Shown here: piece by piece, positions 1-64,000 of the stretch
How positions within the stretch are numbered: the stretch's first letter is position 1
How the letters are laid out: each line of letters begins with the position of its first letter
NCBI GenBank assembly: GCA_905178155.1
Contig: CAJINV010000006.1
Span: 1,303,876-1,367,875 of the forward strand
Direction of reading: 5' to 3'
Source of the DNA: Amoebophrya sp. A120
Lineage: Eukaryota; Protista; Dinoflagellata
Length of the DNA stretch: 64,000 bases
Translations under genes and position numbers: made by a program
The notes under the pieces: model-generated
What the model was told of the DNA's origin: nothing
Seen by the model: the letters and a program-made list of their open reading frames with translations, nothing else
The model's database searches: none

Positions 1-334
1 TCGTTCACATGATGTTTAAAATAAAGCACTTGTTCTCTTTTCTGTCGTCCTCGTCCTAATTCTCGTCCTAGTATTAGTAAGCCTCGTCGTTTTTCTGAAG
101 TAATTATCTGTTTCCCCTAGCACCCAAAACGAATCGACAAAGAAAGCAAAAATATCAGCACAATTATAGCCAGTTCCAACTACTCTCCCGCCTAGCACTC
201 CTACTGCAGTCTAGTACAAAAGAACCCAACGACCAGCCCTAAAACCCCAAAGAAACGACGCCATAAAGCTATACAGCATCAAGAGCAACAAGAGCAATCG
301 CACAAAGAACTGCCCCAACCACCAAAACCAAAAA

Positions 335-958
335 ATGGCGACTTTGAAGAACATTGTCCTCGCCGCCGCCTCGATGGCTTTGCTGGCGGGCAACAGCGGA
401 GTCGACGCCGTGGAGGTTCTGATGTCCAACCAGAACAAGATCGCCACCGCCCAAAACAAGAAGAAGACCGCTGAGCTGCACAAGAAGGTGCACAAAGCGG
501 CGTCTCAGCACCAGGAGAGCAAGAAAACCGCGACGCTGTCGAAGGAAGGGGCTACGCCCCTGATTTGCGACCCTATCCAAACGGAACTGTGTCGCGCTAA
601 AAATTATGGAACCAAAATCTTGCAGCTAAGAGCAATAATTCTTCATGTAGCTGCTATAGTTCCCCCCCTCCTCCTTTTTTTTTCTGATACAGATACTGTG
701 TCTGCTTTTGCCTTTGCATGTGCTAAAAGCGTAGTAAGATAAATCAAAATTTGGTATGCATACTAATCAATACCCAACACTGTGGCAAAAAAAAGGAACG
801 GATCGGAAAACTAGTAGCAACAACTGCTCAAGCTCAAGATTTTGCTATAGGATATGTACGCTAATCCAGCCGAACCCATTAACGTTGCGACCCAAACTGC
901 GTTGCTCGAGGCGGCTGGGTGCACAGTGAAAAGCTGCTCCACGGGTTGCTGCCGCTAA
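335..958 (+). CDS. Small secreted protein, 2 exons (335-604, ~860-958)
   Basis: Signal-peptide-like N-terminus MATLKNIVLAAASMALLAG. Removing element 605-854 plus 5 bp gives in-frame ANPAEPINVATQTALLEAAGCTVKSCSTGCCR*. Confidence 0.6.
605..854. mobile_element. Introner, singleton family, degenerate
   Basis: TATggaaccaaaatcttgcagct...agctcaagattttgctataggATA inverted ends; TSD not conserved; +5 rule restores frame. Confidence 0.6.
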
Positions 959-1453
959 GATGGGAGCCGGTAGTTTGGGTTTATCTTTATTCTTCTTGCG
1001 CCGGCGTGCCAGCACGCGACAAGGATTAACACCATGTTGTACAAAATAACTACACCAAAAGAAGTGCCAGTACCATCTTAGTGGAGTAGTTGTTCATTTC
1101 GTTTTGATTGCATATCAAAAGAAGCTACGCCCACATGTAAAAATCTTTCTAGATTTCTTGTCGAACGTCAAAAACTTGTAGAGACATCATCCATACGCTG
1201 CAGTATTATACATAGTATACTCCGCAGCCCGGCTTCCTCTGCTCGTGCGTATCCCGCACGGTAAGGAAACCATTGAGGGCAAACCATATTACCAGTTTAT
1301 TTCCATCCTACAACAAATCTGTAGCACTCCTGTAGTTTTGAAAATTTTTAGAAAAGTCATATCATTTGTTCAGAAAGTTTTTTGTTTTTAGATTTTAGCT
1401 GCTCAACGAATCCAGTTCCAGCGCGATGTAGTCCTCGACCATGAGCAATGTGA

Positions 1454-1778
1454 TATCAAAACGAAAAATCCCCCTTCCCCATATCAAAACGAAGTTTCTG
1501 ATGCCGGATTTGCGTACACAAATCTGATTTGTCTTGCAGTAAGGCAGCGCAGCCAGATCCTCGGCCTAGGTAGGGGCGTTTGGGTCTAGTTGCTTAGCAT
1601 TACAAACGGCTGCCCCCTAGGCGCAACAGCATGCCTAATCGCTTCCATAATGGAGCGGAAGCTTCTGCACTTGTCTTCTTGCAAGACAGACGTGATTTGT
1701 GGTCTCAAATCAGCAACGCAAATTTTCGGAGTCATACTTTTTCGATATGTTGGGGAGGGGGGATTTTTCCTTACAATA
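1454..1778. mobile_element. Introner family C (TIR TAT..gaaaaatccccctccccatatc)
   Basis: TAT...ATA, TSD tgtga/tgtga; host transcript unclear. Confidence 0.9.
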
Positions 1779-2537
1779 TGTGACCACGCAGCCCGCCTAT
1801 CAGTACCCCTGATAAGCACAAGGCCGCAAGGTGGAACAACAACCGCAAAAAGTATCAGAAAGCTCTATGTCTATCCCCTCGAGCAAGCGTATTATAACTC
1901 AGAAAGAGGTTGATGTAGCAGTCGTGTCCCTAGTATGTAAAAAAAAAGAGGAAAAAATGCCGCGTGCGGGTTTCGTGAAAACAGGCTGAAGTTGAACGTG
2001 AATAATACTTCTCTGTCGCACTTGAACTGCACGGAAAAGGAAGGCAGGCAAGAGTAAGAAAACAAAACTCTCCGAAACGTTTCACCCCCTATGAATAAAA
2101 AAGAAAAACATAAAGCATAGGAATAGGTCACGTTGCCGGACCAAAGCACATTTTTGCTTTCGCGGACGTGTTGATTGCAGTTGCTCTTTTGGTTTTCTTT
2201 TGGGGACGAGCTTGGGGCAGAAGCGTGGTAAGAGTGACGAGTTGTACCGCTACTGCTTAGCTGGTAGAACATGAAGCGGTGTAGCTCAAGTCGAAGTGTC
2301 TAGTACTTCCGGAAAGAGTGTTGACAGGGCGACAGACGAGCTTTCCATCCCTACTTCGCGATAGAAGATAGAGAGGAAGCCGCGCGATTTTCTTTCCGTT
2401 GTTGAGCGCAGAGTGGTGGCGGTCCTCTGCGATGTAAGTAGGAGGTGTACCTACTACAACGTCGCGCTGAGAGCGATGTGGTACTATGGCTGTTGTCAGT
2501 AGAGACTATATCCGCGTCACAAATAGACCTCTAAAAC

Positions 2538-3617
2538 GTGGGAGTATCGATGTTGTCACGCGCGGCCTCAGCAGATGTCCTCTGCAGAGAACCGCCAGCA
2601 CAGCAAGGGCACGATCACCTCCCGCAGGGGTGGTCATCTGTATCTACTTCCTCCGCCAGAGATTGTGTAGTAGCCTTCCCATCATCTTCCGGGTTCTCCC
2701 ATTCTGGGGAACCATCTTCACAACGACTGGACCAGCGCACGAAAACAAGTTGTGAAAAGAAGTCGCATTCTGCGCCGGAGATGGTGACGCAGGATCAGGA
2801 CGCACTAACGAAGACAAGTTGCGCGAATGCCACTGTCAACATGAGTCACTCTTGTGAAGCACGACCACGAGAAGAATCAGTAGGGATGCTTCAACCAGAA
2901 GAACTACGACAGAAGGACGACATCTTCTCCTGCACCGGAACAAGTCGTTGCAGCAGCAACAGGAACAGCCGATTCTCATCTTCTTGTAGACCACAGGATA
3001 ATTGCTGTCGAAGAGGAGAAACTGCCAGTGCAAGGTGCTCATCTAGTACTTCTTCTGCCACACTTGTAGAACAAGGAGAAGCTTCGGTCGATGGTTTGTC
3101 TGTTCGCCCCTGCACTAGTACTTCTCGCGGCCTCGGAGGACTAGGCCAAGAAGGTGGAGCAGCAGCTTCCGTGCGAAATCAATCTCGTGAAGAACACGGC
3201 CTTGAAGAAGTTTCAGGGTCGTATTTTTGTCAACAGCGAAAGATGCAACAAGAAACGTCACAACAGCAGCACCTCCAGCACGTCCCTGGGATGAGGATAC
3301 AAAGCGCAACCGGCTCACCCGTAGTTTCAACTACACTGAAATCTTCCCGCCCCAGCTCCTGTTCGGACAGTAGATCACTTTTCAAATCAACACTGTGGTC
3401 AAGACTAGAAGGGCCGCTGAAGAGACTTTTCTTACCGGTGCGAAAGTACAACAATCTCATCCGGCAGAAGAACGAAGCTAAGGAGACGAGCAGAAGTAGA
3501 ACCCAAGGAGCTTCTACTGTCTCAGCCAGCTCGATGCAGGACAAAGAGAAGACGAAATCAACTAGAAAGAACTCATTTTCAACAGGAGCAACTTTTCTTT
3601 CTGATGGTCTTTCGTAG
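2538..3617 (+). CDS. Ser-rich hypothetical ORF, copy 1
   Basis: 359-aa ORF paralogous to 4600-5700 and 6139-7184 (SRSLFKSTLWSRLEGPLKRLFLPVRKYNNLIR); no recognised domain. Confidence 0.4.
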   Translation: MGVSMLSRAASADVLCREPPAQQGHDHLPQGWSSVSTSSARDCVVAFPSSSGFSHSGEPSSQRLDQRTKTSCEKKSHSAPEMVTQDQDALTKTSCANATVNMSHSCEARPREESVGMLQPEELRQKDDIFSCTGTSRCSSNRNSRFSSSCRPQDNCCRRGETASARCSSSTSSATLVEQGEASVDGLSVRPCTSTSRGLGGLGQEGGAAASVRNQSREEHGLEEVSGSYFCQQRKMQQETSQQQHLQHVPGMRIQSATGSPVVSTTLKSSRPSSCSDSRSLFKSTLWSRLEGPLKRLFLPVRKYNNLIRQKNEAKETSRSRTQGASTVSASSMQDKEKTKSTRKNSFSTGATFLSDGLS

Positions 3618-4599
3618 TTGCCATAAAGTATTCTTTCTGTCCTCACCACTCTGAGGAAAGCAAGAATCTAGTCCATCGGGGGGGGAGAGTGGGGCTTGTT
3701 CTTTTTTTTTTTTTTTCCCGTTTGGCCAATGGGCAGACTAGGGCTGGCAAGGCCGGCGGATCTTTTGCAAAGATGAAAACCCCCAGTGACTTTCTTCCTT
3801 TTATCGCGCAACCTCCTAAAAGATTCTTTGAGGTGCCAAGATTGGGACCAAAGAATAAAAAAAAAAAAACTCAAGAGCGCAAAACAGTAAAAGAAAGAAA
3901 AACGCGCCACCTTCCAGCACCCGCCGGGCTGGAAAGGAGAAAACTCATATAAAAGAAAAGAAAAGGCAAGGCTCCAAGCCTAGGCGGTGGCAACTGGCGG
4001 CGCAGGGCATAACTCCGTGTTTTCCTGTAGCCCCCGGTGGCGTCGGTATACCTCTCCTTCCGCTCCGGCGGTTTGAGAGTCAGCGCAACCTCTGGTAGCG
4101 CTGTGGTTCTTGGATCCGGTTTGACGTCAGGTTGAGCACATGAGGAGGGTTGATTGCAGTTGTTCTTTTGGTTTTCTTTTGGGGACGAGCTTGGGGCAGA
4201 AGCGTGGTAAGAGTGACGAGTTGTGCCGCTACTAATAAGGTGCTAGAACATGAAGCGGTGTAGCTCAAGTCGAAGTGTCTAGTACTTCCGGAAAGAGTGT
4301 TGACAGGGCGACAGAAGAGCTTTTTTTCCCTGCTCTGCGATAGAAGACAGAGAGGAAACCGCGCGATTTTCTTTCCGTTGTTGAGAGCGAGGTAGTATGA
4401 CTGTTTTGAGTAGAGACTAATTAGAAAAACCAGTTTGTTGTAGGTACTAGCGCCAGTCCTCGTTCATTTCGTTGATCTTCCTGTTGTGTTGATTTTGCTC
4501 AATGTTTCTCTCCTGGAGCAGGTCTTCACCTTGAATTGTCAAATGACTCATGTGTCGTGCAGCTGTCCAGGATCCTTCTCACAAGTAGACCTCTAGAAC

Positions 4600-5700
4600 G
4601 TGCGAGTATCGATGTCGTCACACGCCTCAGCACAGCAAGGGCGTGATGACGATCAACTCCCGCAGCGGTGGTCTTCTGCATCTACTTCGTCCTCCGCCAG
4701 AAGCGTAGTAGTTTTTCCATCTTCATCCGGGTTCTCCCGTCCCGGGTCCTCACAACTACTGGACCACACGGAAAGTCGTCAACAGAAATCTTGTTCTGCG
4801 CAGAGGATGTCCATGCTGACGCAGGATCAGGTCGAGCGCAAGAAAAGTTTGACAACTGCAGCTAGTGTCATGAATCATTCTTGTGAAGCACGCCCACGAG
4901 GAGAACCAGCAGGGATGCGATTAGAACTACCACAGAACGACGACTCCTACACCGGAGTTCATTGCAGCAGCGCAAGCAGTAGCCGACCCTCATCTGGTAG
5001 ACCAGCACCTGATTTGAGTAGAGAGAAGACTGCTAGTTGTAGCAACATTATCGCGGCCAGTACAAGTTGCTCATGTACTGGCACTGCCACGCTTGTAGAA
5101 AAAGAAACTTCAGTCTGTAGTTCGTGTGTTCACTGCACTACAACATCTCGCGGTCTCGCCGGACCAGGGCAAGAGGGTCGTGCATCTTCTGTACGAAATC
5201 ATTCTCGTGAACACGTCGGCCACGAAGTTTTGGAGCCGTGCTGTTCGCGAAAGAGACCAGTACAAGAAACGTCACAACTGCAGCACCAGCACATCATTGG
5301 GAAAGGGATAAAAAGTGTAACTACCAGTACCAGCTCACCAGCGTCAACAGTGACAAGAACAGCCCGCCCCTTCTTCTCGGACAGCACCAGATCACTTTTC
5401 AAATCAAAACTGTGGTCACGACTAGAAGGACTAAAACTGTTCTTGCCGGCGCGAACGTACAATAATCTCATACGGGAGGAGACAGAAGCTAAGGAGACGA
5501 GCAGAAGTAAAACTGAGGGAACTACTGCCGCAACAAGCTCGATGCAGGACAAAGAGAAGACGAAATCAACTAGAAAGAACTCATTTTCAACAGGGGCAAC
5601 AGATTTGTTTTTTTTGTGGGTTGGTTCGCGGCGTCACGTGGGCCGACACCTCTGCTGCTGCTGCTGCCGCGGTAAGAATGAAGAGTTGTGCCGCTTCTAG
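4600..5700 (+). CDS. Ser-rich hypothetical ORF, copy 2
   Basis: 366-aa ORF; frame stays open despite many indels relative to copies 1 and 3. Confidence 0.4.
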   Translation: MRVSMSSHASAQQGRDDDQLPQRWSSASTSSSARSVVVFPSSSGFSRPGSSQLLDHTESRQQKSCSAQRMSMLTQDQVERKKSLTTAASVMNHSCEARPRGEPAGMRLELPQNDDSYTGVHCSSASSSRPSSGRPAPDLSREKTASCSNIIAASTSCSCTGTATLVEKETSVCSSCVHCTTTSRGLAGPGQEGRASSVRNHSREHVGHEVLEPCCSRKRPVQETSQLQHQHIIGKGIKSVTTSTSSPASTVTRTARPFFSDSTRSLFKSKLWSRLEGLKLFLPARTYNNLIREETEAKETSRSKTEGTTAATSSMQDKEKTKSTRKNSFSTGATDLFFLWVGSRRHVGRHLCCCCCRGKNEELCRF

Positions 5701-6138
5701 GTGGTAGAAGATCAAGATGGAGAGATTTACACTGAAGTCGAAGTGTCTTCCGGAAAGAGTGACAGGGCGACAGAAGAGTTTTTTTTCCCTGTTTCGCGAT
5801 ACCAGATAGAGAGGAAACCGCGTGATTTTCTTTCCGTTGTTGAGCGCAGAGTGGTGGAGGTCCTCTGCGACGTAAGTAGGTGTACCTACTACAGCGTAGC
5901 GCTGAGAGCGAGGTAGTATGAATGTTTTGAGTAGACACTATTAGATAGAAAAACCAGTTTGTTGTAGCTACTAGCGCCAGTCCTCGTTCATTTCGTTGAT
6001 CTTCCTGTTGTGTTGATTTTGCGTGTTTTCCTCCTGGAGCAGGTCTAGTACTTCTTCACATTGAGCTGTCAAAGGAGTCATGTGTCGTGGTGTCGAGGAT
6101 CCTCGTCACAAATAAATCTCTGAAACGGGCGAGTATCG

Positions 6139-7209
6139 ATGTTGTCGCACGCGGCCTCAGCAGATGTCCTCTGCGGAGAACCGCCAGCAGCATTGCAAGG
6201 GCATGCTCACAGCCCGCAGAGGTTGTCTTCTGCATCTACTTACTCCGCCAGAAGTTGTGTAGTAGCCTTCCCAACATCGTCCGGGTTCTCCAGTCCTCCC
6301 GGATCGTCTTCACAACGACTGGACCAGCACACGGAAACAGCTTGTGAAAAGAAGTCGCATTCTGCGCCGGGGATGGTGACGCAGGTGGATCAGGACGCAC
6401 GAAGGAGGACAAGTTTCGCGAATGCCACTGTCATGAGTCATTCTTGTGAAGCTGCACGACCACGAGAAGAGCCAGCAGGGGCGATGCAATTAGAACTACC
6501 ACAGATGAACGACGACATCTTCTCCTGCACCGGGAAAATTCACTGCAACAGCAACAGCCGATCCTCAATTTCTTGTACCCGACGGGATTTGAGTAGTAGG
6601 GAAGAGACTGGTAGTTGTTGGCGTCGCAACGTCGCTACCAGTGCAAGAAGTTGGTCATCTTCCACTCTTGTAGAAGAGGCTCCTTTGGTCTGTAGTTCGC
6701 TTGTTCGCTGCACTACATTTCGTGGCGTCGGACGACCAGGGCAAGAAGGTGGTGCAGCTTCCGTTCCAAATCATCAATCTCGTGAACACGTCGGCCACGA
6801 AGTTTTAGAACCCTCTCGCCAACAACAGCGAAAGATGCAGCAAGCAACGTCGCAACTGCAGGACCTCGAGCACGTCGTTGGGAAGAGGATAAAAAGCGCA
6901 ACCGGTTCACCCGTAGTTTCAACTACAGTGAAAACAGCCCGCCCCAGCTCCTGCTCGGACAGTAGATCACTTTTCAAATCAACAATGTGGTCACGACTAG
7001 AAGGGCCGCTGAAGAGACTTTTCTTACCGGTGCGAAAGTACAACAATCTCATCCGGCAGAAGAACGAAGCTAAGGAAACGAGCAGAAGTAGAACCCAAGG
7101 AGCTTCTACTGTCTCAGCCAGCTCGATGCAGGACAAAGAGAAGACGAAATCAACTAGAAAGAACTCATTTTCAACAGGGGCAACAACCGCAGCAAAAACC
7201 ACTGCGACC
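6139..7209 (+). CDS. Ser-rich hypothetical ORF, copy 3 (reads in frame into the next gene)
   Basis: Paralog of copies 1 and 2; no stop before ATG 7210. Confidence 0.35.
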
Positions 7210-10200
7210 ATGTTTTTCTTTCTCGCATCTTCAATTATCATCCCTGAAGCATCCGCCTCGGCCTTGCTTTCTTCTTTAAACCTCGACGACTGCCAGTGCG
7301 CGGTGGAAGACGGAAGGTGTCCGAACGGGTACTCCTGCCACTGCGAAAAGCCGAAGGATATTCTGGGCGATCCCTACGACTGCGCGACGGATACTAAGTG
7401 CTACAACCCGGTGTGTATCATGTGCAAGTATGTCTGGGTCTGGAAGAATGCATGTTTGTCATGCTTGTCGGGCATGACTCTTAAGTCTGTGATGCACGGC
7501 ACCCAAGAGCTCCACTGTTCTGTCATGCAGAAACGCAGTTTGTCATGCAGAATAGGCAACACCTAGAAGCTCAGAAACTTGTCATCCTGAGCCAGCACTT
7601 GTGGCCTCCTCATGATACGCCACCCAGCATCACAAGTTTCCAGACCCAGACGCAGACACATTTGCAATGCATAGTGCGCCCGGCCGGGTACTGGAAGTGC
7701 TGCTTCGACTGCGAATACAATTCCTGCGCGTTCTATGGATGTGTCAGGATCGAAATCGACAAAGTCGAGAAATTTGTGATGCACAAAATGTAGGGCACTG
7801 AAGGCCTGTATTGGGCAGCAGGCAAATGAAACCGATTGTAAGCCTGTTTAGGGGCGGTATGCAATGCGCTGCCAGAGTAGCATGACAGGAGCAGTCTTCT
7901 TTGCCTAGACAGCATGACATACTGGCCTTGGGTGCTCCCGAAATTTGTCATGCGCCGCTTGGAAACTGAGGCTCCAACTGGTATCGATTTTGTGCATCAC
8001 AAATTTTTCGACTTTGTCAATTTCGATTCTGACACCTCCATACTTTCCAAGACGGGTTTTACATCCAGTCGCCGTCTTATGAGAGTGCACAACTTGTTCC
8101 CCTCCCCCTCATTTGTCATGCAAAAACCCCAAATCCAAGTGATAATTCCATGTGGCATTGTTTGCATGACAGATTCCGGAAGCCCAACCAGTACTACGCT
8201 AGGCGCATGAATCTGTCATGCACAGGCTCCGCGTGTGCTGGTGTTTGTCGTGCTGTTCATGCAATACAAATGAGGGGGAGTTCGGAGTTGTGCACTGTCA
8301 TACGTCGTTCCAGCAAGCCAGCTTTCTCCGGCCCTTCTGGCTCGAGGAAGCCATCGTCACCCACGTGACGGATCCGAGTGCAGATTCCAGTGGCGGCTAT
8401 GAATTGCAAAAGTTAAAGTAGCGTACAAGTAGTCAAAATTGCAATACAAACTAGCGCAGCACGACTAATTGAATTTCTTGTAGCCATTTTGGCTCAAGAT
8501 CCCTTTGAAATTCTCACCTCACCAATAAATCGGTGGGTGGGGGGGTCTTCGAGTTTTTTACTCTTACCACAGCGGCACCGTGTAGAGGTAGTTGACATTT
8601 TACTGAATGAGAGACGTAGAACGCAGCTACAATTTACACCGCACTAGAAACAAGTTGGTAGATTGAGTAGGCTACGATCATAACGCAAACAGACACTGAA
8701 TGCGAAAACTACAACTCACTTATAAAAACTACACATATTCAAAATACGCAACTCAGAAATAAGACTAGAAATACGCAAGCCCATCCATAAAAACAAAAAA
8801 ATCTAAAAACAAAAAAATAAACTCAATATATGCGCGCAACGCTAACGGGGAAAAGCCGCGAACCTTACCAAGACAAGCGGAACAGAGACGCGACTACTTC
8901 CAGACCAAGAACTTCGGAGCTTGAACATTGTGGACTTCAGATTTCGCATCTTCGACTTCAGAAAGAGCTGCAGAAAACCGCGACCGCCAAAAGCAAGTCT
9001 CGGGCGCCGTACATTGATAAGAGCAGGCAGCAGAAGACTTCGCCACAGCAAAAAGCCAGGGCCGGCCACAAAGCAAGGGCAACTAGTAACACGCGACGCA
9101 TTGGGCTCGCTGTCATTTTGCCTGCGTTCGAAGTCGGCGAGAGCGAAGCAAGAGAGGACCGCTGATACAGAATGAAAGGAGAGCGGCTGCGAATGTGAAT
9201 GGAGCAGGAAAAGATAGCAGTAACTGGAACAAAAGTTCCGCCCTTTATAGTGAAGATGGAGGATAGGCGGGAGATGAGTCCTGCTCAAGTCGTTTGCTAC
9301 TTTGCTTAGCCCACCATAAAACTTCCGGGGACGACTTGATGAGGATTGAGGACAGCTGTGTTACATTTCGTCGAGCCGCTTGCTACTTTGCTTAGCCCAC
9401 CATAAAAACATCCGGGGGCGACTCAATGAAAAGGACATAGCAAGAACAGCTTCACTATATTTATTATTTAACCCCGTGCTGGGTAATACTACTACTACTA
9501 CTTGTCATGCTGATGTACCTTAATACGGCAGAATTGTCATGCACGGCTGCAATTAGATGACTTACTACGAGCACGATACTTTTGCACAGGATAGCGGCAG
9601 TTCCTCGGCGAACTCCGACACCGGTTCTGCTGTGTACTCCTCCGACCGAATCGGCCCGGCGGCCAACAACGGCGCGGCCAGTGCGCTGTCCGGCATCACC
9701 AACGTGCAACGTGCCGACGCGGGGACGCCCCTCACTCCCGTGGTGAAAGAAAACATCAAGCCGCCCATCGTCTCCGGGACGGACTACCACGGTGCTATCA
9801 ACGGCATGCACGGGGGTCGGGAGCTGAACCTGATGAACACGGAGCTCACGCTATCCTGAGTAAAAACGTTCCCACACCAGAGTTGTCATGCAAATCTGCA
9901 TGCCAAAAAAGTTTGTCATGCGGAGCGCCATGAGAGGCATTTTCTAGCCGTGTTTTGGAATTTGTCATGCTACAATCAGCGTGATATACTAGATCTGTGA
10001 TGCTGCTGAACTACCTAAACAGGATTGCACTAGTACGAGGACAAACTTGTCATGCCAAATGACCAAAGCTGGCTGATTTGTCTAGCAGATTTCCCATCGT
10101 GACTCTGGTGTGGGGACGTTTTTACAAATGATACACACTGAGCTCCCGGGGCCGCATGGAGTGCCTCCCCTGCCGGAAAGGCGACTACTGCATATGCATC

Positions 10201-12835
10201 GCAAAAGTATCGTACTAGTAGGAATAACGTTACAAATTTTCTCAGCATGATGAGAAAGGAAACTTGTAATGCGGATTTAAGTTGGCAAAAAAATGTGTAA
10301 TGCATAAAATGCGATTAGTACGAGTGCGATACTTTTACAATGCATACTGGACCGGGTGCGACAACTTTGCGAAGTGCCCGGAGGAAGAGCGTATCAAATG
10401 CAAAAGTGTCTGGGTCTGGAAGAGTTCCAACTTGTCATGCTAAGTCTGGATCATGCAAAACTCTGTCTTGCGTGATCACCAAAAGCTGCACTTTTTTAAC
10501 CAACACGAGAGGCAGTTTCTCATGCAGAATAGGCATGATACAGAGCTCGCAAAATCTGTCATGCTAGGTCCTGCATTCCAGACCTCGTAGGGCATCGAAA
10601 TTTTGCATCACAAGTTTGTATTCTTCCAGACCCAGACATATTTGCAATCCATAGAGCGCCGCGACGCGCTGCGGGGCTATGCCCGGTACAGCGTGCCGAG
10701 GCTGAGCAACTCGAAATCGGTTTTCGCCAGGGAGTATAAATTGCAAAAGTGTATCGTAGTCATACTAGTAGAACTTCAACTTGCTCAACAGCATTTTTAC
10801 AAATGAAACTTGTAATGCAGAAGATCTACCTTAAGAAATACATTGTTGCACGATTGCAATCACTACGAGTACGATACTTTTGCAGTTCATACGGAGTGCG
10901 CCCGCTGCCCGGACGGGTGGGAGCCTGATTTGTGGCTGCGGCGGTGTGTGAGGGAGTAAGTAGTATTTTTGATGCTATCTAAGCATGACAGATTCTTGTG
11001 TGCTCTGAAGTGCGCATCCTTCCAACTTATTTCCACCAGACCCGGATGACTACATGTAATTCTAAATTATTTGCAATGCACGCAATACAAAATTGAAATT
11101 TGCAATGCAAAAAACGCTATACCAGGTTCCGCAACGAATGCGACATGGAGCTGCTGCATCTTTGCATGGACATATGGGAGTGCACAACTCCCCCTCCCCT
11201 CATTTGAATGACATGAGCAGCAACACAAGCAACGCAAGAAATATGGCTTCCGCATGACAAATCTGCAGACGGATTACAGCACTGTTTGAGGCTCCAAGTA
11301 GATTTCTCATGCAAACTGTGCTCGAGGGCAAGACGTGGATTTGGTATTTTGCATTACAAATGAGGGGGAGGGAGAGTTGTGCACTCTCATAGGACAGGTG
11401 CTATTATTATGACGAGTGCGAGCGGCACCAGTGTCTCGTTAACTGCGTATGAAATGCAAAAGCATCGTACTAGTATAAATCGCATGACAAATTTCCTCAG
11501 CATGAGAAATGAAATTTGTAATGCGGATTTAACTTGAGAAAGAAATTTGTAATGCATGACTGCGATTACTACGAGTACGATACTTTTGCACAGGATACTG
11601 CGCACGGGAGGACGAAAATCCCCGGTATGTTTTGCAAATATCGACCTGGGTCAACAGGATAGTTGTGATGCACGATTCCAAGGACAAAACGATCTGTGAT
11701 GCATGAAGACAAGTCGCCAGCGTTTTTGTCGTGCTAGAAGCCAGTTTGTCATGCGTTCCCCTGATACGGATGAATTGTGAATTCGTAACAAGCCCTTTAA
11801 GAAATTTCTCATGCCGTTATGCCTCACAAGCGGCTACTCTGCGATGGAAGGTTCAGCAACACAAGTTTCCAGGAGACCCAGATCGATATTTGCGGTGCAT
11901 ACTAGGTGCAGGGAAGCAATGCTGGAAACTTGCGAGGAGTTGAATTCTTTAACGCGGGAAATGGTGATTACCGATCCGAGTTTATTACCAGCCAGCGCGA
12001 CGACGGTATAATGATTTGTCTTTGTCATGCTAGACGAGGTAATATCTTCAGATGCGACATACGCTATAGCGCAATACAAACAGCCGTAGAATTAAAAACA
12101 ACATACTAGGTCACGACCTCTACGACCGGCATCAACGAAGATTCCGGTTTGTCTATGCAAGAAAAAAACTATGTAAGTGTACACTTGTGTTGCAGAACAT
12201 GCAACATAGTTACACCTGTCATGCCAGACAGCCATGAAGCCCTCTACTTTTCATGTGTGTTTTTCCTTACAAGCCACGCATGACAGGTTTTCTCTGTCAT
12301 GTAAAGCAAATTATTTGTGATGTTGTTCCTCAAAGAAAGTTACACTTACACACTTTTTTTCTGGATATTGTCCGTCCTAGCCGCGATGGAGGTGGACTAC
12401 CAGTGCAATACTGTGAGGAAAAATCCCCCCTCACCATATCGAAAACGAAATTTGTGATGCTCTATTTGAGTACACAAATTGACTTGTATTGCTAGAAGGC
12501 CAAGAAATGCAGACGATGCCCCGTTTGCAGGCAATTTGTCATGCTGCTTCCGATTTCCAGCTGCCTCCTGTCGTGCTGAAGATGCAAGGCTTTCCCACGC
12601 AGCCCAGCACTACAGTCCGCATCTTTTCCCTTCTAGCATGACAGCGTGATTTGTGATCACCAATCACGCTACACAAATCTACCATTGAGCATGGGGAGGG
12701 GGGTTTTTCCTTCTGATATGCAATCTGAAGTGCGGGAGAAACACCGCGAGTGGGTTGAAACTGTCGAGTACTGTGGCTTTGGTGGCGATTTTGATGTTGA
12801 CGGTGGGGGCGGGTGGCGGGGGGATTTTTGTTTAG
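7210..12835 (+). CDS. Cysteine-rich secreted/surface protein, 16 exons, C-terminal hydrophobic (TM or GPI-signal) tail
   Basis: Signal peptide MFFFLASSIIIPEASA. Removing 15 introns gives one frame with CYNPVCPAGYWKCC, MECLPCRKGDYCTGC, CARCPDGWEPD, ending VALVAILMLTVGAGGGGIFV*. Confidence 0.8.
7416..7673. mobile_element. Introner family A (TIR TAT..tgcaaa.atgtctgggtctggaag)
   Basis: TSD gtgtg/gtgcg. Confidence 0.9.
7734..8042. mobile_element. Introner family E (TIR TATgg..gtgtcaggatcgaaatcgac)
   Basis: TSD cgttc/ctttc; similar to 52350-52655. Confidence 0.9.
8078..8302. mobile_element. Introner family D (TIR TATgagagtgcacaactccccctcc)
   Basis: TSD cgtct/cgtcg. Confidence 0.9.
8480..8498 (+). 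other. Relic dinoflagellate spliced leader
   Basis: GTAGCCATTTTGGCTCAAG = 3' 19 nt of DinoSL DCCGTAGCCATTTTGGCTCAAG; followed by AT, not the GT donor of an SL-RNA gene. Confidence 0.9.
8482..9500 (+). mobile_element. Retroposed SL-trans-spliced transcript nested in an introner
   Basis: Starts with SL, ends with a (TAC)n tail, flanked by cttgt/cttgt; internal ~50-bp direct repeat near 9293 and 9380. Confidence 0.7.
9852..10133. mobile_element. Introner family F (TIR TATcctgagtaaaaacgt.ccca)
   Basis: TSD cacgc/cacac. Confidence 0.9.
10193..10346. mobile_element. Introner family B
   Basis: TSD ctgca/ctgga. Confidence 0.9.
10392..10653. mobile_element. Introner family A
   Basis: TSD gagcg/gagcg. 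Confidence 0.9.
10735..10891. mobile_element. Introner family B
   Basis: TSD gggag/cggag. Confidence 0.9.
10956..11125 (+). other. GT-AG intron with introner vestiges
   Basis: GTAAGT...ctATAccAG; joins CVRE|FRNECD; internal gcatgaca motif. Confidence 0.75.
11173..11391. mobile_element. Introner family D
   Basis: TSD ggaca/ggaca. Confidence 0.9.
11448..11597. mobile_element. Introner family B
   Basis: TSD ctgcg/ctgcg. Confidence 0.9.
11626..11901. mobile_element. Introner (TIR TATg...gcaaatatcga.ctgggtc) that also has GT-AG ends (11625-11905)
   Basis: TSD cccgg/ctagg; G-TAT...ATA-ctAG. Confidence 0.85.
12006..12109 (+). other. GT-AG intron with introner vestiges
   Basis: G-TATaatg...caacATA-ctAG, internal tttgtcatgc; joins ASATT|VTTST. 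Confidence 0.75.
12154..12367. mobile_element. Introner family G (TIR TAT.caagaaaaaaact.tgtaagt)
   Basis: TSD ttgtc/ttgtc. Confidence 0.9.
12409..12718. mobile_element. Introner family C (TAC start)
   Basis: TSD tgcaa/tgcaa. Confidence 0.9.
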
Positions 12836-13992
12836 GGAAAACAAGACGCAGGTTCAAGTTGATCTATCGGATTTTTGCTTCGAAGATGAAATGTACTGAG
12901 TCAGCAAATTCGATATCGTTTTTGTAGTACTGAGAAATTAATGGACAACATTAACAAGAGGTGGAAGTAGCAAGTAGTAGTAGTAGTACAAGCACGCAAG
13001 GCAGAAGTAAAAGTGAAAGTCGTTTAGTCGCGAAAAAAGCTGGCAGATGAAGATCAAAACTAAAGGGTCAGACTGTGAATAAAATCGAAAGTGCGGCGAG
13101 CTCCTCAAAAAGCCCGCGTGTGCGTTTTAACCGATTGCAAAAATCGTAATATGGAACGCTGAAGAATAAATAGGAACTGGTCTCAAAACAGGCATCAAAC
13201 GTTAATTAAAGTACTTATACATAGAATATCAGATGAGCTAGGCAAACAGTACACAAAATCATGTAGGGCTAGAACACCCCAGTTGCAATCGACGAAAAAG
13301 ACGAAATAAATCAATTTGAATGACGCAGCGGAAAAATCAAGAGCTTTGTAAGTATAGTGATTTTTGCGTTGAAACTGCAGTTTATTATGCTGCCACGAGG
13401 CGATAATTCGAATTCCTGTAGATAATCGCGATGTTGTTGCACAGCAATTATTCCGTGTCCGCTACGCTGAGGCATTCATAGCAATCGCACATTGAAAAAG
13501 GAAATGAACTCCACAAACTCGGTCACTGCTCAACACCAAAGGCAGAAACTCGGTTGTGCGCTGCATCCGACGATGCTGCAGCAATGCTGGTACAAGATAC
13601 CACTGAATTTCGGTCGTGATTATACGTATGCAATTGCGGTGCCAGGAACAACTGCTGCAATCGGACCACCCGTGGCTGTCAAGAGTCGACTTCAACGATG
13701 ATCTGGAATTGATAGATGGATGTTTCTTTTCTCTACTTTTCGAATTTCACTAGTGCAAATAAAAGGATTCGACCACTACCACTTCAAAACAGCGGCCTCT
13801 GAAAAATTGTAAAATCTATCATCTGTGGTCAAGAACATAACCTGACGACCCTTCCTTATTCACAACACCACAAAAGTTTTATTTGTTTTTCATTTTCATC
13901 CATCGACGTCGATTTTTCCATCTAGTATTGAACACCAATAACCACATACTACTACACCAAGCGAAGAACCGACTCCTTCAACACACCACAAA

Positions 13993-14705
13993 ATGGGCAA
14001 CACCTCCTCCTGCTGCGACGGCGACCGTGCCGAGAGCAAGCGCCTTGCGGCCGGCCGCACCTTTGGGCTAAACGAAGGCCCGAAACTCGCCACCACGCTC
14101 GGAAACGATCGTGGCGCAGGCGGGGCTGGGTATTTTGTCGGTGCACAGGGCGGCGCGATTAAGGACCGGCTGAAGGCGGGCAGTTTTCAGCAGGCTTATG
14201 GGGTACTAATCTAAGATTTTGAATTTACGATCTCGTTTTGGAACAGGTAGTTTCGGTTTGGGCAAGCGCATGACAACAAGGGCATGAGCCGCATTCCAAT
14301 AATTACTTAGTGCAGGAAAAATGATCCACAACTTCTTCTTCTATAACTGTCTCAAAATAACTCAATCATTAAACTTAGATCCTCGCCGAGCAAGTGGGTA
14401 AAATGGAGCAGACCTTTACGCAGCTCGCGGGCGAGGATTTGTCCATGATCAAACGACGGAACGCGGAGCAGACGGCGGTTACCCAGCACGGCGATTTGGA
14501 AGTCATTTTGCAACACTTGGCTGGAGCCCCCGGTTCGGAAGCCACCGCGTACTGGAAATCTGTCATGGGGCAGAACATGAAAGCACAGGTCACGAAAGTG
14601 TGCACGCAGGTGAATTTGACCGTGGATCAAAACGTGAAAGACGAGCGCCGGGCCCGCTGCATGAAGAATTTGCAGATTTGCCTGGACATCGTGGCGAAGT
14701 ATTAA
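13993..14705 (+). CDS. Small protein with N-terminal myristoylation/palmitoylation-type motif, 2 exons
   Basis: MGNTSSCC start; GT-AG intron 14203-14378 joins QQAYG|ILAEQVGKMEQ in frame. Confidence 0.7.
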
Positions 14706-15941
14706 GTTTGCAATGTTGCCCTGGTGGGGTGGCAGTTGCAACGCTGGAGATGATGTTCAGGGTCAGCACAAGCTGACGAGAACATCAACCGGACGAGCAG
14801 CTGTGAGGACATGACACCCTTCAGCACTGTTGATTTGTTCAGTTGAGACGACAAGAACCTCCGATGTGTTGCTTTGATGGATAATTTGTACTTGTTACTT
14901 CTTTACGGCGATTTGATGGTATGACTTTGATGATTCTCTTACTCTTACGAGGATGTTGAGACACTAATCTCGCATGTTGATGTTGGCGTTCTGTTTTGGA
15001 ATAATATTTTTTTCCTGCAAAAATGCACGGATGAGGGCGGACTTCTTTCCTCATTCCACGTGCTGGATAGTTGCAGGAGATTTTTGTCCACGTTATTTTT
15101 TCCAAACGTAGACTACTAGTACTCACTAAAAGTAGTACAAAAGGTTTTCTGTTAGTGTATGATGGCACCAGCTCTTTGCCCGCGACAGTAAGCATTTGTC
15201 TTCACGACCACGACCTTTGTACGATTTTTAGCATGGTAGGTTTTTTCCATTTTTGTTGTACAATACACGCAGCTAAAAATACCAGGTATAGTAGAAGTGC
15301 CTTGAAACTACAACTACACGTACACGCTCCAAGATAAATGACTTCGCCATTCTTTTCGCGATACTTTTTTCGCACGGATGAGAAGAAGTCCAGAAACCTA
15401 TGATATGGATCATGTGAGGATGCTTTTAGTACACAGCCTGGGTTACTAGCAGCAAATCTTTTTCAGAAGCGGGCAGCTACCAGAAGCTCTTAGATTTTTC
15501 AATCGCCGTTCTGTTCTCATGTTCTTGCTGCGTCGCTTGTAGGAAAAGGAATCCTATCCAATTCCGTGCCGAGTCGAGAAGCAAGGCACGCATGATCGCG
15601 GCGATTTCTTGTTGCAAGCGTGAAGTAGACGGGTTGTTGTATTTTTAGTCTTTTTCTTCGTGACAGTGAGGTGGTATTGGTAGAGTCCTTGGCCCGATCG
15701 TGAGAGCTCTCCATGTTGAAAGCTGTGTGCAGTCAGAGCGGAGCTATGCACTCTTATCTTTGTGCAAATTAGTCGTCAGTGTAGGTGTTTTTCAAAATTT
15801 TCGTCTCAACATACCGTATTCTGTTTCAGCAATAGCATGGCTACGTGAAGAGTAGGCCCCACCTTAGATAGAAGACCTCGTAATTTTCCGCGACCAGCCT
15901 CTACAGACACAACTAAAAAACAAAATCAGAAGAAACCAAAA

Positions 15942-18900
15942 ATGGACGCCTTCCAGAACTTTTTCATCCAGATGGGCATTCTGCCCTCCGAGAAAGACTC
16001 CCAGGAAGCGACCTTTTTCAAGAAATACCCCGAAGTGACCTTTGATAAACAGGCGAAAGTGGCTCCAGCCGTGGCGGCCGATTTGTTTGAAGATCTGGAG
16101 ATTGCGCCCTCCGGTCTGCTTTACGACGGGCCAGTGAAGCCGTCGCTTTTTTCAAGAACTTCCTCTTCACTCTCATCTTCAACTACATCTCCGGACGGCG
16201 CAGGAGTCCTCAGAAGTGGCGCAGCTGCTGCTAATCCAATAGCTACGTCGTCCAGCACTTCCGAGACAATCACCAGCGCCGCTGGTGTGTCGTCACCTAG
16301 TGGAAGTTCTAGCGATCCTACTGCGACTACTTCTCGAGAAGCTGCCATCGCCGCTGCCTCTACGTCGTACTTCCTCTCCTTCTCTCCAGCTGCGTTTCTC
16401 ACAAATCTGTTCAAATCAACGCTAACAGTTTTGGGTTCCACCGTGGTTCTCGGGCTACTTCACTTCTATCTAGATGACATCTACAAGCGGAAATACCGGT
16501 TTTCGCTCTTCGAAAGTGAAATTCTAGCCTACTTCGCGAAGAAGAACATCCTGATCACCGGGGCGACAAGCGGGATCGGAGAATGCTTGGCGTACCGGCT
16601 GGCGAGTCTGGAAAATCCGCCGGCGGTCTTGTATTTGCACGGGAGGAGACGGGAGCAGCTGGAGAAGGTTTGTATATTGTTTTCTTTTTTCTTCTTGCAT
16701 CAAAAAATACACATACACACATTTCTGATGCTCATTTGGCCCGGTCGCTACTACAACATCATACATCCAATTCCCAGGTCGCCAAGCAGTGCATCCTGCT
16801 TCAAGACGAAACCGTCCGGAAACTAAACCCGAACATCCTGGACCAAACCAGCCTGCAAAACCGCATGAAAATCGAGCCGATTTTATCGGATTTGGGCGAC
16901 CCCGACCAAACTTTTAACGCGTTTAAACGCGCCTTTAAAGAACCCAGCGCCCAGGAAACCGCGGACTTGGCGCAGCTGTTGACCGTCCCGCAACTCGCGA
17001 ATGACCCGATTTTCCTCCAGCAGTACGCGGCGTGCAATCCGAACGAACTGGACATTGTCTTCAACAACGCTGGGGTGTCGCAACGGGACGAATTTTCGAA
17101 TTTAGACGTCGTTCCAATGAAGTTTATTCTAAACATATCCAAGAAAAAAACTGTGTAAGTTGGGTAACTCTGTGTTGCAAACGCATGTAAAACACTTATC
17201 ACCTGTCATGCCGGACACATGCATGAGAGGCTTTTTTCCTACGTGTTTTCACGTACAAGCTACGCATGACAGGTTTTTTGTGTCATGTAGAGCTGCAAAC
17301 TTGTGATGCTATTCCTCCAAGAAGGTTTACACTTACACAGTTTTTTTCTTGCACAAAACACCAACTGCTACTCCAACATCTTGATCACCAAAGCGGTGTT
17401 ACCGCAGCTCCTCTTATCCGGGCAGAAGTCGAAAATGCAGTACGAGGCGTTAGCCGTGATGAACCCGGGGGTCAAGCACGACCCGGTAGCGGTGGTGTTG
17501 CGGAGTTGCGTAAAATTTTTCGTCAAAGTCGGGAAGATGGTGGTGGAGAAAGTGGAGAAAGCGGTGGGAGAAATAAGAGCCGGGGTTTGTGCAACTGAAG
17601 AAACCGAAACGTTGGTATCAACTACAACGACTCCGCCACGCTCGACACCAACATTGACCGCATCCGCTTTCCCCCACGCCGCGCACATCGTCCAGCTCTC
17701 CTCTTTCGTCGGCCGCGTTGCTTTTGGGTACCGCACGATCTACGCAGCAAGCAAATTTGCGACGAACGGCTTCTACACCAGTCTCCAGGCGGAGTTGTTT
17801 GATAAGAACATAAAAATCCACACCGTTTTCCCCGGTTTCGTCCGAACGAACATCGCGAAAAACGCGTTGGTCTCCAATGGCGACTCCTTCGGAAAATCGG
17901 ACGCGAAGATTGAAAGCGGGTTAGATCCGATGGAGGTGGTAAACCGGATGCTGGCCGGGGTGTATTTTAACGACAGCGAGATTGAGGTTCTGAACGACTG
18001 GCACATGCGGTTACAAGCTTTATCCGCCCGGTGGTTTGGGTTTTTGCACCGCTGGTTATGAAATGCAAAATCATCGTACTAGTAGAAGTCGCATGAGAAA
18101 TTCCCTCAGCATGAAAAATGAAATTTGTAATGCGGATTCCGGTTAAGAAGGAGATTGGTAATGCATGACTGCGATTACAACTACGAGTACGATACTTTTG
18201 CAGTGGATACTTGTTCGCGCTAAGCAACTACCGGAAACAGGTGGAGATGTGCAGTACTGCTAGTACTGGGTCAACAACATCATCTACTGCAGCAGGTGGT
18301 ACCTTGAATTTGAACAATCCGGCAGGAGATCATAATCACGCCCCCGAAAGCAACAAAGCGGACAACTCCTCTGTCGCTTCCTCCGCCCGATCCAGTCCGA
18401 GTAAAACGAGAAGGAGAAAATCCATCGAATCCACGAAATTCCCACCCGCGATACGCGTGGTTCCGTTGAACTCCCCATCCGTGGACTCGCATTCCAGTTT
18501 TCAGAACGCTAGCCATTTTACCAACACAAATAACCTTCACTACGGTGGTGGTGCGTCGAGCAATTCGAATTCGGTTGAAGTATTAAATGGAAAAATCCCC
18601 CCACCCCATATCAAAACGGAAATCTGTGATGCAGATTTGTGGTCACAAATCAGCTTGGTGATGCTAGAAGGCAAAAGATGCGGACTGTAGTGCTGTCTAG
18701 CGTGGGAAAGCCTTGCAGTTCCAGAATGACAGGAGGCAACTGGAAGTGGGAAACAGCATGACAGATTACCTGCAATTTAGGCCGCAGCTTCGTCTCCTGG
18801 CCTTCTAGCAATAGAAGTTGATTTGTGTACTCAAATACAGCATCACAAATTTGCGCATCTTCCGTTTCCGATATGGGGTGGGGGCTTTTTTCACTTTGAT

Positions 18901-19630
18901 ATGAAGAGGTGAGTAACGAAAATTTACCGAAGCGGGTGCAGAAACAACAGGTGGAGTATTATCCCACAAAAAAAGTGTTACAGTTACACATTTGTAGTCA
19001 ATTCAGCAACACAAATTTCTCTGGATGGGAGAGAAAACTTGTAATGCAGAAATCCTAGCGGAAAACACCTATGAAACGGAGCTCCCATGCATATTCGGCA
19101 TGACAGAGTTTGTCTGTCTTGCTTGACCTGCAACACAATGTGTAACTGTAACACTTTTTTCTTCCGATAAGTACTACGACTTGAACAACAGTGGAAATTT
19201 GAGCTATTTGAGTACGGAAGAGGAAACAAATACTACTTCTGCGTTGAACAACATGAGCAGTACGAAGACAGCAGTAGAGAAGCAGCAGAAGTTTGTCCAG
19301 CAAAAGAACCAGACAGCTGCAGTTCACAGCCCGACCACGCCATCAAACACCTCTCCTTCTGCTTCACCCCATGCACCAAGCGGGAAGAGCAAGGGAGCAA
19401 AAGAGGGTCCATCCGTTGAAACGCTGCACCTGCATATCGAGGGAAAGGTGCAGTTGACGAAGGAGTATTTGGAAGGCGGCAATAAAGCTGGGGAGCAGCA
19501 GACGCAGAGCAAGGTCGAAATAGATAATTTCAGTAAAAACAGCAGTACCACCGGGATCGACAGTGAGAATTTGGAAGCGAATCCGATCGAAACTGACGCC
19601 GCGGCGGTGTCGTCGTCGCATGAGGAGTGA
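15942..19630 (+). CDS. Short-chain dehydrogenase/reductase (DHRS7-like) with N-terminal TM and low-complexity extensions, 6 exons
   Basis: TGATSGIG, NNAG, YAASK, PGFVRTN motifs; GT-AG intron 16668-16777 plus four introners. Confidence 0.88.
17136..17355. mobile_element. Introner family G (ACA end)
   Basis: TSD aaaca/aaaca. Confidence 0.9.
18057..18209. mobile_element. Introner family B
   Basis: TSD ctggt/cttgt. Confidence 0.9.
18581..18901. mobile_element. Introner family C
   Basis: TSD tgaag/tgaag. Confidence 0.9.
18960..19169. mobile_element. Introner family H (TIR TATc.ca.aaaaaagtgttacagttacac)
   Basis: TSD agtat/agtac. Confidence 0.9.
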
Positions 19631-20342
19631 AGAGTTGTGGGTATGGGTTGCTATTCAAAGCATAAAATTTTATAAGTGAAATTTTTGTCTCTGGCACAAC
19701 TTCTACTGACTTTATTGCCACAAGAACAAAATCAGACTTGTTTATACAAACGTACTAACTTGCAACTTTTCAATTTTTAATCCTGCCCTCAATAGGCGAG
19801 AAAAGCGAAAAGTTCCAGTAACAGTATCCGTGCCGCAGCTACCGCCACCATGAAAAAAAAAATTAAGTTAAGATTAGCTTGTTCAACTTCATTGAAAGAA
19901 CACGAACATAAAGACGAGAACACAGTAACCAAATTTTCCAAGACCACCTCCTTCCACCAAAGTGGACTAGTACTGGAGGGTACTCACTGAAGACAGGCAT
20001 AATTCGCACTGGAGGTGTGACCACCGGGACTGCGCATGACCGGGAGAACGCAAACGAACATTCTCATTTTCGACCAGCGCATTGGTGTTCGGCAAGTATA
20101 AATCCATTTGAGTGACACGCGACATCTTCGTCTTCCAGAACTTTCAGGAACCGTGTGCGGCAAGATGAGTCAGATTGCGTGGTGAAACTTCTGAGGGAAG
20201 AACGTGGCATTTTTTTGAGGGTACAACCGTGGGACGGAGCATTGTTGACGGTCGTGAGCTGATGAAATAAACCACGGCCTTCATCCTTACATAAGAGCAG
20301 TAGATCGTTGCAATTGCAAATCAACATGCGTCCACCAAAAAC

Positions 20343-23300
20343 ATGACTCAGATTTTCAGCATCGCTTCACCCCCGCCACCTGGCGGTGGCGAAGTGCACC
20401 ACGACCCGGACGACGAACACAATCGTCCCAAGCAACGGCCACACAACCAGTTCCACGAAACCTCCATATCAACTGCAAATATGTCTGGGTCTGGAAGATT
20501 GCCAGGTTTGTCATGCATATTTTGCATAACCCATCATGTCTGCAATGCATGCCCTAGCATCAGAGATTCTGCGAGGGCTTTCTGATGCTCATACAGCATG
20601 AGAAATGCCGTCTCCGCATAGCACAAGTTTCGCCTCTTTTGCAGCTGTTCATCATGCAATACAGATTTTATGTAGGGTCCAACTTCCAGACCCAGACATA
20701 TTGGCAACGCATACTCCAGCCAGCAAGAGGACCACGATGAAGCGACTTTCTTGGAAGATTTTCTCACCAAAAATCAAAACACCATCTGGCGCCGGAAAGT
20801 GTACTTCTGGCTTCTGGGCGGCATTTGGTTGGTCAACGGCATGCAGACATTGGTGCACCCGTTTCTGGTTTTGGATGTGACAGTACCAGTTGCACCAAGC
20901 AAGACGACACATGTGGAACGCAATGTAGACGGCACAGTGCATGTACAAAATAAAGACGGGGGCACAGCTACTGACACCATGGACACCTCCACCTCCTCCG
21001 GCGAGCAATCTTTATCAGGAATATCCAGTGCAAATATGTCTGGGTCTGGAAGAGTGCAAGACTTGTCGTGCATTCCGCGGACCGCGCATGTGGTCTGTAA
21101 TGCACACTACAGAAGCATCACTGACTTGGCGAGACGGAGACGTTCGCTATGCCTATCCCGCATGAGAAATCCGCCTTTTGCTCAGCAAGAAGTGGGCATC
21201 TTTTGGCCTTCATGCAATACAGTTTTTTTTGGGCTTGAGACTTCGCATGACAAGTTGCATCCTTCCAGACCAAGATGACATATTTGCAATGCATAATCAA
21301 CCTCCCTCCACGCCATCCAGCTCTACCTCGGCATCTCCTGGTTTTTCGGTTTTTTCATCGGAATGGTAATCATCTCCCCGTTAGCCGATCTCTACGGACG
21401 AAAGAAACCGCTGCTCTATTCCCTTTTCGTCAACCTGATCGCCAGCTTCGCGTTTTGCAAGGCACACAGTCCGGCTAGTAGTACTTCTTCTAGTACAGCA
21501 CCAGGAGACGAAAGCGACGTCCTTTTCGAAGACGCCTTCGTCCTCTGCCTCCTTCGGGCGGTGATTGGCGGAACGGTTGGCGGCGGCGGCATGGTGGCGC
21601 ACTTGTTGATATCCACGAAAAAACACCCATCCCCATCCATTTTTTGCATGACAAACACTGGATTTTATGCATGTCCATGTTTTGCATGACAAATTGGATG
21701 AGGATGGGTCTTTTCTTGTGGACAGTTGATGCTTGAAATTTGTCCGATCAAGCTCCGGCACAGCTACGCACTGTCATTGCACATCCAGTTCGCGGTAGGT
21801 GGAGCAGTCGTTGCGCTCTTAGCGTATCTCATCGGCCCAGGAGCTGGTACTGGTGGTGACGCAGATCATTTTTCATCCAACCCTACCCAAGGCGATTGGC
21901 AGCAGCTCTCGTTAGCAATCGCGCTGATTTCGCTGTTTCTGTTCTTACCTTGTTTCTGCTTCGTGAAGGAATCTGTACGGTGGAAGTGGATGATATTCAC
22001 AGGAAATAATTTCCCGTACACCTGCAAATGCAGTCTCTGCATGACAAAACTGGGCTCTGATCCGAGTTTAGCGTGACAAGTGTTACACTCCAAATTGGTG
22101 AAATTTGTGATGCATCTTGTACATGTACGGGAAATTTGTGTTCCATAGATGAATGAGGACGCAAAAAACAAGAAATCCACGGTGGTCTTGTATTTGGAGG
22201 ATCTGGACATTGCCAGTCCGGGCCCTCCCGCTGCCCAGCATGGAGGCGATCATTACAACTTCCCTGAACAGCAACTGGCGTCACCAGTGTCAGCGGGAAA
22301 GACGCAGAACACGTGCGCAGCTGCAGTGGAACCACGACCGTTGGGAGCTGTAGTACAACCAGATACAGCCAGCAAGCAGCCATGTTCATCTCGCCAAATC
22401 ACCTCCTCCTGCTCGCCGGTAAGTACCGAGGTGGAAACCAGTGCGGGGGAGTTCAATTTCGATGGTGGGTCTTCGGGGCTGGAAAACACCTCAGTCAGGT
22501 CGTCGACAACTTCGACTAGTTTGAGTTGTGTCGCTGCGGTCCAGCCATCTGCCGTCGTTATTGGCGCGACGAGGGGAACCTCCAGCAGCTCATCAGTGGA
22601 AGAAGAGGAGGACGTTAGTGACCATCATGATCCTGTTCTGGTTGCAACGCCGAAACGACTGGCAGGACCACAAGCAGAACTCGTAGCCGATGCTGGAATA
22701 GACGCAAGAAGCGCGTGTGAAGATTCGGATCTTCGGGCCTCCGAGAATGTTGACAACTTCTGTGGTGGAAGCACAGAGGACATTCCTGCCCCGCCACTGC
22801 CAACCGAAATGAACCGCGTCCATCTGTACACGCTGTGCTTCGCGTGGTATGACAATGCACAACTCCCCCTCCTCCTCATTTGTAATGCTTGAACGGCAAC
22901 ACAAGAAACGGCAGAAATGGGCCTTCTGCATGACAAATCTACACACGGGCTGTAGTACTGTTTCAGGTTCCGAAGTTTGTCATGCAAACAGTGCTTCAGC
23001 ACAAGTGGTGGATTCGGTATTTTGCATCACAAATGAGGGGGAGGGGGAGTTGTGCACTTTCATCCGTGGTTTTCCGTCTGTTTAGTGTACTACGGAATGT
23101 CGTTTTCGGTCGAGAAGCTGACAGCGAAAGAGAATAAAAACGACAGTAACAGCGGCTCCGACTCAACTGCATCAAAGCAGGAACAAGCTGCGTCAACATC
23201 ATCCTACCACCAAACCTACGAAATCTACCTTCTCGCCGCTCTCCTCGCGCTAGTGGAGATCCCGGCGTGTTACCTCGCCAACGTGCTGATGCGCATGAGA

Positions 23301-23987
23301 AACTTCGGACGCCGCGGCAGCACGTTTCTGTTTTTCATCGGGAGCGGGGTGTTGAGCGGATTGTTGAATTTTGAACTAACTGAGACATCATCAGCTTCTA
23401 CTTCGTCGTCCTCGGGTGGAAGTAATAAAAACCAGTCCAGCAGCACCGCTTTAGTTCTCACCTGGTCCATTGTCCTGCTAGGAAAACTTCTCATCACCTC
23501 CGCTTTCGCCTTACTGTACACCTACGGCTCGGAGGTGTTCCACACGAAGAACCGGGGAAAGGCTTTAGCCTACCAGTCCGCGTCCGCGAGAATTGCCGGG
23601 CTGTGCCTACACCCGATTTTGGCGTTCTTCTCGGCGCAGGGTACTGCTACCGGTCAGAACGCGGTGTTCTTGCTCTTCGGCGGGGTTTCTGTTGTTGCTG
23701 GGTATTGCTGTCGCAGGTTTTTGCCGGAAACACGGGGGAAACCGATGGACGTGAACTTGGTAAGTGAAGAAGAAGAGCATGGGCAAAAAAATAGCACGCC
23801 TGGGATATTAGCAGGAATGAACATGAGCGGGTTAGATGACAGTAAAAAATTCACGGCGACTTCTGACAAACGAAAGTTTAACAGGAAGTTGAAAGCACTT
23901 GACTGTGGGGTGGAAATAGAATCTGCGAGCAGGATTTGTGGGTGCTGCTTTGGCCGCGCACAGGAAGCAGCTGCATCCCGGAAATGA
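20343..23987 (+). CDS. MFS transporter, organic cation/SLC22-like, 6 exons
   Basis: LADLYGRK, KESVRW, VYYGMS, FGRR, YTYGSEVFHTKNRG motifs; five introners removed in frame; start codon uncertain. Confidence 0.85.
20467..20713. mobile_element. Introner family A
   Basis: TSD ctcca/ctcca. Confidence 0.9.
21022..21295. mobile_element. Introner family A
   Basis: TSD aggaa/atcaa (degenerate). Confidence 0.85.
21610..21724. mobile_element. Introner, 115-bp singleton family (TIR TATccacgaaaa..cccatcc)
   Basis: TSD gttga/gttga; ACA end. Confidence 0.85.
21994..22147. mobile_element. Introner family L (subterminal aatttcccgtac)
   Basis: TSD gatga/gatga. Confidence 0.85.
22848..23064. mobile_element. 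Introner family D (ATC end)
   Basis: TSD cgtgg/cgtgg. Confidence 0.9.
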
Positions 23988-24342
23988 ATAACGGTTCTAT
24001 TTTTCATTTTCATGAACTGACTACAAAGTACTACTTTGGTATTGGGTACTAGGATGGAAAATCCGAGAGCGGAATTTGTGAGCGCTGCTCGGTCTTTTTG
24101 GAGAGTAAAAAATGGGCCCTGAAAACATTGAGTGGACACCGATCCTAGCATTTGCCTGCTCGTGCTACGAGTAGGTAGGGGAAGGCGCTTAGCACTGCCA
24201 CGATCTGAAATTTTCCTACCATGTTGATCTGTTCCCGATTACAAAGTAGATCTCGCTGATTTCGAGCCACTATGCGCTGCGGCACAAGAAATTAGATAAC
24301 GGTAAAGGCCAGAGGCGCTCCTTGTTGTTGCTGCCCACTACA

Positions 24343-27300
24343 ATGAGTCCTACTGCGTCGGGCTCTTTCAGGGCGCGCGATTTGGCCATGCTTTCGTCCA
24401 GCAGCAAGAGGAACAAGTCGTGTTTTCCTTGCTTCTTGCTGGCACTCGCCGTGTTTCTGCTTTCCTCGAAACCTACCGCTGCCGCCCCGACACCGCCCCT
24501 CCCGACCTTCCAACCTTCGTGTCTATGAATTGCGAAAGCATCGTACTACAAGTAGTAATTGCATTACAAATTACCTCAGCATGACAAATGGAATTTGTCA
24601 TGCTGTTTTACCTTCAGGACAAGATTTGTCATGCATAATTGCAATTAGTACGAGTGCGATACTTTTGCACAGGATAGTGTCACAGCTGCACGAATGGGGA
24701 TGTGTACAACGTTATCCGCAGTAATTTCCCCGTACTATGTACAAATGCTGTTTCTGCATGAGAAAACTTGCCTTCAGTCGTATTCTAGCATGACAGGTTG
24801 CTCACTACAAGTTAGCGAAATTTGTGATGCATTTTGTACAACATGTACTGGAAATTTGTATTGCATAAACGTGTATAGCCAAAAATGCGAGTTCCAGCCC
24901 TCCCTCTTCACGGAAACCAGCGATTTCTACCTATCCTGTGCAAAAGTATCGTACTCGTAATCGTATTGCCATCATGCATAACAAATCCTGTTTTTAAGGT
25001 AATTCCGCATTACAAATTCTATATCTCATGCTGAGGACGAAATTTGTAATGCATTTGTACGAGTACGATACTTTTGCAAAGCATACTACCAAACGCCGAA
25101 CAACAGCTCGTGTCAAACCGCATTAGGCACTGGGGCGATCAGCTTGCAAGAAATCCTGCGCCAGCAGACCGAATCGAGGCTGAGCGAGCAACAGTTAACG
25201 CAAACCTATGAGACGAACAGTACCAGTCCAGTGCTGTCCCCGAAATCCATCACAGTACTCGCAGGTACGACGATTCAAGAATTTGACGGGGAATGCACGT
25301 CCTACCCGGACAGCATCGCTTATGGAGTTCTCAAACGTTATATCCTTTACCGTTACATGAATTTGTAATGCAAGAATGGCAAAAGACAAAGAACGGAGGT
25401 TGCACCTGCAGCATTACAAATTCCGCACAGATTTAGGTGCTGCGTAGCCTTTCCAACATTTGTCATGCGAAGACGCTTCACTGTGTGGATGTTCATGCTC
25501 ATTTTGCATGACAAATCGAAATAATGTAACAGTTGAGAGCGTAACGTTTGAGAACGCCATATCGCTGATTGTGCCAAACTGGACAGCTACAGTAATAAAT
25601 ACAGCTCGCAGAACTCGATCAGCTTCGCGAATCCGGTTTCCCTGGCGAAGGACAGCTATGGAAACATCTTCGTCGCGGACAGCAACAATAACCGTGTCCG
25701 GATGCTGACCTGGTCGAAAGTGGTCGTAACAATCGTGAACTTATCCGGGTTTCGCGGGTTCCAGGGCGATTCCGGGCCGAGCCAGATCGCGTGGCTGCGG
25801 GGGCCGGAATCTGTAGCGGTGGACTCGCTAAACTGTGTATTGATTTCGGATTTTGGGAACCAAAGGGTGAGACGGGTGTTCATGAACGCGGCTAGCAGTT
25901 GGAAAAGGAAACTTGGGGGATTTTGGGGTTGGGTGTGGTTACTCTATAAAGGGTGGACGAATTCAGTATCGATACAACTGAAGATTTGCATCGCAGGTCG
26001 TGGTGTGCAGATGACACTGAGTCTACAGCCTAAAATTCGCATGGCAAATAACTACACCATCAACCTCTACCCCCCGATTCTTTCCTTCCATACCCGCTAC
26101 CCCCAAACGCACCTACACCTCCCCGACCGCAACCACCGTCGCAACCGATGCAGAAACCGCCGCGGCCGCGTATCAAGACAGGCTGCGGTCGCTACCGCAA
26201 ACCAGAATCCCAACGACGATCCAAACCATCGTTGGCTCGGGCGTCCGTGGGTCCGGCTGCGCCGCGTCGATTTCTAGTACATCGGAGATCTGCGACCCGT
26301 TGACCGCGAGACTTCGCTACCCGAGGGGGATTGCTGTAGACAGCGCCGACACGCTGTTTTTGATTGATTCGGGGAACCACGTGGTCCGGAAAATTTCCGG
26401 ATTGAATTCCACTTCCGGTTTTTACACCACCTTCGAAACGATCATCGGGTCCAAATCCCGCCCCGCGTACTACCCAAATCTTCACTACAGCAGCTCGGTC
26501 GCGGTGGCGTACCAAGGGCTGTTTGACCTAGATCCAATGCCGTACTCCGATGCGAACAGTGGGGAGTATTCGGCGGAAGTACAATTGTCAGAAGGTGTGA
26601 CGAATTTGGTCGTGGACAGCAACGATCATTTGTTTCTCCTCGATTCGGGCGGAAATCGGGTGTTGTTTGTGCCGAAACAACGGATTGACGGAACGACGGT
26701 GACAAGTAGTTCTAGTACTGGATTAAAATCCTACGGCGGCAAATTCGGACAGCTTTTAGACCACTATCGGAACCACTTTGTCTTGCACTTCGGGATATGA
26801 ACTGCAAAAGTATCATACTCGTCGTATAAATGCATTACAAATTTTCTCAGCATGAGAAATAAAATTTGTAATGCTGATTTGCCTTGACAAAGAAATTTGT
26901 AATGCAAGACCTGCATTTAAATTTATACGAGTGCGATACTTTTGCACAGCATACGGGAAGACGGCTAGTAATTTTACGGAGGTTTCGCTCGATCCGTTTT
27001 CGTATAGCAGCCGGTATTCCATGACGGTCGAGGAGCAGTTGGCTTCACTGCAGTTGGAGAACGTGGTCAGTAGTGGTACAGCGACAACTTCCGGCTCATC
27101 CGCAACAGCCTCTTCCACGACCTCCGGCGCCGACTCAAACGCCGACTACCTCCCGATTCTCCCCATCACGGCGAAATCGACGCCGGAATTGAACCCAGGA
27201 GTAACGACTAATTTTATCAACACGACCACAAAGACCGACTACCAGTTCGCCTACTGGACGCTCGGACCCCGCATTTTGGACAGCGCGAACCGGATTTTCG

Positions 27301-30300
27301 ACCAAAAAGCGTTGAACCAGGAGAACAAGCAGCTGCACCAACCGGTGGGAATGTGCCTGGACATGACGGAAAAAAGGGGGTTTGTGTTGGATTTCGGAAA
27401 AGAGGGGGAGAGTGTCATCGAGTGGAAATCGATGCCGACGGGCGAAGTGGGGAGGGATTTGAGCCTGCTGAATAAGCCGAAGATGATTTTTGGTGGCACT
27501 TCTACCTCTAGTAGTGGTGCACAATCATCCACGCAAACCACCACCTCCACGATCCTACCCTACCGGCGAGATCTCTTCTCTTCCATCGGATCCTCTGCTT
27601 ATCGTGAGCTGAAAGACGCAGCGCCGATCTCCGCAGTTCTAAAATACCCGGTTTCTGTCGGAGTTACGGGCACTGATTTGGCGAATTTAGTCGAAAACGT
27701 GAACTCGTTAGCCGGTGCAGGGTCGGCAACCACAGCAGTTACGTCGAACACCATCCCGAGGTTGTCGAAAAGTTTGGAAAAGGAGAAAATCACGGGGGAC
27801 TACTTGCAGTCGTATTTAGCCGTAAGTCCTACGAACCACACGCTATCTCCTCACTACAGCCAAGGATTAGAACTCCAGGGCTTGACGAACAGTTTTTCAA
27901 CATCCTCGACGACGTCTCAAAAACATGTTTTAACAGGCAGTCAGATTCTCGGGGGACTAGAAAACGCGGTGTGCGACTGTATCTGCCCGTTTGAACTGAT
28001 GCAGCTGCATGTCGGCCCGGCACAACAACCAAATTTGGACGAGAATCAGCTCTATTGTTTCTCCGTGCCACACCAGACATCTGCGGATTTTAACAACATT
28101 ATCGCCTGCCCGGACCGGAAAAACCCTTCGGCACAACTGTTCAACAGTTCTTCGAGTGTGACCTTGCAATTTGCGTACGAGAACTACTGCAAATTAATTA
28201 CGCAAATTCCGGTTTGGAACAACACGGCTGGTGGTGCAAATGGCGGCTACGCGACGTTTACGACGTTTGCAACCAAAACGGACTTCCAGAACTGGGTGGC
28301 AGCGACGGCAAATTCAGTGGTGAGGTCGATAATTATCGACGCAGTGCAGGGGGTTGCGTTGCCCAAACCGGTGGAGGTGTCGGGGATAGCGGTATAATAC
28401 AAATACATAGTGCTACCGCAATTTTCTTTTTTTTCTCATGCGTGAGAAGCAGAATGGTTGGGCCTTGTCGTGCACAGAGCACTATGCGCAGAGCATGAGC
28501 ACTACTTAGCTTGTTTTACCAGCTACAAAACGCAAAATGTTGATAATGTACTGTAAAATTCAGGTTGCCGACTGTTCCGACCTCTGTGACGCCGACATCA
28601 ATTGTCGGGGTTTCCATGGTTCTCACTACTTCACCAGCGCCACGGATGGGATGTTCGTGTCCAACTGTGTCTTACTCGAAGCTACTACGCCCTATCACGT
28701 CTACGCGTACACGAGTCGTCCGACATCCGTACTGGAGGCGGATTATGCAATGCAAAAGTATCGTACTACGTATAAATCGCATGACAAATTTGCTCAGCAT
28801 GAGAAATAAAATTTGTTATGCTGTTTGACCTTGGAAAGGAGATTTGTGATGCATGATTGCAATTACTACGAGACGAGTGCGATGGTTTTGCACTGGATAC
28901 GGATTTCGACGCTACAAAGTGGTCTTTCCCGCTCATCGCAGTGTCCCCCTACACCACCTCCGTGTGGCGTATGAGAGTGCACAAGATCTCCCCCTTGTTC
29001 GCCTCATCTGTGATGCAGAATCCCAAATCCAGTTGCTGCCCTGTAGCATGTTTGCATGACAAATTTTGGAAGAATCCGAAGCAGCACTACTACAGTCGGT
29101 TCATCACGTATGAGCTTGTCATGCACAGCATACACGTGTGTTGGTGTCTGCATTGCTGTTCATGCCTTAGTACAAATCAGGGGGGAGGGGGAGTTGTGCA
29201 CTTTCATATGGCGCGATCTCTCCCAAACCGCGACAGCCGCGACCGCGAACGATTACTCCTTCGACTTACTGCTTCATGATTCAACGAGTCAGCTCCAACT
29301 CCCGGAATCCGCCGTTTCGCTCGATATCAAATGCAAATATGTCTGGGTCTGGAAGATCAAGATTGCAACTTGTCATGCTACATCCGAAGCGTGCAAAAAT
29401 TTGTGTTGCATGAGCGCCAAAAGCTGTCCACTTTCGACGAAGTTGGGAGGGAGTTTCCCATGCAGGATAGGCATGACAGAGACCTCGCAGAGTCTGTCAT
29501 GCTAGGTCCCGCATTCCAGACCTCATGGGTCATGGAAAATATGCATGACAAGGCTGTAATATTCTTCCGGACCCAGACATTTATGCATTTGATACTAGAC
29601 CTAGTCGAGCAGTACTGTGGGACCACCGCGGTGATCAACAACAACGATACCGATGCGAATTTTCGCTCCGGGTACCGGAAATTCGCGCCGAAAATTTACA
29701 AGACGAGGACGAGCTCCGGGTGCGCTTATAACATCATCGGGTGTAAGCAACTGTGTCACGCGATCAGCTCCTGTAAGGCCATCGCCTACCCGGGATGTTT
29801 CTTACTCCAGAAAGAAATCGCTGGGTTCCCGGATACCAGTGGCACAACGGTAACGAACGCGAACTACAATAAGTTCCAACCAGAAATATCCTCTGGCCTG
29901 ATCAACAGCCGCCAATCCGCCGTGACCGAAAGCACCTTCCCCGCAACGTATCTCAAACCGGGAAGAAGTCTAGCGTCGATTGTCACGCAGACCAGCGAGG
30001 GAATCGGCGGCGCGAAGGGGGGCGCGGGGAGTCGGGAGTTTGAACCGTTTGACGATCTGACGAACAACAAACTGCTCGCGCCGACCAGTTATGAATTGCA
30101 AAAGCATCGTACTAGTTCTAGTATGAATTGCATTACAAATTTCCTCAGCATGAGAAATGGAATCTGTAATGCTGATTGACGTTAGGAAAGAGATTTGTAA
30201 TGCAAAACTGCAATTACTACGACTAGTACGATACTTTTGTACTGGATACCAGTTGTATCGTGAACGACACGGACGTTTTGATAACTGACGCGACTTCCCA

Positions 30301-32055
30301 CACCGTGAAGAAGATCGGGATTGAACGACTGACCGCGAGTTGTGGGAATCTGACGAATTTGTTTTCCACGAGCGATATTTTCAATTGGGCGAAACTCGCG
30401 CAGAAGGTACAGGGAACGTGCTCCAGTGGAGCTTTACAAGCGAATCTTCCGTACGACTACTTCTCGTTAACCAGAATGGATCTGTTCATGAGACAAGCGG
30501 AAGTGACGGTGGTGGGAGCGGCTGCTACAGCAACTGCTGCAGAAGGGGCAGCCGCTGGAGAAGGCGCCGCTGCAGGAGCAGCTACTCCGCTAGCAGCAAC
30601 CCCCGCCGCGAACCCGTTCAAAGTGCTGCAAACGGAATTACTAATTGACAACAGTGTGAGAAGCAACACGAAGATACAGCAAATATCTTCAGTCCCCGCA
30701 ACTACAGCAGAGAGTTTGGTGAAACAAACCAGGTTTTCCTTCGCGAATCTACTCTGCTACCACCCTTTGATTCCCGAAACGGTTTTCTCGAGAATACCAG
30801 CAACGCCGGATCCTTTGACAAGTGCGGAAAATACGACTTTGCTACTCGAGCAAGACGATTCGGATAATTTCAACAACCCGTATTTGGATCTGAAAACCCT
30901 CTGCGATTTATGCAACTACGAAATCCGGGAAGAACTGCAGGTCGGGAATAGTGTAGTGCCCACGACGACGAAAACAGTTTCCATTGAAGTGAAAGACTAC
31001 CACCAGTTTGAGTACTCGTTTTGGCAAACCGTTTTGATCCGAACGGATGAGAATGGCTATGTTCTCCCGGGGGAAAATGCGACGAGTGCTACGACGACTG
31101 CCTCGCTTGTTTCAAACAGCTATTTAGAAATCGCGGGGTACTTTTTCAAATCAGCTTTGTCAACCGACGCTGCTATTGAGAGGAAAAATCCCCCCTCCCC
31201 ATATCGAGACGAAGTTTCTGATGCTGGATTTCCATTCACGCATCAGATTTGTCTTGCAGTAGAGGAGTGCAGGCATATGTCACGCCTCAGGCGAGAGGTT
31301 TTGACATAGGCGCCTAGCATGACAAACGTGTATGCTCTAAGCCAAACAGCATCACAAACCGCCTGCAAAATGCGGAACGCTTTCTGGACTTGCCTTCTTG
31401 CAAGACAGACAGGATTTGAGGTCGCAAATGCGCATCACAAATTTTCAGACGGATACGTTTTCGATATGCGGAGGGGGGATTTTTCCTTACGATAGCTGCG
31501 GTTTCATCTTCGGGTAGTGCAATTTCCTTCGACCTCACTCTCGCAGACCAAATCACCAGCCCGACGAGGACGCAGATTGCGCAGATCATCGCGAATAATG
31601 CGGCTGTAGTAACTACTTCAACCAATTCCGCGACCACTTACTGGACGGGGACAATTCAAGTCACTAGTCGTGACCCGGTTTTGAAGACGCAAAGGGATTC
31701 CCCAGCAACCGGCACAACCATAACGGACATCAAGTCGAAATCCAGTTGTCCGCCGAAGGATTTGTGTCTGTGCAGAAATAATCTCGTGGAGACGATCCAG
31801 AGTAAAATTTTTCAGCAGTGTCCGGTTGAGAATTCGTTTGTAGACAACTGGCATCGGACCGTCGCGGGAGGGTTGCACTGTTTGATGGGAGATCAGCTGT
31901 TGTACCAGCAACGGGCGCTGGTGACGAATTCGACGGGGGTAGTGAGTTCTGGTACGAGTACTGGGTCGGTTTTGACCACACCAAGTACAAGTCTACGGGA
32001 TAAAATCCGGTCCGCTTTGGTTGCGGAGGTGGTGGCTGCTGGGGGAGGGACGTGA
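24343..32055 (+). CDS. Large secreted NHL-repeat protein with Cys-rich modules, ~13 exons
   Basis: Hydrophobic N-terminus. NHL repeats NPVSLAKDSYGNIFVADSNNNRVR, GPESVAVDSLNCVLISDFGNQRVR, YPRGIAVDSADTLFLIDSGNHVVR. Eleven introners plus GT-AG intron 28392-28563. Confidence 0.8.
24524..24676. mobile_element. Introner family B
   Basis: TSD gtgtc/gtgtc. Confidence 0.9.
24713..24867. mobile_element. Introner family L
   Basis: TSD aacgt/aacgt. Confidence 0.85.
24932..25085. mobile_element. Introner family B, reverse orientation
   Basis: TSD ctacc/ctacc. Confidence 0.9.
25321..25561. mobile_element. Introner family I (TIR TATgg.gttctcaaacgtta)
   Basis: TSD tcgct/tcgct. Confidence 0.9.
25893..26092. 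mobile_element. Degenerate introner
   Basis: ggaaaaggaaacttggggg...cccccgattctttccttccATA inverted ends; removal needed to keep the NHL frame; left boundary uncertain. Confidence 0.55.
26796..26953. mobile_element. Introner family B
   Basis: TSD cggga/cggga. Confidence 0.9.
28744..28899. mobile_element. Introner family B
   Basis: TSD cggat/cggat. Confidence 0.9.
28970..29208. mobile_element. Introner family D
   Basis: TSD tggcg/tggcg. Confidence 0.9.
29325..29594. mobile_element. Introner family A
   Basis: TSD ctcga/ctaga. Confidence 0.9.
30090..30248. mobile_element. Introner family B
   Basis: TSD ccagt/ccagt. Confidence 0.9.
31174..31494. mobile_element. Introner family C
   Basis: TSD gctgc/gctgc. 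Confidence 0.9.
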
Positions 32056-32424
32056 GGGTGGGGAAGTTTGGTTGGGTTCGGTACTAGTGGTCTGTTGTGG
32101 TTTTACCGATAGGCGACCGAATCCTCTGCCAAACGCAATGACAGAGAGAGGCATGATCGTTAGAAGTTGTGGCACAGAAAAAACTGTGAGTATCAGAATC
32201 TCAAAGAATGACAATAGTTACGAACTTGTTGCCTGGCGGGCAGCATGCATCAACATCCTTCTTGTTGTCACAGGTCGTGTTCACCATGGTAAAACTAAAC
32301 CGTTTGCGTCTTCTTGTCAGATCTATTTTTCCAATTTCGGGGGTTTGCTTTGCGTGGTATATTTCGTCAGTCCAGCTCGTGATGGTCCTCCTACCGTGTA
32401 CATTTTGGTTCCTGACGGACTTTC

Positions 32425-33234
32425 ATGCAACTGCCTATTTTTGAGTTTGAAACGCTTGCTCGTAGGAATGGTGCTACGCGGCTCAGCGTCGCGTCATCAT
32501 GTGAAGATGTAGTTGTTCTGGCAGAATCTTTTCCTAAGTCGCATATAACAAGATGCGATCACAATTCTTGCTCGTGCTGCCTACTTGAGGCCGGCACTGG
32601 CTCCTGCGAGCCAGCCTGCACTTCATTTTCGTCGAAGTTTTACCGGAATTCCAATCAGGGTGGGTTTGGCTCGTCGGCGTCAAGATGCTCTTCACTCATG
32701 GTCTCCAACTGCCAGCCCCACTTGCTTCTGGGTCAAGTGACGTGTTTTCGTACGTCTGATTTGGCGGGAATTCCGAAGATGCGCGGCGCCGCGAGCAGAT
32801 TTTTCGCCCGCCTTCTACGCCGGTGTTCTTCGGGCGCCGTTGGAGATACGACGGACAGCGAGGGTGAAAAGGAAGGTCCCTATCGTGCCAATGATGATGA
32901 TCATGTCGAAAAGGTGGAAGAAAACTACGACGCGCAGAAACAGGAGACGAAGCAGCAGGAAAACTACAGAATGCTGACGACCACGGCGAACGAAGTACAG
33001 TTGGGGGATGAGGATGAAGTTCAAGTTTCTCCTGGGCGAACGAGTCACCTCGACCTGAACAGCAGGAACATTTCGTATTTTTCGCAGTCTTGTGGCGGGG
33101 CGACCACGGTTCTTGCCCGGTTCAAGACCAGCAGCTGCAGCACCATGAAGGACGACTCTGTCTTGTACGCGAGGATGATGAAGAGAATTAGATTGCAGCA
33201 GCAACAACGCTATCCAAACACGCAGCAGTTTTGA
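32425..33234 (+). CDS. Hypothetical protein or exon
   Basis: 269-aa ORF with an acidic middle; no recognised domain; start uncertain. Confidence 0.35.
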   Translation: MQLPIFEFETLARRNGATRLSVASSCEDVVVLAESFPKSHITRCDHNSCSCCLLEAGTGSCEPACTSFSSKFYRNSNQGGFGSSASRCSSLMVSNCQPHLLLGQVTCFRTSDLAGIPKMRGAASRFFARLLRRCSSGAVGDTTDSEGEKEGPYRANDDDHVEKVEENYDAQKQETKQQENYRMLTTTANEVQLGDEDEVQVSPGRTSHLDLNSRNISYFSQSCGGATTVLARFKTSSCSTMKDDSVLYARMMKRIRLQQQQRYPNTQQF

Positions 33235-34353
33235 CGTGGTAAGTAGTCGTGTGAGTTGCAATGCATGGACATTTGGCATATTTTAGGTAGTTCGAAGTTG
33301 TAGTTGATGGACTGCTGGTCGTGCTAGAAACGCCGCTTCGCAACACACTTGCTGCACCTCATGCGACTAGCTACAACGCCCTTTGGTCGTTTCAACAGGA
33401 TAAACGCAACCGGCGTAATGCGCTTCGCTACGGATTGGGCGGGAAGGTCCTTGAGGCGCTGGTCTGGGTTTTCGTTTTGTACGTTTTGTACAGTGTGTCC
33501 TTGGTCGCGGATTTTCTCGCACTCGCGGAGGCGACGGACGAAACGGCCGTGTATGCTACAGGATTCTTGAGTCAACTAACGCCAAGTGCAATAAGCTGCG
33601 GAGCAAGAACAGCTCGGATTTTAGTCCAAGTACTACTCAACGTATACAGGAGAAGTAATGACAAATAAACGCACAACAAATAGGAGTCGATAAGGGACAA
33701 TCTAAGGCTTAGAGTCGAACAGATTTAAATCATCAAACGCACAACAAAAATCCCCACCGAGAAAAAAAACAGTCCTATGTGTGTGTGTGTTTCGACTACT
33801 GTACATAGATGGCGGTCCTCGTGATAATGACATAAGAAGATGATAGCGAAGTATTAATTTGAAGATGAAGTTACCTCAGGAATTGGGTTCCACCCTCTGC
33901 ATAAAGCAAAGCTTTCGTCAACGTCTTTGAAGAGGCCGCCAGCAGGAGAAAAACTGTCTGTGGCTGATTCGAAAGCGAAAACGAGCAAAGAACCGGATCG
34001 CGAAAAAGCTGCCGGGAAATCGTCGACGACATCCGTTGAGGAGGAGAAGCTACCAGGACCTGCAGGAGACGCTTCTACTTCTCCGCTCCCCGACGCTACG
34101 TCCTCGAGCGAGGTCGCGGCTGCGGATAAAAACAGCGGTGGAAACAACCCTCCGGTCACGGTCCTCGATACTATCGTCCACAGAAAATAGTAAGCTTTGA
34201 TTCGTTGTCATCGCATGCGCACAAATCAATTGGGTATTTTCGTACTGAATTCTGATGGATATGCCGCTTCTTCACGCAATTTCCGTGTCGTTGTAATTGG
34301 TTACTATCGAGAGAGTTGGTTTGTGGATGCGCGGACGGTAGAAACAAAGGTAA

Positions 34354-37300
34354 ATGCATTTCATAAGTGCTACAACGACCGAGACGGACTCCAACCAGAA
34401 ACAACGGAGGAAAGAAAATGCAGAAGGCGACGTTGCTCCTGGCCAAGAAGCCGCACTCCCGCAGCAACAAAGTGCAACTTCATCCACATCTCCTACTTCT
34501 GATTATGATGCAGCTTCAGGTAAGGAGCAACAGCAAGCAGCCGCAGCTTCATCCGGAGGAACGCCGCGCACAGATGCCACTGTCCTTGGTCGGAAGGAAC
34601 AGGAGAACAAGGACGGGTCTGCCCTGCTCGAAAGGAGTAGACTTCTTGCTGCGATAAGCAATCAGGTAACAGGGGGGGCGAAAGCGGAGGCGGACAACGA
34701 CAATGGCCCTGCAGGTGCTGACGATACCAAAGAAGCGGGGGAAGCGAACAAGCCTGCAAAGAAGATTAGCTCTTGGCAGAGATTCAAAGCGCTGATGGGG
34801 CGAGTCAGCCTTCCCTGGGCGAGCTCTGCTTTCGCTAACACGGGCGTCGACCTGTCCGCAATGCTAAAAAAAGGAGACGCCAAAGGCATTGAGAAGGTGG
34901 AAGACGACGCGGAAGACGAGTTTGAAAAGGAAATGGCGGAAATGGAACAGGCACTGCAAAATCGCCGTGAAACGAATTTTCAGCTAAAACAAAAGCCAGT
35001 TACCGACGGGCAGAAAGGTGTTAACGCAGGGGAACGCTTGGCAGAAGAGGCGCTGGAGGTACCTCGGGGGATCCGCTATCTACTGCATGCCGCCCTCTCC
35101 ATACTGTCAGGAGAACACTTGATGGAGAACAATGGTGACGTGCTCGAAACTCTGCACGTGGACAAGGAGCGCAAGGACGAGTTTTCGAGAAAGCTATCGA
35201 AGCACGAAGACGAACGCAGGGCCGAGGAGCTAGAGGAAGTGGAAACAGGATCCGTAGAAAAGGCAGAACCTGGCCAATCGTTTGACAAGAAAGGCGCGCG
35301 CACGAAATATGTCGCGTCAGAGGATGGACTAAAAGCCGACTTCCACGAGCCAATGTACCTACAGGGTGACGTCACACATCTAAAACCTAAAGACGAGAAC
35401 GGGTCTGTTGAGTTTGAGCAAAGCCTGCGGTTTGTTTCTTCAGGGGATATTTGGGAGATTGTTGGGGTGGAAGACTTATCCAACATAGCGAAAGTGGAAT
35501 ATAACGTGGATTCAACAGAGAGCGGTGGGGGTGAGGCTAAAAAAACAACTCGCTACTTTCCAATGTGCGAGGTTCTTGTGGAGGACAAAATTAATCAAGA
35601 CAACGTCGACATGATGCAACAGCACAATAATTACAACCTTCCTCTAGACCTCTCCTCCAAGCGCTATCTGCACCAGAGAGCACTCCGTATGCCCGCTCGT
35701 CTACGCATAAAAAAACTTGCACACCGGTGGGGGAAAAATGCTGTCTTCGACTTCGAGGACGTCGACGGGCAGAAAAAAAGACCGAAAAAAGGAGAGGCAA
35801 CGATGGAGTTTCCCCTGAATGAGAACGACAAGGACTGCAATATCATCGGAGGACCACCAGCACAAGATTGCAAATTTAGTGAGAAGTGGGAAACGTACAT
35901 GAATCTACTTGACGAGTACTGGGACAAAATGAGCACGTCCAAGGAAGGTTTTTTGGGAAGGATCGATATTGAAACGGGAACAATGGAGATAATGGTTGCT
36001 GGCTTTGAAGCCCTTCAAGCGGGTAAAGCAATGGCTAAGGAGGCGATGGCGAAGGAGGAAAAAGCGGCCGGCGACGACCAAACGACTAGTGCATCAGCAG
36101 CCCTTCAGGTTAGAAGTAACGACAATGCCGCTCCCGCTTACGCTAATAATGTTCACGGCGGCGACGACCAACTACAGCTAGAAGCAAAGAATGCAGCAGC
36201 TCTACTGTCCACGACAATATGCCAGGAAAAGACCGCGTGTATGCAATCGCGTGCAAGCCGATAACCGTTCTTTCCGGAGACATTATCATACACACGTGCT
36301 TATACACGTTGTACAGGAAAACGCAATTCGAATTCGTGCATGCAACAGATAGTATTGATACAGAAGATCTGGCTGCACCAGCATGAGACGTGGCTTTTGT
36401 TTGCACAGCATACAGCACGGCGAACGTTGAACCAAAGGGCGGGCAACAACTCGAAAAGACGAAAGTCGACGACGGATCTTGGGCTCAGTCAAGACCGGTT
36501 GGAGATGAGCCTCCACAGCAGCACACCAAAGAAGAGAATGTTGCTGCTCCAGTCTCCACAGAAGCAGATGCTGGCGATCCACTGCAGCAAGGAAACGCGG
36601 CACGGAAAACTGATGATGGACACGTCCTTAGTGGAGCCACCTTTACCAGCGCCGAGCAAATCCAGCCGGACGGCAGCACGACGGTCGGAAACACCCCGGA
36701 GCGAGACGCGCCTGCTCCTCCGCCGCACACGACGACCCAAGCGAAAACCACTGGCGCGACCCAACCCGATACGGACGAAAATGGTGACCAGAAGCAGCAC
36801 GGGAGCAAAGTGAGCAAAGATACGTCGCCTTTTTCAGTTTCCTCTGGCGGACGAGATGATGGAGACAGAAAAGACAGCGCGTCCGACCAGCACTCTTTTG
36901 TGGAGAAGAAAAGCAGCTCACACACCTCCTCCCAGGCTGTCCCAGATGCTGCACTCGCGGAAGAAGGAGAAGCTTTTGCCCTCGAGAATCAGTTGCCAGG
37001 ACAGCAACACGCGGGCGGCGCGCCAGCCAGTCCGGATCCAGGTGTAGCAAAACGAACAGGAACGGCAACAACGGTACAGAGCAAGAACAACCATCAGAAA
37101 CCACAGGCGATATTGAAAGAAGCGGCAATAAAACATGATAGTTTCTACGATGATGTGGTGGATGCAGCATCAGCATCTTCTGCCATTCAGCTACAGGTAC
37201 AGCAGTCAAGCGGCGACAGAAGTAGGCTTTTGGCGCAGCCGGGGGACTCACATCACATCTTCGCGATTCTAACCAACCCCGCGTTCTACTCCGAGCACGC

Positions 37301-37430
37301 GCACGTCCTCTCGGTGATTTTTTTCGTCCTTTTCATCTTCATTTTCCGCTCCCACGTCCGCTCTACGCTGACCAAAGGGTGGAACTTTGTCCGGAACCCG
37401 ATGAATCTGCAGCGGCGATTATGTTGTTGA
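34354..37430 (+). CDS. Acidic low-complexity protein with C-terminal TM; probably has further upstream exons (e.g. ~33860-34188)
   Basis: 636-aa and 346-aa ORFs joinable in frame across degenerate element 36218-36412; C-terminal VLSVIFFVLFIFIF. Confidence 0.6.
36218..36412. mobile_element. Degenerate introner
   Basis: TATgccaggaaaagaccgcgt...acgtggcttttgtttgcacagcATA; no clear TSD; frame consistent. Confidence 0.45.
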
Positions 37431-37699
37431 AAGCGCACACGCAGAGAACAAAGCTGCCAGTAATACAGCCAGCATCTACCATCTGCACCAAGCTTCAACG
37501 CGCACACCAGGGCTGGTGATGTATAGTCTGCATTTGTCGTGCGTGCTGACTCGAGAGCTCAAGGCATACCTGCTTTTTTACATGTATCGGCGAGAACTGG
37601 TGGTAGATGCAGCTTGCAGAACCAAATAATAGCGAAGGTTTTGCATATCATACTCACCGAGACCTGGGGGCGCAGGACAGCCACTCTTCCATCCCGACC

Positions 37700-38762
37700 A
37701 AAGTGACCAAATCAACACGCCGCCGCGGACCGGGAGTACTGACAAGCGGGGCGGGAAGAAAAACAAAAAGAACCGGCAGGAGCCAGGACCATCTCATGAC
37801 GGACGTACTGCCAATGGCAGCGGCTTTGGAATTACATCAACGGCAAGCACACCGGAGAGGTGGAAGCGTGATCAGGACCCGGGGGCAGGTGGTAGTATCA
37901 ACAACCGCGGGCTTTTTAATAGCCCGTCCGAAGAGATCTTATCGTCCTCTTCTTCCTCGTCCCCAGCACTGTCCCGCTCCTCACCTATCTTGTGTAAAAA
38001 TCTAAATCTCCATCGCCCACGCACCCCTGCTCGGTGTCACTTTGTCATGCACATATGGCATGCATGCCCGCCTACCTTCTTTCAATGTTGGATGTTTCGC
38101 ATGACAAAGCGGTGATTATTGCGATCGCGATTTTTGTTTTTCCAACCGAGACCACCGTCGCTTTCCCCGGACGCCGAAAACCCCTTGACCCCCGACACGA
38201 AACTACACCGGAAAACGAAGCACCGGGTATCGAATGCAAAAATGTCTGGGTCTGGATAAGTGTAAACTTGTGACGCAGGTTTTTCATGACCCATGAGGTC
38301 TGGAATGCAGGACCTAGCATGACAGAGTCTGTGAGGTCTCTGCCATGCCTATCCTGCATGAGAAACTCCCTCCAAACTTGGTCGAAAGTGGACAGTCTTT
38401 GGCACTCATGCAACACAGATTTCTGCATGATTCGGATTTACCTCCATTACAAGTTGCAATCTTCCAGACCCAGATATTTTTGCAATCCATACCGGAAACC
38501 GAAGAACAACGGGTTGAAAATTACCAGTGCGCAGAAGAAGAAAATGCAGGGGAAAAAACGCGATTTGTTGGCGAGAATGAATTATGGTGAGCGGAGCTGT
38601 ACAGGGGAGAACGAAAGAACGAAGGACGGCTTTGGCGTTGCCGATACGGTTGGACGGCATCACGAGTCGTACGGAACCTTTGCCAATTTGTTCGGGAAGA
38701 AAGAAGGGAAGGAGCAGGGTACGGAGTCCACGAGGACCTCTGCGGGGGAGAATCTGGTGTAG
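37700..38762 (+). CDS. Hypothetical Lys/Ser-rich protein; boundaries uncertain
   Basis: Open frames around elements at 37986 (degenerate) and 38228, e.g. PDAENPLTPDTKLHRKTKHR|KPKNNGLKITSAQKKK. Confidence 0.4.
38228..38491. mobile_element. Introner family A, reverse orientation relative to 29325
   Basis: TSD ccggg/ccgga. Confidence 0.9.
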
Positions 38763-38768
38763 GGAACA

Positions 38769-39020
38769 TATAACCCGCTCAGGTGTTACAATCTCAAACG
38801 TCACAATAGAATTCGGAATTTGTGTTGCAAGAAGTGCATGATCTACCCTGCTCCCACAGGATTGCGCATGACAAGTTCTGGAGTCCCAATCCGCACCACA
38901 ATCTGCCGAAATTTGTATTGCAGAAAGTGGAAAGCTGTCCGAGTCTGTCATGTTGATCATGCAAGACAAATCTCAGATTCTATTGTAACGTTTCGGATTG
39001 TAACGTTTGAGCAGGTCATA
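38769..39020. mobile_element. Introner family J (TIR TATa.cccgctcaggtgttacaatc)
   Basis: TSD gaaca/gaaca; similar to 55346-55606. Confidence 0.9.
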
Positions 39021-40274
39021 GAACACGAGGGCAGTTTCGTCGAGGTGGTACGACGTTTCACCGGGGAGACGATTTTTGTCAAACGTAATTTTTCAATTCA
39101 TGTTTACGGAGAACAACCAAGGTTGAGTTTACTAGTTCTGTTGTAAGTTTGCTTTAAGAGTAAGTTCAAAGCCAGGAGACTTGATTGCAGATGGCATGCG
39201 AAGATTCTAAAGAAGCAACCAGAAGTTTTTTTTCAATTATTGTCGCAGCTGGTCCTCCGTTTCAAATTTATTATTTTAAGTAACTGCAGGTGCAGATAAC
39301 CAGGAAACAAGAAGCAAGCAACGATTACGATGTAAAAGGACTATACGAAATCTCTCTTCGAAGTAATAGAAGAGAAAGGAGCTGCTTATGTTTGTAGTGC
39401 GCACTACTTACAGTTACACGACGACATCACGTCGTGCGTCCGCGTCGTGCGACATGTTTTTTTTTTGCTAAAGTCCATGAGACTGACTCAACAAATTGAT
39501 ATACAGCTCACGTACAACGCTCAGTTGCCGATTTTACGATGACTACTCAGTTCCTTGACGAGGTTTGTTTATTGTTTGTTTTTGTTTTTTTTTATTTGGC
39601 GCTCCGACGCTGAGGTTTCTTTTTCGTCTTTTTCATTGCTAAGTTAAAGAAAGTTTAATTTTTGATGAGGATCGCTACTTTTTCGAACTACAATCCGCCA
39701 AAATTCAAAAGGCCGCACGAAGCCGAAAACAAAGCTGGAATTTCGCAGCAATATTTTTACACCAACGCTACAGCGACGACCGTCGTCGAATAAAACTGTT
39801 TCACAACAAACGCACAAAAGATTTTTCCCCAAGCGAGCAAAGATTCGCATATTCAAAAAAAAACAAATACTCCCTCAAAGGGTGGCTATGCCGCACAGCC
39901 TAGTGCGACGAGATGGAACCCGCACTGCCAGTATCTACGGATATTGCAGCGCCCCTCCTTCCTTGCGCTCTGATGTTCCTGCCACACAACTGACACGACA
40001 CCACTGTGGAATGCGAATGGAGTTGGACGTAGTTGCTTCCGCGACGAGAGAAGTTTGGACTCTTCTGTTACTTGTTCCTGTTAAAACTGGTGTTGGATGC
40101 TGCCGCGCAGCGCAAAAAGTACTCTCTGCATTTTCCTACCCTTTTGTTCGTCGACAATCAATTCATGGCACTAGGGATTCCTCAAGACTTCTGCACCCGT
40201 GTGCAATAGAAATCCTTCATCTTTGAGAAGCTCCTGCATTTCGTGTTCTGCTAAAAATAAAATACGAAAACAAG

Positions 40275-43200
40275 ATGCACTCTTCAACTGGTTCCAACAA
40301 GCTGTATGGCGGCCACGGGTCCAGCCACGCGGCCTCGTCCGCTATGAAGATAGCCTCCGGCCAGCAGCTGCTAACCGAATTATCCCAGACGTACCGCTGC
40401 CTGGAGCGAGAGCAGCACGAAAGGGAGATTCAATTTGCGGAGCAAGAGGCGAAGATCAGCTATTTAGAAACGCAATTACTGGTCCAGGAAAAACTCAACC
40501 AAGATCTGCGGAAACGGGTGAAGATGCTGGAGTATTTGTTACGGAGGGAGCGGCAGGCGAATATGACAGTGCGCAACTACTCCCCCTCCCCCTCATTTGT
40601 ATTGCATGAACAGCAATACAGGCACCTCCACGTGTGGAGCCTGTGCACGACAAGTTCATGTGCCTGGTGTAGTGCTGTTTGGGCTTCCGGAATCTGTCAT
40701 GCAAACAAGGACCACGCAGCAGCGCTTGGATTTTGTATTTTGCATGACAAACGAGGAGGAGGGGGAGTTGTGCACTATCATATCGTACAGTTGTAGTTCA
40801 GGAGGGGGTGGTACACGGAGCAAAAATGCGGGGGCTGGCGCGGTGGAAAGTGGCGGAGGGGGTCGTGGAGCAAAGGATCCACAGCACAAAAAAGTAGACA
40901 CTTCTACAAGCAGCGGGAAGGATCAGCAGGACGAGGACGAACACGAGGGCGGACATGCGGATGCCAAAAAAGATGGCAAAACAAGTTCTGCTTCTGCTGA
41001 GGAAGACGCAGCCGACAGCAGTACCACTGCCGCGGAGGACGTCGCGAATGCTTCGTCGGTGCAAAGTAGTGCAAGGAGAAGAAGCGCGAGTACGGACGAG
41101 GATGAAGAGGGAAGAGGAACGTCTGATTCGGGTGGTGCAGAAGACAAAGAGAAACAGACGAGCTCTGCTGGTGCCTCGTCGAGCACTGCAACATCTACTT
41201 TGAAAACGAGTACGGAAGAACAAGATGAAACCGAAAGTGGTGATGGAAAAATTCAGCCTACGGACAGCCAACCCTCAGAAGAGAAATCTTCTTCCTCATC
41301 AAGTAGCAGTAGTTCCTCCTCCTCTTCCGCTAAGAATCCCGCCGACAGCAAAGAACGACAATCTTCAGCGACTAGTAGAGAAAAAATCTCCTCCAAGACC
41401 GCCAAAAGGACAAAGCCGAAATCCCGTCTCACCACCCTGCAAGAAATTGCGGCGAAGCTGCCGACGCAGCGGGCGCAGAGTGCGAAGAGCATTTTGAGAA
41501 AATACTTGAAAACATCCGTGTTTTTGACGGAAGGCGGCGCGGGGGATTTTGATCTAGGTACAGATAGTAGCTTTTTGGCATCGTGGTGTTATTTGTGATG
41601 TGTAGGGCTAGGGTTCGATGATGAGGTGCATTTGTCATGCGACGTTGTATAACTATTTCTAACTCTAAGTGGTCTAACAGATGCTCTTGCCATGCTGGCA
41701 GAGAAGCAGGACTACAAATCTTTTCGGCGCGACCGCGACCACACCAGAGGAGACCTGCACGGCAATGCGGGGCGGGATCTTATACGAATTGCAAAAGTAT
41801 CGTACTTGTAAGAATCGCATGACAGATTTCCTCAGCATGAGAGATGGAATTTGTAATGTGGATTTTTTAGTACTTTGAGAATGCATGACCGCAACGGGGT
41901 TCGCCTAAGTCGGTCATTTGTATGCAAGGCGTTGGGTTACCCGGTCGGCAGAGCCGATCCACAACGAACGAACGAACAATCTTTATTCTTGCGAGTGCGA
42001 TACTTTTGCAGTGCATAGTCTTCGCACGGGCGAGATTTGCGGGAAGTTGAAAGAGGAACATCAAGTGGCAGTAGTGGCGGTGGAGGCAGTGGAAATCAAC
42101 ATCATTCCAGTAGCTCCCATGGGGGCGAACATGACGGCGGCAGAACCTCAACTTCCTCTTCCTCCTCCGCCCAACACGCGACGGCTTCAAATAACGCCGC
42201 TGTTTCCGCCACTGCAAACAACACTACCCCGACGTCCAAGCCCTGGCGACACTACGCCTCGGTTTCCGGCGCCTTTGTCGGCTCGGTCGTGTGTCTCGCG
42301 TACGACAACCAGCGGGCGATTTTGGTCTCTGGGTCCGAGGACGGGATTGTTTGCCTGTTCGACATGCACAGCTTTAACACGCAGGAGCACGTGGAGCCGT
42401 TTGCGTCGCTCGTGCACCACCGGGCAAGGAAGCTGTGCCAGTCCATTGCGGCGGACTTTACCAAGAGTATTGAACCTATGATTTTTGTAAAAACAGAGAT
42501 TATAATTACATTGGAATTTTTTGTTCTTTGTCATGCTGAATCATGTAACACCAATGTGTGATGTGCAGTTGTGATGCAGAATATGTATATGCTCCTTCCA
42601 AACAAATTTCTCAGATCTCTTCCTCACCGCGGACGCTGCTGGAGACCTCGTTTTGTGGAAAATCAACATCTCCAATCCGAATTCCACCTCGACAAAAGGC
42701 GCTCTGGATCAAAACACGACAACCACGGTGAACAAACAAGATGTGGCGCACTGCAGCTCCGAAATTTCCGATATTTGTCTGGTGAGTTGTGGAGCTACGG
42801 GCAGTGGTAACTCTAGTAATTCCTCTTCTTCTTCCTCGGGAGCTGCAACTCCAAACACGACAACCCTTCTTGTCGCCACCGTGCATTCCGAGGAGAAGAT
42901 GCTTAGAATCTGGTCGACGGTTACCCAAGATAGTAGTGGTGCTGGCATTGCAAATAGTATCAGTACGTCCTCCTCGAACTTGAACAAAATCCAAATCGAA
43001 GTGGAATATGAGAATGCACAACTCCCCCTCCCCCTCATTTGTCATGCAAAATCGCAAATCCAGGCTGTGCCTCTTGGCACTGTTTGCATGACACGTTCTG
43101 GTAGCCCAAATAGCACTACATTTTTCCAGTGGAAATTTGTCATGCAGAACCGGCATTCTTACTGTTGCTTGTATTGCTGTTCATGCTATACAAATGAAGG

Positions 43201-46200
43201 GGAGGGGGAGTTGTGCGCAGTCATATAGAGTACGACGATTTCAAAAACGCCCGTCCGCTGTGCTGCGACTTCAACACCGGCGCAGGTAGGGCGAACGGAA
43301 ATGCTGGCACGAATGCAAGTGGTACGTCTGCGGTGGGAGGAGGAGGTGTTGCCTCTTCATCTCCATCTGCAGCCACTGGTACGACCACCGGAGCTGATAG
43401 CACGGTCACAGGAACAAGCTATGCTGTTCTCAAACGTTACATTCTCAACTGTTACAAACATGATTACTATCTAAACTGCAGCAGCTGGTCAAAAATGCAG
43501 GCGAGGGGTATGTTCTGGGGTATGTTCGGGGGTGTGTCAGGGGTATGCAAATGGCCGTCAATCACAGGCGGAATGCAATTTTTTGGCGAAAAAGCAACAG
43601 GTGGGGTATAAACATACCCCAGACACACCCCAGACACACCCCAGACACACCCCAGACATACCCCAGACAGACCCCCGAACACACCCCAGGCAAAAAGTCC
43701 GAACATACCCCAGACACACCCCGGACACACCCCGGGCCGACTTTCCGACACACCCCGGGCAGACTTTAGGACACACCCCGGACACACTTTGGGACCTCGC
43801 CACGCGAGATGTGCAATGGCGGACTCCAGTTTGTCACGCAGGCCGCCAGCCTGTCGAGCTTCCCGGGCCCCGTTGGCAAGGCCCAGGGACGAAAGGCGCC
43901 CTCGGTCAGCGCGGGGGCCCGGTCCCCGCGTCATGACCTGGGGGCCAGCTTTGGGCGCTTCCCGGACACCGTACGGCCCAGGGGCAAAAGCCCTAGGTCA
44001 GCGCGGGGACTCGGTCCTCGCGTCATGACCTAGGGGCCAGCTTTGGGCGCTTATATCCCGGAAACCACCCGCACGGCCCAGGAGGTACAAAAGCCCTAGG
44101 TCAGCGCGGGGACTCGGTCCCCGCGCCATGACCTAGGGGCCAGCTTTGGGCGCTTCCCGGAAACTAACCGGCCGCACGGCCGAGGAGCAAAGGCCCTAGG
44201 TCAGCGCGGGGACTCGGTCCCCGCGTCATGACCTGGGGGCCAGCTTTGGGCGCTTCCCGGAAACTAACCGCACGGCCCAGGGGCAAAAGCCCTAGGTCAG
44301 CGCGGGGACTCGGTCCCCGCGTCATGACCTAGGGGCCAGCTTTGGGCGCTTCCCGGAAACTAACCGCACGGCCCAGGGACAAAAGCCCTAGGTCAGCGCG
44401 GGGACTCGGTCCCCGCGTCATGACCTAGGGGCCAGCTGCAGATCCAGCGCCAGACTCTTCCTTTCTGTTCTCTTTGTTCGCGGTAGGTTAACGGGCCTAG
44501 TGTGGGCAAGCAGAGGGGCTCCGTCCGCAGATCTGTCGTGGATCAGGGGACGCAGGCCACACAGAAACACCGGGCTGCAGTGGTCTGCCTGCCCAGTGCC
44601 ACCACAACCCCCGAACTCGTCCCAGAGAAATGCCGGAAGGTCGCCGCATGGGGACTCTGTCCCCGTGCTCGGACCTTGTTTGTCATGCAAAATGACCATG
44701 ACCCGTCAGACGATCAAGCTGCTTCGCATGACAAATTCTCGCAAGGCTGAATAGCACTGTAATCCGGATCAAACCTGTAATGCAAGACGCGCAAGGTTCC
44801 CCCTCTCACCTGTGCTAGTCTCGCATCACAAATTTATGTAAGAGTTGAGAATGTAACGTTTGAGAACGCCATACAAGCCACCTCCTCGTTGTGGGGTTCG
44901 ATAACGGGATGTGTGCGATGTACGAAGTGTATCAAGTGGAGAAAAAAATCACGGAAGAACAGCATTCATCTGCTGTAGAAGAAGCTCCTTCTGCAGGCGA
45001 GGACTCTACTTCGTCTTCTCAGACCTCCGAGGACACGACGAACACCCCCACTGGGGAAGTAGAGAACAACAAGAAACCCGTATCAAATGTAAAAATGTAT
45101 GGGTCTGGAAGAATGCAAGATTTGCGATGCACGTTTTCCATGACCCATGAGGTCTGGAATGCGAGACCCAGCATGACAGATTCTTTGCGGTCTCTATCAT
45201 GCCTTTCCTGCATGAGAAACTCTCTCTCAACTTGGTCGAAAGTGGACACCTTTTGGCACTCATGCAACACAGATTTCTGCATGATTCAGATTCAGCATGA
45301 CAAGCTGCAACCGTCCACCCCCAGACATTTTTACATTTGATAACCCGGAACTACAACCGAAACTGGCAAGGACACCAGCGAGACCACAGAAGATGCAGCT
45401 GATATTGTGAGGAAAAATCCCCCCTCCCCATATCGAGAGCGGAATTTGTGTTGCTCCTGTATTTGAGTACACAAATCACATCTGTCTTGCTGGAGAGGAC
45501 TGCAGACCCATACCAAGCCTGAGCACAGAGGCTTTGACTTAGGCGCTTAGCATGAAAAGCGTCCGTGATGTAGGCTCAACAGCATGACAAACCGCCTCCA
45601 TAATGGGACGAAAGCTGCTGCCCTTGTCTTCTTGCAACACAAACGTGATTTGTGACCTCAAATCAGCAACACAAATTTTCGAAAACCTACCTCTTCAATA
45701 TGGGGGGGGGATTTTTCCTTGCGGTAGCTGACACGGAGATGAAACTGAAAGACAAAGAGTCTGACCACGACGGGAAAGAAACAAAAGACAAGGAAAAGGA
45801 TGCAGCTGCTGCTGAAACAGAAACTGGAAGTGCAGAGAAAGGTGATGATAACAAGGAGAAAGCGAGCACTACTAGTACTACTACTTCAGGATCATCATCA
45901 TCATCATCATCTACGTCTCCAACCAGTACTGGCAATGACAAAATCGTCGTAGTCCAGAAGGTGTGGCAGATCAAGCGGCTTCGGCACATCGAGTATTGCA
46001 AGGAAAAATTCCCTCTCCCCATATTGAAAACGCATCGGTCTGAAAATTTGTCATGCACATTTGTGACCACAAATCGGGTCTGTCTTGCACAGAGGCAATC
46101 TCAGGCTGTCCGCCACGTTATGCAGGCGGTTTGTATGTAGTGAGGTCACCGAACGGTTCTAACCGGGGAGTTTTTTTGACACCCAGACAGCAAAACGGCC

Positions 46201-48137
46201 GCCAGTTTTCAAGCGGGCGGAAGCGTTTTTGGACGTAAAAAATTTTCAAGTATCAAGCGGCCGGGGCTTTGATAGCAAACAAGCCCGGTCGAAAACTATC
46301 GATTCGCACTTGATAAAACGACGCAGGAGAGCCGGCAAAAGGGGCGCCCTTCGGAGGCGCCCACCGCCTTAGTTTCTGGCGATTTGGGGCTCCCAAAAAG
46401 GGGCGCGCAAAAAACACGCCCAAAAACAGAACAGCGAAACAGCCTGGCACGGCCGCGATTTCGGAGCATTCTGGGCGGCCGCGAAAGCGGTTGCCTTTTC
46501 GCCGGTTTTAGAGCCTGGGAAGCTTTGCAAAAAGCGCCGACGTGAAAAATAAAAACGCGAAAAATAAAAAGCGCCCCCGACGCGCAAAGCCAATCCGCAT
46601 GCTATGGGCCCGGTTTTTCTTCGCTTTTTGGGCGCCCCCCGTGGCACCCGGATCGGCCCCATAGCATCGGGGCTGGCTTTCGGAAAGGAATTTTGGAAAT
46701 GTGCCAAAATTTGCGACGCTTCCCAAGTGGCCGCCATACCGTGCGGCATAACCTTACTCACGGCGGTATGGCGAGCCCATAAAAAGCAAAGCCGCGGCCA
46801 AGGCGGCGGCCGGCAAAAAAACGCCCACGACCTCACTACCCCCGCCCCGGCGGCTATATTTGGTAATGCTGTAAGGCCTACGGGGCAGCCGTCTACCATG
46901 CTAGGCGCCTACACCAGAAGGCCCCTATCTAGGCTTGCGATGTGCGTGCAATCCTCTACTGCAGGACCAATCTGATTTGTGTACGCAAATGCAGCATCAC
47001 AGATTTCTTTGGCGATATGGGGAGGGGGGACTTTTCCTCTCAATATCGAGGTGGCCACTTTCATGCACAATCGAGAGCGGGGACAGACTATGCATTGCAA
47101 ATATGTCTGGGTCTGGAAGGATGCAACTTGTCATGCTGTCATTGGATTCCAAGAAAATCTGTGTTGCATGACCAGCAAGAGGAATCCAGTCTGTGCTACG
47201 TGGAGAGGGCATTTCTCCTGTGGAATAGGCGTCAGGAAGCCCTTCAAAAATCTGTGATGCTACGTCATGCATCACAGACGTCATGGGTCATGGAAAATAT
47301 GCATGACAAACCTGGCATTTTTCCAGACCCAGACATTTTTGCATTTGATACAGACGAATGCCCACGGCAGCCAACACGCGGCTTGTTTCACGGTCAGGTC
47401 GATTTTGCCAAACGTGGTGGCCGCGGGATTTGGGGATGGATTCCGCCTGATCGACGTTTCTGCAGTCACGGGGAAAGAGGTATCTAGAATTTAGAATTTC
47501 GTTTTGTAGTCATGCTGAATCGGCATACTGCGTGGCCTTTGTCATGCTTGAAGGCAGCAAAAATCGTCAATATGATAAAAATACAGATCTGCGCTTTCGA
47601 CGGTTTATCCGACCGACTTTCCGGGAACCCGAACCCCCACTTAAAGAACAAAAAGTCTTACCTGACAAGCTCCCACTCTAAAACTTTGGTCGGGTACGAC
47701 GCGGTGACTGGGCGGTTGATCCTGGGCGACCGGCTGACGGGAAAAGTGGTGATGTGGTGCTTGAAGCAGCGAAAAATCGTGCAGGAGATCACCTGCTTCG
47801 ATTCCGAAATTTCCAGCTTACTCCTCGGTGTCGAAGATGTTTTGTTCGTCGGCGGAAGAAGCGTCGGGAATAACATCGGAGAGGACGATGACGATTTTGA
47901 AGTATCCTGTGCAAAAGTATCGAACTCGTAGTAATTGCTATCATGCATGACAAATATCCCTTTTTAGGTAAATCAGCATTACAAATTCCACTTTTCTTCT
48001 TGACAAAATTTGTGATGCAATTTATACTAGTACGATACTTTTGCAATGCATATGAAAACGGTAACAACAATGCGGTAACCACGGGAATTGGGAAAAACGA
48101 TATTTTTGGAGGGCACATCCGAATTTTGACAAGATAG
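40275..48137 (+). CDS. Striatin-family protein (N-terminal coiled coil plus C-terminal WD40), 13 exons
   Basis: QEKLNQDLRKRVKMLEYLLRRERQ matches the striatin coiled coil. WD40-like LVSGSEDGIVCLFD, FLTADAAGDLVLWKI, LVVGFDNGMCAMYEV. Nine introners plus GT-AG introns 41558-41680, 42467-42614, 47480-47586. Confidence 0.82.
40562..40782. mobile_element. Introner family D
   Basis: TSD gcgaa/tcgta (degenerate). Confidence 0.85.
41783..42017. mobile_element. Introner family B with ~80-bp nested insert
   Basis: TACgaattgcaaaag...cttttgcagtgcATA; TSD degenerate. Confidence 0.8.
43007..43225. mobile_element. Introner family D
   Basis: TSD tggaa/tagag. Confidence 0.85.
43610..43790. repeat. 11-bp minisatellite (acacaccccag)n
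   Basis: Multiple imperfect copies; inverted relatives ggggtatgttc at ~43505-43547. Confidence 0.85.
43898..44438. repeat. ~97-bp tandem repeat, ~6 copies, each with a long hairpin
   Basis: ccctaggtca-gcgcgggga-ctcgg-tccccgcg-tca-tgacctaggg at ~43991, 44094, 44194, 44290, 44386. Confidence 0.92.
45081..45342. mobile_element. Introner family A
   Basis: TSD acccg/acccg. Confidence 0.9.
45403..45726. mobile_element. Introner family C (GTA end)
   Basis: TSD gctga/gctga. Confidence 0.9.
45994..47045. mobile_element. Introner family C enlarged by a ~730-bp insert
   Basis: TSD tcgag/tcgag. Confidence 0.9.
46136..46863 (+). mobile_element. Nested non-autonomous element with asymmetric inverted repeats (Helitron2/Helentron-like)
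   Basis: gtagtgaggtc (46137) / gacctcactac (46829), then ccgcc-cc-ggcgg hairpin near the right end. Confidence 0.5.
47089..47350. mobile_element. Introner family A
   Basis: TSD cagac/cagac. Confidence 0.9.
47903..48052. mobile_element. Introner family B, reverse orientation
   Basis: TSD tgaag/tgaaa. Confidence 0.9.
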
Positions 48138-49014
48138 AAGTTTCTTCTTGTTTCAACTTGACAAGTATACAAGATAGAAGTTTTACGGGGGGATTGATGC
48201 AACTTTTTGCAAGCCGGCTAGAACGACACAATAAAGCGAGACTCTAAAAAGTTGTTGTAGAGACTCTAAAAAGCTGAAGAAACATGCGAAATTCAGGTTG
48301 AGAAAAATCGCTCAAGCTGTAAAAATGATCTTCATCTTGCTTACGAAGAACACTGCTGCCTGTAAAAAATTTTTCAATTTGACTTCGTCTATGATAGATA
48401 AGTTTGTGATCCTATGAATGGTGCTGTGAAAGAACTACGGGGTCTTGTTGTATTCTTCATCGGTCACTCATGTCGCTGGATGAGGCACCTTGTGTTGCAC
48501 GACAGTGCACTGGGTACTGTATGAAACGCTACAACCATTTAAAATTTTGCAACTGCGACAGGTATAGTACTTTGTCACTCAGTATAATTCTCTGCGGTGG
48601 GCATGTTGGTCCAACGACAAAGATAGAGAACCACAAAACTTGATTTCAAAAAATTTTGGGTATAGTAGTTCCAAGCACTACCGCAGTGAAAGCTTCATTG
48701 GCGCAGCTTCATTCGTGGAAATGAACCTGCCGGAGCGAAATTGCTGCGACATTGGAGTTCTTCTTGACATAGTAAGTAAGTACTTTCAACGTTTATTACG
48801 CTTCCCTTGTTCTGGAACGCTCAAGAACCTATTTCGCTCGGTTGAGAAATCGGAATCGGTGTGGACTTCTTGCACACTTTCGGTCCAACATCTTGATGCT
48901 TTAAAAGTACTGGTTTTTATTTGATTTTTCCACAAAATCAAAAACGAGTAGTAGAACTTCAACTTCTCGGTTTTGAAGCTCGGTTTTGAACACTTTCTAT
49001 CTCGTATAGAATGT

Positions 49015-51757
49015 AGCTCGGTTGTTCCGTGGAACATGGACATCAAGACGCCAGTCTTTTGTGTATTGGGCGCAGCTCATGTGGCGCACCGGCTGACGAA
49101 GAGGGCAGGCTGGCACGCAGCGCATGCGGCGCGCGATGATGTTCCTGCGGATAAAGGGCCAAAAGACATCAACGCGAAGGAACAAGACAAGCAAAGGCAG
49201 ACAAACTGCATGCGGGGCAGGCGGGGCGTTAACGAGCAGCGCCCACAACCGTGTGGCCGGCGCCGAAGCCCGCCAGCCTGCGCTCGCTCTTAGATTATGG
49301 CCATGCAGATTGCGTTGTGGCTGTGCGCGTCTGCGCCTCCCCACCTGTGTTGTAGCGTTGTCTCTTTGGTGTGATGGCGGGCCGCTTTGGCGTGGGGCAA
49401 TGCAAAATCCTAGAAGCGGCCGGGGGGCCAAAGGATGAGCGACAAAGAAAAGAGAGTCCATCCGGGCCACTAAAGAACGAAAACGAAAAAGCGAAACAAG
49501 GAAAGAAAAGAGGCCCGCGGCGCCAGTCAGTTCTCCTTTGTCTGTGTGTGCTTGTCTTGATGCCAATCCGGGGTCGGTGCCTCCGCACATAGCGAAAAAA
49601 AGCAAGAAGGCCCCGCGTTGCTTTGGTGTGGATCGATGTGGAGGCCTTTTGTGCCAAAGGCCGCCGCCTCTACTCTCGCGGGCCATCATCGTCGTGCTCA
49701 CTGGTCAAGATGCCTCATGGGCCAGCTAGTTCGTAGACGCTGGATACAAGGCGGCCCATGCGAGTTTGTTTGCTTTCTTGCGGAGGCGTGGGCGCCCCAA
49801 GTGCAAGAACTGCAACGCCCACTGTTCGCATTCGTGCAATCATAAAAAAAAAGCTGCCAGATGGAAAAGATCTCGAGACCAAAACACAAAGACCTGCGGC
49901 CTTTGAGCGCAACGAGTCAGTGCTCTGCCGAATTCGCACCCACTCAATTTATAGAAAAAATTATCTATTTTTATCGCTAGCAAAATCCGGAATTAAGGAC
50001 TTTTGTCCGGCCATAGGTTGTTCCGTGTAACATGGACATCAAGACGATCATGCTTAGGAACGGCTGACAGGGGGGCAGGAAAAAAGATGGCGGCGGGCGC
50101 CCAGGAAGCTCACAAGGGCAACAGGGGCGGAATCGGGGGCGAAAGGGCGCCCGGCCCGTTGCATCTCTTCGGCTGTGGGTCCCGAAGCGGCACCGCCGTC
50201 GGCCGGAGTGCTCGGCACCGACTGGGCCCCGGGCCGCCTCGCTTGGGGCGGCCGTTGTTTCTCGGTGGAGCGTTGCGCGCCGGCGCCGCCCCGGGACATA
50301 CAAGATGGCGCGCCAAACGGCGGGCCCGTGCAGCAGACCGCGCAACTTCAGGAATGCGGCGCAGCCTCCGGCAATTGACGTTGCTTTACTCACCCCCGGA
50401 GCTGTGTTTTCAGTGTGTTGCCACGGCTTGCTTTTGGTCGCAAGCCAGGCAGCTGAAGCGCCGCGGCTGCCTTCGAATGGTTCGGGCCGGAGGTCTCGGA
50501 TAGGTGCCAGAGTCCTCGGAGCTGTGGCGTTTTTTGCCGCGGAGGGGTTGCGCTTTGGCGCGTCATTTTTTCGGGCTCCCGGCGCGCCCGAAAATCGGTT
50601 TTGTAAATCGCATTGTAAAAGTGTTTTTTCAGCTTTTTGTTTCAAAAAATCGAAAAACGAAAATGCGCGTTTTGTATTTTGTTACAGCATACGGTTGTTC
50701 CGTGTAACATGGACATCAAGACGATCATGCTTTGAAATAAGTAAACTAGCTGTTATCCGTGTGACCGCCATTTTTGATGTTGTACACAGGTAGGTACAGC
50801 GAGAGAATGGTAGACTCTAGTTTCATAAAAAGTGCAAGAAGAAAAGATCGGTTCGTGCACCAGAAGTCGTTCGTGCGCAGACAGACAGACAGAAATATCG
50901 GGTTAGCGAAGGGTGCAGATGGACCACGTTTCCGTCGGTGAAGGTACCGCTTTTCGTACACAGTATGGAAAAGTAAAAGCGTGTAGCGGCCGTGCAGGCA
51001 CGGGAAAAGTAGAACGATAGATAAGAAACAGAATTTTTCGTGGCGGGCCGAGATTGTACTCAAAAAATTTGTACAGGGAAGAGGCAAGGAAAGAAAGTAG
51101 AAGGGAACCCCCCTCCCCAGGGTAGGAAAAGAAAGGGCGGCCCCGGCTCGCGATGGCCCGTTCGCCCAGGGCAGCAGGGCGCGCGTGCTACCGCGTGCGG
51201 GCCAGAAAGCGGAGGAGGCTGCTTGTAGGCGTAGGATCGTAGCGGCGGGCGGGTAGGCGTAGGGCCAGTCAGCGGCGGGCGGCTCCATTGTCCGCCCCTT
51301 AGTCAGTGGCGGCCCCTTGGTCAGCGGCGGCCACCGGGTTACTTAGGGGCGGCCGGACTCACGAGTCAGCGGCGCGCGGTCCATCGGGCCGGGGGTTGCC
51401 CGGCTGGTTCCACAGGCGGGGCCGCGGGCTGGCTGGCTGGTTGAGGTTGGCCTGGCCCTCATAGGAAATGGCGCCCGGAAGCAAAAGAGCGCCCGGCAGG
51501 CGCAAGCCTGCCCTCGGGCAGTAGCTTTGCAACGCTCAACCTCTGGAGCCTTCGCGCACAGATGCTTGCTTTACACGTCCCGGCTCCGCAGCCTACGCAG
51601 CTCGTCCCAGTGCCGAGGCCTACGCAGCAAGGGTTTCAGGGTTAAAAGGTTTAGTTTAGGGCTCCTATCATGATTTTAACCACCAAGAACGACTCCGACA
51701 GCTCGGTTGTTCCGTGTAACATGGACATCAAGACGATCATGCTTTGAAATAAGTAAA
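49015..51757. repeat. Four direct repeats (36, 40, 54, 58 bp) separated by three GC-rich inserts (965, 636, 954 bp)
   Basis: Core ggttgttccgtgtaacatggacatcaagacg (one mismatch in copy 1) at 49015-49050, 50016-50055, 50692-50745, 51700-51757. Confidence 0.92.
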
Positions 51758-52185
51758 TTCTTTCGGTCGGAAGTTATAATTCTTTCGGTCCCTCTCGTCC
51801 AGCACAAAACCCTTCGTCGCAGATTAAGGCGGTCAACATCAACAGACAGTCATCTAAGTCCATCCCTACTGGTATGACAAGAACTACTACCCATCATGAT
51901 TATATCAGAAACAAAAAAACAACCCGCGCTGTAGTCCCCCCTGAAAGAATTTAGAATAGTAAAGCGCGCAGATGTTGAATGAATCGAAGAAGGAAATTGC
52001 ACCTTCTTCACCCGTTCAAGTAGATCTCCCCTACAACTGCAGGGTACAGCTGCCGTTTCCTGCAGTTTTTCTTCCCTAGATGTGTTATTTCAAAAAGAAA
52101 GAGCTTAAGTAAGTAGGCAAAGTACGGCTACGGCATTCGTATAAATATTATCAAAAACAAAACACAATAGTACATCGCAAAGATC

Positions 52186-55100
52186 ATGTCGGGGGCTGGA
52201 CATAACCCGAGCACGCTGAACTCCACCAGCCTGGTGGGCAGCGATGGCTACAACGAAAAGCAATACACTGCCTTGCGGGAGCCGCGAGGAGATGGAAGTG
52301 AACTCTTGCCACTCGATTACTTCAGGAATTCCACGGCCTCCGTGACATGTATGGGAGTGTCAGGATCGAAATCGACAAAATCGAAAAATTTGTCATGCAC
52401 AAAATGTAGAGCACTGAAGGCCTGTGTTGGGGAGCAGGCATATGGGACCGATTGCGAGCCTGTTTAGGCGTATGCAATGTGGTACCAGAGTAGCATGACA
52501 GGAGCAGCCTTCTTTGCCCAAACAGCATGACAGACTGGATTTGGGTGCTCCCGCAATTTGTCATGCGCCACTTGGAAACTGAGGCCCCAACTGGCATCGA
52601 TTTTGTGCATCACAAGTTTTTCGATTTTGTCGATGTCGATCCTGACACTCTCATAACATGTCCCGTCTACGCCTACTACAAATACCAGCCGCAGGTGGCC
52701 GAGGTTTGCCTGCACTGCCCCCGCATTGTCCGGCTCTGGCAGGACAAGAAAGACGACCCGAACGCCCGGCAGCAGGCGTCCAAGCTTATCAGATGAATGC
52801 ACAAGAACTTCAACTCCCCCTCACTTGTAATGCAAAACACCAACAAATCCACGCGTTGCCTGTGCCTCTTGGCACTGTTCGCATGACAAGTTCTGGCAGG
52901 GCCCAAATGGCACTACACTCCTGTGCAATAAATTTGTCATGCAAATAAACCTGCACTATTGCTGACGCTCCTTGTATTGCAGTTCATGCCATACAAATGA
53001 GGGGAGGGGGAGAAGTTGTGCACTGTTATAAAGCTACTGGGCGTGTCCGAAGCGGCGCTGGAGAAAAAGGGCGTGCCCCTATGCATTGCAAATTTGTCTA
53101 GGTGTGGAAGTAGAGTTCCAACTTGTCATGCAAAGTCTGGATCACGGGAACAAAATCTATGTTGTTGCGCGATTGCCATCAAAAGGTGCCAAGGGTTGAA
53201 CAAGTTGAGAGGGAGTAGTTGCTTCTCTTGCAGCACAGGCATGATGCAGTGACAGGTCTCAACACAAAATGTGTCATGCTACGACCTGCAGCATTCCCGA
53301 CCTTAATAAGGTTGAGAACAATGCTGCAGGTCCTAGCATGATAGGACCTGCGTGACAAGTCTTGCAAATGCAATCCCCCATCCCCAGACATGTTTGCGTT
53401 TGCCGTGGATAGCTTGCCGGCATGATCTGCCGGGAGGGGGGGCTGAAGCTGTGCCGTGCGGGCTACTACTGTCCAGACGTGGGTACGGAGCTCCAGGCGC
53501 CGAAGGGCTTTTACACGCGCTCCGGCTGGACTGAGCCCCGAGAATGTATCGGGCCCACGTGGCTGCGCGTATGAACTGCAAAAGTATCCGATACTTGTAT
53601 CAATGCATTACAAATTTGAATTTCATCCTCAGCATGAGAAATAAAATTTGTAGTGCGGATTTACTTTAGCAAAGGGATTTGTAATACATGATTGCAATAC
53701 GAGTGCGATACTGTTGCAATGCATAGCGCGACTGCCATACCAACTACCGGGAGCCGCCCTGGCAGGAGCGTGGGACCTTCTTTTCCGCTATCACAGGAAA
53801 AAGCGTTAACGTTAACGGAGTTTGTGATGCAGTAATGCATCACAAAACGTGCCAAGATTTCTCATGCATAGCATGCACGCTAGGCAAAATTTGTGATGCA
53901 TATTTGCAATCTATGAAAACCGTGAACGTTAACACTTTTTTGTTTGATATCCGCCTTTTTTGCGGAGCCGGTGATAGTCGAAAACTATTCCAACTTACCC
54001 ACCAAGCTGAAAACCACCAAGGGCTACTCGGCGCCGGAGATCCACGACGAATTGTTTTGGCTCCTCGCGGTCTTCATCTTCCTGATGGGTGTTTTTTCAA
54101 TATTTTGCCTGCAAACCTTTCGCGAGTACGTGATGAGCGGCAAACTGCCCCGGTCCTGGGAACAGTATGGATTGCAAAAGTATCGTTATGTATAAATTGC
54201 ATCACAAATTTCGGCAAGAACAGAAGTGGAATTTGTAATGCTGTTTCAGCGATTTCGATTTGGAAAGAGATTTGCCATGCATGATAACTGCAATTATCTA
54301 CTTATACGAGTGCGACACTTTTGCAGTGGATAAAGAGATCAAAAAAGCCTATCTCCCCGGCGGTAGTCACAAGCGGTCTGGCAAGCGTCGAGACAAACAG
54401 TTTCAGAGGCGGTATCAAATGTAAAAATGTCTGGGTCTTGAAAGTTGGAGCTTGTAATGCTAGCTTTACATTACTGGAAAATCTGTATAATTGCATAAGG
54501 AACAAGGGACGCAGCTACTTTTGTCATGCAAGAACGCAGTTTCTCATGCGGAATTTCTATGAGAAAGCATTCTGGAAAGTTGTCATGCTGGGCTGCATTC
54601 GGAAGTGTTTCCATCATCCACATTTTAGCATCACAAGTTTCCAGACCCAGACATTTTTGCATTTGATAGGCGGCGGGACCGGCTGAAAGCCTTTGTCTCG
54701 GACCACGACAAGAATTTTACGGAGGGGGATGCGGATATCGCAAGAAAAAAACTGTTTCACTGTAAACGTGCAATGCAGAAAATGCATCACAGAAGTGTTT
54801 GTCTCGCTACACATGCAAGACAAGCCGTGTGTTTTTCCCTTTGAGGGATCCTCACATGGCCAGTTTTCTTTGTCATGTGTAGTAACAGAGTTGTAAGGCC
54901 AAACTTGCAGAAATTTTGCAGCAAAATCCATACAGCGAGACAGTTTTTTCGTACGATAGCGGAGGATGACGAAGTTTATCACCTCCGCGACCTAGAGGAG
55001 GAGCTGTTGCACATGCTGGGCTACGAGCTAAAGGAAGAGAATCTCCTGGTGGAGACGGGCCTGCTGCAACATAATCAAGGTCACCAGCATCTAGTATCGA

Positions 55101-58100
55101 CGGTGGTGGACGACCCAAGTCATGTTGGCGGAAGAAGCGTCAAGAACAAGATTAAAAAACCTTCCGGAGATGTTAAAGGGGAGCAAGCGACGGGGGAAGA
55201 ACTCGTCTTGCAGGACAACTACTCATCTTCCGCTCTTCCTCCAGGGTCTTTCTCTGTGACGAAACGGGCTGAAGGAAGTGCGGTGGTCGAAGCGGGTGAT
55301 AATATCCTACTTGATGGAGTGGTTGTAGAAGACAACGACCTGTCCTATACCCCGCTCAGGTGTTACAATCTCAAACGTTACGAATAGAATAATGGAAATC
55401 TGTGTTGCCAGAGTGCATGATCTAGCCAACTCTCATAGGATTGCGCATGACAAGTTCCGGAGTCGGGAGTCCCAAACCCCACTACAATCTGGCGAAATTT
55501 GTATTGCAGAAAGTGGAACGCTCTGCGAGTCTGTCATGCTCATCATGCAACACAAAACCCAGATTCTATTGTAAAGTTTGAGATTGTAACGTTTGAGCAG
55601 GTCATATGTCCTTTCACAGTGGCGAAGAGGGCGAGGAAGAGGAAGATGAAGAACAATGCCAGCAGGACCGAGAAACCTCCGACCAGCATGATGTTGTCCA
55701 ATTTATGCCTTCATCTTCCCGCTCGAAAAATCCGAAAGCTGAGGGCGAGCAGGCGGCCTTGTCAACAACCTCTTCGAAGCAGGGCAATATCAGTGTTATT
55801 TCTGCGAAATCCCGTGCGATGCAGGTGCAGCAAAAACAGCAGGCCGCACGGGCCGCTGCGGGAACAGTGTCAGTGTCGATGAATCCAAATGCAACAGTAG
55901 CTTCCGTTGCAGCTGGTGGAACTTTTCCCAAGAAGGTGCGGTTAATCAATGAAGTGGATGTTGAAAAACAACCGTCCCGACTGCGTCACGAAGAAGGGGT
56001 GGAACTACAGCCGGTAAGAACAACATCTTCCAAGCCTTCTATGTCCTCTCCAAGGACAGAAATATCAAAACCTGTTCCAGTCGATGTAGGAGCCCACAGC
56101 TCCGATGAAGAGCCCGTCGTCCCCCCAGCCCTGCGCATCACGTTTGAAGACCTGGACTTCACGGTCGGACCGTATCAACTGTAAAAATGTCTGGGTTTGG
56201 AAGAATGCAAGTTTGTCATGCTTGTCTGGCATGACTCGAGAATGTGTGTTGCTTGGGCACGAAAAACCCTCTTACCTGTCATGCGAAAACGCAGTTTGCC
56301 ATGCGGAACACGTAAGACATGGTTTGTATGATGAGGTCGCCGAAAGTGCTGCCTCGCCCACCCCCCGGCGAGGGGATCCTTGACCTGTGGCGCTGGGTGC
56401 GGGTGTCCACTACATGATGATGACGTAAGACATGGCAGCCAAAAAATTTGTCATGCGTAGCTGCGTATTGCAGTGCGTCTACCATTCATTTTTAGCATTA
56501 CAAGTTTCCAGAGCCAGACCCAGACATTTTTGCATTTGATAGACCGAAAGCCGTGCTGAAATCGGTCAAAGGCTCCTTCGCCCCCGGCTCCCTCGTCGCG
56601 GTGATGGGCGCTTCCGGGGTATCGCGAGGAAAAAGCCCCCCTCCCCATATTGATGACAAGGTACGTTTTCGGAAATTTGTGTTGCTGTTTTGTGGCCACA
56701 AATCACGCCTGTCTTGCAAGGAGGCAACCCCACAGACAACCGCCGCGCTATGCGTTCGCTTTGTCGTGCTGTTGGGCCTACAGGAGCACGGACGTTTTTC
56801 ATGCTAGGCGCCTAGGCCAGAGCCTCTCTACTCAGGCTTGATATGGGTCATCTGCAGTCCTCTCCAGCAAGACAAAGCTGATTTGTGTACGCAGGTCCGG
56901 CGTCAGAAGTTTCGTTTTTATGTGGGGAGGGGGGATTTTTCGTTTTGATATTGGGCGGGAAAAACCTCCTTTGTGAATGTCGTGGCAAACAAACTCCAGT
57001 CTTACGCAAATGCCGGGCAGTTACGAATCGACGGGCAAATCCGGCTGGGGCTCGTGGAGGACGGCTGTCAACAGTTCCCGTCCGAGGTTGGCTACGTTCC
57101 GCAAGACAATGTGATGTTTGACGAACTTTCGGTGTGGGCCAACCTCTATTTCGCCGCCAAGCTTCGCATGCCGAAGGGGACCGAGGACCATAAGATCCGC
57201 AAAACGGTCGACAACGTGCTGAAGATTCTGGAAATCGATCATGTCCGGAATAGTCTAGTCGGTGGCGTGGAGCAACGGGGGATATCTGGCGGGGAGAAGA
57301 AACGGGTGAGTATCGGAATGGAGTTGGTCGCATTACCACGCGTGCTGTTTCTCGATGAGCCGACGTCCGGTTTGGACGCGGCGGCTTCCATGAATGTCTG
57401 CCGATGCTTACGAAGATTGCGGAAATTCAATGTTACCACGGTCTGTGTCATCCACCAACCACGGCAGTCGGCTTTCTTACTCTTCGACCAGTTGCTGTTA
57501 TTGGCGAAGGGACAAGTGGTGTATCTCGGGTCCCCGTTTGGCGCCATCGAGTACTTCATCCGGCTCGGGTTCCCGTTCACCACCGGGGAGAATGCGGCCG
57601 ACTGGGTGTTGGACGTGCTGGAGGGGTTACACACTTGTCGCTTCGACGACAAGGGAAATCGGGCGATCGACTACGCAGCGGAGCTATCCTGTGCAACAGC
57701 ATCGTACTCGTACTAGACGCAGTCACGCAAGACAAATTTCTTAGTCAAGCTAAATCAGCATGAGAAATTTCATTTGTTGTGCTGAGCTAATTTGTATTGC
57801 AATCCTACCACGAGTACGATACTTTTGCAGTTCATAGGAGCAGTCCGGAAACAACGACAATGGTGCCCGAGGTGCACCGGGCACGAAGAAATCCCTGAAA
57901 GTGATCATTTATCCTGAGTAAAAACGTCCCCACACGACCAGAGTTAAGATGGAAAATCTGCTAGACAAATCGACCAGCTTTGGTTATTTCGCATGACAAG
58001 TTTCGATCCTCGTAGTGTAGTCCTCGTTTTAGCTAGTTCAGCAGCATCACAGATCTAGCGCATCGTGCTGGTTCTAGCATCGCAAACCCCATCAAAACGT

Positions 58101-61100
58101 CACGACTATAAAACGCTTCTCATGGCGGATATGGGTTTTCCCGCATGAGAAACTTTTTTGGCATGCAGATTTGCGTAACAGCTCTGGGTTGGGGACGTTT
58201 TTATTCAGAATATCATTTCCGAGGCCATCAGCGATCATTGGCGCCTTCGTATCGCAAGAAAAAAGTGTTACAGTTACACATTGTGTTGCAAGACCGGCAA
58301 CACAGACAACCTTTCTCATGCAGGAAATGCTTGGGAGCCTCGTTTCCTCGCTGTTTTCCCTTATGGCCTTCGCATTACTCTGCCACACAGAGAAAATTTG
58401 TGATGCAGAAACTCCAGCAAATGTGTAAACTGTAACGCTTTTTTCTCGTGATACTTCGCGAGTCCAAGCACCGCTTTGGGGACGCAACGCTCACGGAATT
58501 GGAGACGCTGGAACGCATTGCCAGCTATTTTCTGCCGCGGGAAAACAGAAGCACCGCGGTTGCAGCGGCCCGCGACGTAGGTCTTTCATCAGCACAGCAG
58601 GGGAATAAACAACTCGATCACCAGCAGCGGCACCAGCAGTCGCATCAGGACATTGACTACATTAACAAGCGAAGCCAAAGGAGCAACCAGCCTTTGTCCA
58701 CCGCGGGAGTCGCCTTTAGAGCTGCGGGATCTTCGCAAAAACCCCCGCGGGGACACAGAGAAGGCAAAACTCAAAACCATGATCAACATCTACTTATGGC
58801 GGTCTCAAATCAGTTACATTCTGAACTGTTACATGAATTATTGCAAAAATGCAAGAACAGTAACAGTCAAAGGGGCAAGCTTGCTGCTTTCGCATCACAG
58901 CAGATTTGGCACAGATTTAGATGCTGTTTAGCCCTTGTTCGGAGATTTGTCATGCTAAGTATAGCTTGATCTTCGTCACTCAGTGACCGCCAGTGACGGT
59001 CACTGGCGGGCTAGGGTCGTAGTTTTCCTTGACAAAAAATCCCATACATAACAGTTGAGAATGTGCCTGATTTGAGAATCTCATACATCTTAGTGATCAG
59101 CGGTTAACTCGCGCGGCCACGCTTGAGGATGAGGACTATGATGACGCGTTATTCCAAACGACCCCGCCCGTGATGCCAAATAGGAAGATGAGCAGCGCAG
59201 AGATGGCGGCGATGTTCCTCAGTAAAAGCAACAGCAAGAGTACACTATTAAAACTTGCAAATGCGAGTCCCCTCCACCAGCACCCAGAGGGCGAGCGGAG
59301 GAGCGGCGGACCGACCACGGTGGAACAAAATTATGATTCATCGGACCCGGAAACGAGGACAACGACAAGTGCGGATATAATTCCTCGCTCGGGCAGAAGC
59401 ACTACTACCACCACCACCACCAGCTACCGTACCAAAGGCGTCACCAGCACCGTACGGCTTGCTCTTGCGCAGCAAACGGCCAAGGGCCGCCTTTCAAGAT
59501 CTACCAGCACTCCCGGCAGAAATAGAATGACAAGCACATCCAGAATGCTGACTACACCGAATGCTCGTTTAATGTTCCTCGGAGGGTCCACCTCGCAGGA
59601 GCCGCGCCAGATGTTCAGTCGGGGAAGAAGTACTCGGAAGAGTAACTACGACCGGCGGACGACGCACTTAGCGCCACCTTTGCCCGAGAGCAGGCTGTTT
59701 TTCAATGGGGAGGAGTACGAGAAATGGCAGGAGTTGGAAATTTTATTTCGGATCCTTTTCAACGTTGATGAGGAGGAGGAGGAAGACGAGGGCTTGGGAA
59801 GCGAGAGTAATTCCTACACGGAAGAGGAACAAGACTATGAGAGTGCACAACTCCCACCTCTCCCCGCCCTCATTTGTCATTGCAAAATACCAAATCCAAG
59901 CACTGGTCTGTGATATTGTGTTCGCATGACGGATTCCGGAAGCTGCTGCTGCCCAAAGAACAGTACTTACATTACAGAGTACTACATTACGTTCTATGCA
60001 CGGGCTCCACAGGTCGTGTGGGTGTTTGTATTGCTGTCCAAGCAACAATACAAATGAGGGGGAGGGGGCCGAGTTCTTGTGCCCTGTCATAAAGACAACC
60101 AAGAACAACCCGGTGGTGGAGCACGCTTTCGCACGCATGTGGTTCGAAGCCGCATTGACCCCGACCACGAGTTAGAGAGCCTCCAGTCGACGTCGAGCGC
60201 CATTAGTTCTTCACGGGGCTTCGTCAGCACTGCTACTATAAACAAGCCTGGACCACGTGGTCGACATGATAAACTGCCGAAAAGATTTTGGAACTCCGCT
60301 ATCAAAAGGAAAATGCCCCCTCCCCATATCGAAAACGAAATGTGTCTGTGTGATGCTGTATTTGAGTACACAAATCGACTTGTATTGCTAGAAGGCCAAA
60401 AGACGCATCTGTGGCCTGAATTGCACGCAATTTGTCATGCTGTTTCACACTTCCAGTTGCCTCCTGTCATGCTGAAGATGCAAGGCTTTCCCACGCCAGC
60501 CAGCGCTACAGTCCGCATCTTTTGCCTTCGAGCATGACAAAGCTGATTTGTGGCCACAAATCTGCATCACAGACTACCGCTTTGATATGGGGAGGGGGGA
60601 TTTTTCTTCTTGATATCCGCCCTGATCGCGCTTTCCGTCGAGGACGTCCAAGATGTGCTGGAAGACGTTCTCTCCCGGCCGATTTCGCACAAACTGGTGC
60701 GCGAACTGCTGGACAGCTACGAGGCCGAATTTGCAATGAAATTCCCGAAGGCTCTCACGCAGTTGGACGCAGCGACAAGTGGGCCTCGTGCTAGTAGCCC
60801 TTCCTTCGGCGCGCATCAAATTCAAATTCAGACTCACACAACTGTGGCGCGACGTGCTGAGGGTAGTTCTGTATCACGAGGAAAAATCCCCCCTCCCCAT
60901 ATCAAAAGGAAGTTTCTGATGCTGGATTTGCGTTTACAAATCAGGTCTGTCTTGCAGTAGAGGACAGCAGGCTCCTGCCAAGCCTGAGTAGAGAGCTTTT
61001 GGCCTAGGCAGTTAGCATGAGAAACGTGTATGCTGTAGGCCCAACAGCATCACAAACCGCCCGCATAATGCGGCAGAGCCTGTGGAGTTGTCTTCTTGCA

Positions 61101-64000
61101 AGACAGACGTGATTTGTGGTCTCAAATCAGCAAGACAAATTTTCGGAGACATACCTTTTCGATATGGGGAGGGGGGATTTTTCCTCTCAATATTCTGGGC
61201 AGGCCCCTACCACGGCAATGGACTACTTGCCGGAGGTGCAGCGTGGTGGACCCAATTATACTGATTATCAAATGCAAAAATGTCTGGGTCTGGAAGCACG
61301 CGAACTTGTGATGCGCATTTCACTGCACAGACAAATCTCTCATGCATAGGCAGCAAAAGGTGCCCATTTCCTGTCACCAAAATGGGGGACTTGTCATGCA
61401 GATTAAGCAATGCGGAAGCTTCTCGAAATATGTGATGCTAGGGCTTCCATGAGAAGCATTTTGCGTCATGCAAAAACAGCATGACAAAAATCTGCATTCT
61501 TCCAGACCCAGACACTTTTGCAATCCATACTGATGGAAGTGCTGCGACGTCGCGACCGACGGTCGCTTCGACCGGGAGCGAGAACATGTCCGTGGGCCTT
61601 CCCGAGCGCGGAACTGGTTCGCAAATGAACCACGACGGCGGCATATGCATTGCAAATATGTCTGGGTCTGGAAGAATCCGAACTGCGCATGCTAAATCTG
61701 AGTCGTGAAAAAATCTGTGTTGCATGAACCGCACAAGTTAATCCATTTCTTGCCACGCAAAAGGCAAACTTCTCAAGCGGAGTCGGGCATTAAGAAGCTC
61801 ATGCAAAATTCCTACCGCTTCGGATCAGCTTCTGGGTGCATTCGTTCCCGTCCATCTTTGTGGTTCGCGAGATGCATGACATCACACCTCGCACTCCTCC
61901 AGATGTTCACCCAGACATGTTGGCATTTGATACGGCATGATGTTACCTCAGAACAACAAAAGCGTGCAGATTGGGTTGAATGGTCGTGCTACTGACAGCA
62001 AGAACTCTACTGCAGGCGATGTTCAGAGCAGAGGAACCAACCAGGCCGCGACCATCCAGCCGGGGCGCTCCAACATTCTGCGGCACTTCTTCTCGGACGG
62101 CAAAAGTAGTATTCCAAGCTCTGCTGGCGCGAAGACCACGTGGCAGGGGAAACTACTAACCAAAGCGGGTACAACTTCGACCACAAACATGAGTGGCGAT
62201 AGTACAAGTCACTTCGCGTCCTCTCTGTTACGAGAACCAACCCGACCGTCTTCAATAAACTCTGGCCCAGGAGGGCAAATCCAATTCGTGAACAACGAGG
62301 AATTTGTCCACCCCGGATCAATATCAAATGTAAAAGTGTCTGGGTCTGGAAGGATGCAAACTTGTGATGCTGTCTTTGGATTCTAAAGAAAAATGTATTG
62401 CATGACCAGCAAGAGGAATCCAGTTTGTACTACGTGGGGAAGACATTTCTCATGCGCAACAGGCATCAGGAAGTCCTCTAAAAATCTGTGATGCTGGACC
62501 ATGCATTACAGGCATCAGGGGTCATGCAAAATATGCATGACAAGCCTCTCACTCTTCCAGACCCAGACATTTTTGCACTCGATAATCAAGAGGCCAGAAG
62601 GTCGAATTTCTCGAGCAGGAGCATATGAATTTTCCGGCGTATCAAATGTAAAAATGTCTGGATCTGGAAGGTTGGAACTTGTGATGCTAACTTTGGACTC
62701 TAAAAAAATCTGTATTGCATGACCAGCAATAGGAGCCCAGTTTGTGCTACGCGGGGAGGCAATTTGTCATGCGGGATAGGCATCAGGAAGGCCTCTAAAA
62801 ATATGTGATGCCAGATCATGCATTACAGACATCCTGAGTCATGTAGAATATGCATGACAAACCTGGCAACCTTCCAGACCCAGACATTTTTGCATTTGAT
62901 ACGGCCCAACAAGAAATAACAAGACAAAACTTTCGCACCAGGCCCCCCACGACCACATACGGAGTAGTTCATCCGCCCACGAACAAGTCTATTATGCACC
63001 ACCGCTGCTCCCTCGCCGCCCTCGTGTACGGCCTGGGGCAGCAGATGCGGCAACAAAATTCCGGTCCCGGGGCCGGCACGGTGGTTGGCGTCGGCGACTA
63101 CTTGGCGCTAGATGCGGAGGAACGGCGGGGCATCTGGTTGCGGTCGCAGACCATGAGCGACGCGGAGCTATCAACTGCAAAAATGTCTGGGTCTGGAAGA
63201 TTCCTACATTTGTCATGCGTGTCTGACATGACTCAAGAAACTGTGATGCATGGACCCGAAGCGGTCCTCTTACCTGTCATGCAAAAACGCAGTTTGCCAT
63301 GCGGAACACGCAACAGATAGGAGCCCAAAAAATTTGTCATGCTCTGCTCCGTATTGCAGTGGAACCCTCATTGTTCACTTTTAGCATTACAAGTTTCCAG
63401 AGGACCCAGACATATTTGCAATGCATAGAAGCGGGCGCAGTACGAAAGTTACGGCGACGGCGGGTTAATCCAAAGGATTAAACCCTTGTTATCGAACCAA
63501 TTGTTAATTCTGTCTCTCCGCGCTCTGTGCCAGTTCCGGGTCCCGCTGTTCATCTCCAACATCGTGCTGGCGACGGTGGCGGGAATGCTGACCGGGATTT
63601 TCACGGGCGGGGGGGAGGAGCTGTTCTACACGCCCTGGCCAACGATGATGATTGGCCCGGTGCTACCCTGTGTAAAAACGTCCCCAACCCAGAGTTGTCA
63701 TGCAAATCTGCATGCTCAAAATGTTTGTCATGCGGAACCCCATGCGAAGCATTTTGTGGCTGTGTTTTGGAATTTGTAATGCGCCATTTTTTTAGCATGA
63801 TATACTAGATCTGTGATGCTGCTGAACTACCTCCAACAGCACTACACTGCCACTCCAAATTTGTCATGCAAAACAACCAAAACTCGTGGACTTCTCTAGC
63901 TGAATCCCCATCTTGACGTATGGGGTGGGGACGTTTTTTCATAGGATAGGTGCTGCTGTTTCAACTGTTAGTTTCCGCCGCCTCGCTGGAAGTCTTTTGC
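52186..64000 (+). CDS. ABCG-family transporter with Cys-rich N-terminal region; 3' end lies beyond the window; at least 24 introners
   Basis: Walker A GASG|AGKT, Q-loop GYVPQD, signature ISGGEKKRVSIG, LFLDEPTSGLD, IHQPR; N-terminal CRAGYYCP plus a TM; TMD begins ~63490. Confidence 0.92.
52350..52655. mobile_element. Introner family E
   Basis: TSD acatg/acatg. Confidence 0.9.
52787..53030. mobile_element. Introner family D
   Basis: TSD aagct/aagct. Confidence 0.9.
53080..53411. mobile_element. Introner family A, degenerate
   Basis: TSD gcccc/gcttg; frame restored. Confidence 0.75.
53570..53725. mobile_element. Introner family B
   Basis: TSD gcgcg/gcgcg. Confidence 0.9.
53789..53949. mobile_element. 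Introner, singleton family (TIR TATca..aaaaag.gttaacgtt)
   Basis: TSD tccgc/tccgc. Confidence 0.9.
54166..54332. mobile_element. Introner family B
   Basis: TSD aacag/aagag. Confidence 0.9.
54413..54668. mobile_element. Introner family A
   Basis: TSD ggcgg/ggcgg. Confidence 0.9.
54736..54958. mobile_element. Introner family G-like
   Basis: TSD gcgga/gcgga. Confidence 0.9.
55346..55606. mobile_element. Introner family J
   Basis: TSD tgtcc/tgtcc. Confidence 0.9.
56173..56541. mobile_element. Introner family A with 100-bp nested insert (56323-56422)
   Basis: TSD gaccg/gaccg; inner 13-bp duplication acgtaagacatgg. Confidence 0.9.
56620..56950. mobile_element. Introner family C splitting the Walker A motif
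   Basis: TSD cgggg/ttggg. Confidence 0.9.
57685..57836. mobile_element. Introner family B, reverse orientation
   Basis: TSD ggagc/ggagc. Confidence 0.9.
57910..58212. mobile_element. Introner family F
   Basis: TSD tcatt/tcatt. Confidence 0.9.
58250..58453. mobile_element. Introner family H
   Basis: TSD cttcg/cttcg. Confidence 0.9.
58795..59085. mobile_element. Introner family I
   Basis: TSD ctact/catct; frame restored. Confidence 0.8.
59836..60091. mobile_element. Introner family D
   Basis: TSD aagac/aagac. Confidence 0.9.
60300..60615. mobile_element. Introner family C
   Basis: TSD tccgc/tccgc. Confidence 0.9.
60872..61192. mobile_element. Introner family C
   Basis: TSD ttctg/ttctg. 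Confidence 0.9.
61266..61529. mobile_element. Introner family A
   Basis: TSD ctgat/ctgat. Confidence 0.9.
61644..61932. mobile_element. Introner family A
   Basis: TSD cggca/cggca. Confidence 0.9.
62322..62584. mobile_element. Introner family A
   Basis: TSD atcaa/atcaa. Confidence 0.9.
62640..62901. mobile_element. Introner family A
   Basis: TSD cggcg/cggcc. Confidence 0.9.
63169..63427. mobile_element. Introner family A
   Basis: TSD ggagc/gaagc. Confidence 0.9.
63664..63948. mobile_element. Introner family F (TAC start)
   Basis: TSD ggtgc/ggtgc. Confidence 0.9.

What the first reader, a model, noticed from the sequence alone, without database searches (positions are those of the whole stretch)
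605..63948. About 70 TAT...ATA MITE-like elements act as non-canonical introns under one rule (element + 5 bp)
Seen: at least 12 families with unrelated TIRs, nearly all TAT...ATA. By my count 46 of 69 clear copies have a perfect 5-bp TSD. Deleting the element plus 5 bp restores the frame in SDR, MFS, NHL, striatin and ABCG genes whose motifs are intact. Most copies lack GT-AG. Known: inverted-repeat/direct-repeat introners have been described in Amoebophrya, with an unresolved splicing mechanism. Inference: they are non-autonomous DNA transposons removed precisely at RNA level (DNA-level excision is not excluded). No transposase is present in the window.
Basis: partly seen in the sequence, partly recalled or inferred. 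Interest (0 to 1): 0.85.

Follow-up and report, generated by a model that had tools for sequence, protein, structure and literature searches.

The report
Amoebophrya transposon introns, one hidden cut
Sixty-nine small hairpin-ended transposon copies interrupt the genes of the marine parasite Amoebophrya and, wherever tested, are missing from likely RNA by their own length plus five bases; this is an already published system, but the telling junctions all fit one cut position, which suggests that a loosened spliceosome likely removes them.

Summary
Real, and already known. I find 69 TAT...ATA elements in 14 sequence groups; 46 of 69 have a perfect 5-bp target duplication (TSD; null 6 of 1554). 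Spliced SDR and ABCG models equal proteins that NCBI names Amoebophrya sp. A120, so these are the introner elements of Farhat et al. 2021 (TAT-N7-AAA ends, 5-bp repeats). RNA-like contigs of one sample lack element + 5 at 21 of 21 testable elements; DNA-like contigs keep them. What the paper's text leaves open: 14 junctions with mismatched TSDs fit only one register, N|TAT...ATA-NNNN (chance of any common register 0.002). The U and A at intron +2/+3 never change at the donor end (0 of 219) but do at the mirror end (9 of 219); G+1 and AG are at background. Best reading: a U1-less spliceosome reads N-U-A-Y and the hairpin sets the acceptor (inferred, about 0.6). Corrections: the TIRs are not unrelated (shared end grammar and internal 8-mer, also in GT-AG introns); element 605 has no TSD. 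No transposase found. This scan noted the same system, and the fixed cut, on other pieces of this genome.

The parts
605..849 (.). TAT..ATA element, single copy, TSD 1/5; possible exception to the +5 rule
   Evidence: no RNA test
1454..1778 (.). element, 320-nt group, perfect TSD, outside gene models
7210..12835 (+). host gene, Cys-rich membrane protein of unknown family, 13 elements + 2 GT-AG introns
7416..7673 (.). element, 260-nt group; TSD mismatch at 4; k>=4
   Evidence: (piece ends 7414; record arithmetic)
7734..8042 (.). element, 307-nt group; k 2-5
   Evidence: joint skips 314
8078..8302 (.). element, 220-nt group; TSD mismatch at 5; k<=4
   Evidence: joint skips 230
8398..9593 (.). 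long composite element (150-nt group ends, cargo inside), perfect TSD, removed as one piece
   Evidence: joint skips 1201
9852..10133 (.). element, 285-nt group; mismatch at 4; k>=4
   Evidence: joint skips 287
10193..10346 (.). element, 150-nt group; mismatch at 4; k>=4
   Evidence: joint skips 159
10392..10653 (.). element, 260-nt group
   Evidence: joint skips 267
10735..10891 (.). element, 150-nt group; k>=1
   Evidence: joint skips 162
10956..11125 (+). GT-AG intron
   Evidence: joint
11173..11391 (.). element, 220-nt group
   Evidence: joint skips 224
11448..11597 (.). element, 150-nt group
   Evidence: joint skips 155
11626..11901 (.). element, 260-nt group; the only one that reads GT..AG, and it does so at k=4
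   Evidence: joint skips 281
12006..12109 (+). GT-AG intron with element geometry (G+TAT ... ATA+CTAG), likely an aged introner
   Evidence: joint
12154..12367 (.). element, 215-nt group
   Evidence: joint skips 219
12409..12718 (.). element, 320-nt group, TAC start
   Evidence: joint skips 315
15942..19630 (+). host SDR gene, 884 aa, equals P0122; 4 elements + GT-AG intron 16668-16777
17136..17355 (.). element, 215-nt group, ACA end
   Evidence: arithmetic 335 = 110 + 225
18057..18209 (.). element, 150-nt group; mismatch at 3; k>=3
18581..18901 (.). element, 320-nt group
   Evidence: sum 699 with neighbours
18960..19169 (.). element, 207-nt group; mismatch at 5; k<=4
20343..23987 (+). host MFS transporter gene, 5 elements
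20467..20713 (.). element, 260-nt group
   Evidence: frame
21022..21295 (.). element, 260-nt group, TSD 3/5
   Evidence: frame
21610..21724 (.). element, single, ACA end
   Evidence: frame
21994..22147 (.). element, 155-nt group
   Evidence: frame
22848..23064 (.). element, 220-nt group, ATC end
   Evidence: (RNA piece starts 23065)
24343..32055 (+). host NHL-repeat gene, 10 catalogued elements + old element 25893-26092 + GT-AG intron 28392-28563
24524..24676 (.). element, 150-nt group
24713..24867 (.). element, 155-nt group
24932..25085 (.). element, 150-nt group, opposite orientation
25321..25561 (.). element, 241-nt group
25893..26092 (.). candidate old element outside the 69 (TAG start, TSD 3/5); removal + 5 joins the NHL frame, other cuts also would
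26796..26953 (.). element, 150-nt group
   Evidence: RNA piece starts 26954
28744..28899 (.). element, 150-nt group
   Evidence: sum 1016
28970..29208 (.). element, 220-nt group
   Evidence: sum 1016
29325..29594 (.). element, 260-nt group, TSD 4/5
   Evidence: sum 1016
30090..30248 (.). element, 150-nt group
   Evidence: sum 1016
31174..31494 (.). element, 320-nt group
   Evidence: (RNA piece ends 31168)
33211..33402 (.). further element outside the 69, perfect TSD, weak TIR
   Evidence: no RNA test
38228..38491 (.). element, 260-nt group, TSD 4/5
   Evidence: host gene not fully modelled
38769..39020 (.). element, 255-nt group
   Evidence: host gene not fully modelled
40275..48137 (+). host striatin gene, 1086 aa, 9 elements + 3 predicted GT-AG introns (41558-41680, 42467-42614, 47480-47586)
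40562..40782 (.). element, 220-nt group, TSD 3/5
   Evidence: frame
41783..42017 (.). element, 150-nt group enlarged, TAC start, TSD 1/5
   Evidence: frame
43007..43225 (.). element, 220-nt group, TSD 3/5
43420..44873 (.). long composite element (241-nt group ends, tandem repeats inside), perfect TSD
45081..45342 (.). element, 260-nt group
45403..45726 (.). element, 320-nt group, GTA end (no A at -7); removal needed for frame
45994..47045 (.). long composite element, 320-nt group ends, perfect TSD
47089..47350 (.). element, 260-nt group
47903..48052 (.). element, 150-nt group, opposite orientation, TSD 4/5
52186..64000 (+). host ABCG gene (runs off the window), 24 elements; 1808 aa equal the start of P0124
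52350..52655 (.). element, 307-nt group
52787..53030 (.). element, 220-nt group
53080..53411 (.). element, 260-nt group, TSD 2/5; k 3-4
53570..53725 (.). element, 150-nt group
53789..53949 (.). element, single
54166..54332 (.). element, 150-nt group; k>=3
54413..54668 (.). element, 260-nt group
54736..54958 (.). element, 215-nt group
55346..55606 (.). element, 255-nt group
56173..56541 (.). element, 260-nt group enlarged
56620..56950 (.). element, 320-nt group, inside the Walker A codons; k>=2
57685..57836 (.). element, 150-nt group
57910..58212 (.). element, 285-nt group, opposite orientation
58250..58453 (.). element, 207-nt group
58795..59085 (.). element, 241-nt group; k>=2
59836..60091 (.). 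element, 220-nt group
60300..60615 (.). element, 320-nt group
60872..61192 (.). element, 320-nt group
61266..61529 (.). element, 260-nt group
61644..61932 (.). element, 260-nt group
62322..62584 (.). element, 260-nt group
62640..62901 (.). element, 260-nt group, TSD 4/5
63169..63427 (.). element, 260-nt group; k>=2
63664..63948 (.). element, 285-nt group, TAC start

Best explanation
These are the introner elements of Amoebophrya A120, short hairpin-ended repeats with a 5-bp target duplication that likely spread as non-autonomous DNA transposons, stay in the DNA, and are missing from likely RNA by their length plus five bases, with one cut register that a loosened spliceosome likely sets by reading N-U-A-Y at the donor and using the predicted hairpin to place the acceptor. 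Steps. (1) Shown: TIR elements with 5-bp TSD sit in exons in both orientations, with no target-sequence preference. (2) Inferred: a DDE transposase acting in trans made the 5-bp stagger; it was not found, and the shared TAT-N7-AAA ends and internal 8-mer suggest one related set of enzymes rather than 12-14 unrelated ones. (3) Shown: transcripts lose element + 5, restoring the pre-insertion coding sequence. (4) Shown for the informative junctions, inferred for the rest: the exon keeps bases 1-4 of the left TSD and base 5 of the right, so the intron is N-TAT...ATA-NNNN (1-nt 5' and 4-nt 3' overhang on the stem). (5) Inferred: U+2 and A+3 are read as sequence (as in GUA donors), +4 tolerates U or C, G+1 and the 3' AG are not needed; the TIR stem holds the ends together and acts as a ruler. 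(6) Inferred: the catalyst is the U2/U5/U6 spliceosome; no lariat was observed here.
For: RNA: 12 joints and one piece end/record sum at 13 of 13 elements in 7150-13300, in X1-X4 (one sample), beside two GT-AG joints; 8 more by record arithmetic in X1, one singly and seven as two sums. Annotated proteins P0122 and P0124 equal my spliced models letter for letter (4 and 24 elements). DNA-like X5 crosses 14 element borders unbroken, 7 of them with 31+ letters inside. Register: k>=4 at 7416, 9852, 10193; k<=4 at 8078, 18960; k 3-4 at 53080; eight looser limits all admit 4; chance of any common register 0.053 on the 9 RNA junctions, 0.0024 on all 14. The one element that reads GT..AG does so at k=4 (11626). 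End asymmetry: TIR positions 1-2 changed 0 of 219 at donor ends, 9 of 219 at acceptor ends (p 0.004; 0 vs 6 without wobble-neutral changes, p 0.03); position 3 changed 7 times at donors, always to C. GT-AG donors here read GTA in 7 of 8 and GTAY in 6 of 8 (4 of the 8 RNA-supported). Hairpins: z below -2 in 64 of 66, stem positions 9-23 paired at 0.68-0.82 (12 shuffles each). Farhat 2021 section 10: U2, U4, U5, U6 and 83 of 89 proteins present in A120, U1 and snRNP27 not detected; Parker 2023 abstract ties SNRNP27K loss to +4 U donors in fungi.
Against: No drift towards GT or AG: in 197 oriented elements G+1 50, AG 14, both 5, all at background; a normal spliceosome needs these ends (established knowledge). 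No branch point found: the usual -18 to -40 zone lies in the stem; A at -7 is changed in 4 of 219, including 45403, whose removal the striatin frame needs; the internal 8-mer is 40+ nt from the acceptor, unbiased by strand (113/94 and 415/360) and absent from the sense strand of 14 of 69. The upper limit k<=4 rests on three junctions; a mixture of k=4 and k=5 or lower is not excluded. All RNA comes from one sample whose RNA status is the tool's guess, as contigs; raw-read runs X7 and X8 held 11 and 0 reads (no test). The annotated proteins derive from transcript-guided gene models, not from peptides. Orientation of metagenome elements is a codon-score inference (56 of 58 right on training data; 150 of 240 oriented). 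Farhat's Fig. 3 legend calls the splice sites variable relative to the hairpin.
Confidence: 0.6

Rival explanations
1. Same elements and register, but removed by a spliceosome-independent endonuclease and ligase that read the hairpin base (as proposed as one option for euglenid non-conventional introns, or like tRNA-splicing or IRE1/RtcB chemistry, recalled).
For: Strong hairpin in 64 of 66; fixed 1-nt/4-nt overhang; no need for G+1 or AG; U1 not detected in A120; euglenid precedent with circular excised introns (review section 6).
Against: Donor-only conservation of U+2/A+3 matches the GT-AG donors of the same genes; elements grade into GT-AG introns at the same register (11626, 12006-12109); acceptor-side changes that break the terminal pairs are tolerated (17136, 22848); most spliceosome parts are present.
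Confidence: 0.25
2. Removal is at RNA level but at variable positions within the TSD, as the published legend says; the common register is a small-number effect.
For: Only 6 of 14 informative junctions bound the register tightly; 0.053 by chance on RNA junctions alone; Farhat Figs 3 and S23 legends speak of 1-5 nt.
Against: 0.0024 with all 14; perfect TSDs make the cut look variable to any aligner (joints with 5-6 ambiguous letters).
Confidence: 0.12
3. Elements are excised from DNA in the expressing cells (as ciliate IESs, recalled), and the spliced contigs come from a processed genome.
For: Removal of element + one TSD is also what precise DNA excision gives; X1-X4 are only guessed to be RNA; contigs drop rare variants.
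Against: X1-X4 also skip GT-AG introns and hold low-depth unspliced pieces; X5 runs unbroken across borders and GT-AG intron 28392-28563 at flat 25-30 depth.
Confidence: 0.03

Closest known systems
Introner elements / non-canonical introns of Amoebophrya sp. A120 (Farhat et al. 2021, PMC7789003; sections 10, 11, 16, 31, 34, passages and supplement legends read; figures not seen)
   Same: Same organism by protein identity (P0122, P0124); IR starts TAT + 7 nt + AAA; direct repeats of 3-5 nt, 5 bp in Fig. S19; many families; RNA-supported; no transposase.
   Different: The text gives variable repeat length and variable splice position; here the TSD is uniformly 5 bp and one register fits. Donor-end asymmetry and the shared internal 8-mer are not in the sections I read.
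A120 introners in Gozashti et al. 2025 (PMC12130899; section 6 and passages read)
   Same: Tens of introners per gene; TIR DNA-transposon origin; some long families with integrase-like ORFs, which would suit a 5-bp TSD.
   Different: No such ORF in this window or in 546 kb of loci that I screened for long TIR pairs; no splice register in the parts I read.
Fritillaria borealis non-canonical introns (review PMC11282704 section 6; PMC13326754 passages)
   Same: MITE-derived introns with TIR and TSD handled by an adapted U2 spliceosome.
   Different: Preferred AG-AC/AG-AT ends and conserved U1 there; here N-U-A-Y donor, no acceptor motif, U1 not detected.
Euglenid non-conventional introns (review PMC11282704 section 6)
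   Same: TIR stem joining the ends with unequal overhangs; TSD-like repeats.
   Different: Pairing at +4..+6 with -8..-6 and circular products there; +2..+4 with -7..-5 here, product unknown.
IS3EU/GingerRoot and hAT5 DNA transposons (PMC10045372, PMC12730594 passages)
   Same: IS3EU/GingerRoot: TA..TA or TAY..RTA termini; hAT5: 5-bp TSD.
   Different: IS3EU/GingerRoot TSD is usually 6 bp; hAT5 termini not compared; no transposase in hand for either.

Membership tests
Amoebophrya A120 introner elements | host is Amoebophrya A120 | tested here: met
   spliced SDR = P0122 (884 of 884), spliced ABCG = first 1808 aa of P0124, both named Amoebophrya sp. A120
Amoebophrya A120 introner elements | inverted repeat starting TAT + 7 nt + AAA | tested here: met
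   93 of 138 ends; TAT at 131 of 138
Amoebophrya A120 introner elements | 3-5 nt direct repeat at the borders | tested here: met
   5 bp perfect in 46 of 69 and 261 of 334
Amoebophrya A120 introner elements | repeated families | tested here: met
   11 multi-copy groups in the window; 135 stretches for one TIR in metagenome contigs
Amoebophrya A120 introner elements | removed from transcripts without GT-AG | tested here: met
   21 of 21 testable elements; GT..AG in 1 of 69
MITE (non-autonomous TIR transposon) | short, TIRs, TSD, no coding capacity, many copies | tested here: met
MITE (non-autonomous TIR transposon) | cognate autonomous element with transposase | tested here: inconclusive
   none in the window or 546 kb of loci; no whole genome held
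IS3EU/GingerRoot | TA..TA termini | tested here: met
IS3EU/GingerRoot | TSD usually 6 bp | tested here: not met
   6-bp repeat 0 of 69 and 1 of 334
hAT5 | 5-bp TSD | tested here: met
hAT5 | hAT transposase | tested here: inconclusive
   no transposase family found
U2-type spliceosomal intron | GT/GC...AG ends | tested here: not met
   1 of 69 at k=4; background in 197 oriented elements
U2-type spliceosomal intron | conserved U+2 donor read as sequence | tested here: met
   0 of 219 changes at +2/+3 against 9 at the mirror positions
U2-type spliceosomal intron | branch point and lariat product | tested here: inconclusive
   no invariant A found; lariats cannot be seen in contigs
Euglenid-type non-conventional intron | excised as full-length circle, no lariat | not testable with these tools
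   needs excised-intron sequencing

The most novel reading that the evidence does not exclude
Tens of thousands of A120 introns obey one hidden rule: N|UAY at the donor and a cut exactly four bases past the TIR stem, with no acceptor sequence at all. This would be a spliceosome without U1 and without 3' AG reading, in which the transposon's own hairpin is the ruler, so that any insertion by a 5-bp-TSD transposase in either orientation is born as a perfect intron; GT-AG introns of this genome that start GTAT and carry the same 8-mer would be its aged products.
Probability: 0.45. Interest if true: 0.8.

Novelty: already known. Interest (0 to 1): 0.42.

Why it matters
The system is published, but how these introns are cut is an open question. 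A single register with a donor-only U-A signal turns it into concrete tests (mismatched-TSD junctions genome-wide, lariat mapping, donor versus stem mutants) and corrects the picture of 'variable' splice sites, which perfect TSDs produce in any aligner. If right, it shows a route by which a spliceosome can drop U1 and AG recognition and make exon insertions harmless, explaining genes with 24 transposon introns.

Tried and rejected
No whole genome held, so no genome-wide transposase or snRNA search. The joint table was swamped by X5 repeats, so lengths there come from record coordinates. Long TIR pairs with perfect TSD in loci: L043 5001-9208 (871-aa ORF) is two separate MITEs around host exons; L058 476-2934 was not read base by base and its ORFs were not scanned against Pfam. 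Long window elements hold no transposase-like ORF (83 of 93 listed ORFs scanned, the other 10 overlap exons scanned). TIR pattern in viral contigs: 0. Rfam on the window: 0. Internal 8-mer as branch point: rejected (distance 40+ nt, no strand bias). Invariant A at -7 as branch point: not supported (4 of 219 lack it). Drift to GT-AG or target preference: none. Mismatch counts by TSD position (window 3,7,6,4,6; loci 6,10,4,3,14) are too few to read. One search used a wrong ABCG frame; searches had three GT-AG introns off by some bases; one search timed out. Gene 34354-39100 was not fully modelled; candidate elements near 36240, 37420 and 37988 are unresolved. Literature: searches found no paper that gives the register; Roy et al. 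2023 and Henriet et al. [quoted passage not shown]

Full report
Observation. An unbiased inverted-repeat scan and an end-anchored scan, completed by blastn, give 69 elements of 115-1454 nt between 605 and 63948. Left ends are TAT in 66 and TAC in 3; right ends ATA in 65. Other TAT..ATA pairs give 6 of 1554. blastn gives 14 groups; at least seven groups occur in both orientations by a k-mer score.

The groups are not unrelated. 93 of 138 ends read TAT-N7-AAA; positions 1-3 and 9-14 are complementary in 55-68 of 69, positions 4-7 in only 27-38, the layout of a cleavage end, spacer and binding site (inference). The 8-mer T[GC]T[ACG]ATGC occurs 207 times in 19.5 kb of elements, once in 20.5 kb of exons, never in 9 kb between genes, and 9 times in 1.1 kb of eight GT-AG introns, at least once in each.

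Host. Exons carry adh_short, MFS, NHL, Striatin and ABC_tran/ABC2 domains. Removing element + 5 opens long frames; 43 of 69 removals are not multiples of three. The spliced SDR equals P0122 over 884 of 884 residues and the spliced ABCG equals the first 1808 residues of P0124; both are named Amoebophrya sp. A120. The next relatives are A25 and AT5 proteins, colinear across the junctions.

RNA. X1-X4 (one sample; RNA status guessed by the tool) skip element + 5 at 12 listed joints in 7150-13300, including 1201 nt for the composite 8398-9593, and record coordinates add 7416: 13 of 13; they also skip two GT-AG introns. In 14000-33500, X1 record coordinates give 335 = 110 + 225, 699 = 153 + 321 + 210 + 15 and 1016 = 172 + 824 + 20, covering 8 elements, and three more pieces start or stop at predicted borders. 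X5, flat at 25-30 and holding the GT-AG intron, runs unbroken over 14 borders, 7 with 31 or more letters inside, so the bulk DNA keeps the elements; rare excision cannot be seen in contigs. X7 and X8 gave no test.

Where the cut lies. Let k be the number of left-TSD bases kept in the exon. Mismatched repeats give k>=4 (7416, 9852, 10193), k<=4 (8078, 18960), k>=3 (11626, 18057), k>=2 (7734), k>=1 (10735) from RNA and k 3-4 (53080), k>=3 (54166), k>=2 (56620, 58795, 63169) from P0124 (62640 is silent). Only k=4 fits all. Independent random k would leave a common register with chance 0.053 (9 RNA junctions) or 0.0024 (all 14). The intron is thus N-TAT...ATA-NNNN. 11626 reads GT..AG at exactly this register, and the GT-AG intron 12006-12109 has the same geometry.

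What is read. In 150 oriented metagenome elements (of 240 found with free ends and perfect TSD) plus the 69, TIR positions 1-2 are changed 0 times at the donor end and 9 times at the acceptor end (p 0.004); position 3 is changed 7 times at donors, always T to C, and 4 times at acceptors. After insertion both ends are equal for transposition, so the asymmetry points to sequence reading of U+2 and A+3 in the RNA (inference). Against a normal spliceosome: G+1 (50 of 197), AG (14) and both (5) are at background, and no branch point stands out. The elements fold strongly (z below -2 in 64 of 66). GT-AG donors in the window read GTA in 7 of 8. Farhat et al. report U2, U4, U5, U6 and most proteins in A120 but not U1 or snRNP27; Parker et al. 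(abstract only) link SNRNP27K loss to +4 U donors in fungi; carrying that to Amoebophrya is my inference. I commit to a relaxed spliceosome with a hairpin ruler (0.6), against an endonuclease-ligase (0.25), variable cuts (0.12) and DNA excision (0.03). That these are A120 introners removed from RNA as element + 5 I hold at about 0.95.

Mobility. No transposase family in window ORFs or the three long elements; the best long candidate in the loci was a chance pair. Termini fit IS3EU/GingerRoot but the TSD does not; the TSD fits hAT5, Ginger2 or retroviral-type integrases. Gozashti 2025 describes A120 TIR families with integrase-like ORFs, a lead not testable here.

Known or new. Farhat 2021 describes the TAT-N7-AAA ends, 3-5-nt repeats (5 bp in Fig. 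S19), 1954 families and 29,850 repeated introns in A120: already known. The register, the end asymmetry and the shared 8-mer were not in the sections and legends I read nor in searches, but the figures were not visible. After my own tests, one search showed that earlier unreviewed notes of this scan reached the fixed cut and the internal motif on other pieces of this genome; they are not independent support, and one note's conserved A at -7 is not invariant here (4 of 219 lack it). Interest 0.42.

Noticed in passing
window 8480-8498: Inside the 1196-nt element, just after its left arm, 19 bases equal the 3' part of the dinoflagellate spliced leader (motif recalled; the recalled string is in 26 papers by search listing). 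The cargo may be a retrocopied, trans-spliced RNA captured by an introner.
   Followed up: partly
window 10956-11125, 12006-12109, 14203-14378, 16668-16777, 28392-28563, 41558-41680, 42467-42614, 47480-47586: All eight GT-AG introns carry the elements' internal 8-mer (7 sense, 2 antisense) and four start GTAT; many 'canonical' introns here may be aged introners.
   Followed up: partly
window 2100-7200: Three to four tandem, 85-94% alike copies of an intron-free ORF of about 360 codons with no Pfam match, leading into the start of the Cys-rich gene at 7210.
   Followed up: no
window 49020-51750: A 25-50-nt motif recurs in the gene-free stretch (about 49020, 50017, 50695, 51706; three copies confirmed); no Rfam match.
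   Followed up: partly
window 43500-44460: 11-nt and 96-100-nt tandem arrays fill the long element 43420-44873.
   Followed up: no
window 46140-46415 and L038 164-435: The interior of the long element 45994-47045 has an 80% copy in locus L038, so this long form or its cargo is itself repeated.
   Followed up: no
window 17512: X1 and X5 both read G where the window has A: a strain difference or assembly error, not editing.
   Followed up: no
window 7674-7733, 8043-8077, 11598-11625, 58213-58249: Spacers between elements are as short as 28-60 nt, which suits intron definition by the element itself. All modelled genes lie on the + strand.
   Followed up: no
window 36240-36412, 37420-37640, 37988-38150: Frame breaks in the gene at 34354-39100 have decayed TAT/ATA-like ends without a clear TSD; likely old introners.
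   Followed up: partly

What the first reader, a model, noticed from the sequence alone, without database searches (positions are those of the whole stretch)
8477..9505. Spliced-leader-capped retrocopy with a (TAC)n tail parked inside an introner
Seen: the ~1 kb insert in a family-B element starts exactly with GTAGCCATTTTGGCTCAAG, ends in tactactactacta, and is flanked by cttgt/cttgt. It has no long ORF. Known: DinoSL is trans-spliced onto dinoflagellate mRNAs, and relic SLs mark retroposed transcripts. Inference: a non-coding SL-trans-spliced RNA, possibly a SINE-like element, was reverse-transcribed and inserted, and the enlarged 1.2 kb introner is still removed.
Basis: partly seen in the sequence, partly recalled or inferred. 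Interest (0 to 1): 0.8.

Follow-up and report, generated by a model that had tools for sequence, protein, structure and literature searches.

The report
SL-capped SINE-like retroelement inside an introner
A 1-kb non-coding repeat that starts with the dinoflagellate spliced leader and ends in a short simple-repeat tail sits inside a transposon-like intron of a marine parasite's gene; it is likely an RNA-copied jumping element that borrows another element's enzyme and is likely cut out of the message together with that intron.

Summary
Mostly real, with corrections. A 1,025-bp insert (8477-9501) lies in a TAT..ATA introner (8398-9593) whose removal plus 5 nt restores the host frame. It carries an exact 19-nt DinoSL and a (TAC)5 tail. 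The 'cttgt' duplication is probably wrong: 14 of 14 siblings point to a 2-bp TT duplication plus 3 extra bases. It is a family, not a one-off. DNA contigs show two sisters at the 5' end and one at the 3' end. A 5'-truncated copy (L001, 86% over 123 bp) lies between genes in a related assembly. Both other visible 3' ends keep the terminal hairpin but have a (CTAT)n tail. That fits a low-copy non-autonomous non-LTR retroelement copied by a LINE enzyme with tail slippage. No SL-less source locus appeared; both 5' sisters keep the SL's last 9 nt. Not shown: splicing of this intron, the partner LINE, introner targeting (1 of 2 sites with known flanks). The scan noted an SL-headed repeat and a LINE inside introners elsewhere in this genome (e1-10589590, e1-10627526); sequence look-ups did not link them to this insert.

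The parts
8307..8397 (+). Host exon upstream of the introner, ending in the left copy of the 5-bp duplication GCGGC (8393-8397); the exact cut within the duplication is not fixed here
8398..8476 (+). Left arm of the family-B introner (TAT start; a 6-nt duplication inside the TIR); ends in TT, the left copy of the likely 2-bp target duplication (8475-8476)
8477..8479 (+). Three extra bases (CTT) absent from 14 of 14 siblings; likely untemplated or miscopied where the SL's first three bases would be
   Evidence: interpretation inferred
8480..8498 (+). DinoSL nt 4-22, exact
8490..8677 (+). 5' module shared with two sister contigs; includes a predicted stem (8491-8555) that pairs the SL's 3' end with the element body
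8678..9195 (+). A-rich, faster-diverging middle; only the element's own contig lies here at 80% likeness; holds a chance-level 111-aa frame (8830-9165)
9196..9486 (+). 3' module shared with a sister contig; 13-bp inverted pair 9246-9258 / 9447-9459 enclosing two hairpin repeats
9279..9345 (+). Hairpin repeat 1 (invariant core, covarying outer stem)
9366..9431 (+). Hairpin repeat 2; also present in L001
9471..9484 (+). Small terminal hairpin (4-bp stem, variable loop) kept in the X1/X2 sister and in L001
9487..9501 (+). (TAC)5 tail; the sister and L001 have (CTAT)n instead
9502..9593 (+). Right arm of the introner, starting exactly at a TTGTCATG subterminal motif and ending in ATA
9594..9850 (+). 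Right copy of GCGGC (9594-9598) and the downstream host exon
   Evidence: an RNA-like contig covers 9710-9852

Best explanation
The insert is one copy of a low-copy, about 1-kb repeat family with an SL head, conserved ends and a simple-repeat tail, and it is likely a non-autonomous non-LTR retroelement that a LINE enzyme copied from an SL-capped RNA into this introner. Steps: (1) a family copy is transcribed and SL trans-spliced (inferred from the exact leader joined to the element body with no GT donor); (2) a LINE reverse transcriptase recognises the 3' hairpin region and primes at a nick in the introner's TTGTCATG motif, slipping on the last few bases so that the tail unit differs between copies (tail difference shown; mechanism inferred from the UnaL2 precedent); (3) cDNA runs to the cap region, loses the first 3 SL bases, gains CTT and closes with a 2-bp duplication (junction shown; cause inferred); other events stop early and leave 5'-truncated copies such as L001 (shown); (4) the insert lies between the introner's ends, so the 1.2-kb unit is likely still spliced out and the gene stays intact (frame restoration shown; splicing not shown). 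Whether the element is an internal-deletion derivative of the LINE (RIME/NARTc-like) or of separate origin is open.
For: Family: in DNA runs X1 and X2 (one sample; 11 records laid each, 8 listed each) two non-self contigs match 8490-8677 (23 substitutions + 5 gaps over that stretch) and 8490-8605 (3 + 2), and a sister covers 9196-9317 (20+5), 9294-9400 (10) and 9378-9462 (7+2). The sister's loose end shows the same terminal hairpin and then (CTAT)n (table 7). L001, found with a 20-nt core pattern, is 86% identical over 123 bp (E 1e-36), ends at the same hairpin with (CTAT)n, lies between genes, and has no SL or 5' homology upstream (best local score 47 vs shuffled mean 48). Homology stops at the tail in all three visible 3' ends. 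Ends are more conserved than the middle, and folding signal is confined to the ends (5' stem z -3.7 and hairpin 1 z -4.0, each 0 of 200 shuffles). Over three hairpin copies 89.6% of cells pair and 4 of 16 pairs change on both sides (16 of 500 shuffles reach this). No tRNA, Rfam family, Pfam family or protein homologue. Removing 8 introners plus 5 nt each gives 292 codons without a stop up to a GTAAG donor; keeping this one gives a stop 4 codons in. Precedent: stem-loop plus repeat tail and template slippage in UnaL2/SINE (PMC1636434, PMC3747384 passages); non-LTR elements are reported in this genus (PMC7789003, PMC12130899 passages).
Against: The TSD is only 2 bp, or ambiguous. Sister pieces are separate contigs, so their full length and flanks are unknown, and X1/X2 may be the window's own sample. 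The covariation rests on 3 related sequences and a structure drawn from one of them; the whole 3' domain does not fold better than shuffles (z -0.85 on +, -0.25 on -). In L001 the antisense strand folds better (z -3.0 vs -0.5). No contig shows an SL-capped element RNA or the spliced junction; RNA-like contigs cover only the insert's interior at depth 2.4-5.6 and may be DNA or unspliced pre-mRNA. L001 is not in an introner.
Confidence: 0.72

Rival explanations
1. Ordinary dinoflagellate retrocopy: an SL-capped cellular mRNA or lncRNA was reverse-transcribed once into the introner, and the sisters are its parent and paralogues.
For: DinoSL relics mark retrocopies in over 20% of Symbiodinium genes (PMC5585692 passages). 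A 111-aa ATG frame follows an A-rich leader. RNA-like contigs lie on the interior. Only about 3 copies are visible.
Against: No poly(A); three visible 3' ends each end in a simple-repeat tail right after the same hairpin, with two different units. A 5'-truncated tailed copy exists (L001). The putative coding part is the least conserved, the ORF is chance-level and has no homologue. Both 5' sisters keep the SL's last 9 nt, so neither looks like an SL-less parent.
Confidence: 0.12
2. The leader comes from DNA, not from trans-splicing: a CRE/SLACS/NeSL-like master copy sits in an SL-RNA gene at the exon end, is transcribed from the SL promoter, and its copies carry the SL exon as 5' flank.
For: SL exons are known targets of site-specific non-LTR elements (PMC4640811 passage). 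The junction falls exactly at the SL's last base, which both models predict.
Against: Only one complete SL gene per genome is reported for A25/A120 (PMC7789003 passage). Neither 3' end with a readable flank (window, L001) is followed by SL-intron-like GT sequence. The sisters' upstream letters differ from an intact SL.
Confidence: 0.07
3. An endogenised RNA replicon (virus segment or satellite RNA) with structured ends, SL-capped by the host and captured by a reverse transcriptase.
For: Structured conserved ends around a variable middle; the antisense strand of L001 folds better, and two C.A mismatches shared by hairpin 2 and L001 become G.U pairs on that strand.
Against: No ORF homologue; no match in viral contigs beyond 17-nt chance hits; variable simple-repeat tails and 5' truncation are retroposon marks; hairpin 1 and the whole domain do not prefer the minus strand.
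Confidence: 0.05
4. Assembly chimera of an SL-bearing cDNA or unrelated repeat with an introner.
For: No listed contig bridges the right junction; depth is 0 over 9463-9525 in the second lay.
Against: A 355-bp contig with 0 differences at single-copy depth bridges exon, left arm, SL and insert in X1 and X2; X1 depth is 31.7 in the 9454-9510 bin of the first lay; the two arms add up to one normal-sized family-B element with a perfect outer duplication.
Confidence: 0.03

Closest known systems
Stringent-type SINE/LINE pairs such as eel UnaSINE/UnaL2 (PMC1636434, PMC3747384; passages)
   Same: Non-coding passenger with a conserved 3' stem-loop followed by a short-unit repeat tail; tail behaviour fits template slippage.
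   Different: About 1 kb, no tRNA/7SL/5S head found, an SL head instead, very low copy number, tail unit differs between copies, partner LINE not identified.
Trypanosomatid RIME/NARTc non-autonomous retroposons (PMC1874656; search listing and start of abstract only; deletion-derivative nature recalled)
   Same: Short non-autonomous non-LTR elements with a conserved 5' block, in a lineage that trans-splices.
   Different: Those carry the Pr77 promoter, which makes unspliced transcripts; here the copy begins with the spliced leader itself and ends in a microsatellite.
Dinoflagellate retrogenes with DinoSL relics (PMC3229502, PMC5585692, PMC12014239; passages)
   Same: Genomic SL at the 5' end as the mark of a reverse-transcribed, trans-spliced RNA.
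   Different: No protein-coding cargo, no poly(A), dispersed tailed and truncated sisters.
Xenopus Tx1L in Tx1D (PMC6719617; passage)
   Same: A non-LTR element nested in a DNA transposon.
   Different: Targeting is proven there; here 1 of 2 known sites is in an introner, the passenger is non-autonomous, and the host transposon doubles as an intron.
Amoebophrya introner elements (PMC7789003 sections 11-12; PMC12130899 passages)
   Same: The host element has the TAT start, inverted ends and short direct repeat described for strain A120.
   Different: The passages read do not describe SL-headed inserts nested in introners ('nested' occurs 0 times in either main text).
SL-trans-spliced TE transcripts in Hydra (PMC12220107; passage)
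   Same: About 30% of TE long reads carry an SL, so TE RNAs can use host trans-splicing.
   Different: That is RNA-level; here the SL is fixed in the inserted DNA copy.

Membership tests
Non-autonomous non-LTR retroelement | Dispersed copies sharing a 3' end that stops in a simple-repeat tail | tested here: met
   window, X1/X2 sister and L001
Non-autonomous non-LTR retroelement | 5'-truncated copies | tested here: met
   one case, L001
Non-autonomous non-LTR retroelement | No reverse transcriptase or endonuclease coded | tested here: met
Non-autonomous non-LTR retroelement | Target-site duplication | tested here: inconclusive
   2 bp (TT) by sibling comparison, 5 bp only with an extra assumption; no convincing TSD for L001
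Non-autonomous non-LTR retroelement | Partner LINE with the same 3' end | not testable with these tools
   no genome held; no look-alike in scan notes
Classical SINE | Pol III head from tRNA, 7SL or 5S RNA | tested here: not met
   ARAGORN 0 genes; Rfam only one chance hit at E 2; the head is DinoSL
Classical SINE | Short (a few hundred bp; size range recalled) | tested here: not met
   1,025 bp
Classical SINE | 3' stem-loop before the tail | tested here: met
   4-bp terminal hairpin in 3 of 3 ends and covarying upstream hairpins; energetic support modest
Dinoflagellate retrogene | DinoSL relic at the 5' end | tested here: met
Dinoflagellate retrogene | Coding sequence of a parent gene and a poly(A) remnant | tested here: not met
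   tail is (TAC)5
Dinoflagellate retrogene | SL-less parent locus with an AG acceptor | tested here: inconclusive
   both visible 5' sisters keep the SL's last 9 nt; their upstream letters are a mixed consensus of two contigs
SL-RNA gene | SL exon followed by a GT donor (PMC9399869 passage) | tested here: not met
   AT follows the leader
Amoebophrya introner (host element) | TAT start, terminal inverted repeat, short direct repeat, repeated family | tested here: met
Amoebophrya introner (host element) | Removed from the mRNA | tested here: inconclusive
   frame restored; none of the 3 RNA-type runs laid over the flanking exons covered them
Target-specific non-LTR element (Tx1-like) | Several copies at the same site of the same repeat | tested here: inconclusive
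   this copy abuts TTGTCATG (0.1-0.5% of strand positions); L001 does not, though TGT stands at the same offset; the sister's flank was not visible

The most novel reading that the evidence does not exclude
A class of SINE-like elements whose head is the spliced leader rather than a Pol III gene: they need no promoter of their own, ride in host pre-mRNA inside introners, are released and re-capped by SL trans-splicing at their own relic leader (whose 3' half is built into the element's 5' stem), and use a LINE that prefers the TTGT motif common to introners, so that each new copy is both transcribed and spliced away.
Probability: 0.25. Interest if true: 0.75.

Novelty: new variant of a known kind. 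Interest (0 to 1): 0.5.

Why it matters
It would be a non-autonomous retroposon in a dinoflagellate-lineage genome that uses trans-splicing where SINEs use a Pol III head; my searches found none described. It gives a handle on the enzyme behind dinoflagellate retrogenes: the 3' module and tail are a bait for finding the responsible LINE. It also shows that the unexplained non-GT-AG introner splicing probably ignores the interior of the element, so introners can shelter other mobile DNA inside exons. Each ingredient is known separately, so the advance is moderate unless targeting and SL re-capping are shown.

Tried and rejected
A first reading of a 3-bp host TSD was dropped for the 5-bp GCGGC. 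Coding by the 111-aa plus frame or the 52-aa minus frame: no Pfam or homologue, chance-level length; the protein atlas gave no answer. A minus-strand TATA promoter idea was dropped: the motif is one arm of the 13-bp inverted pair, and the sigma-70 scan is not apt and at chance level. Ribozyme, snoRNA, SECIS or tRNA origin: no Rfam or ARAGORN support; no hammerhead core by eye. Viral-contig hits L002-L004 match only about 18-23 nt and were treated as chance; a head pattern in viral contigs and the core pattern in prokaryote genomes found nothing. Raw RNA runs X12 and X13 gave only A-rich spurious matches, so they say nothing on splicing. The SL half alone does not pair unusually well with the next 62 nt as a free duplex (54th percentile of 2,064 windows); only the in-context stem is unusual. 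Two pair counts were run in the wrong register before the right one. The mixed loose-end consensus upstream of the two 5' sisters could not be separated into two sequences. The A120 SL logo and SL-gene alignment are supplementary pictures and could not be read, so I cannot exclude that CTT is part of this strain's own leader.

Full report
Setting. The window is eukaryotic (Pfam hits to NHL, short-chain dehydrogenase, MFS, striatin and ABC-transporter frames) and full of TAT..ATA elements with 5-bp duplications. This matches the description of Amoebophrya sp. A120 introners (PMC7789003 section 11) and the scan's earlier notes on this genome. The organism name is therefore inferred, not given.

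Host element and gene. The host introner runs 8398-9593 with a perfect GCGGC duplication. Without the insert its arms add up to about 170 bp and align with 14 same-orientation family-B siblings. Removing eight introners between 7198 and 10962, each plus 5 nt, gives 292 codons without a stop, from a signal-peptide-like start through cysteine-rich repeats to a GTAAG donor; leaving this one in gives a stop four codons after the junction. Of 37 elements detected with perfect duplications, 3 exceed 1 kb, and the other two also restore an open frame when removed. Splicing of this intron was not observed. Of the three RNA-type runs laid over the flanking exons, X3 had no depth on either flank bin and X12/X13 had no real matches; 15 of 48 joints were listed, none from RNA. 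One X3 contig covers the downstream exon at 9710-9852 with 8 unaligned letters at the next introner boundary, a weak hint that the gene is expressed past the insertion.

Junctions. The exact 19-nt leader is at 8480-8498 and is unique in the window. AT follows it, not GT, so this is not a canonical SL-RNA gene (donor described in PMC9399869 passage). All 14 siblings lack the extra CTT, none of 137 TTGT[ACG]ATG motifs is preceded by TTC, and two closer siblings in DNA run X1 match through 8476 and no further. I read a 2-bp TT duplication and an insert of 1,025 bp (8477-9501) with three extra head bases, exactly the number missing from the 22-nt leader. Whether they are untemplated, miscopied opposite cap-modified bases, or this strain's own leader start is open; the supplementary SL figures of PMC7789003 are pictures. 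The left junction is bridged by a 355-bp contig with no differences in X1 and X2 (one sample, possibly the window's own); the right junction is covered at single-copy depth in one lay but by no listed piece.

It is a family. In X1 and X2 (11 records laid each, 8 listed each) two non-self contigs match from 8490: one to 8677 with 23 substitutions and 5 gaps, one to 8605 with 3 and 2 before it merges with our own path up to 8677. A third set covers 9196-9462 in three pieces. Nothing but the element's own contig lies on 8678-9195 at 80% likeness, yet the loose letters just past 8677 and just before 9196 still resemble our sequence by eye, so the middle has probably diverged faster rather than being unrelated. 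About three copies are visible; more distant ones would be missed. Both 5' sisters keep the leader's last 9 nt and differ upstream; the two-contig consensus there (agreement 0.65) looks like a mutated leader but cannot be decomposed. The 3' sister keeps the small terminal hairpin and then reads (CTAT)n. A scan of metagenome contigs with a 20-nt core gave one locus, L001: 86% over 123 bp, the same hairpin, (CTAT)n, intergenic, in a contig with the same introner families. It has no leader or 5' homology upstream, so it is a 5'-truncated copy. It shares several listed differences with the X1 sister but is not identical to it (compared by eye).

Structure and coding. Folding signal lies at the ends, not in the middle. 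The 5' stem pairs the leader's last bases and the first element bases with 8542-8555 (z -3.7; pair probabilities). The leader half adds 11.6 kcal/mol to this body; 6 of 1,996 other AG-following stretches gain as much, but 168 of 3,000 random AG-ending 9-mers do as well with this body, so this is a lead found after the fact. Two 60-nt hairpin repeats share an invariant core; with L001, 4 of 16 pairs change on both sides (16 of 500 shuffles), on only three related sequences. Against: the whole 3' domain is not more stable than shuffles on either strand, and L001 folds better antisense. No Rfam family, tRNA, Pfam family or protein homologue was found; the 111-aa frame is reached by 10.8% of shuffles. 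RNA-like contigs identical to the insert's interior occur in X3, X4 and X5 at depth 2.4-5.6; their RNA label is a guess and they may be DNA or pre-mRNA.

Mechanism. A shared 3' end that stops at a hairpin plus simple repeat, a tail unit that differs between copies, 5' truncation, a short duplication with extra 5' bases, and no coding capacity fit target-primed reverse transcription of a passenger RNA by a LINE enzyme. Stem-loop recognition and tail slippage are shown for eel UnaL2 (PMC1636434 and PMC3747384 passages). The intact leader says that this copy's template was trans-spliced, as for dinoflagellate retrogenes (PMC3229502, PMC5585692, PMC12014239 passages); TE transcripts also take up leaders in Hydra (PMC12220107 passage). 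The copy lies in the host gene's sense, and its relic leader offers AG acceptors, so read-through plus re-trans-splicing could regenerate element RNA; this is inferred only. The 3' junction abuts the introner motif exactly, which holds for 0.1% of strand positions, or 0.5% within 2 bases. Given that survivors must avoid exons, the chance inside a 170-bp element with two sense motifs is nearer 3% (my arithmetic), and L001 is not in an introner. Targeting is thus suggestive. Two unreviewed scan notes report an SL-headed repeat and a LINE at fixed introner positions elsewhere in this genome; look-ups with this insert and its two ends found no look-alike, so they are leads, not support. No reverse transcriptase was found in the 40 of 64 long window frames or 15 L001 frames scanned.

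Relation to known systems. It works like a stringent-type SINE or a RIME/NARTc-type passenger, but it is not a classical SINE (no Pol III head, 1 kb), not a retrogene (no cargo, no poly(A)) and not an SL-RNA gene. Transposon-nesting non-LTR elements are known (Tx1; PMC6719617 and PMC4640811 passages), and A120 introners attributed to non-LTR elements are mentioned in PMC12130899 (passage; datasets not read and may bear on this). Seven full-text searches and passages of a 2024 review (PMC11453091) and PMC3101222 showed no description of an SL-headed non-autonomous retroelement in dinoflagellates or of one nested in an introner; subscription journals are largely outside that library.

Verdict. 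Real feature, first reading partly supported, new variant of a known kind. Confidence in the non-autonomous retroelement reading 0.72; interest 0.5; up to 0.75 if SL re-capping and introner targeting are shown.

Noticed in passing
window 43420-44873: A 1,454-bp TAT..ATA element with a perfect 5-bp duplication, filled with about 96-bp tandem repeats; removal plus 5 nt restores an open frame.
   Followed up: partly
window 45994-47045: A 1,052-bp introner whose arms match several short siblings and whose central part (about 46135-46865) is unique in the window, probably a nested DNA element; removal restores an open frame.
   Followed up: partly
window 12973-12987: The only other TAC-type run of five units (minus strand), in non-introner DNA; no homology to the insert beyond the repeat.
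   Followed up: partly
window 8405-8420: The host's left terminal repeat has a 6-nt internal duplication absent from siblings, which lowers end pairing; if the intron is still spliced, the signal tolerates it.
   Followed up: no
window 6124-10950: Host gene: signal-peptide-like segment and cysteine-rich repeats, preceded in frame by about 360 further open codons, so the true start is unclear; no Pfam hit for the first frame.
   Followed up: partly
window 9372, 9376 and L001 826-900: Two C.A mismatches shared by hairpin 2 and L001 become G.U pairs on the antisense strand, and L001 folds better antisense; the fold may matter in cDNA or antisense RNA.
   Followed up: partly
L001 3569-4634: Introners 70-84% identical to families in the window, so L001 comes from the same or a closely related organism.
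   Followed up: no
window 8602-8632 and 8695-8725: Degenerate 31-nt direct repeat, 93 bp apart, straddling the point where the sister alignments end.
   Followed up: no

What the first reader, a model, noticed from the sequence alone, without database searches (positions are those of the whole stretch)
10956..47586. Apparent series of introners turning into canonical GT-AG introns
Seen: 11625-11905 has intact TIRs and also G-TAT...ATA-ctAG. 12006-12109 keeps G-TAT...ATA-ctAG but has lost its TIRs. 10956-11125 is GTAAGT...ATA-ccAG. 28392, 42467 and 47480 start GTAT, end AG and keep the internal motif or a variant. 29325 has gained ATA-ctAG only. Inference: a G before TAT makes a donor, and mutation of the intronic TSD copy to nnAG makes an acceptor, after which the TIRs decay. 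This would be a direct route from transposon to spliceosomal intron.
Basis: partly seen in the sequence, partly recalled or inferred. Interest (0 to 1): 0.75.

Follow-up and report, generated by a model that had tools for sequence, protein, structure and literature searches.

The report
Introner GT-AG ends arise by chance
In the marine parasite Amoebophrya A120, one transposon-derived intron likely picked up normal GT-AG ends by mutation, but across 316 such elements these ends are no commoner than chance, so the proposed step-by-step conversion of transposons into ordinary introns is likely drift rather than a directed route.

Summary
The window is Amoebophrya A120, whose TAT...ATA introners are published. 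11625 is a real GT-AG introner; a second genome has the empty site CCCGG, so its AG likely arose in the intronic TSD copy. But the seven sites are not a series. Among 316 intact elements, 6 are GT-AG (6.5 expected), 5 of them from insertion into NNAGG; AG appears twice and disappears four times; no age trend. GTAT is the commonest donor of TIR-less GT-AG introns (21 of 38 predicted); none of the 38 has ATA-nnAG, and the set shows no TSD or TIR trace. 12006 and 28392 have no family homology; 12006's ATA-ctAG is absent in its ortholog. What survives: a TGTCATGC-type motif shared by introners and TIR-less GT-AG introns, weak homology at 10956, one clear fossil elsewhere, and a suggestive excess of G gains (10:3). 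Splice-site recruitment from TSDs and boundary conversion are already published for other dinoflagellates.

The parts
11625..11905 (+). GT-AG intron that is an intact TAT...ATA introner (element 11626-11901; TSD CCCGG 11621-11625 / CTAGG 11902-11906); the one likely conversion
   Evidence: TIR 17/22; 64 bits to family f0; matches P0001; absent in ortholog L076, empty site CCCGG
10956..11125 (+). TIR-less GT-AG intron, GTAAGT...ATACCAG, shared with the second genome; weak family f0 similarity
   Evidence: 14.5 bits (1 of 200 motif-preserving shuffles higher), ortholog 15.4 bits (0 of 200); diffuse alignment; opposite A/T polarity to introners
12006..12109 (+). TIR-less GT-AG intron, GTATAA...ATACTAG, shared with the second genome where it ends ACATAG; two motif copies conserved
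   Evidence: no family hit; motif positions 16/16 identical vs 58/88 others; CTAG would be an in-frame stop if it had been the target
28392..28563 (+). TIR-less GT-AG intron with two motif variants, no ATA-nnAG
   Evidence: RNA-contig pieces end at 28390 in X1 and X2; frame; no family hit
29324..29598 (+). AT-AG non-canonical introner (element 29325-29594; TSD CTCGA/CTAGA); direction of the C/A change unknown
   Evidence: difference is synonymous
42467..42614 (+). TIR-less GT-AG intron in the striatin gene, two core motifs
   Evidence: frame; 8.4 bits, not above shuffles
47480..47586 (+). TIR-less GT-AG intron in the striatin gene; ATA lies 3, not 4, nt before the end
   Evidence: frame; 9.8 bits vs shuffle maximum 9.5, marginal
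25898..26096 (+). Decayed introner that stays non-canonical (GT...CG); 3' cut exactly 4 nt after ATA; donor inferred from frame
   Evidence: RNA-contig piece begins at 26097; frame; 5' part shared with L076
7210..12835 (+). Host gene, 424-aa cysteine-rich protein, 15 introns (13 TIR elements, 2 TIR-less GT-AG)
   Evidence: identical to the C-terminal 424 aa of P0001; no Pfam family
24343..32055 (+). Host gene with NHL repeats (holds 25898, 28392, 29324)
   Evidence: ORF of 1761 codons; PF01436
40275..48137 (+). Host gene, striatin-like WD40 protein (holds 42467, 47480)
   Evidence: ORF of 1086 codons; PF08232 above cut-off

Best explanation
These are Amoebophrya A120 introners and ordinary GT-AG introns side by side: the introners are cut one base before TAT and four bases after ATA whatever the end letters are, so GT-AG ends likely appear only by chance, mostly by insertion into an NNAGG target and occasionally by a likely neutral change in the intronic TSD copy (11625). 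Shown: 5-bp TSD, TAT...ATA ends, either orientation, the -1/+4 register, GT-AG at chance frequency. Inferred: a relaxed spliceosome (U1 snRNA and snRNP27 not detected in A120, PMC7789003) reads N-U-A-U and does not need the terminal Gs, so there is little selection to convert; GTAT is simply this genome's preferred donor (a +4U preference goes with loss of SNRNP27K in yeasts, PMC10581693 abstract), which is also why a TAT-ended transposon is tolerated. The TIR-less GT-AG introns are older introns of undetermined origin; some are probably fossils of elements, but not recognisably through the G-TAT...ATA-nnAG path.
For: Register: P0001 fits cut positions 4 or 5, P0002 fits 3 or 4; RNA pieces give >=3 at 18057, <=4 at 18960 and exactly ATA+4 at 26096; a cut after position 5 would make a stop at the L076 element opposite 8336; Table S4 lists only N-T donors as predominant in A120. 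Chance frequency: 6 of 316 GT-AG vs 6.5 expected, 5 with perfect NNAGG TSD; donors GT 102, AT 78, CT 76, TT 60 and AG only ninth among acceptors; AG intronic-only 2 vs exonic-only 4, all four non-synonymous; 3 of 8 elements with an upstream NNAGG copy lack AG in the intronic copy; two polarised losses of G at +1; no trend with divergence, n=307. TIR-less GT-AG introns: GTAT 21 of 38, ATA at -7..-5 0 of 38, TSD matches 26 vs 25.4 null and TIR 5.8 vs 5.6 null in the 47 before manual removal.
Against: G at intron +1 is gained 10 times and lost 3 times, against 10:25 at the other TSD positions (Fisher P=0.004), though the strand-mirror control is 9:6 (P=0.43) and the sign test gives P=0.09. The core motif is at 4.8/kb (window) and 2.4/kb (38 predicted) in TIR-less GT-AG introns vs 0.09 expected, and leans to GTAT introns (14/26 vs 6/22, P=0.08). 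L036:1808 is a TIR-less GT-AG intron with 50 bits of family f1 homology. 15% of A120 canonical introns were reported to have IR+DR, more than a 2% birth rate would obviously give. The sample sees only elements with recognisable TIRs, 249 of the 316 come from another genome, and the 38 introns are ab initio predictions with a self-trained donor matrix.
Confidence: 0.68

Rival explanations
1. One reading: introners are progressively converted in the -1/+4 register (G at +1, then nnAG), TIRs then decay, and this supplies the GTAT...AG introns.
For: 11625 polarised by an empty site; G gains 10:3; 2 of 10 window introns with ATA-nnAG; shared motif; weak homology at 10956 and 47480; precedent of boundary conversion in Symbiodinium.
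Against: AG gains 2 vs losses 4; GT-AG 6 vs 6.5 expected; no age or TIR trend; 0 of 21 predicted GTAT introns with ATA-nnAG (95% upper bound 13%); 0 of 48 keep the introner A-run/T-run; 12006 ortholog lacks the motif and its CTAG cannot have been the target.
Confidence: 0.1
2. Many TIR-less GT-AG introns are fossils of an older introner wave that became canonical by recruiting new GT and AG sites off the original register; only the internal motif was kept.
For: L036:1808: f1 remnant, TAT at +7 and ATA 7 nt before the end, only the GT-AG reading keeps frame; motif ~25-50x enriched in GT-AG introns and absent from 26,191 nt of exon and 16,171 nt of intergenic DNA; motif conserved in the 12006 ortholog; 24.8% of A120-specific intron positions are canonical.
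Against: Only 1 of 38 predicted introns has clear family homology after removing 9 mis-called elements; 26 of 38 have no broad motif; the motif may be a general intron signal acquired independently; no RNA for L036.
Confidence: 0.25
3. 11625 was born GT-AG (target CTAGG); the exonic copy later drifted by two silent changes and the second genome lost the intron precisely, so even this case is no conversion.
For: Both differences are synonymous (CCT AGG / CCC CGG); TSD mismatches overall are enriched for silent differences (39 of 80 vs 21 expected); the element is only 72% identical to its nearest relative found, so may be old; precise loss restores the mRNA sequence and would look like an empty site.
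Against: Needs insertion and two exonic changes before the split plus a precise loss; 8 of 8 informative empty-site differences fall in the intronic part, 4 of them non-synonymous or stop; its TIR arms differ from consensus in concert, as in a distinct subfamily.
Confidence: 0.3

Closest known systems
Introner elements / non-canonical introns of Amoebophrya sp. A120 (Farhat et al. 2021, PMC7789003; read: abstract, passages, sections 12 and 16, supplement passages and part 3; figures not held)
   Same: Same organism; TAT-starting IRs followed by an A-run, 3-5 nt DRs (5 bp in Fig. S19 legend), ~240 nt; 15% of canonical introns carry IR+DR; predominant boundaries are all N-T donors.
   Different: The paper calls splice positions variable and, in what was read, gives no fixed register, no shared internal motif and no test of conversion.
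Polarella glacialis ILE class 12 and Symbiodinium boundary conversions (Roy et al., bioRxiv 10.1101/2020.10.14.339549; passages read, supplements closed)
   Same: 5-nt TSD NNAGG supplying the acceptor and the G of the donor, completed by the element's first base: the same geometry as the born GT-AG elements here; TSD comparison used to show biased 5' splice-site conversion (GA to GC) over time.
   Different: There the splice sites must be present at insertion and conversion is biased; here ~98% of elements splice without them and no acceptor bias was found.
Euglenid 'intermediate' introns (Milanowski et al. 2016, PMC4770533; abstract)
   Same: Hairpin non-conventional introns with one or both canonical ends once read as transitional; concluded mostly special cases, with a single example suggesting conversion.
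   Different: Different lineage and end grammar (+4..+6/-8..-6 pairing); no 5-bp TSD families shown in the abstract.
Fungal introner-like elements degenerating into regular spliceosomal introns (Collemare et al. 2013, PMC3609843; abstract)
   Same: Repeated introns decay until indistinguishable from ordinary introns.
   Different: Fungal ILEs lack TSD/TIR (PMC9860276 passages); that they are canonical from birth is recalled, not checked.

Membership tests
Amoebophrya A120 introner elements | IR beginning TAT, then ~7 nt, then an A-run | tested here: met
   T+2 1.00, A+3 0.99, T+4 0.97, A at +12..+14 0.86-0.91 in 326 elements; met by 11625 and 29325, not by 10956, 12006, 28392, 42467, 47480
Amoebophrya A120 introner elements | 3-5 nt direct repeat at the boundaries | tested here: met
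   5/5 in 46 of 69 window elements, >=3/5 in 67; 11625 3/5, 29325 4/5; TIR-less introns 0-3/5 and no excess over null
Amoebophrya A120 introner elements | Repeated family | tested here: met
   478 elements in 15 families of >=3; 11625 64 bits, 29325 in f0
Amoebophrya A120 introner elements | Removed from mRNA | tested here: met
   RNA-contig pieces skip 17136, 18057, 18581, 18960, 21994, 22848, 26796; for 11625 only via deposited protein; 29325 by frame only
Introner-derived GT-AG intron (for 10956, 12006, 28392, 42467, 47480) | Homology to an introner family beyond the 8-nt motif | tested here: inconclusive
   10956 weak (14.5/15.4 bits), 47480 marginal, 42467 not above shuffles, 12006 and 28392 none
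Introner-derived GT-AG intron (for 10956, 12006, 28392, 42467, 47480) | Residual TIR or TSD in the -1/+4 register | tested here: not met
   End complementarity not above cross-pairs (21-61 of 96 higher; 12006 ortholog 3 of 96), A/T-run grammar absent
Introner-derived GT-AG intron (for 10956, 12006, 28392, 42467, 47480) | Position absent in distant relatives | not testable with these tools
   No eukaryote genome held; 10956 and 12006 are shared with the close second genome
Canonical U2 spliceosomal intron | GT-AG ends restoring frame | tested here: met
   for 10956, 11625, 12006, 28392, 42467, 47480; 29325 is AT-AG
Canonical U2 spliceosomal intron | Excision by the spliceosome via a branched lariat | not testable with these tools
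   needs lariat sequencing or snRNA knock-down

The most novel reading that the evidence does not exclude
A sizeable share of A120's own GT-AG introns are fossil introners: TIRs and TSDs are erased, new or drifted GT and AG ends took over, and the one thing kept is the TGT(A/C/G)ATGC motif common to all families, because a transposase-binding motif has been co-opted as the genome's intron-marking splicing signal. 11625 (fresh conversion), 10956 (faint remnant) and L036:1808 (clear remnant) would be stages of it.
Probability: 0.25. Interest if true: 0.7.

Novelty: new member of a known kind. Interest (0 to 1): 0.3.

Why it matters
If conversion were directed, A120 would show in one genome how an insertion tolerated without splice signals matures into an ordinary intron. 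The data say the end letters are largely neutral, which instead constrains the unknown A120 splicing machine: it needs U+2, A+3, U+4 and a fixed distance from ATA, not the terminal Gs. The two-genome comparison makes polarised tests of intron gain, loss and boundary change feasible, and the motif shared by introners and TIR-less GT-AG introns is a concrete handle on both intron ancestry and intron recognition.

Tried and rejected
No whole genome held, so no genome-wide A120 test. Run search: no holder on record as RNA; X1 and X2 behave as spliced contigs, X5 as DNA, and X5's repeats filled the joint table so only the piece table was usable; X8 laid 7 reads, no information. Direct junctions for the gene at 7210-12835 were not obtained. 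Homolog searches for striatin and NHL-gene exons returned nothing, so 42467, 47480, 28392 and 29325 lack a deposited-protein check. No introner motif match in viral contigs. The rest of the L076 contig is not held. The first ab initio intron finder, trained on the window, was too insensitive (5 introns at the main filter) and was replaced by a self-trained one (5 of 5 window calls passing the final filter were among my curated introns). Dropped rows: 219 of 471 locus elements (unoriented or weak TIR) and 5 with TSD <3/5; 180 of 227 predicted GT-AG introns failed filters and 9 of the remaining 47 were removed as mis-called or near-intact elements after inspection. Rejected: GTAT as a footprint of TAT ends (commonest donor generally, no accompanying 3' trace); hairpin extension as the cause of G gains (6 pairs made, 6 lost); 'motif in all introns' (26 of 38 lack it). 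Huff et al. 2016 not held; recalled only, not relied on. Literature searches for a published conversion test in Amoebophrya listed none; images of Fig. 3 and S19-S25 of PMC7789003 and bioRxiv supplements could not be seen and may bear on novelty.
Full report
Identity and setting. An exon of the gene at 7210-12835 hits a deposited protein of Amoebophrya sp. A120 at 100%. The window holds 69 curated TAT...ATA elements with terminal inverted repeats and 5-bp target duplications (46 perfect, 67 at >=3/5), and removing each with five bases, plus ten GT-AG introns, opens seven genes end to end. These are the introner elements of Farhat et al. 2021 (PMC7789003), who also report IR+DR in 15% of A120's canonical introns.

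Observation. 11625-11905 is an intact element with GT-AG ends; 10956 and 12006 end ATA-ccAG and ATA-ctAG; 28392, 42467 (end 42614) and 47480 begin GTAT and carry the motif; 29325 is A-TAT...ATA-CTAG. P0001 confirms 10956, 11625 and 12006 at protein level; RNA-contig pieces fit the 28392 donor. The others rest on reading frame.

Register. This holds: P0001 allows a cut after TSD position 4 or 5, P0002 after 3 or 4; left-aligned RNA pieces need >=3 at 18057, <=4 at 18960 and start exactly at ATA+5 for the decayed element ending 26096; a cut after position 5 would create a stop at one element of the second genome. Table S4's nine predominant A120 boundaries all have T second. Other notes of this scan report the same register on other DNA (unchecked AI notes, read after my own tests). 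So a target NNAGG gives a GT-AG intron at birth, and positions 1-4 of the downstream copy and position 5 of the upstream copy are intronic and free to drift.

Orthologous comparison. A motif scan of metagenome contigs returned 142 loci, 549,845 nt, from one other assembly with the same families; L076 happens to hold the ortholog of the 7210-12835 gene (exons 92-97% identical). Caveat: both differences are silent, silent mismatches are over-represented overall (39 of 80 vs 21), the element is only 72% like its nearest relative, and precise intron loss would leave the same empty site. Of nine differences at empty sites, eight are informative and all eight lie in the intronic part; two of them are losses of G at +1 (8078, and the L076 element opposite 8336). 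10956 and 12006 are present in both genomes. 10956 keeps ATA-CCAG; 12006 ends ACATAG in L076, and CTAG could not have been its target because TAG is in frame. 29325 has no ortholog in hand and its difference is silent, so 'gained' is open.

Population test of intact elements. 471 candidate elements were found in the loci; 252 could be oriented with a coding model that called 69 of 69 window elements correctly (in-sample), 249 with TSD >=3/5; with 67 from the window n=316. GT-AG: 6, against 6.5 if G and AG are independent; 5 have a perfect NNAGG TSD. Of 46 elements with G at +1 and one step from AG, 1 has AG. TIR score does not differ with G, AG or both (P 0.41-0.60), nor do G or AG track divergence from the family (P 0.73, 0.12). 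Limits: elements that have lost their TIRs are invisible to this sample, it is enriched for family f0, and most of it is not A120 itself.

TIR-less GT-AG introns. A self-trained gene finder predicted 227 GT-AG introns in 67 loci; 47 passed filters, 9 were removed on inspection as mis-called or near-intact elements. Of 38, 21 begin GTAT (6 of 16 already before a +4 term was learnt), none has ATA at -7..-5, and TSD-like and TIR-like matches equal permuted pairs (on the 47). Introners carry an A-run at +12..+16 and a T-run at -20..-16 (287 of 326); 0 of 48 GT-AG introns do, and they have the opposite polarity, including 10956 and 12006. Family HMMs score 11625 at 64 bits, 10956 at 14.5 (ortholog 15.4), 47480 at 9.8, 42467 at 8.4, 12006 and 28392 nothing. 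GTAT therefore needs no transposon origin; snRNP27 was not detected in A120 and its loss goes with a +4U preference in yeasts (PMC10581693 abstract), which I infer applies here. Conversely, elements can decay and stay non-canonical: 25898 (GT..CG) and 53079 (CT..TG, matches P0002).

What remains for ancestry. The core motif TGT(A/C/G)ATGC occurs at 8.9/kb in elements of otherwise unrelated families, 4.8/kb in the ten window GT-AG introns, 2.4/kb in the 38 predicted ones, and not at all in 26,191 nt of exon or 16,171 nt of intergenic DNA (0.09/kb expected, so the absences alone are not significant). Its two copies in 12006 are fully conserved while the rest is 66% identical, which suggests function rather than passive decay; in 10956 one copy is kept and one lost. 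L036:1808 is a GT-AG intron with a 50-bit f1 remnant whose ends lie off the -1/+4 register. So some ordinary-looking introns probably do come from elements, by more than one path; how many cannot be told without positions shared with A25.

Mechanism, committed. Shown: a non-autonomous TIR element inserts in either orientation with a 5-bp duplication and is cut at -1/+4 regardless of end letters. Inferred (about 0.7): a relaxed spliceosome reads N-U-A-U and a ruler from ATA; the terminal Gs are close to neutral; about 2% of elements are GT-AG at birth and a few more become so, or cease to be, by drift; TIR decay is not tied to this.

Comparison and novelty. Works like: Polarella class 12 ILEs (NNAGG target supplying the acceptor and donor G) and Symbiodinium boundary conversion; euglenid 'intermediate' introns, mostly special cases with one possible conversion; fungal ILEs decaying into regular introns; TSD-recruited splice sites generally. 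Member of: A120 introners for 11625 and 29325; not shown for the other five. Searches listed no paper testing conversion in Amoebophrya, and the three look-ups of earlier scan notes (24 rows) showed none on it. New here are one polarised example, a negative population test and the motif in TIR-less GT-AG introns. Interest 0.3.

Noticed in passing
window 7210-12835 vs L076:1800-5360: High intron turnover between two close genomes: 9 elements only in A120, 6 only in L076, 4 elements and 2 GT-AG introns shared; the same family sits at nearby but different sites (9852 vs ~9722; 12154 vs ~12394).
   Followed up: partly
window 24524-24676 vs L076:339-487: Element at the same site in both genomes but only 122 matching positions of ~150, and both TSD copies differ in concert at position 1 (GTGTC vs CTGTC/CTGCC): possible parallel insertion or replacement.
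   Followed up: partly
316 elements, window and loci: TSD mismatches are silent twice as often as expected (39 of 80 vs 21, maximum 32 in 300 draws): exonic drift, or leaky register putting both copies under coding constraint. Intron phase is biased 149/78/89.
   Followed up: partly
L036:1809-1995: GT-AG intron with a clear family f1 remnant, decayed TIRs and ends off the -1/+4 register; flanks resemble an acyl-CoA oxidase N-terminus (recalled; the 37-aa piece gave no Pfam hit).
   Followed up: partly
window 8398-9593: Element expanded to 1,196 nt by an internal ~1-kb insertion; the L076 ortholog is a plain ~150-nt element.
   Followed up: no
window 43420-44873 and 45994-47045: Long elements (1,454 and 1,052 nt) with perfect TSDs carrying tandem repeats (11-nt and ~96-nt units) or GC-rich cargo inside the striatin gene.
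   Followed up: no
window 41782-42021: Element whose frame-keeping removal fits -1 from TAC and +4 from ATA although the TSD matches only 1 of 5 in that register (4 of 5 when shifted by one); not RNA-checked.
   Followed up: partly
window 36239-36408: Possible GT-AG intron GTATGC...GCACAG followed by CATA, as if the acceptor lay inside an element end; boundaries unconfirmed, family score not significant.
   Followed up: partly
window 2170-7180: Blocks of 240-300 nt repeated at 93-94%; the deposited P0001 begins in them with 357 extra residues that look like a gene-model extension.
   Followed up: no
L076:1820-1899: The contig joins the NHL-gene ortholog, cut inside the 25898 intron, to the inverted end of the 7210-gene ortholog: rearrangement or misassembly.
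   Followed up: no
window 1454-1778: Intact element with perfect TSD outside any modelled coding region.
   Followed up: no

What the first reader, a model, noticed from the sequence alone, without database searches (positions are those of the whole stretch)
49015..51757. Polarised capture array: three different 0.6-1 kb sequences apparently inserted serially into one 58-bp site
Seen: the full site agctcggttgttccgtgtaacatggacatcaagacgatcatgctttgaaataagtaaa occurs at 51700-51757, and the three upstream copies are nested truncations. The pattern fits insert 50746-51699 arriving first (58-bp duplication), then 50056-50691 (41 bp), then 49051-50015 (31 bp), each into the left-most copy. Right junctions fall within 5 bp of each other (two end in cata), while left junctions vary. 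The inserts are GC-rich, show no similarity to each other by eye and have no recognisable ORF. Known: site-specific non-LTR retrotransposons of the CRE/SLACS type make long TSDs at a fixed nick. Inference: a sequence-specific integration system that loads diverse cargo at a fixed address, giving a repeat-spacer architecture reminiscent of CRISPR or integron arrays. No enzyme is encoded here.
Basis: partly seen in the sequence, partly recalled or inferred. Interest (0 to 1): 0.88.

Follow-up and report, generated by a model that had tools for sequence, protein, structure and literature searches.

The report
Three transposon scraps stacked at hotspot
Three unrelated pieces of repeated DNA sit stacked at one spot between two genes of what is likely a parasitic dinoflagellate, each flanked by copies of the landing site; two end like the host's own jumping introns, so this is likely a pile-up of transposon insertions joined properly at only one end, not a CRISPR-like capture system.

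Summary
The array is real: four nested copies of one 58-bp site (positions 1-36, 6-45, 5-58, 1-58) separate three mutually unrelated inserts of 965, 636 and 954 bp, implying duplications of 31, 41 and 57-58 bp whose right junctions fall within 5 bp. The host is a eukaryote full of TAT..ATA introner transposons with 5-bp duplications (Amoebophrya-like, inferred). The inserts are not unique cargo: public-run contigs hold diverged relatives of all three, and two contigs leave insert 2 exactly at its right end into DNA that is not the site, so its family is not tied to this address. The right ends of inserts 1 and 2 score in the top 0.1% of a matrix of introner termini; no left end begins like one, though insert 2's left junction sits in a 5-bp match to its inverted right end. 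Best reading (0.45): repeated one-ended insertion by the introner-type transposase with host repair of the other end, at a hotspot in a motif-rich spacer. Target-primed retrotransposition is the main rival (0.27); a CRISPR- or integron-like system is unlikely (0.04). No enzyme, RNA family or multicopy target was found.

The parts
49015..49050 (+). Target copy 1, site positions 1-36, continuous with the left flank; one mismatch at position 18
   Evidence: spanned by X1 contig 48027-49722
49051..50015 (+). Insert 1 (965 bp). Right 312+ bp shared with a second near-identical copy; no relative of the left 640 bp was laid; right end introner-like (TTTTGT-N5-CATA), preceded by an inward-facing terminus-like motif at 49972
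   Evidence: (contig 49693-50004, depth 77, 3 differences)
50016..50055 (+). Target copy 2, positions 6-45 (31-bp duplication on the left, 41-bp on the right)
50050..50054 (+). 5-bp match (ATGCT) between the target and bases 2-6 of insert 2's inverted right end, ending 1 bp before the left junction: candidate microhomology by which a full-length left end was joined (inferred)
   Evidence: motif frequency 0.0012-0.0015 per base; post hoc, 1 of 3 inserts
50056..50691 (+). Insert 2 (636 bp), member of a dispersed family with relatives about 5-13% diverged; right end fixed at 50691 and introner-like
   Evidence: pieces with 10/184, 22/270, 25+6 gaps/229 differences; two contigs leave at 50691 into other DNA (agreement 0.62)
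50692..50745 (+). Target copy 3, positions 5-58
   Evidence: X3 contig 50693-50995
50746..51699 (+). Insert 3 (954 bp; 955 if the next A is counted, then ending ACA), the oldest insertion; diverged relatives elsewhere; 18- and 28-bp internal tandem repeats; right end does not fit the introner matrix
50747..50765 (+). Imperfect copy of the start of the target at the head of insert 3 (possible templated filler or decayed older copy)
   Evidence: score 21, p 0.009 against random window 25-mers; 1 of 3 inserts
51630..51661 (+). Degenerate telomere-like (TTTAGGG-type) tract near the right end of insert 3; varies among relatives
   Evidence: loose end at 51645; telomere motif from PMC7789003 passage
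51700..51757 (+). Target copy 4, full 58 bp, continuous with the right flank
   Evidence: X1 contig 51728-52375
48838..51789 (+). Cluster of 8 same-strand TCGGT motifs in the reconstructed 628-bp empty spacer (48838, 48856, 48880, 48967, 48980, 49018, 51763, 51785); all three right junctions fall at or in the sixth
   Evidence: 8 seen, 0.44 expected, Poisson p 2e-8 (best of all 5-mers, so about 2e-5 corrected); none on the other strand

Best explanation
Three unrelated repeat-family sequences sit in one spot between nested copies of a 58-bp target, and they likely arrived one after another by one-ended transposition: the host's introner-type (TAT..ATA) transposase likely joined only the right end to the target, and host repair likely attached the other end further along, duplicating 31-57 bp. 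Shown: nested duplications, right junctions within 5 bp, dispersed relatives, an element-defined right end for insert 2, introner-like right ends for inserts 1 and 2, no introner-like left ends, no enzyme in the window. Inferred: the transposase (encoded elsewhere or lost) attacks the top strand at target positions 2-6; the freed target 3' end is extended and joined to the element's unprocessed or truncated left end (for insert 2 through a 5-bp microhomology); because only the left copy keeps the upstream flank and the cut site together, the next insertion lands there again, giving polarity without any dedicated acquisition machinery. The hotspot is likely set by the motif-rich spacer upstream of an ABCG transporter gene. 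Insert 3, the founder, fits less well and may be a break-repair capture.
For: Right ends of inserts 1 and 2 score 10.5 and 10.1 on a matrix from 43 introner ends, top 0.1% of all window positions (128 and 133 of about 128,000), inside the training range 2.9 to median 13.6; they share TTTTGT-N5-CATA, the only 2 matches in the window (0.16 expected; 2 of 100 shuffles reach 2). Window introners have TAT..ATA ends, 18 of 27 filtered elements with exact 5-bp duplications, CATA the commonest end (15 of 26). Two contigs leave exactly at 50691 into other DNA. Exact-match contigs of insert 2 (187, 142, 173 nt; depth 39-47) and insert 3 (924 nt; depth 44) have the depth of the flanks (42-47) whereas a true second copy doubles it (77), so no near-identical template is seen, although the duplications differ at only 1 of 129 bp (upper bound 4.2%): this suits cut-and-paste better than copying. 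Precedent: retroviral DNA with one end joined by integrase and the other by host enzymes is often truncated at the aberrant end with a longer host duplication (PMC5041404, passages). Three junctions within 5 bp by chance: 2e-4 even within the spacer alone.
Against: Needs three aberrant events at one spot, all with the good end on the same side and all giving duplications, while the window's catalogued introners insert normally with 5-bp duplications and no second long-duplication insertion appears in the window. Insert 3's right end does not fit the matrix (score -13.9). The insert 1/2 motif is one base longer than the common introner motif, and the matrix was trained on ends selected for TAT/ATA. 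In the retroviral precedent duplications are usually hundreds to thousands of bp, not 31-57. Depth rising towards the right ends (299, 485, 378 against about 45) and a second insert-1 copy that stops at 49693 equally fit 5' truncation by reverse transcription. Contig depth is a rough measure and the tool drops records (the long flank contig was missing), so 'no template' is suggestive only. No transposase was identified and no whole genome was available.
Confidence: 0.45

Rival explanations
1. Target-primed reverse transcription: a non-LTR retrotransposon enzyme acting in trans nicks the bottom strand at positions 2-6, copies non-coding RNAs (SINE-like RNAs, or spliced-out introner RNAs, which would end at ATA) from their 3' end, stops early, and makes a variable second nick 31-57 bp downstream.
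For: Fixed first junction, variable second junction, one orientation and right-end-rich depth are the standard footprint; CRE and R4 elements make target duplications and R9 an exceptionally long one (PMC3636483, passages and a reference title); non-LTR elements are reported in Amoebophrya (PMC7789003); a spliced-leader-like tract at 8480-8498 hints at retroposition in this genome (identification recalled).
Against: No poly(A) or simple-repeat tail on any insert; no significant 3' structure (z -1.8 to +1.6 in 18 folds) and no hammerhead core; no near-identical template seen; other insert-2 ends are not in this site; the target is not a recognised or multicopy RNA gene.
Confidence: 0.27
2. One complex repair event: a break or stalled fork at this site was mended by iterative template switching, copying target, jumping to a transposon cut at its end elsewhere, and returning to nearly the same restart point three times.
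For: Restart points (6, 5, 2) and run lengths (36, 45, 58) change monotonically; microhomology at insert 2's left junction; imperfect target copy at the head of insert 3; copies almost undiverged (1 of 129 bp).
Against: The monotonic pattern also follows from serial insertion into the left copy; three unrelated donors in one event is demanding.
Confidence: 0.12
3. A dedicated, sequence-specific capture system (CRISPR- or integron-like) that loads cargo at this address.
For: Polarised repeat-insert architecture and a strand-biased motif cluster at the cut.
Against: Repeats shrink rather than being regenerated; inserts are dispersed repeats, and insert 2's family lands elsewhere; no enzyme among 26 of 26 ORFs of 200 aa or more; no second array in the window; site absent from viral and metagenome collections.
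Confidence: 0.04
4. Rolling-circle (Helitron/IS91-like) one-ended transposition, with one fixed and one variable end.
For: Fixed right ends, variable left ends; insert 3 read on the minus strand ends in CTAG before a T.
Against: Helitrons make no target duplication (PMC12130899 passage); no significant subterminal hairpin.
Confidence: 0.04
5. Assembly artefact joining repeat families through the shared 40-54 bp sequence.
For: No listed contig spans the array; the three right junctions were not among the pieces shown; the order of inserts 2 and 3 cannot be resolved by 31-mers.
Against: Left junctions are crossed by exact contigs at single-copy depth in X1/X2 and by X3 contigs; each copy has its own start and end; copy 1 has a private mismatch within an unbranched contig.
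Confidence: 0.04

Closest known systems
Amoebophrya introner elements (non-autonomous TIR DNA transposons; PMC7789003, PMC12130899, PMC11282704)
   Same: Same kind of terminus at the right end of inserts 1 and 2; non-coding, dispersed; same window holds dozens with TAT..ATA ends.
   Different: Introners have two inverted ends and 3-5 bp direct repeats; these inserts have one such end, 31-57 bp duplications, are intergenic and stack at one site.
Aberrant one-ended retroviral integration (ASLV end mutants, HIV with suboptimal inhibitors; PMC5041404)
   Same: One precise enzyme-made junction, other end often truncated and joined by host enzymes with a longer target duplication.
   Different: There the duplications are usually hundreds to thousands of bp, sites are scattered and the events are induced; here they are 31-57 bp, natural and at one site.
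IS481EU / IS481 / IS1202 and IS3EU/GingerRoot DDE transposons (PMC10045372)
   Same: TNT..AYA or TA..TA termini; IS481EU and IS1202 make long duplications (about 15 and 24-29 bp) in steps of about 10 bp; 31 and 41 differ by 10.
   Different: Those have two TIR ends and a transposase; 57-58 does not fit the 10-bp series; no transposase here.
Site-specific non-LTR retrotransposons CRE1/SLACS, R4, R9 (PMC3636483)
   Same: Fixed first junction with target duplication.
   Different: They target multicopy RNA genes and encode RT plus endonuclease; here the target is a single-depth spacer, inserts are unrelated and non-coding, have no A tail, and relatives lie at other sites.
CRISPR arrays and integron cassette arrays
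   Same: Polarised alternation of a repeated sequence with unrelated inserts.
   Different: Repeat not conserved in length or regenerated, inserts are 0.6-1 kb genomic repeats, no Cas1 or integrase, eukaryotic host (defining features recalled).

Membership tests
Introner / TIR DNA transposon (TAT..ATA type) | Introner-type terminus | tested here: met
   Right ends of inserts 1 and 2 in top 0.1% of matrix scores; insert 3 not (2 of 3)
Introner / TIR DNA transposon (TAT..ATA type) | Two terminal inverted repeats | tested here: not met
   End-versus-end alignment scores 17-20, at chance level; only a 5-bp match at insert 2's left junction
Introner / TIR DNA transposon (TAT..ATA type) | 3-5 bp target duplication | tested here: not met
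   31, 41, 57-58 bp against 5 bp in 18 of 27 window elements
Introner / TIR DNA transposon (TAT..ATA type) | Dispersed copies sharing the same end | tested here: met
   Two contigs leave at 50691; relatives of all three inserts
Introner / TIR DNA transposon (TAT..ATA type) | Two-ended, short-duplication members of the same families elsewhere | not testable with these tools
CRE/SLACS-type site-specific non-LTR retrotransposon | RT and endonuclease ORF | tested here: not met
   No Pfam hit in 20 of 30 frames of 60 aa or more over the array nor RT/transposase in 26 of 26 window ORFs of 200 aa or more; a non-autonomous partner is not excluded
CRE/SLACS-type site-specific non-LTR retrotransposon | Multicopy conserved RNA-gene target | tested here: not met
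   Flanks at single depth; no Rfam match at the site; the only spliced-leader-like tract is 40 kb away
CRE/SLACS-type site-specific non-LTR retrotransposon | All family copies at the same target | tested here: not met
   Insert 2: two other ends run into DNA not on the stretch; not shown for inserts 1 and 3
Non-LTR retroelement (SINE-like, TPRT) | Poly(A) or simple-repeat 3' tail | tested here: not met
   Ends printed
Non-LTR retroelement (SINE-like, TPRT) | 5' truncation with fixed 3' end | tested here: inconclusive
   Depth peaks at right ends and second insert-1 copy starting at 49693, also explained by shared TIR ends
Non-LTR retroelement (SINE-like, TPRT) | Transcribed source copy | tested here: inconclusive
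   No near-identical template seen in contigs; RNA run X8 gave no test
IS481EU | TNT..AYA ends on both sides, duplications of about 4, 15 or 25 bp, DDE transposase | tested here: not met
   AYA at right ends only (ATA, ATA, ACA); lengths 31/41/57; no transposase
Helitron | No target duplication; subterminal hairpin | tested here: not met
CRISPR / integron array | Constant-length regenerated repeat with a linked integrase | tested here: not met
   Copies of 36, 40, 54, 58 bp; no such enzyme

The most novel reading that the evidence does not exclude
Inserts 1 and 2 represent an undescribed mode of eukaryotic transposition that is routine, not accidental: non-coding elements with one introner-type end are joined at a motif-marked promoter position, a 30-60 bp duplication regenerates the target on the left, and unrelated families accumulate in order as a polarised array, giving dinoflagellate parasites a recurring insertion record upstream of genes.
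Probability: 0.17. Interest if true: 0.72.

Novelty: new variant of a known kind. Interest (0 to 1): 0.38.

Why it matters
The enzyme that spreads Amoebophrya introners is unidentified (PMC7789003 found no transposase in one strain; PMC11282704 says insertion mechanisms are not known). Insertions with one introner-type end and a long duplication are footprints of a half-finished reaction and would constrain that chemistry (integrase-like strand transfer versus reverse transcription of excised intron RNA). Three hits within 5 bp also point to a targeting determinant that can be mapped. If the locus is only a rare pile-up, it is a curiosity and a caution: repeat-spacer architecture can arise with no acquisition system.

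Tried and rejected
No whole genome held. Exact-pattern scans found nothing: site in viral contigs and metagenome contigs; insert 2 end in metagenome and viral contigs; insert 1 end in viral contigs. Rfam: 3 weak miRNA-family matches outside the array at E up to 1 in 44000-56000, none at gathering score in the window; no tRNA. X4 (RNA only by guess) has no contig over 48670-49713 and short pieces on the inserts: not used as evidence on expression. Homolog search of the ABC exon gave eukaryotic ABCG-type proteins but did not name the host. Five short motifs were absent from 13 of 14 supplements of PMC12130899 searched, but so was a common introner end, so those files hold no usable sequences. 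A target resembling a spliced-leader or snRNA gene: rejected. Repeat as the inserts' own terminus: rejected for insert 2. Folding of insert ends and of the empty site: nothing beyond shuffles. Earlier-scan look-ups by sequence and place returned nothing. Paper searches for this footprint in the host group found no description; the library lacks most subscription papers, including the Curr Biol introner study, and PMC1317513 was not held.

Full report
Observation. Numbering the full site 51700-51757 as 1-58, the copies cover 1-36 (one mismatch), 6-45, 5-58 and 1-58. Removing inserts with one copy of each duplication restores a single site, with duplications of 31, 41 and 57-58 bp and right junctions at positions 6, 5 and 1-2. 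The inserts are unrelated to each other in 6 of 6 alignments against shuffles, and none has matching inverted ends. Three junctions within 5 bp would arise by chance at about 2e-4 even if confined to the 628-bp spacer.

Host and context. No genome was available. The window is eukaryotic: exons are cut by short elements with TAT..ATA inverted ends; 27 of 77 candidate pairs passed a duplication filter, 18 of the 27 with an exact 5-bp duplication (the filter required TAT and ATA). This matches the introners described for Amoebophrya (PMC7789003, passages: 8-20 nt inverted and 3-5 nt direct repeats), and a 19-nt tract at 8480-8498 matches the dinoflagellate spliced leader as I recall it. The host is therefore inferred to be an Amoebophrya-like dinoflagellate; no call names it. 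The array is intergenic: contigs of run X4 (RNA by guess) cover 48053-48627 and 51940 onward, the latter skipping the introner at 52350-52655; the downstream gene likely includes the ABCG-type exon at 56949-57713 (linkage inferred).

What the inserts are. No Pfam family was hit in 20 of 30 stop-to-stop frames of 60 aa or more over the array, and no RT, integrase or transposase in 26 of 26 window ORFs of 200 aa or more (genes split into shorter exons could be missed). Rfam and ARAGORN found nothing there. Contigs of public runs (7 of 10 listed runs hold part of the stretch) show flanks at depth 42-47 and relatives of all three inserts: a second, 99% identical copy of the right 312 bp of insert 1 (depth 77); insert-2 relatives with 10/184, 22/270 and 25+6/229 differences; pieces related to insert 3 at 50867-51110, 51294-51332 and from 51484. 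Summed depth peaks at the right ends (299, 485, 378), a rough signal only. Two contigs leave the stretch exactly behind 50691 into letters found nowhere on it, with agreement 0.62 as expected of two unrelated flanks (6 of 32 loose ends and 8 of 63 pieces were shown). So insert 2 has an element-defined right end, the repeat is target DNA, and this family also lands outside the site.

Ends. Inserts 1 and 2 share TTTTGT-N5-CATA at their right ends, 10 of 15 identical (0.2% of random pairs), the only two matches in the window. The common introner end is one base shorter (21 plus-strand and 18 minus-strand matches). On a matrix from 43 introner ends both score in the top 0.1% of window positions; insert 3 does not, though it can end in ACA. 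No left end starts with TAT or TGT, but five bases of target just before insert 2's left junction equal bases 2-6 of its inverted right end (frequency about 0.0015 per base; 1 of 3 inserts), and one relative stops matching 12 bp inside that junction: insert 2 may be full length, with its left end joined by microhomology. Insert 3 begins with an imperfect copy of the target start (p 0.009) and carries a degenerate telomere-like tract at 51630-51661. There is no A tail, significant terminal fold or hammerhead core.

Target. The rebuilt empty spacer has 8 TCGGT motifs, all on the plus strand (0.44 expected), and the three right junctions fall at or within the sixth. A smaller cluster of three lies at 13519-13610 upstream of another plus-strand gene, so this may be a promoter motif (inference). 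The contig across copy 1 is unbranched (48027-49722), so no empty allele shows in that sample, though contigs drop rare variants. The site was not found in viral or metagenome collections.

Mechanism. Two known chemistries give a precise right junction, a variable left junction and a long duplication. One-ended strand transfer by a DDE enzyme with host repair of the second end is documented for retroviruses (PMC5041404, passages; PMC7912079, passage); related IS481EU and IS1202 enzymes have TNT..AYA ends and can make 15-29 bp duplications (PMC10045372, passages). Target-primed reverse transcription gives the same outline (PMC3636483, passages). I favour the first (0.45 against 0.27) because two ends are of the host's DNA-transposon type, there are no tails, and exact-match contigs of inserts 2 and 3 have single depth while the duplications have diverged by only 1 of 129 bp, so no recent template is visible. 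Against it: three aberrant events of the same polarity at one spot are needed, insert 3 does not fit, the window shows no other case, and retroviral duplications are usually much longer. A hybrid (reverse transcription of excised introner RNA) is counted with the rival. Polarity needs no special system: only the left copy keeps flank and cut site together. All mechanistic steps are inferred; no enzyme was found.

Comparison and novelty. It works like one-ended integration or site-preferring retrotransposition; it fails the membership tests for intact introners, IS481EU, CRE/SLACS, Helitrons and CRISPR/integron arrays. Searches of the held library found no description of this footprint in the host group; in parts 15-16 of one supplement of PMC12130899 (32 of 58 rows for one strain) the listed duplications were 2-6 bp. 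Earlier AI notes describe serial long-duplication insertions in prokaryotes and truncated LINE tips in other eukaryotes; these are untested leads. Papers were seen as search listings and find-passages only (PMC7789003, PMC12130899 with supplement parts, PMC10045372, PMC7912079, PMC3636483, PMC5041404, PMC11282704), not in full.

Verdict. Observation confirmed; interpretation partly supported. A real, unusual pile-up of mobile-element insertions at one hotspot, most likely a variant footprint of known transposition rather than a cargo-capture system. Interest 0.38; novel case 0.17 at 0.72.

Noticed in passing
window 8480-8498 (+): Tract matching the dinoflagellate spliced leader (15 of 15 in the pattern search, 19 nt by eye; identity recalled), intergenic, not followed by GT: a retroposed relic or the leader gene itself.
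   Followed up: partly
window 46133-46862: GC-rich 730-bp insert nested in introner 45994-47045, with TAT..ATA ends, a 4-bp duplication and an 11-bp inverted repeat offset from the right end: an asymmetric two-ended element of the same general class.
   Followed up: partly
window 43457-44678: About 1.2-kb GC-rich insert inside introner 43420-44873 made of 11-bp and 96-bp tandem repeats; ends not resolved.
   Followed up: partly
whole window, e.g. 45081-45342, 52350-52655, 54413-54668: Dozens of TAT..ATA introners of several families with 5-bp duplications; 52350-52655 is skipped in an X4 contig.
   Followed up: partly
window 49972-50015: The last 44 bp of insert 1 form a miniature two-ended terminus-like unit (matrix scores 12.0 and 10.5) without its own short duplication; a similar forward terminus-like motif lies inside insert 3 at 50964.
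   Followed up: no
window 13519-13610 (+): Second cluster of three TCGGT motifs about 400 bp upstream of a plus-strand ORF; possible promoter motif.
   Followed up: no
window 2170-7185: Three tandem paralogues of a serine-rich ORF (70-82% DNA identity) with no Pfam hit.
   Followed up: no
window 9285-9342 and 9371-9429: Near-tandem 58-bp duplication (86%) in an intergenic stretch.
   Followed up: no
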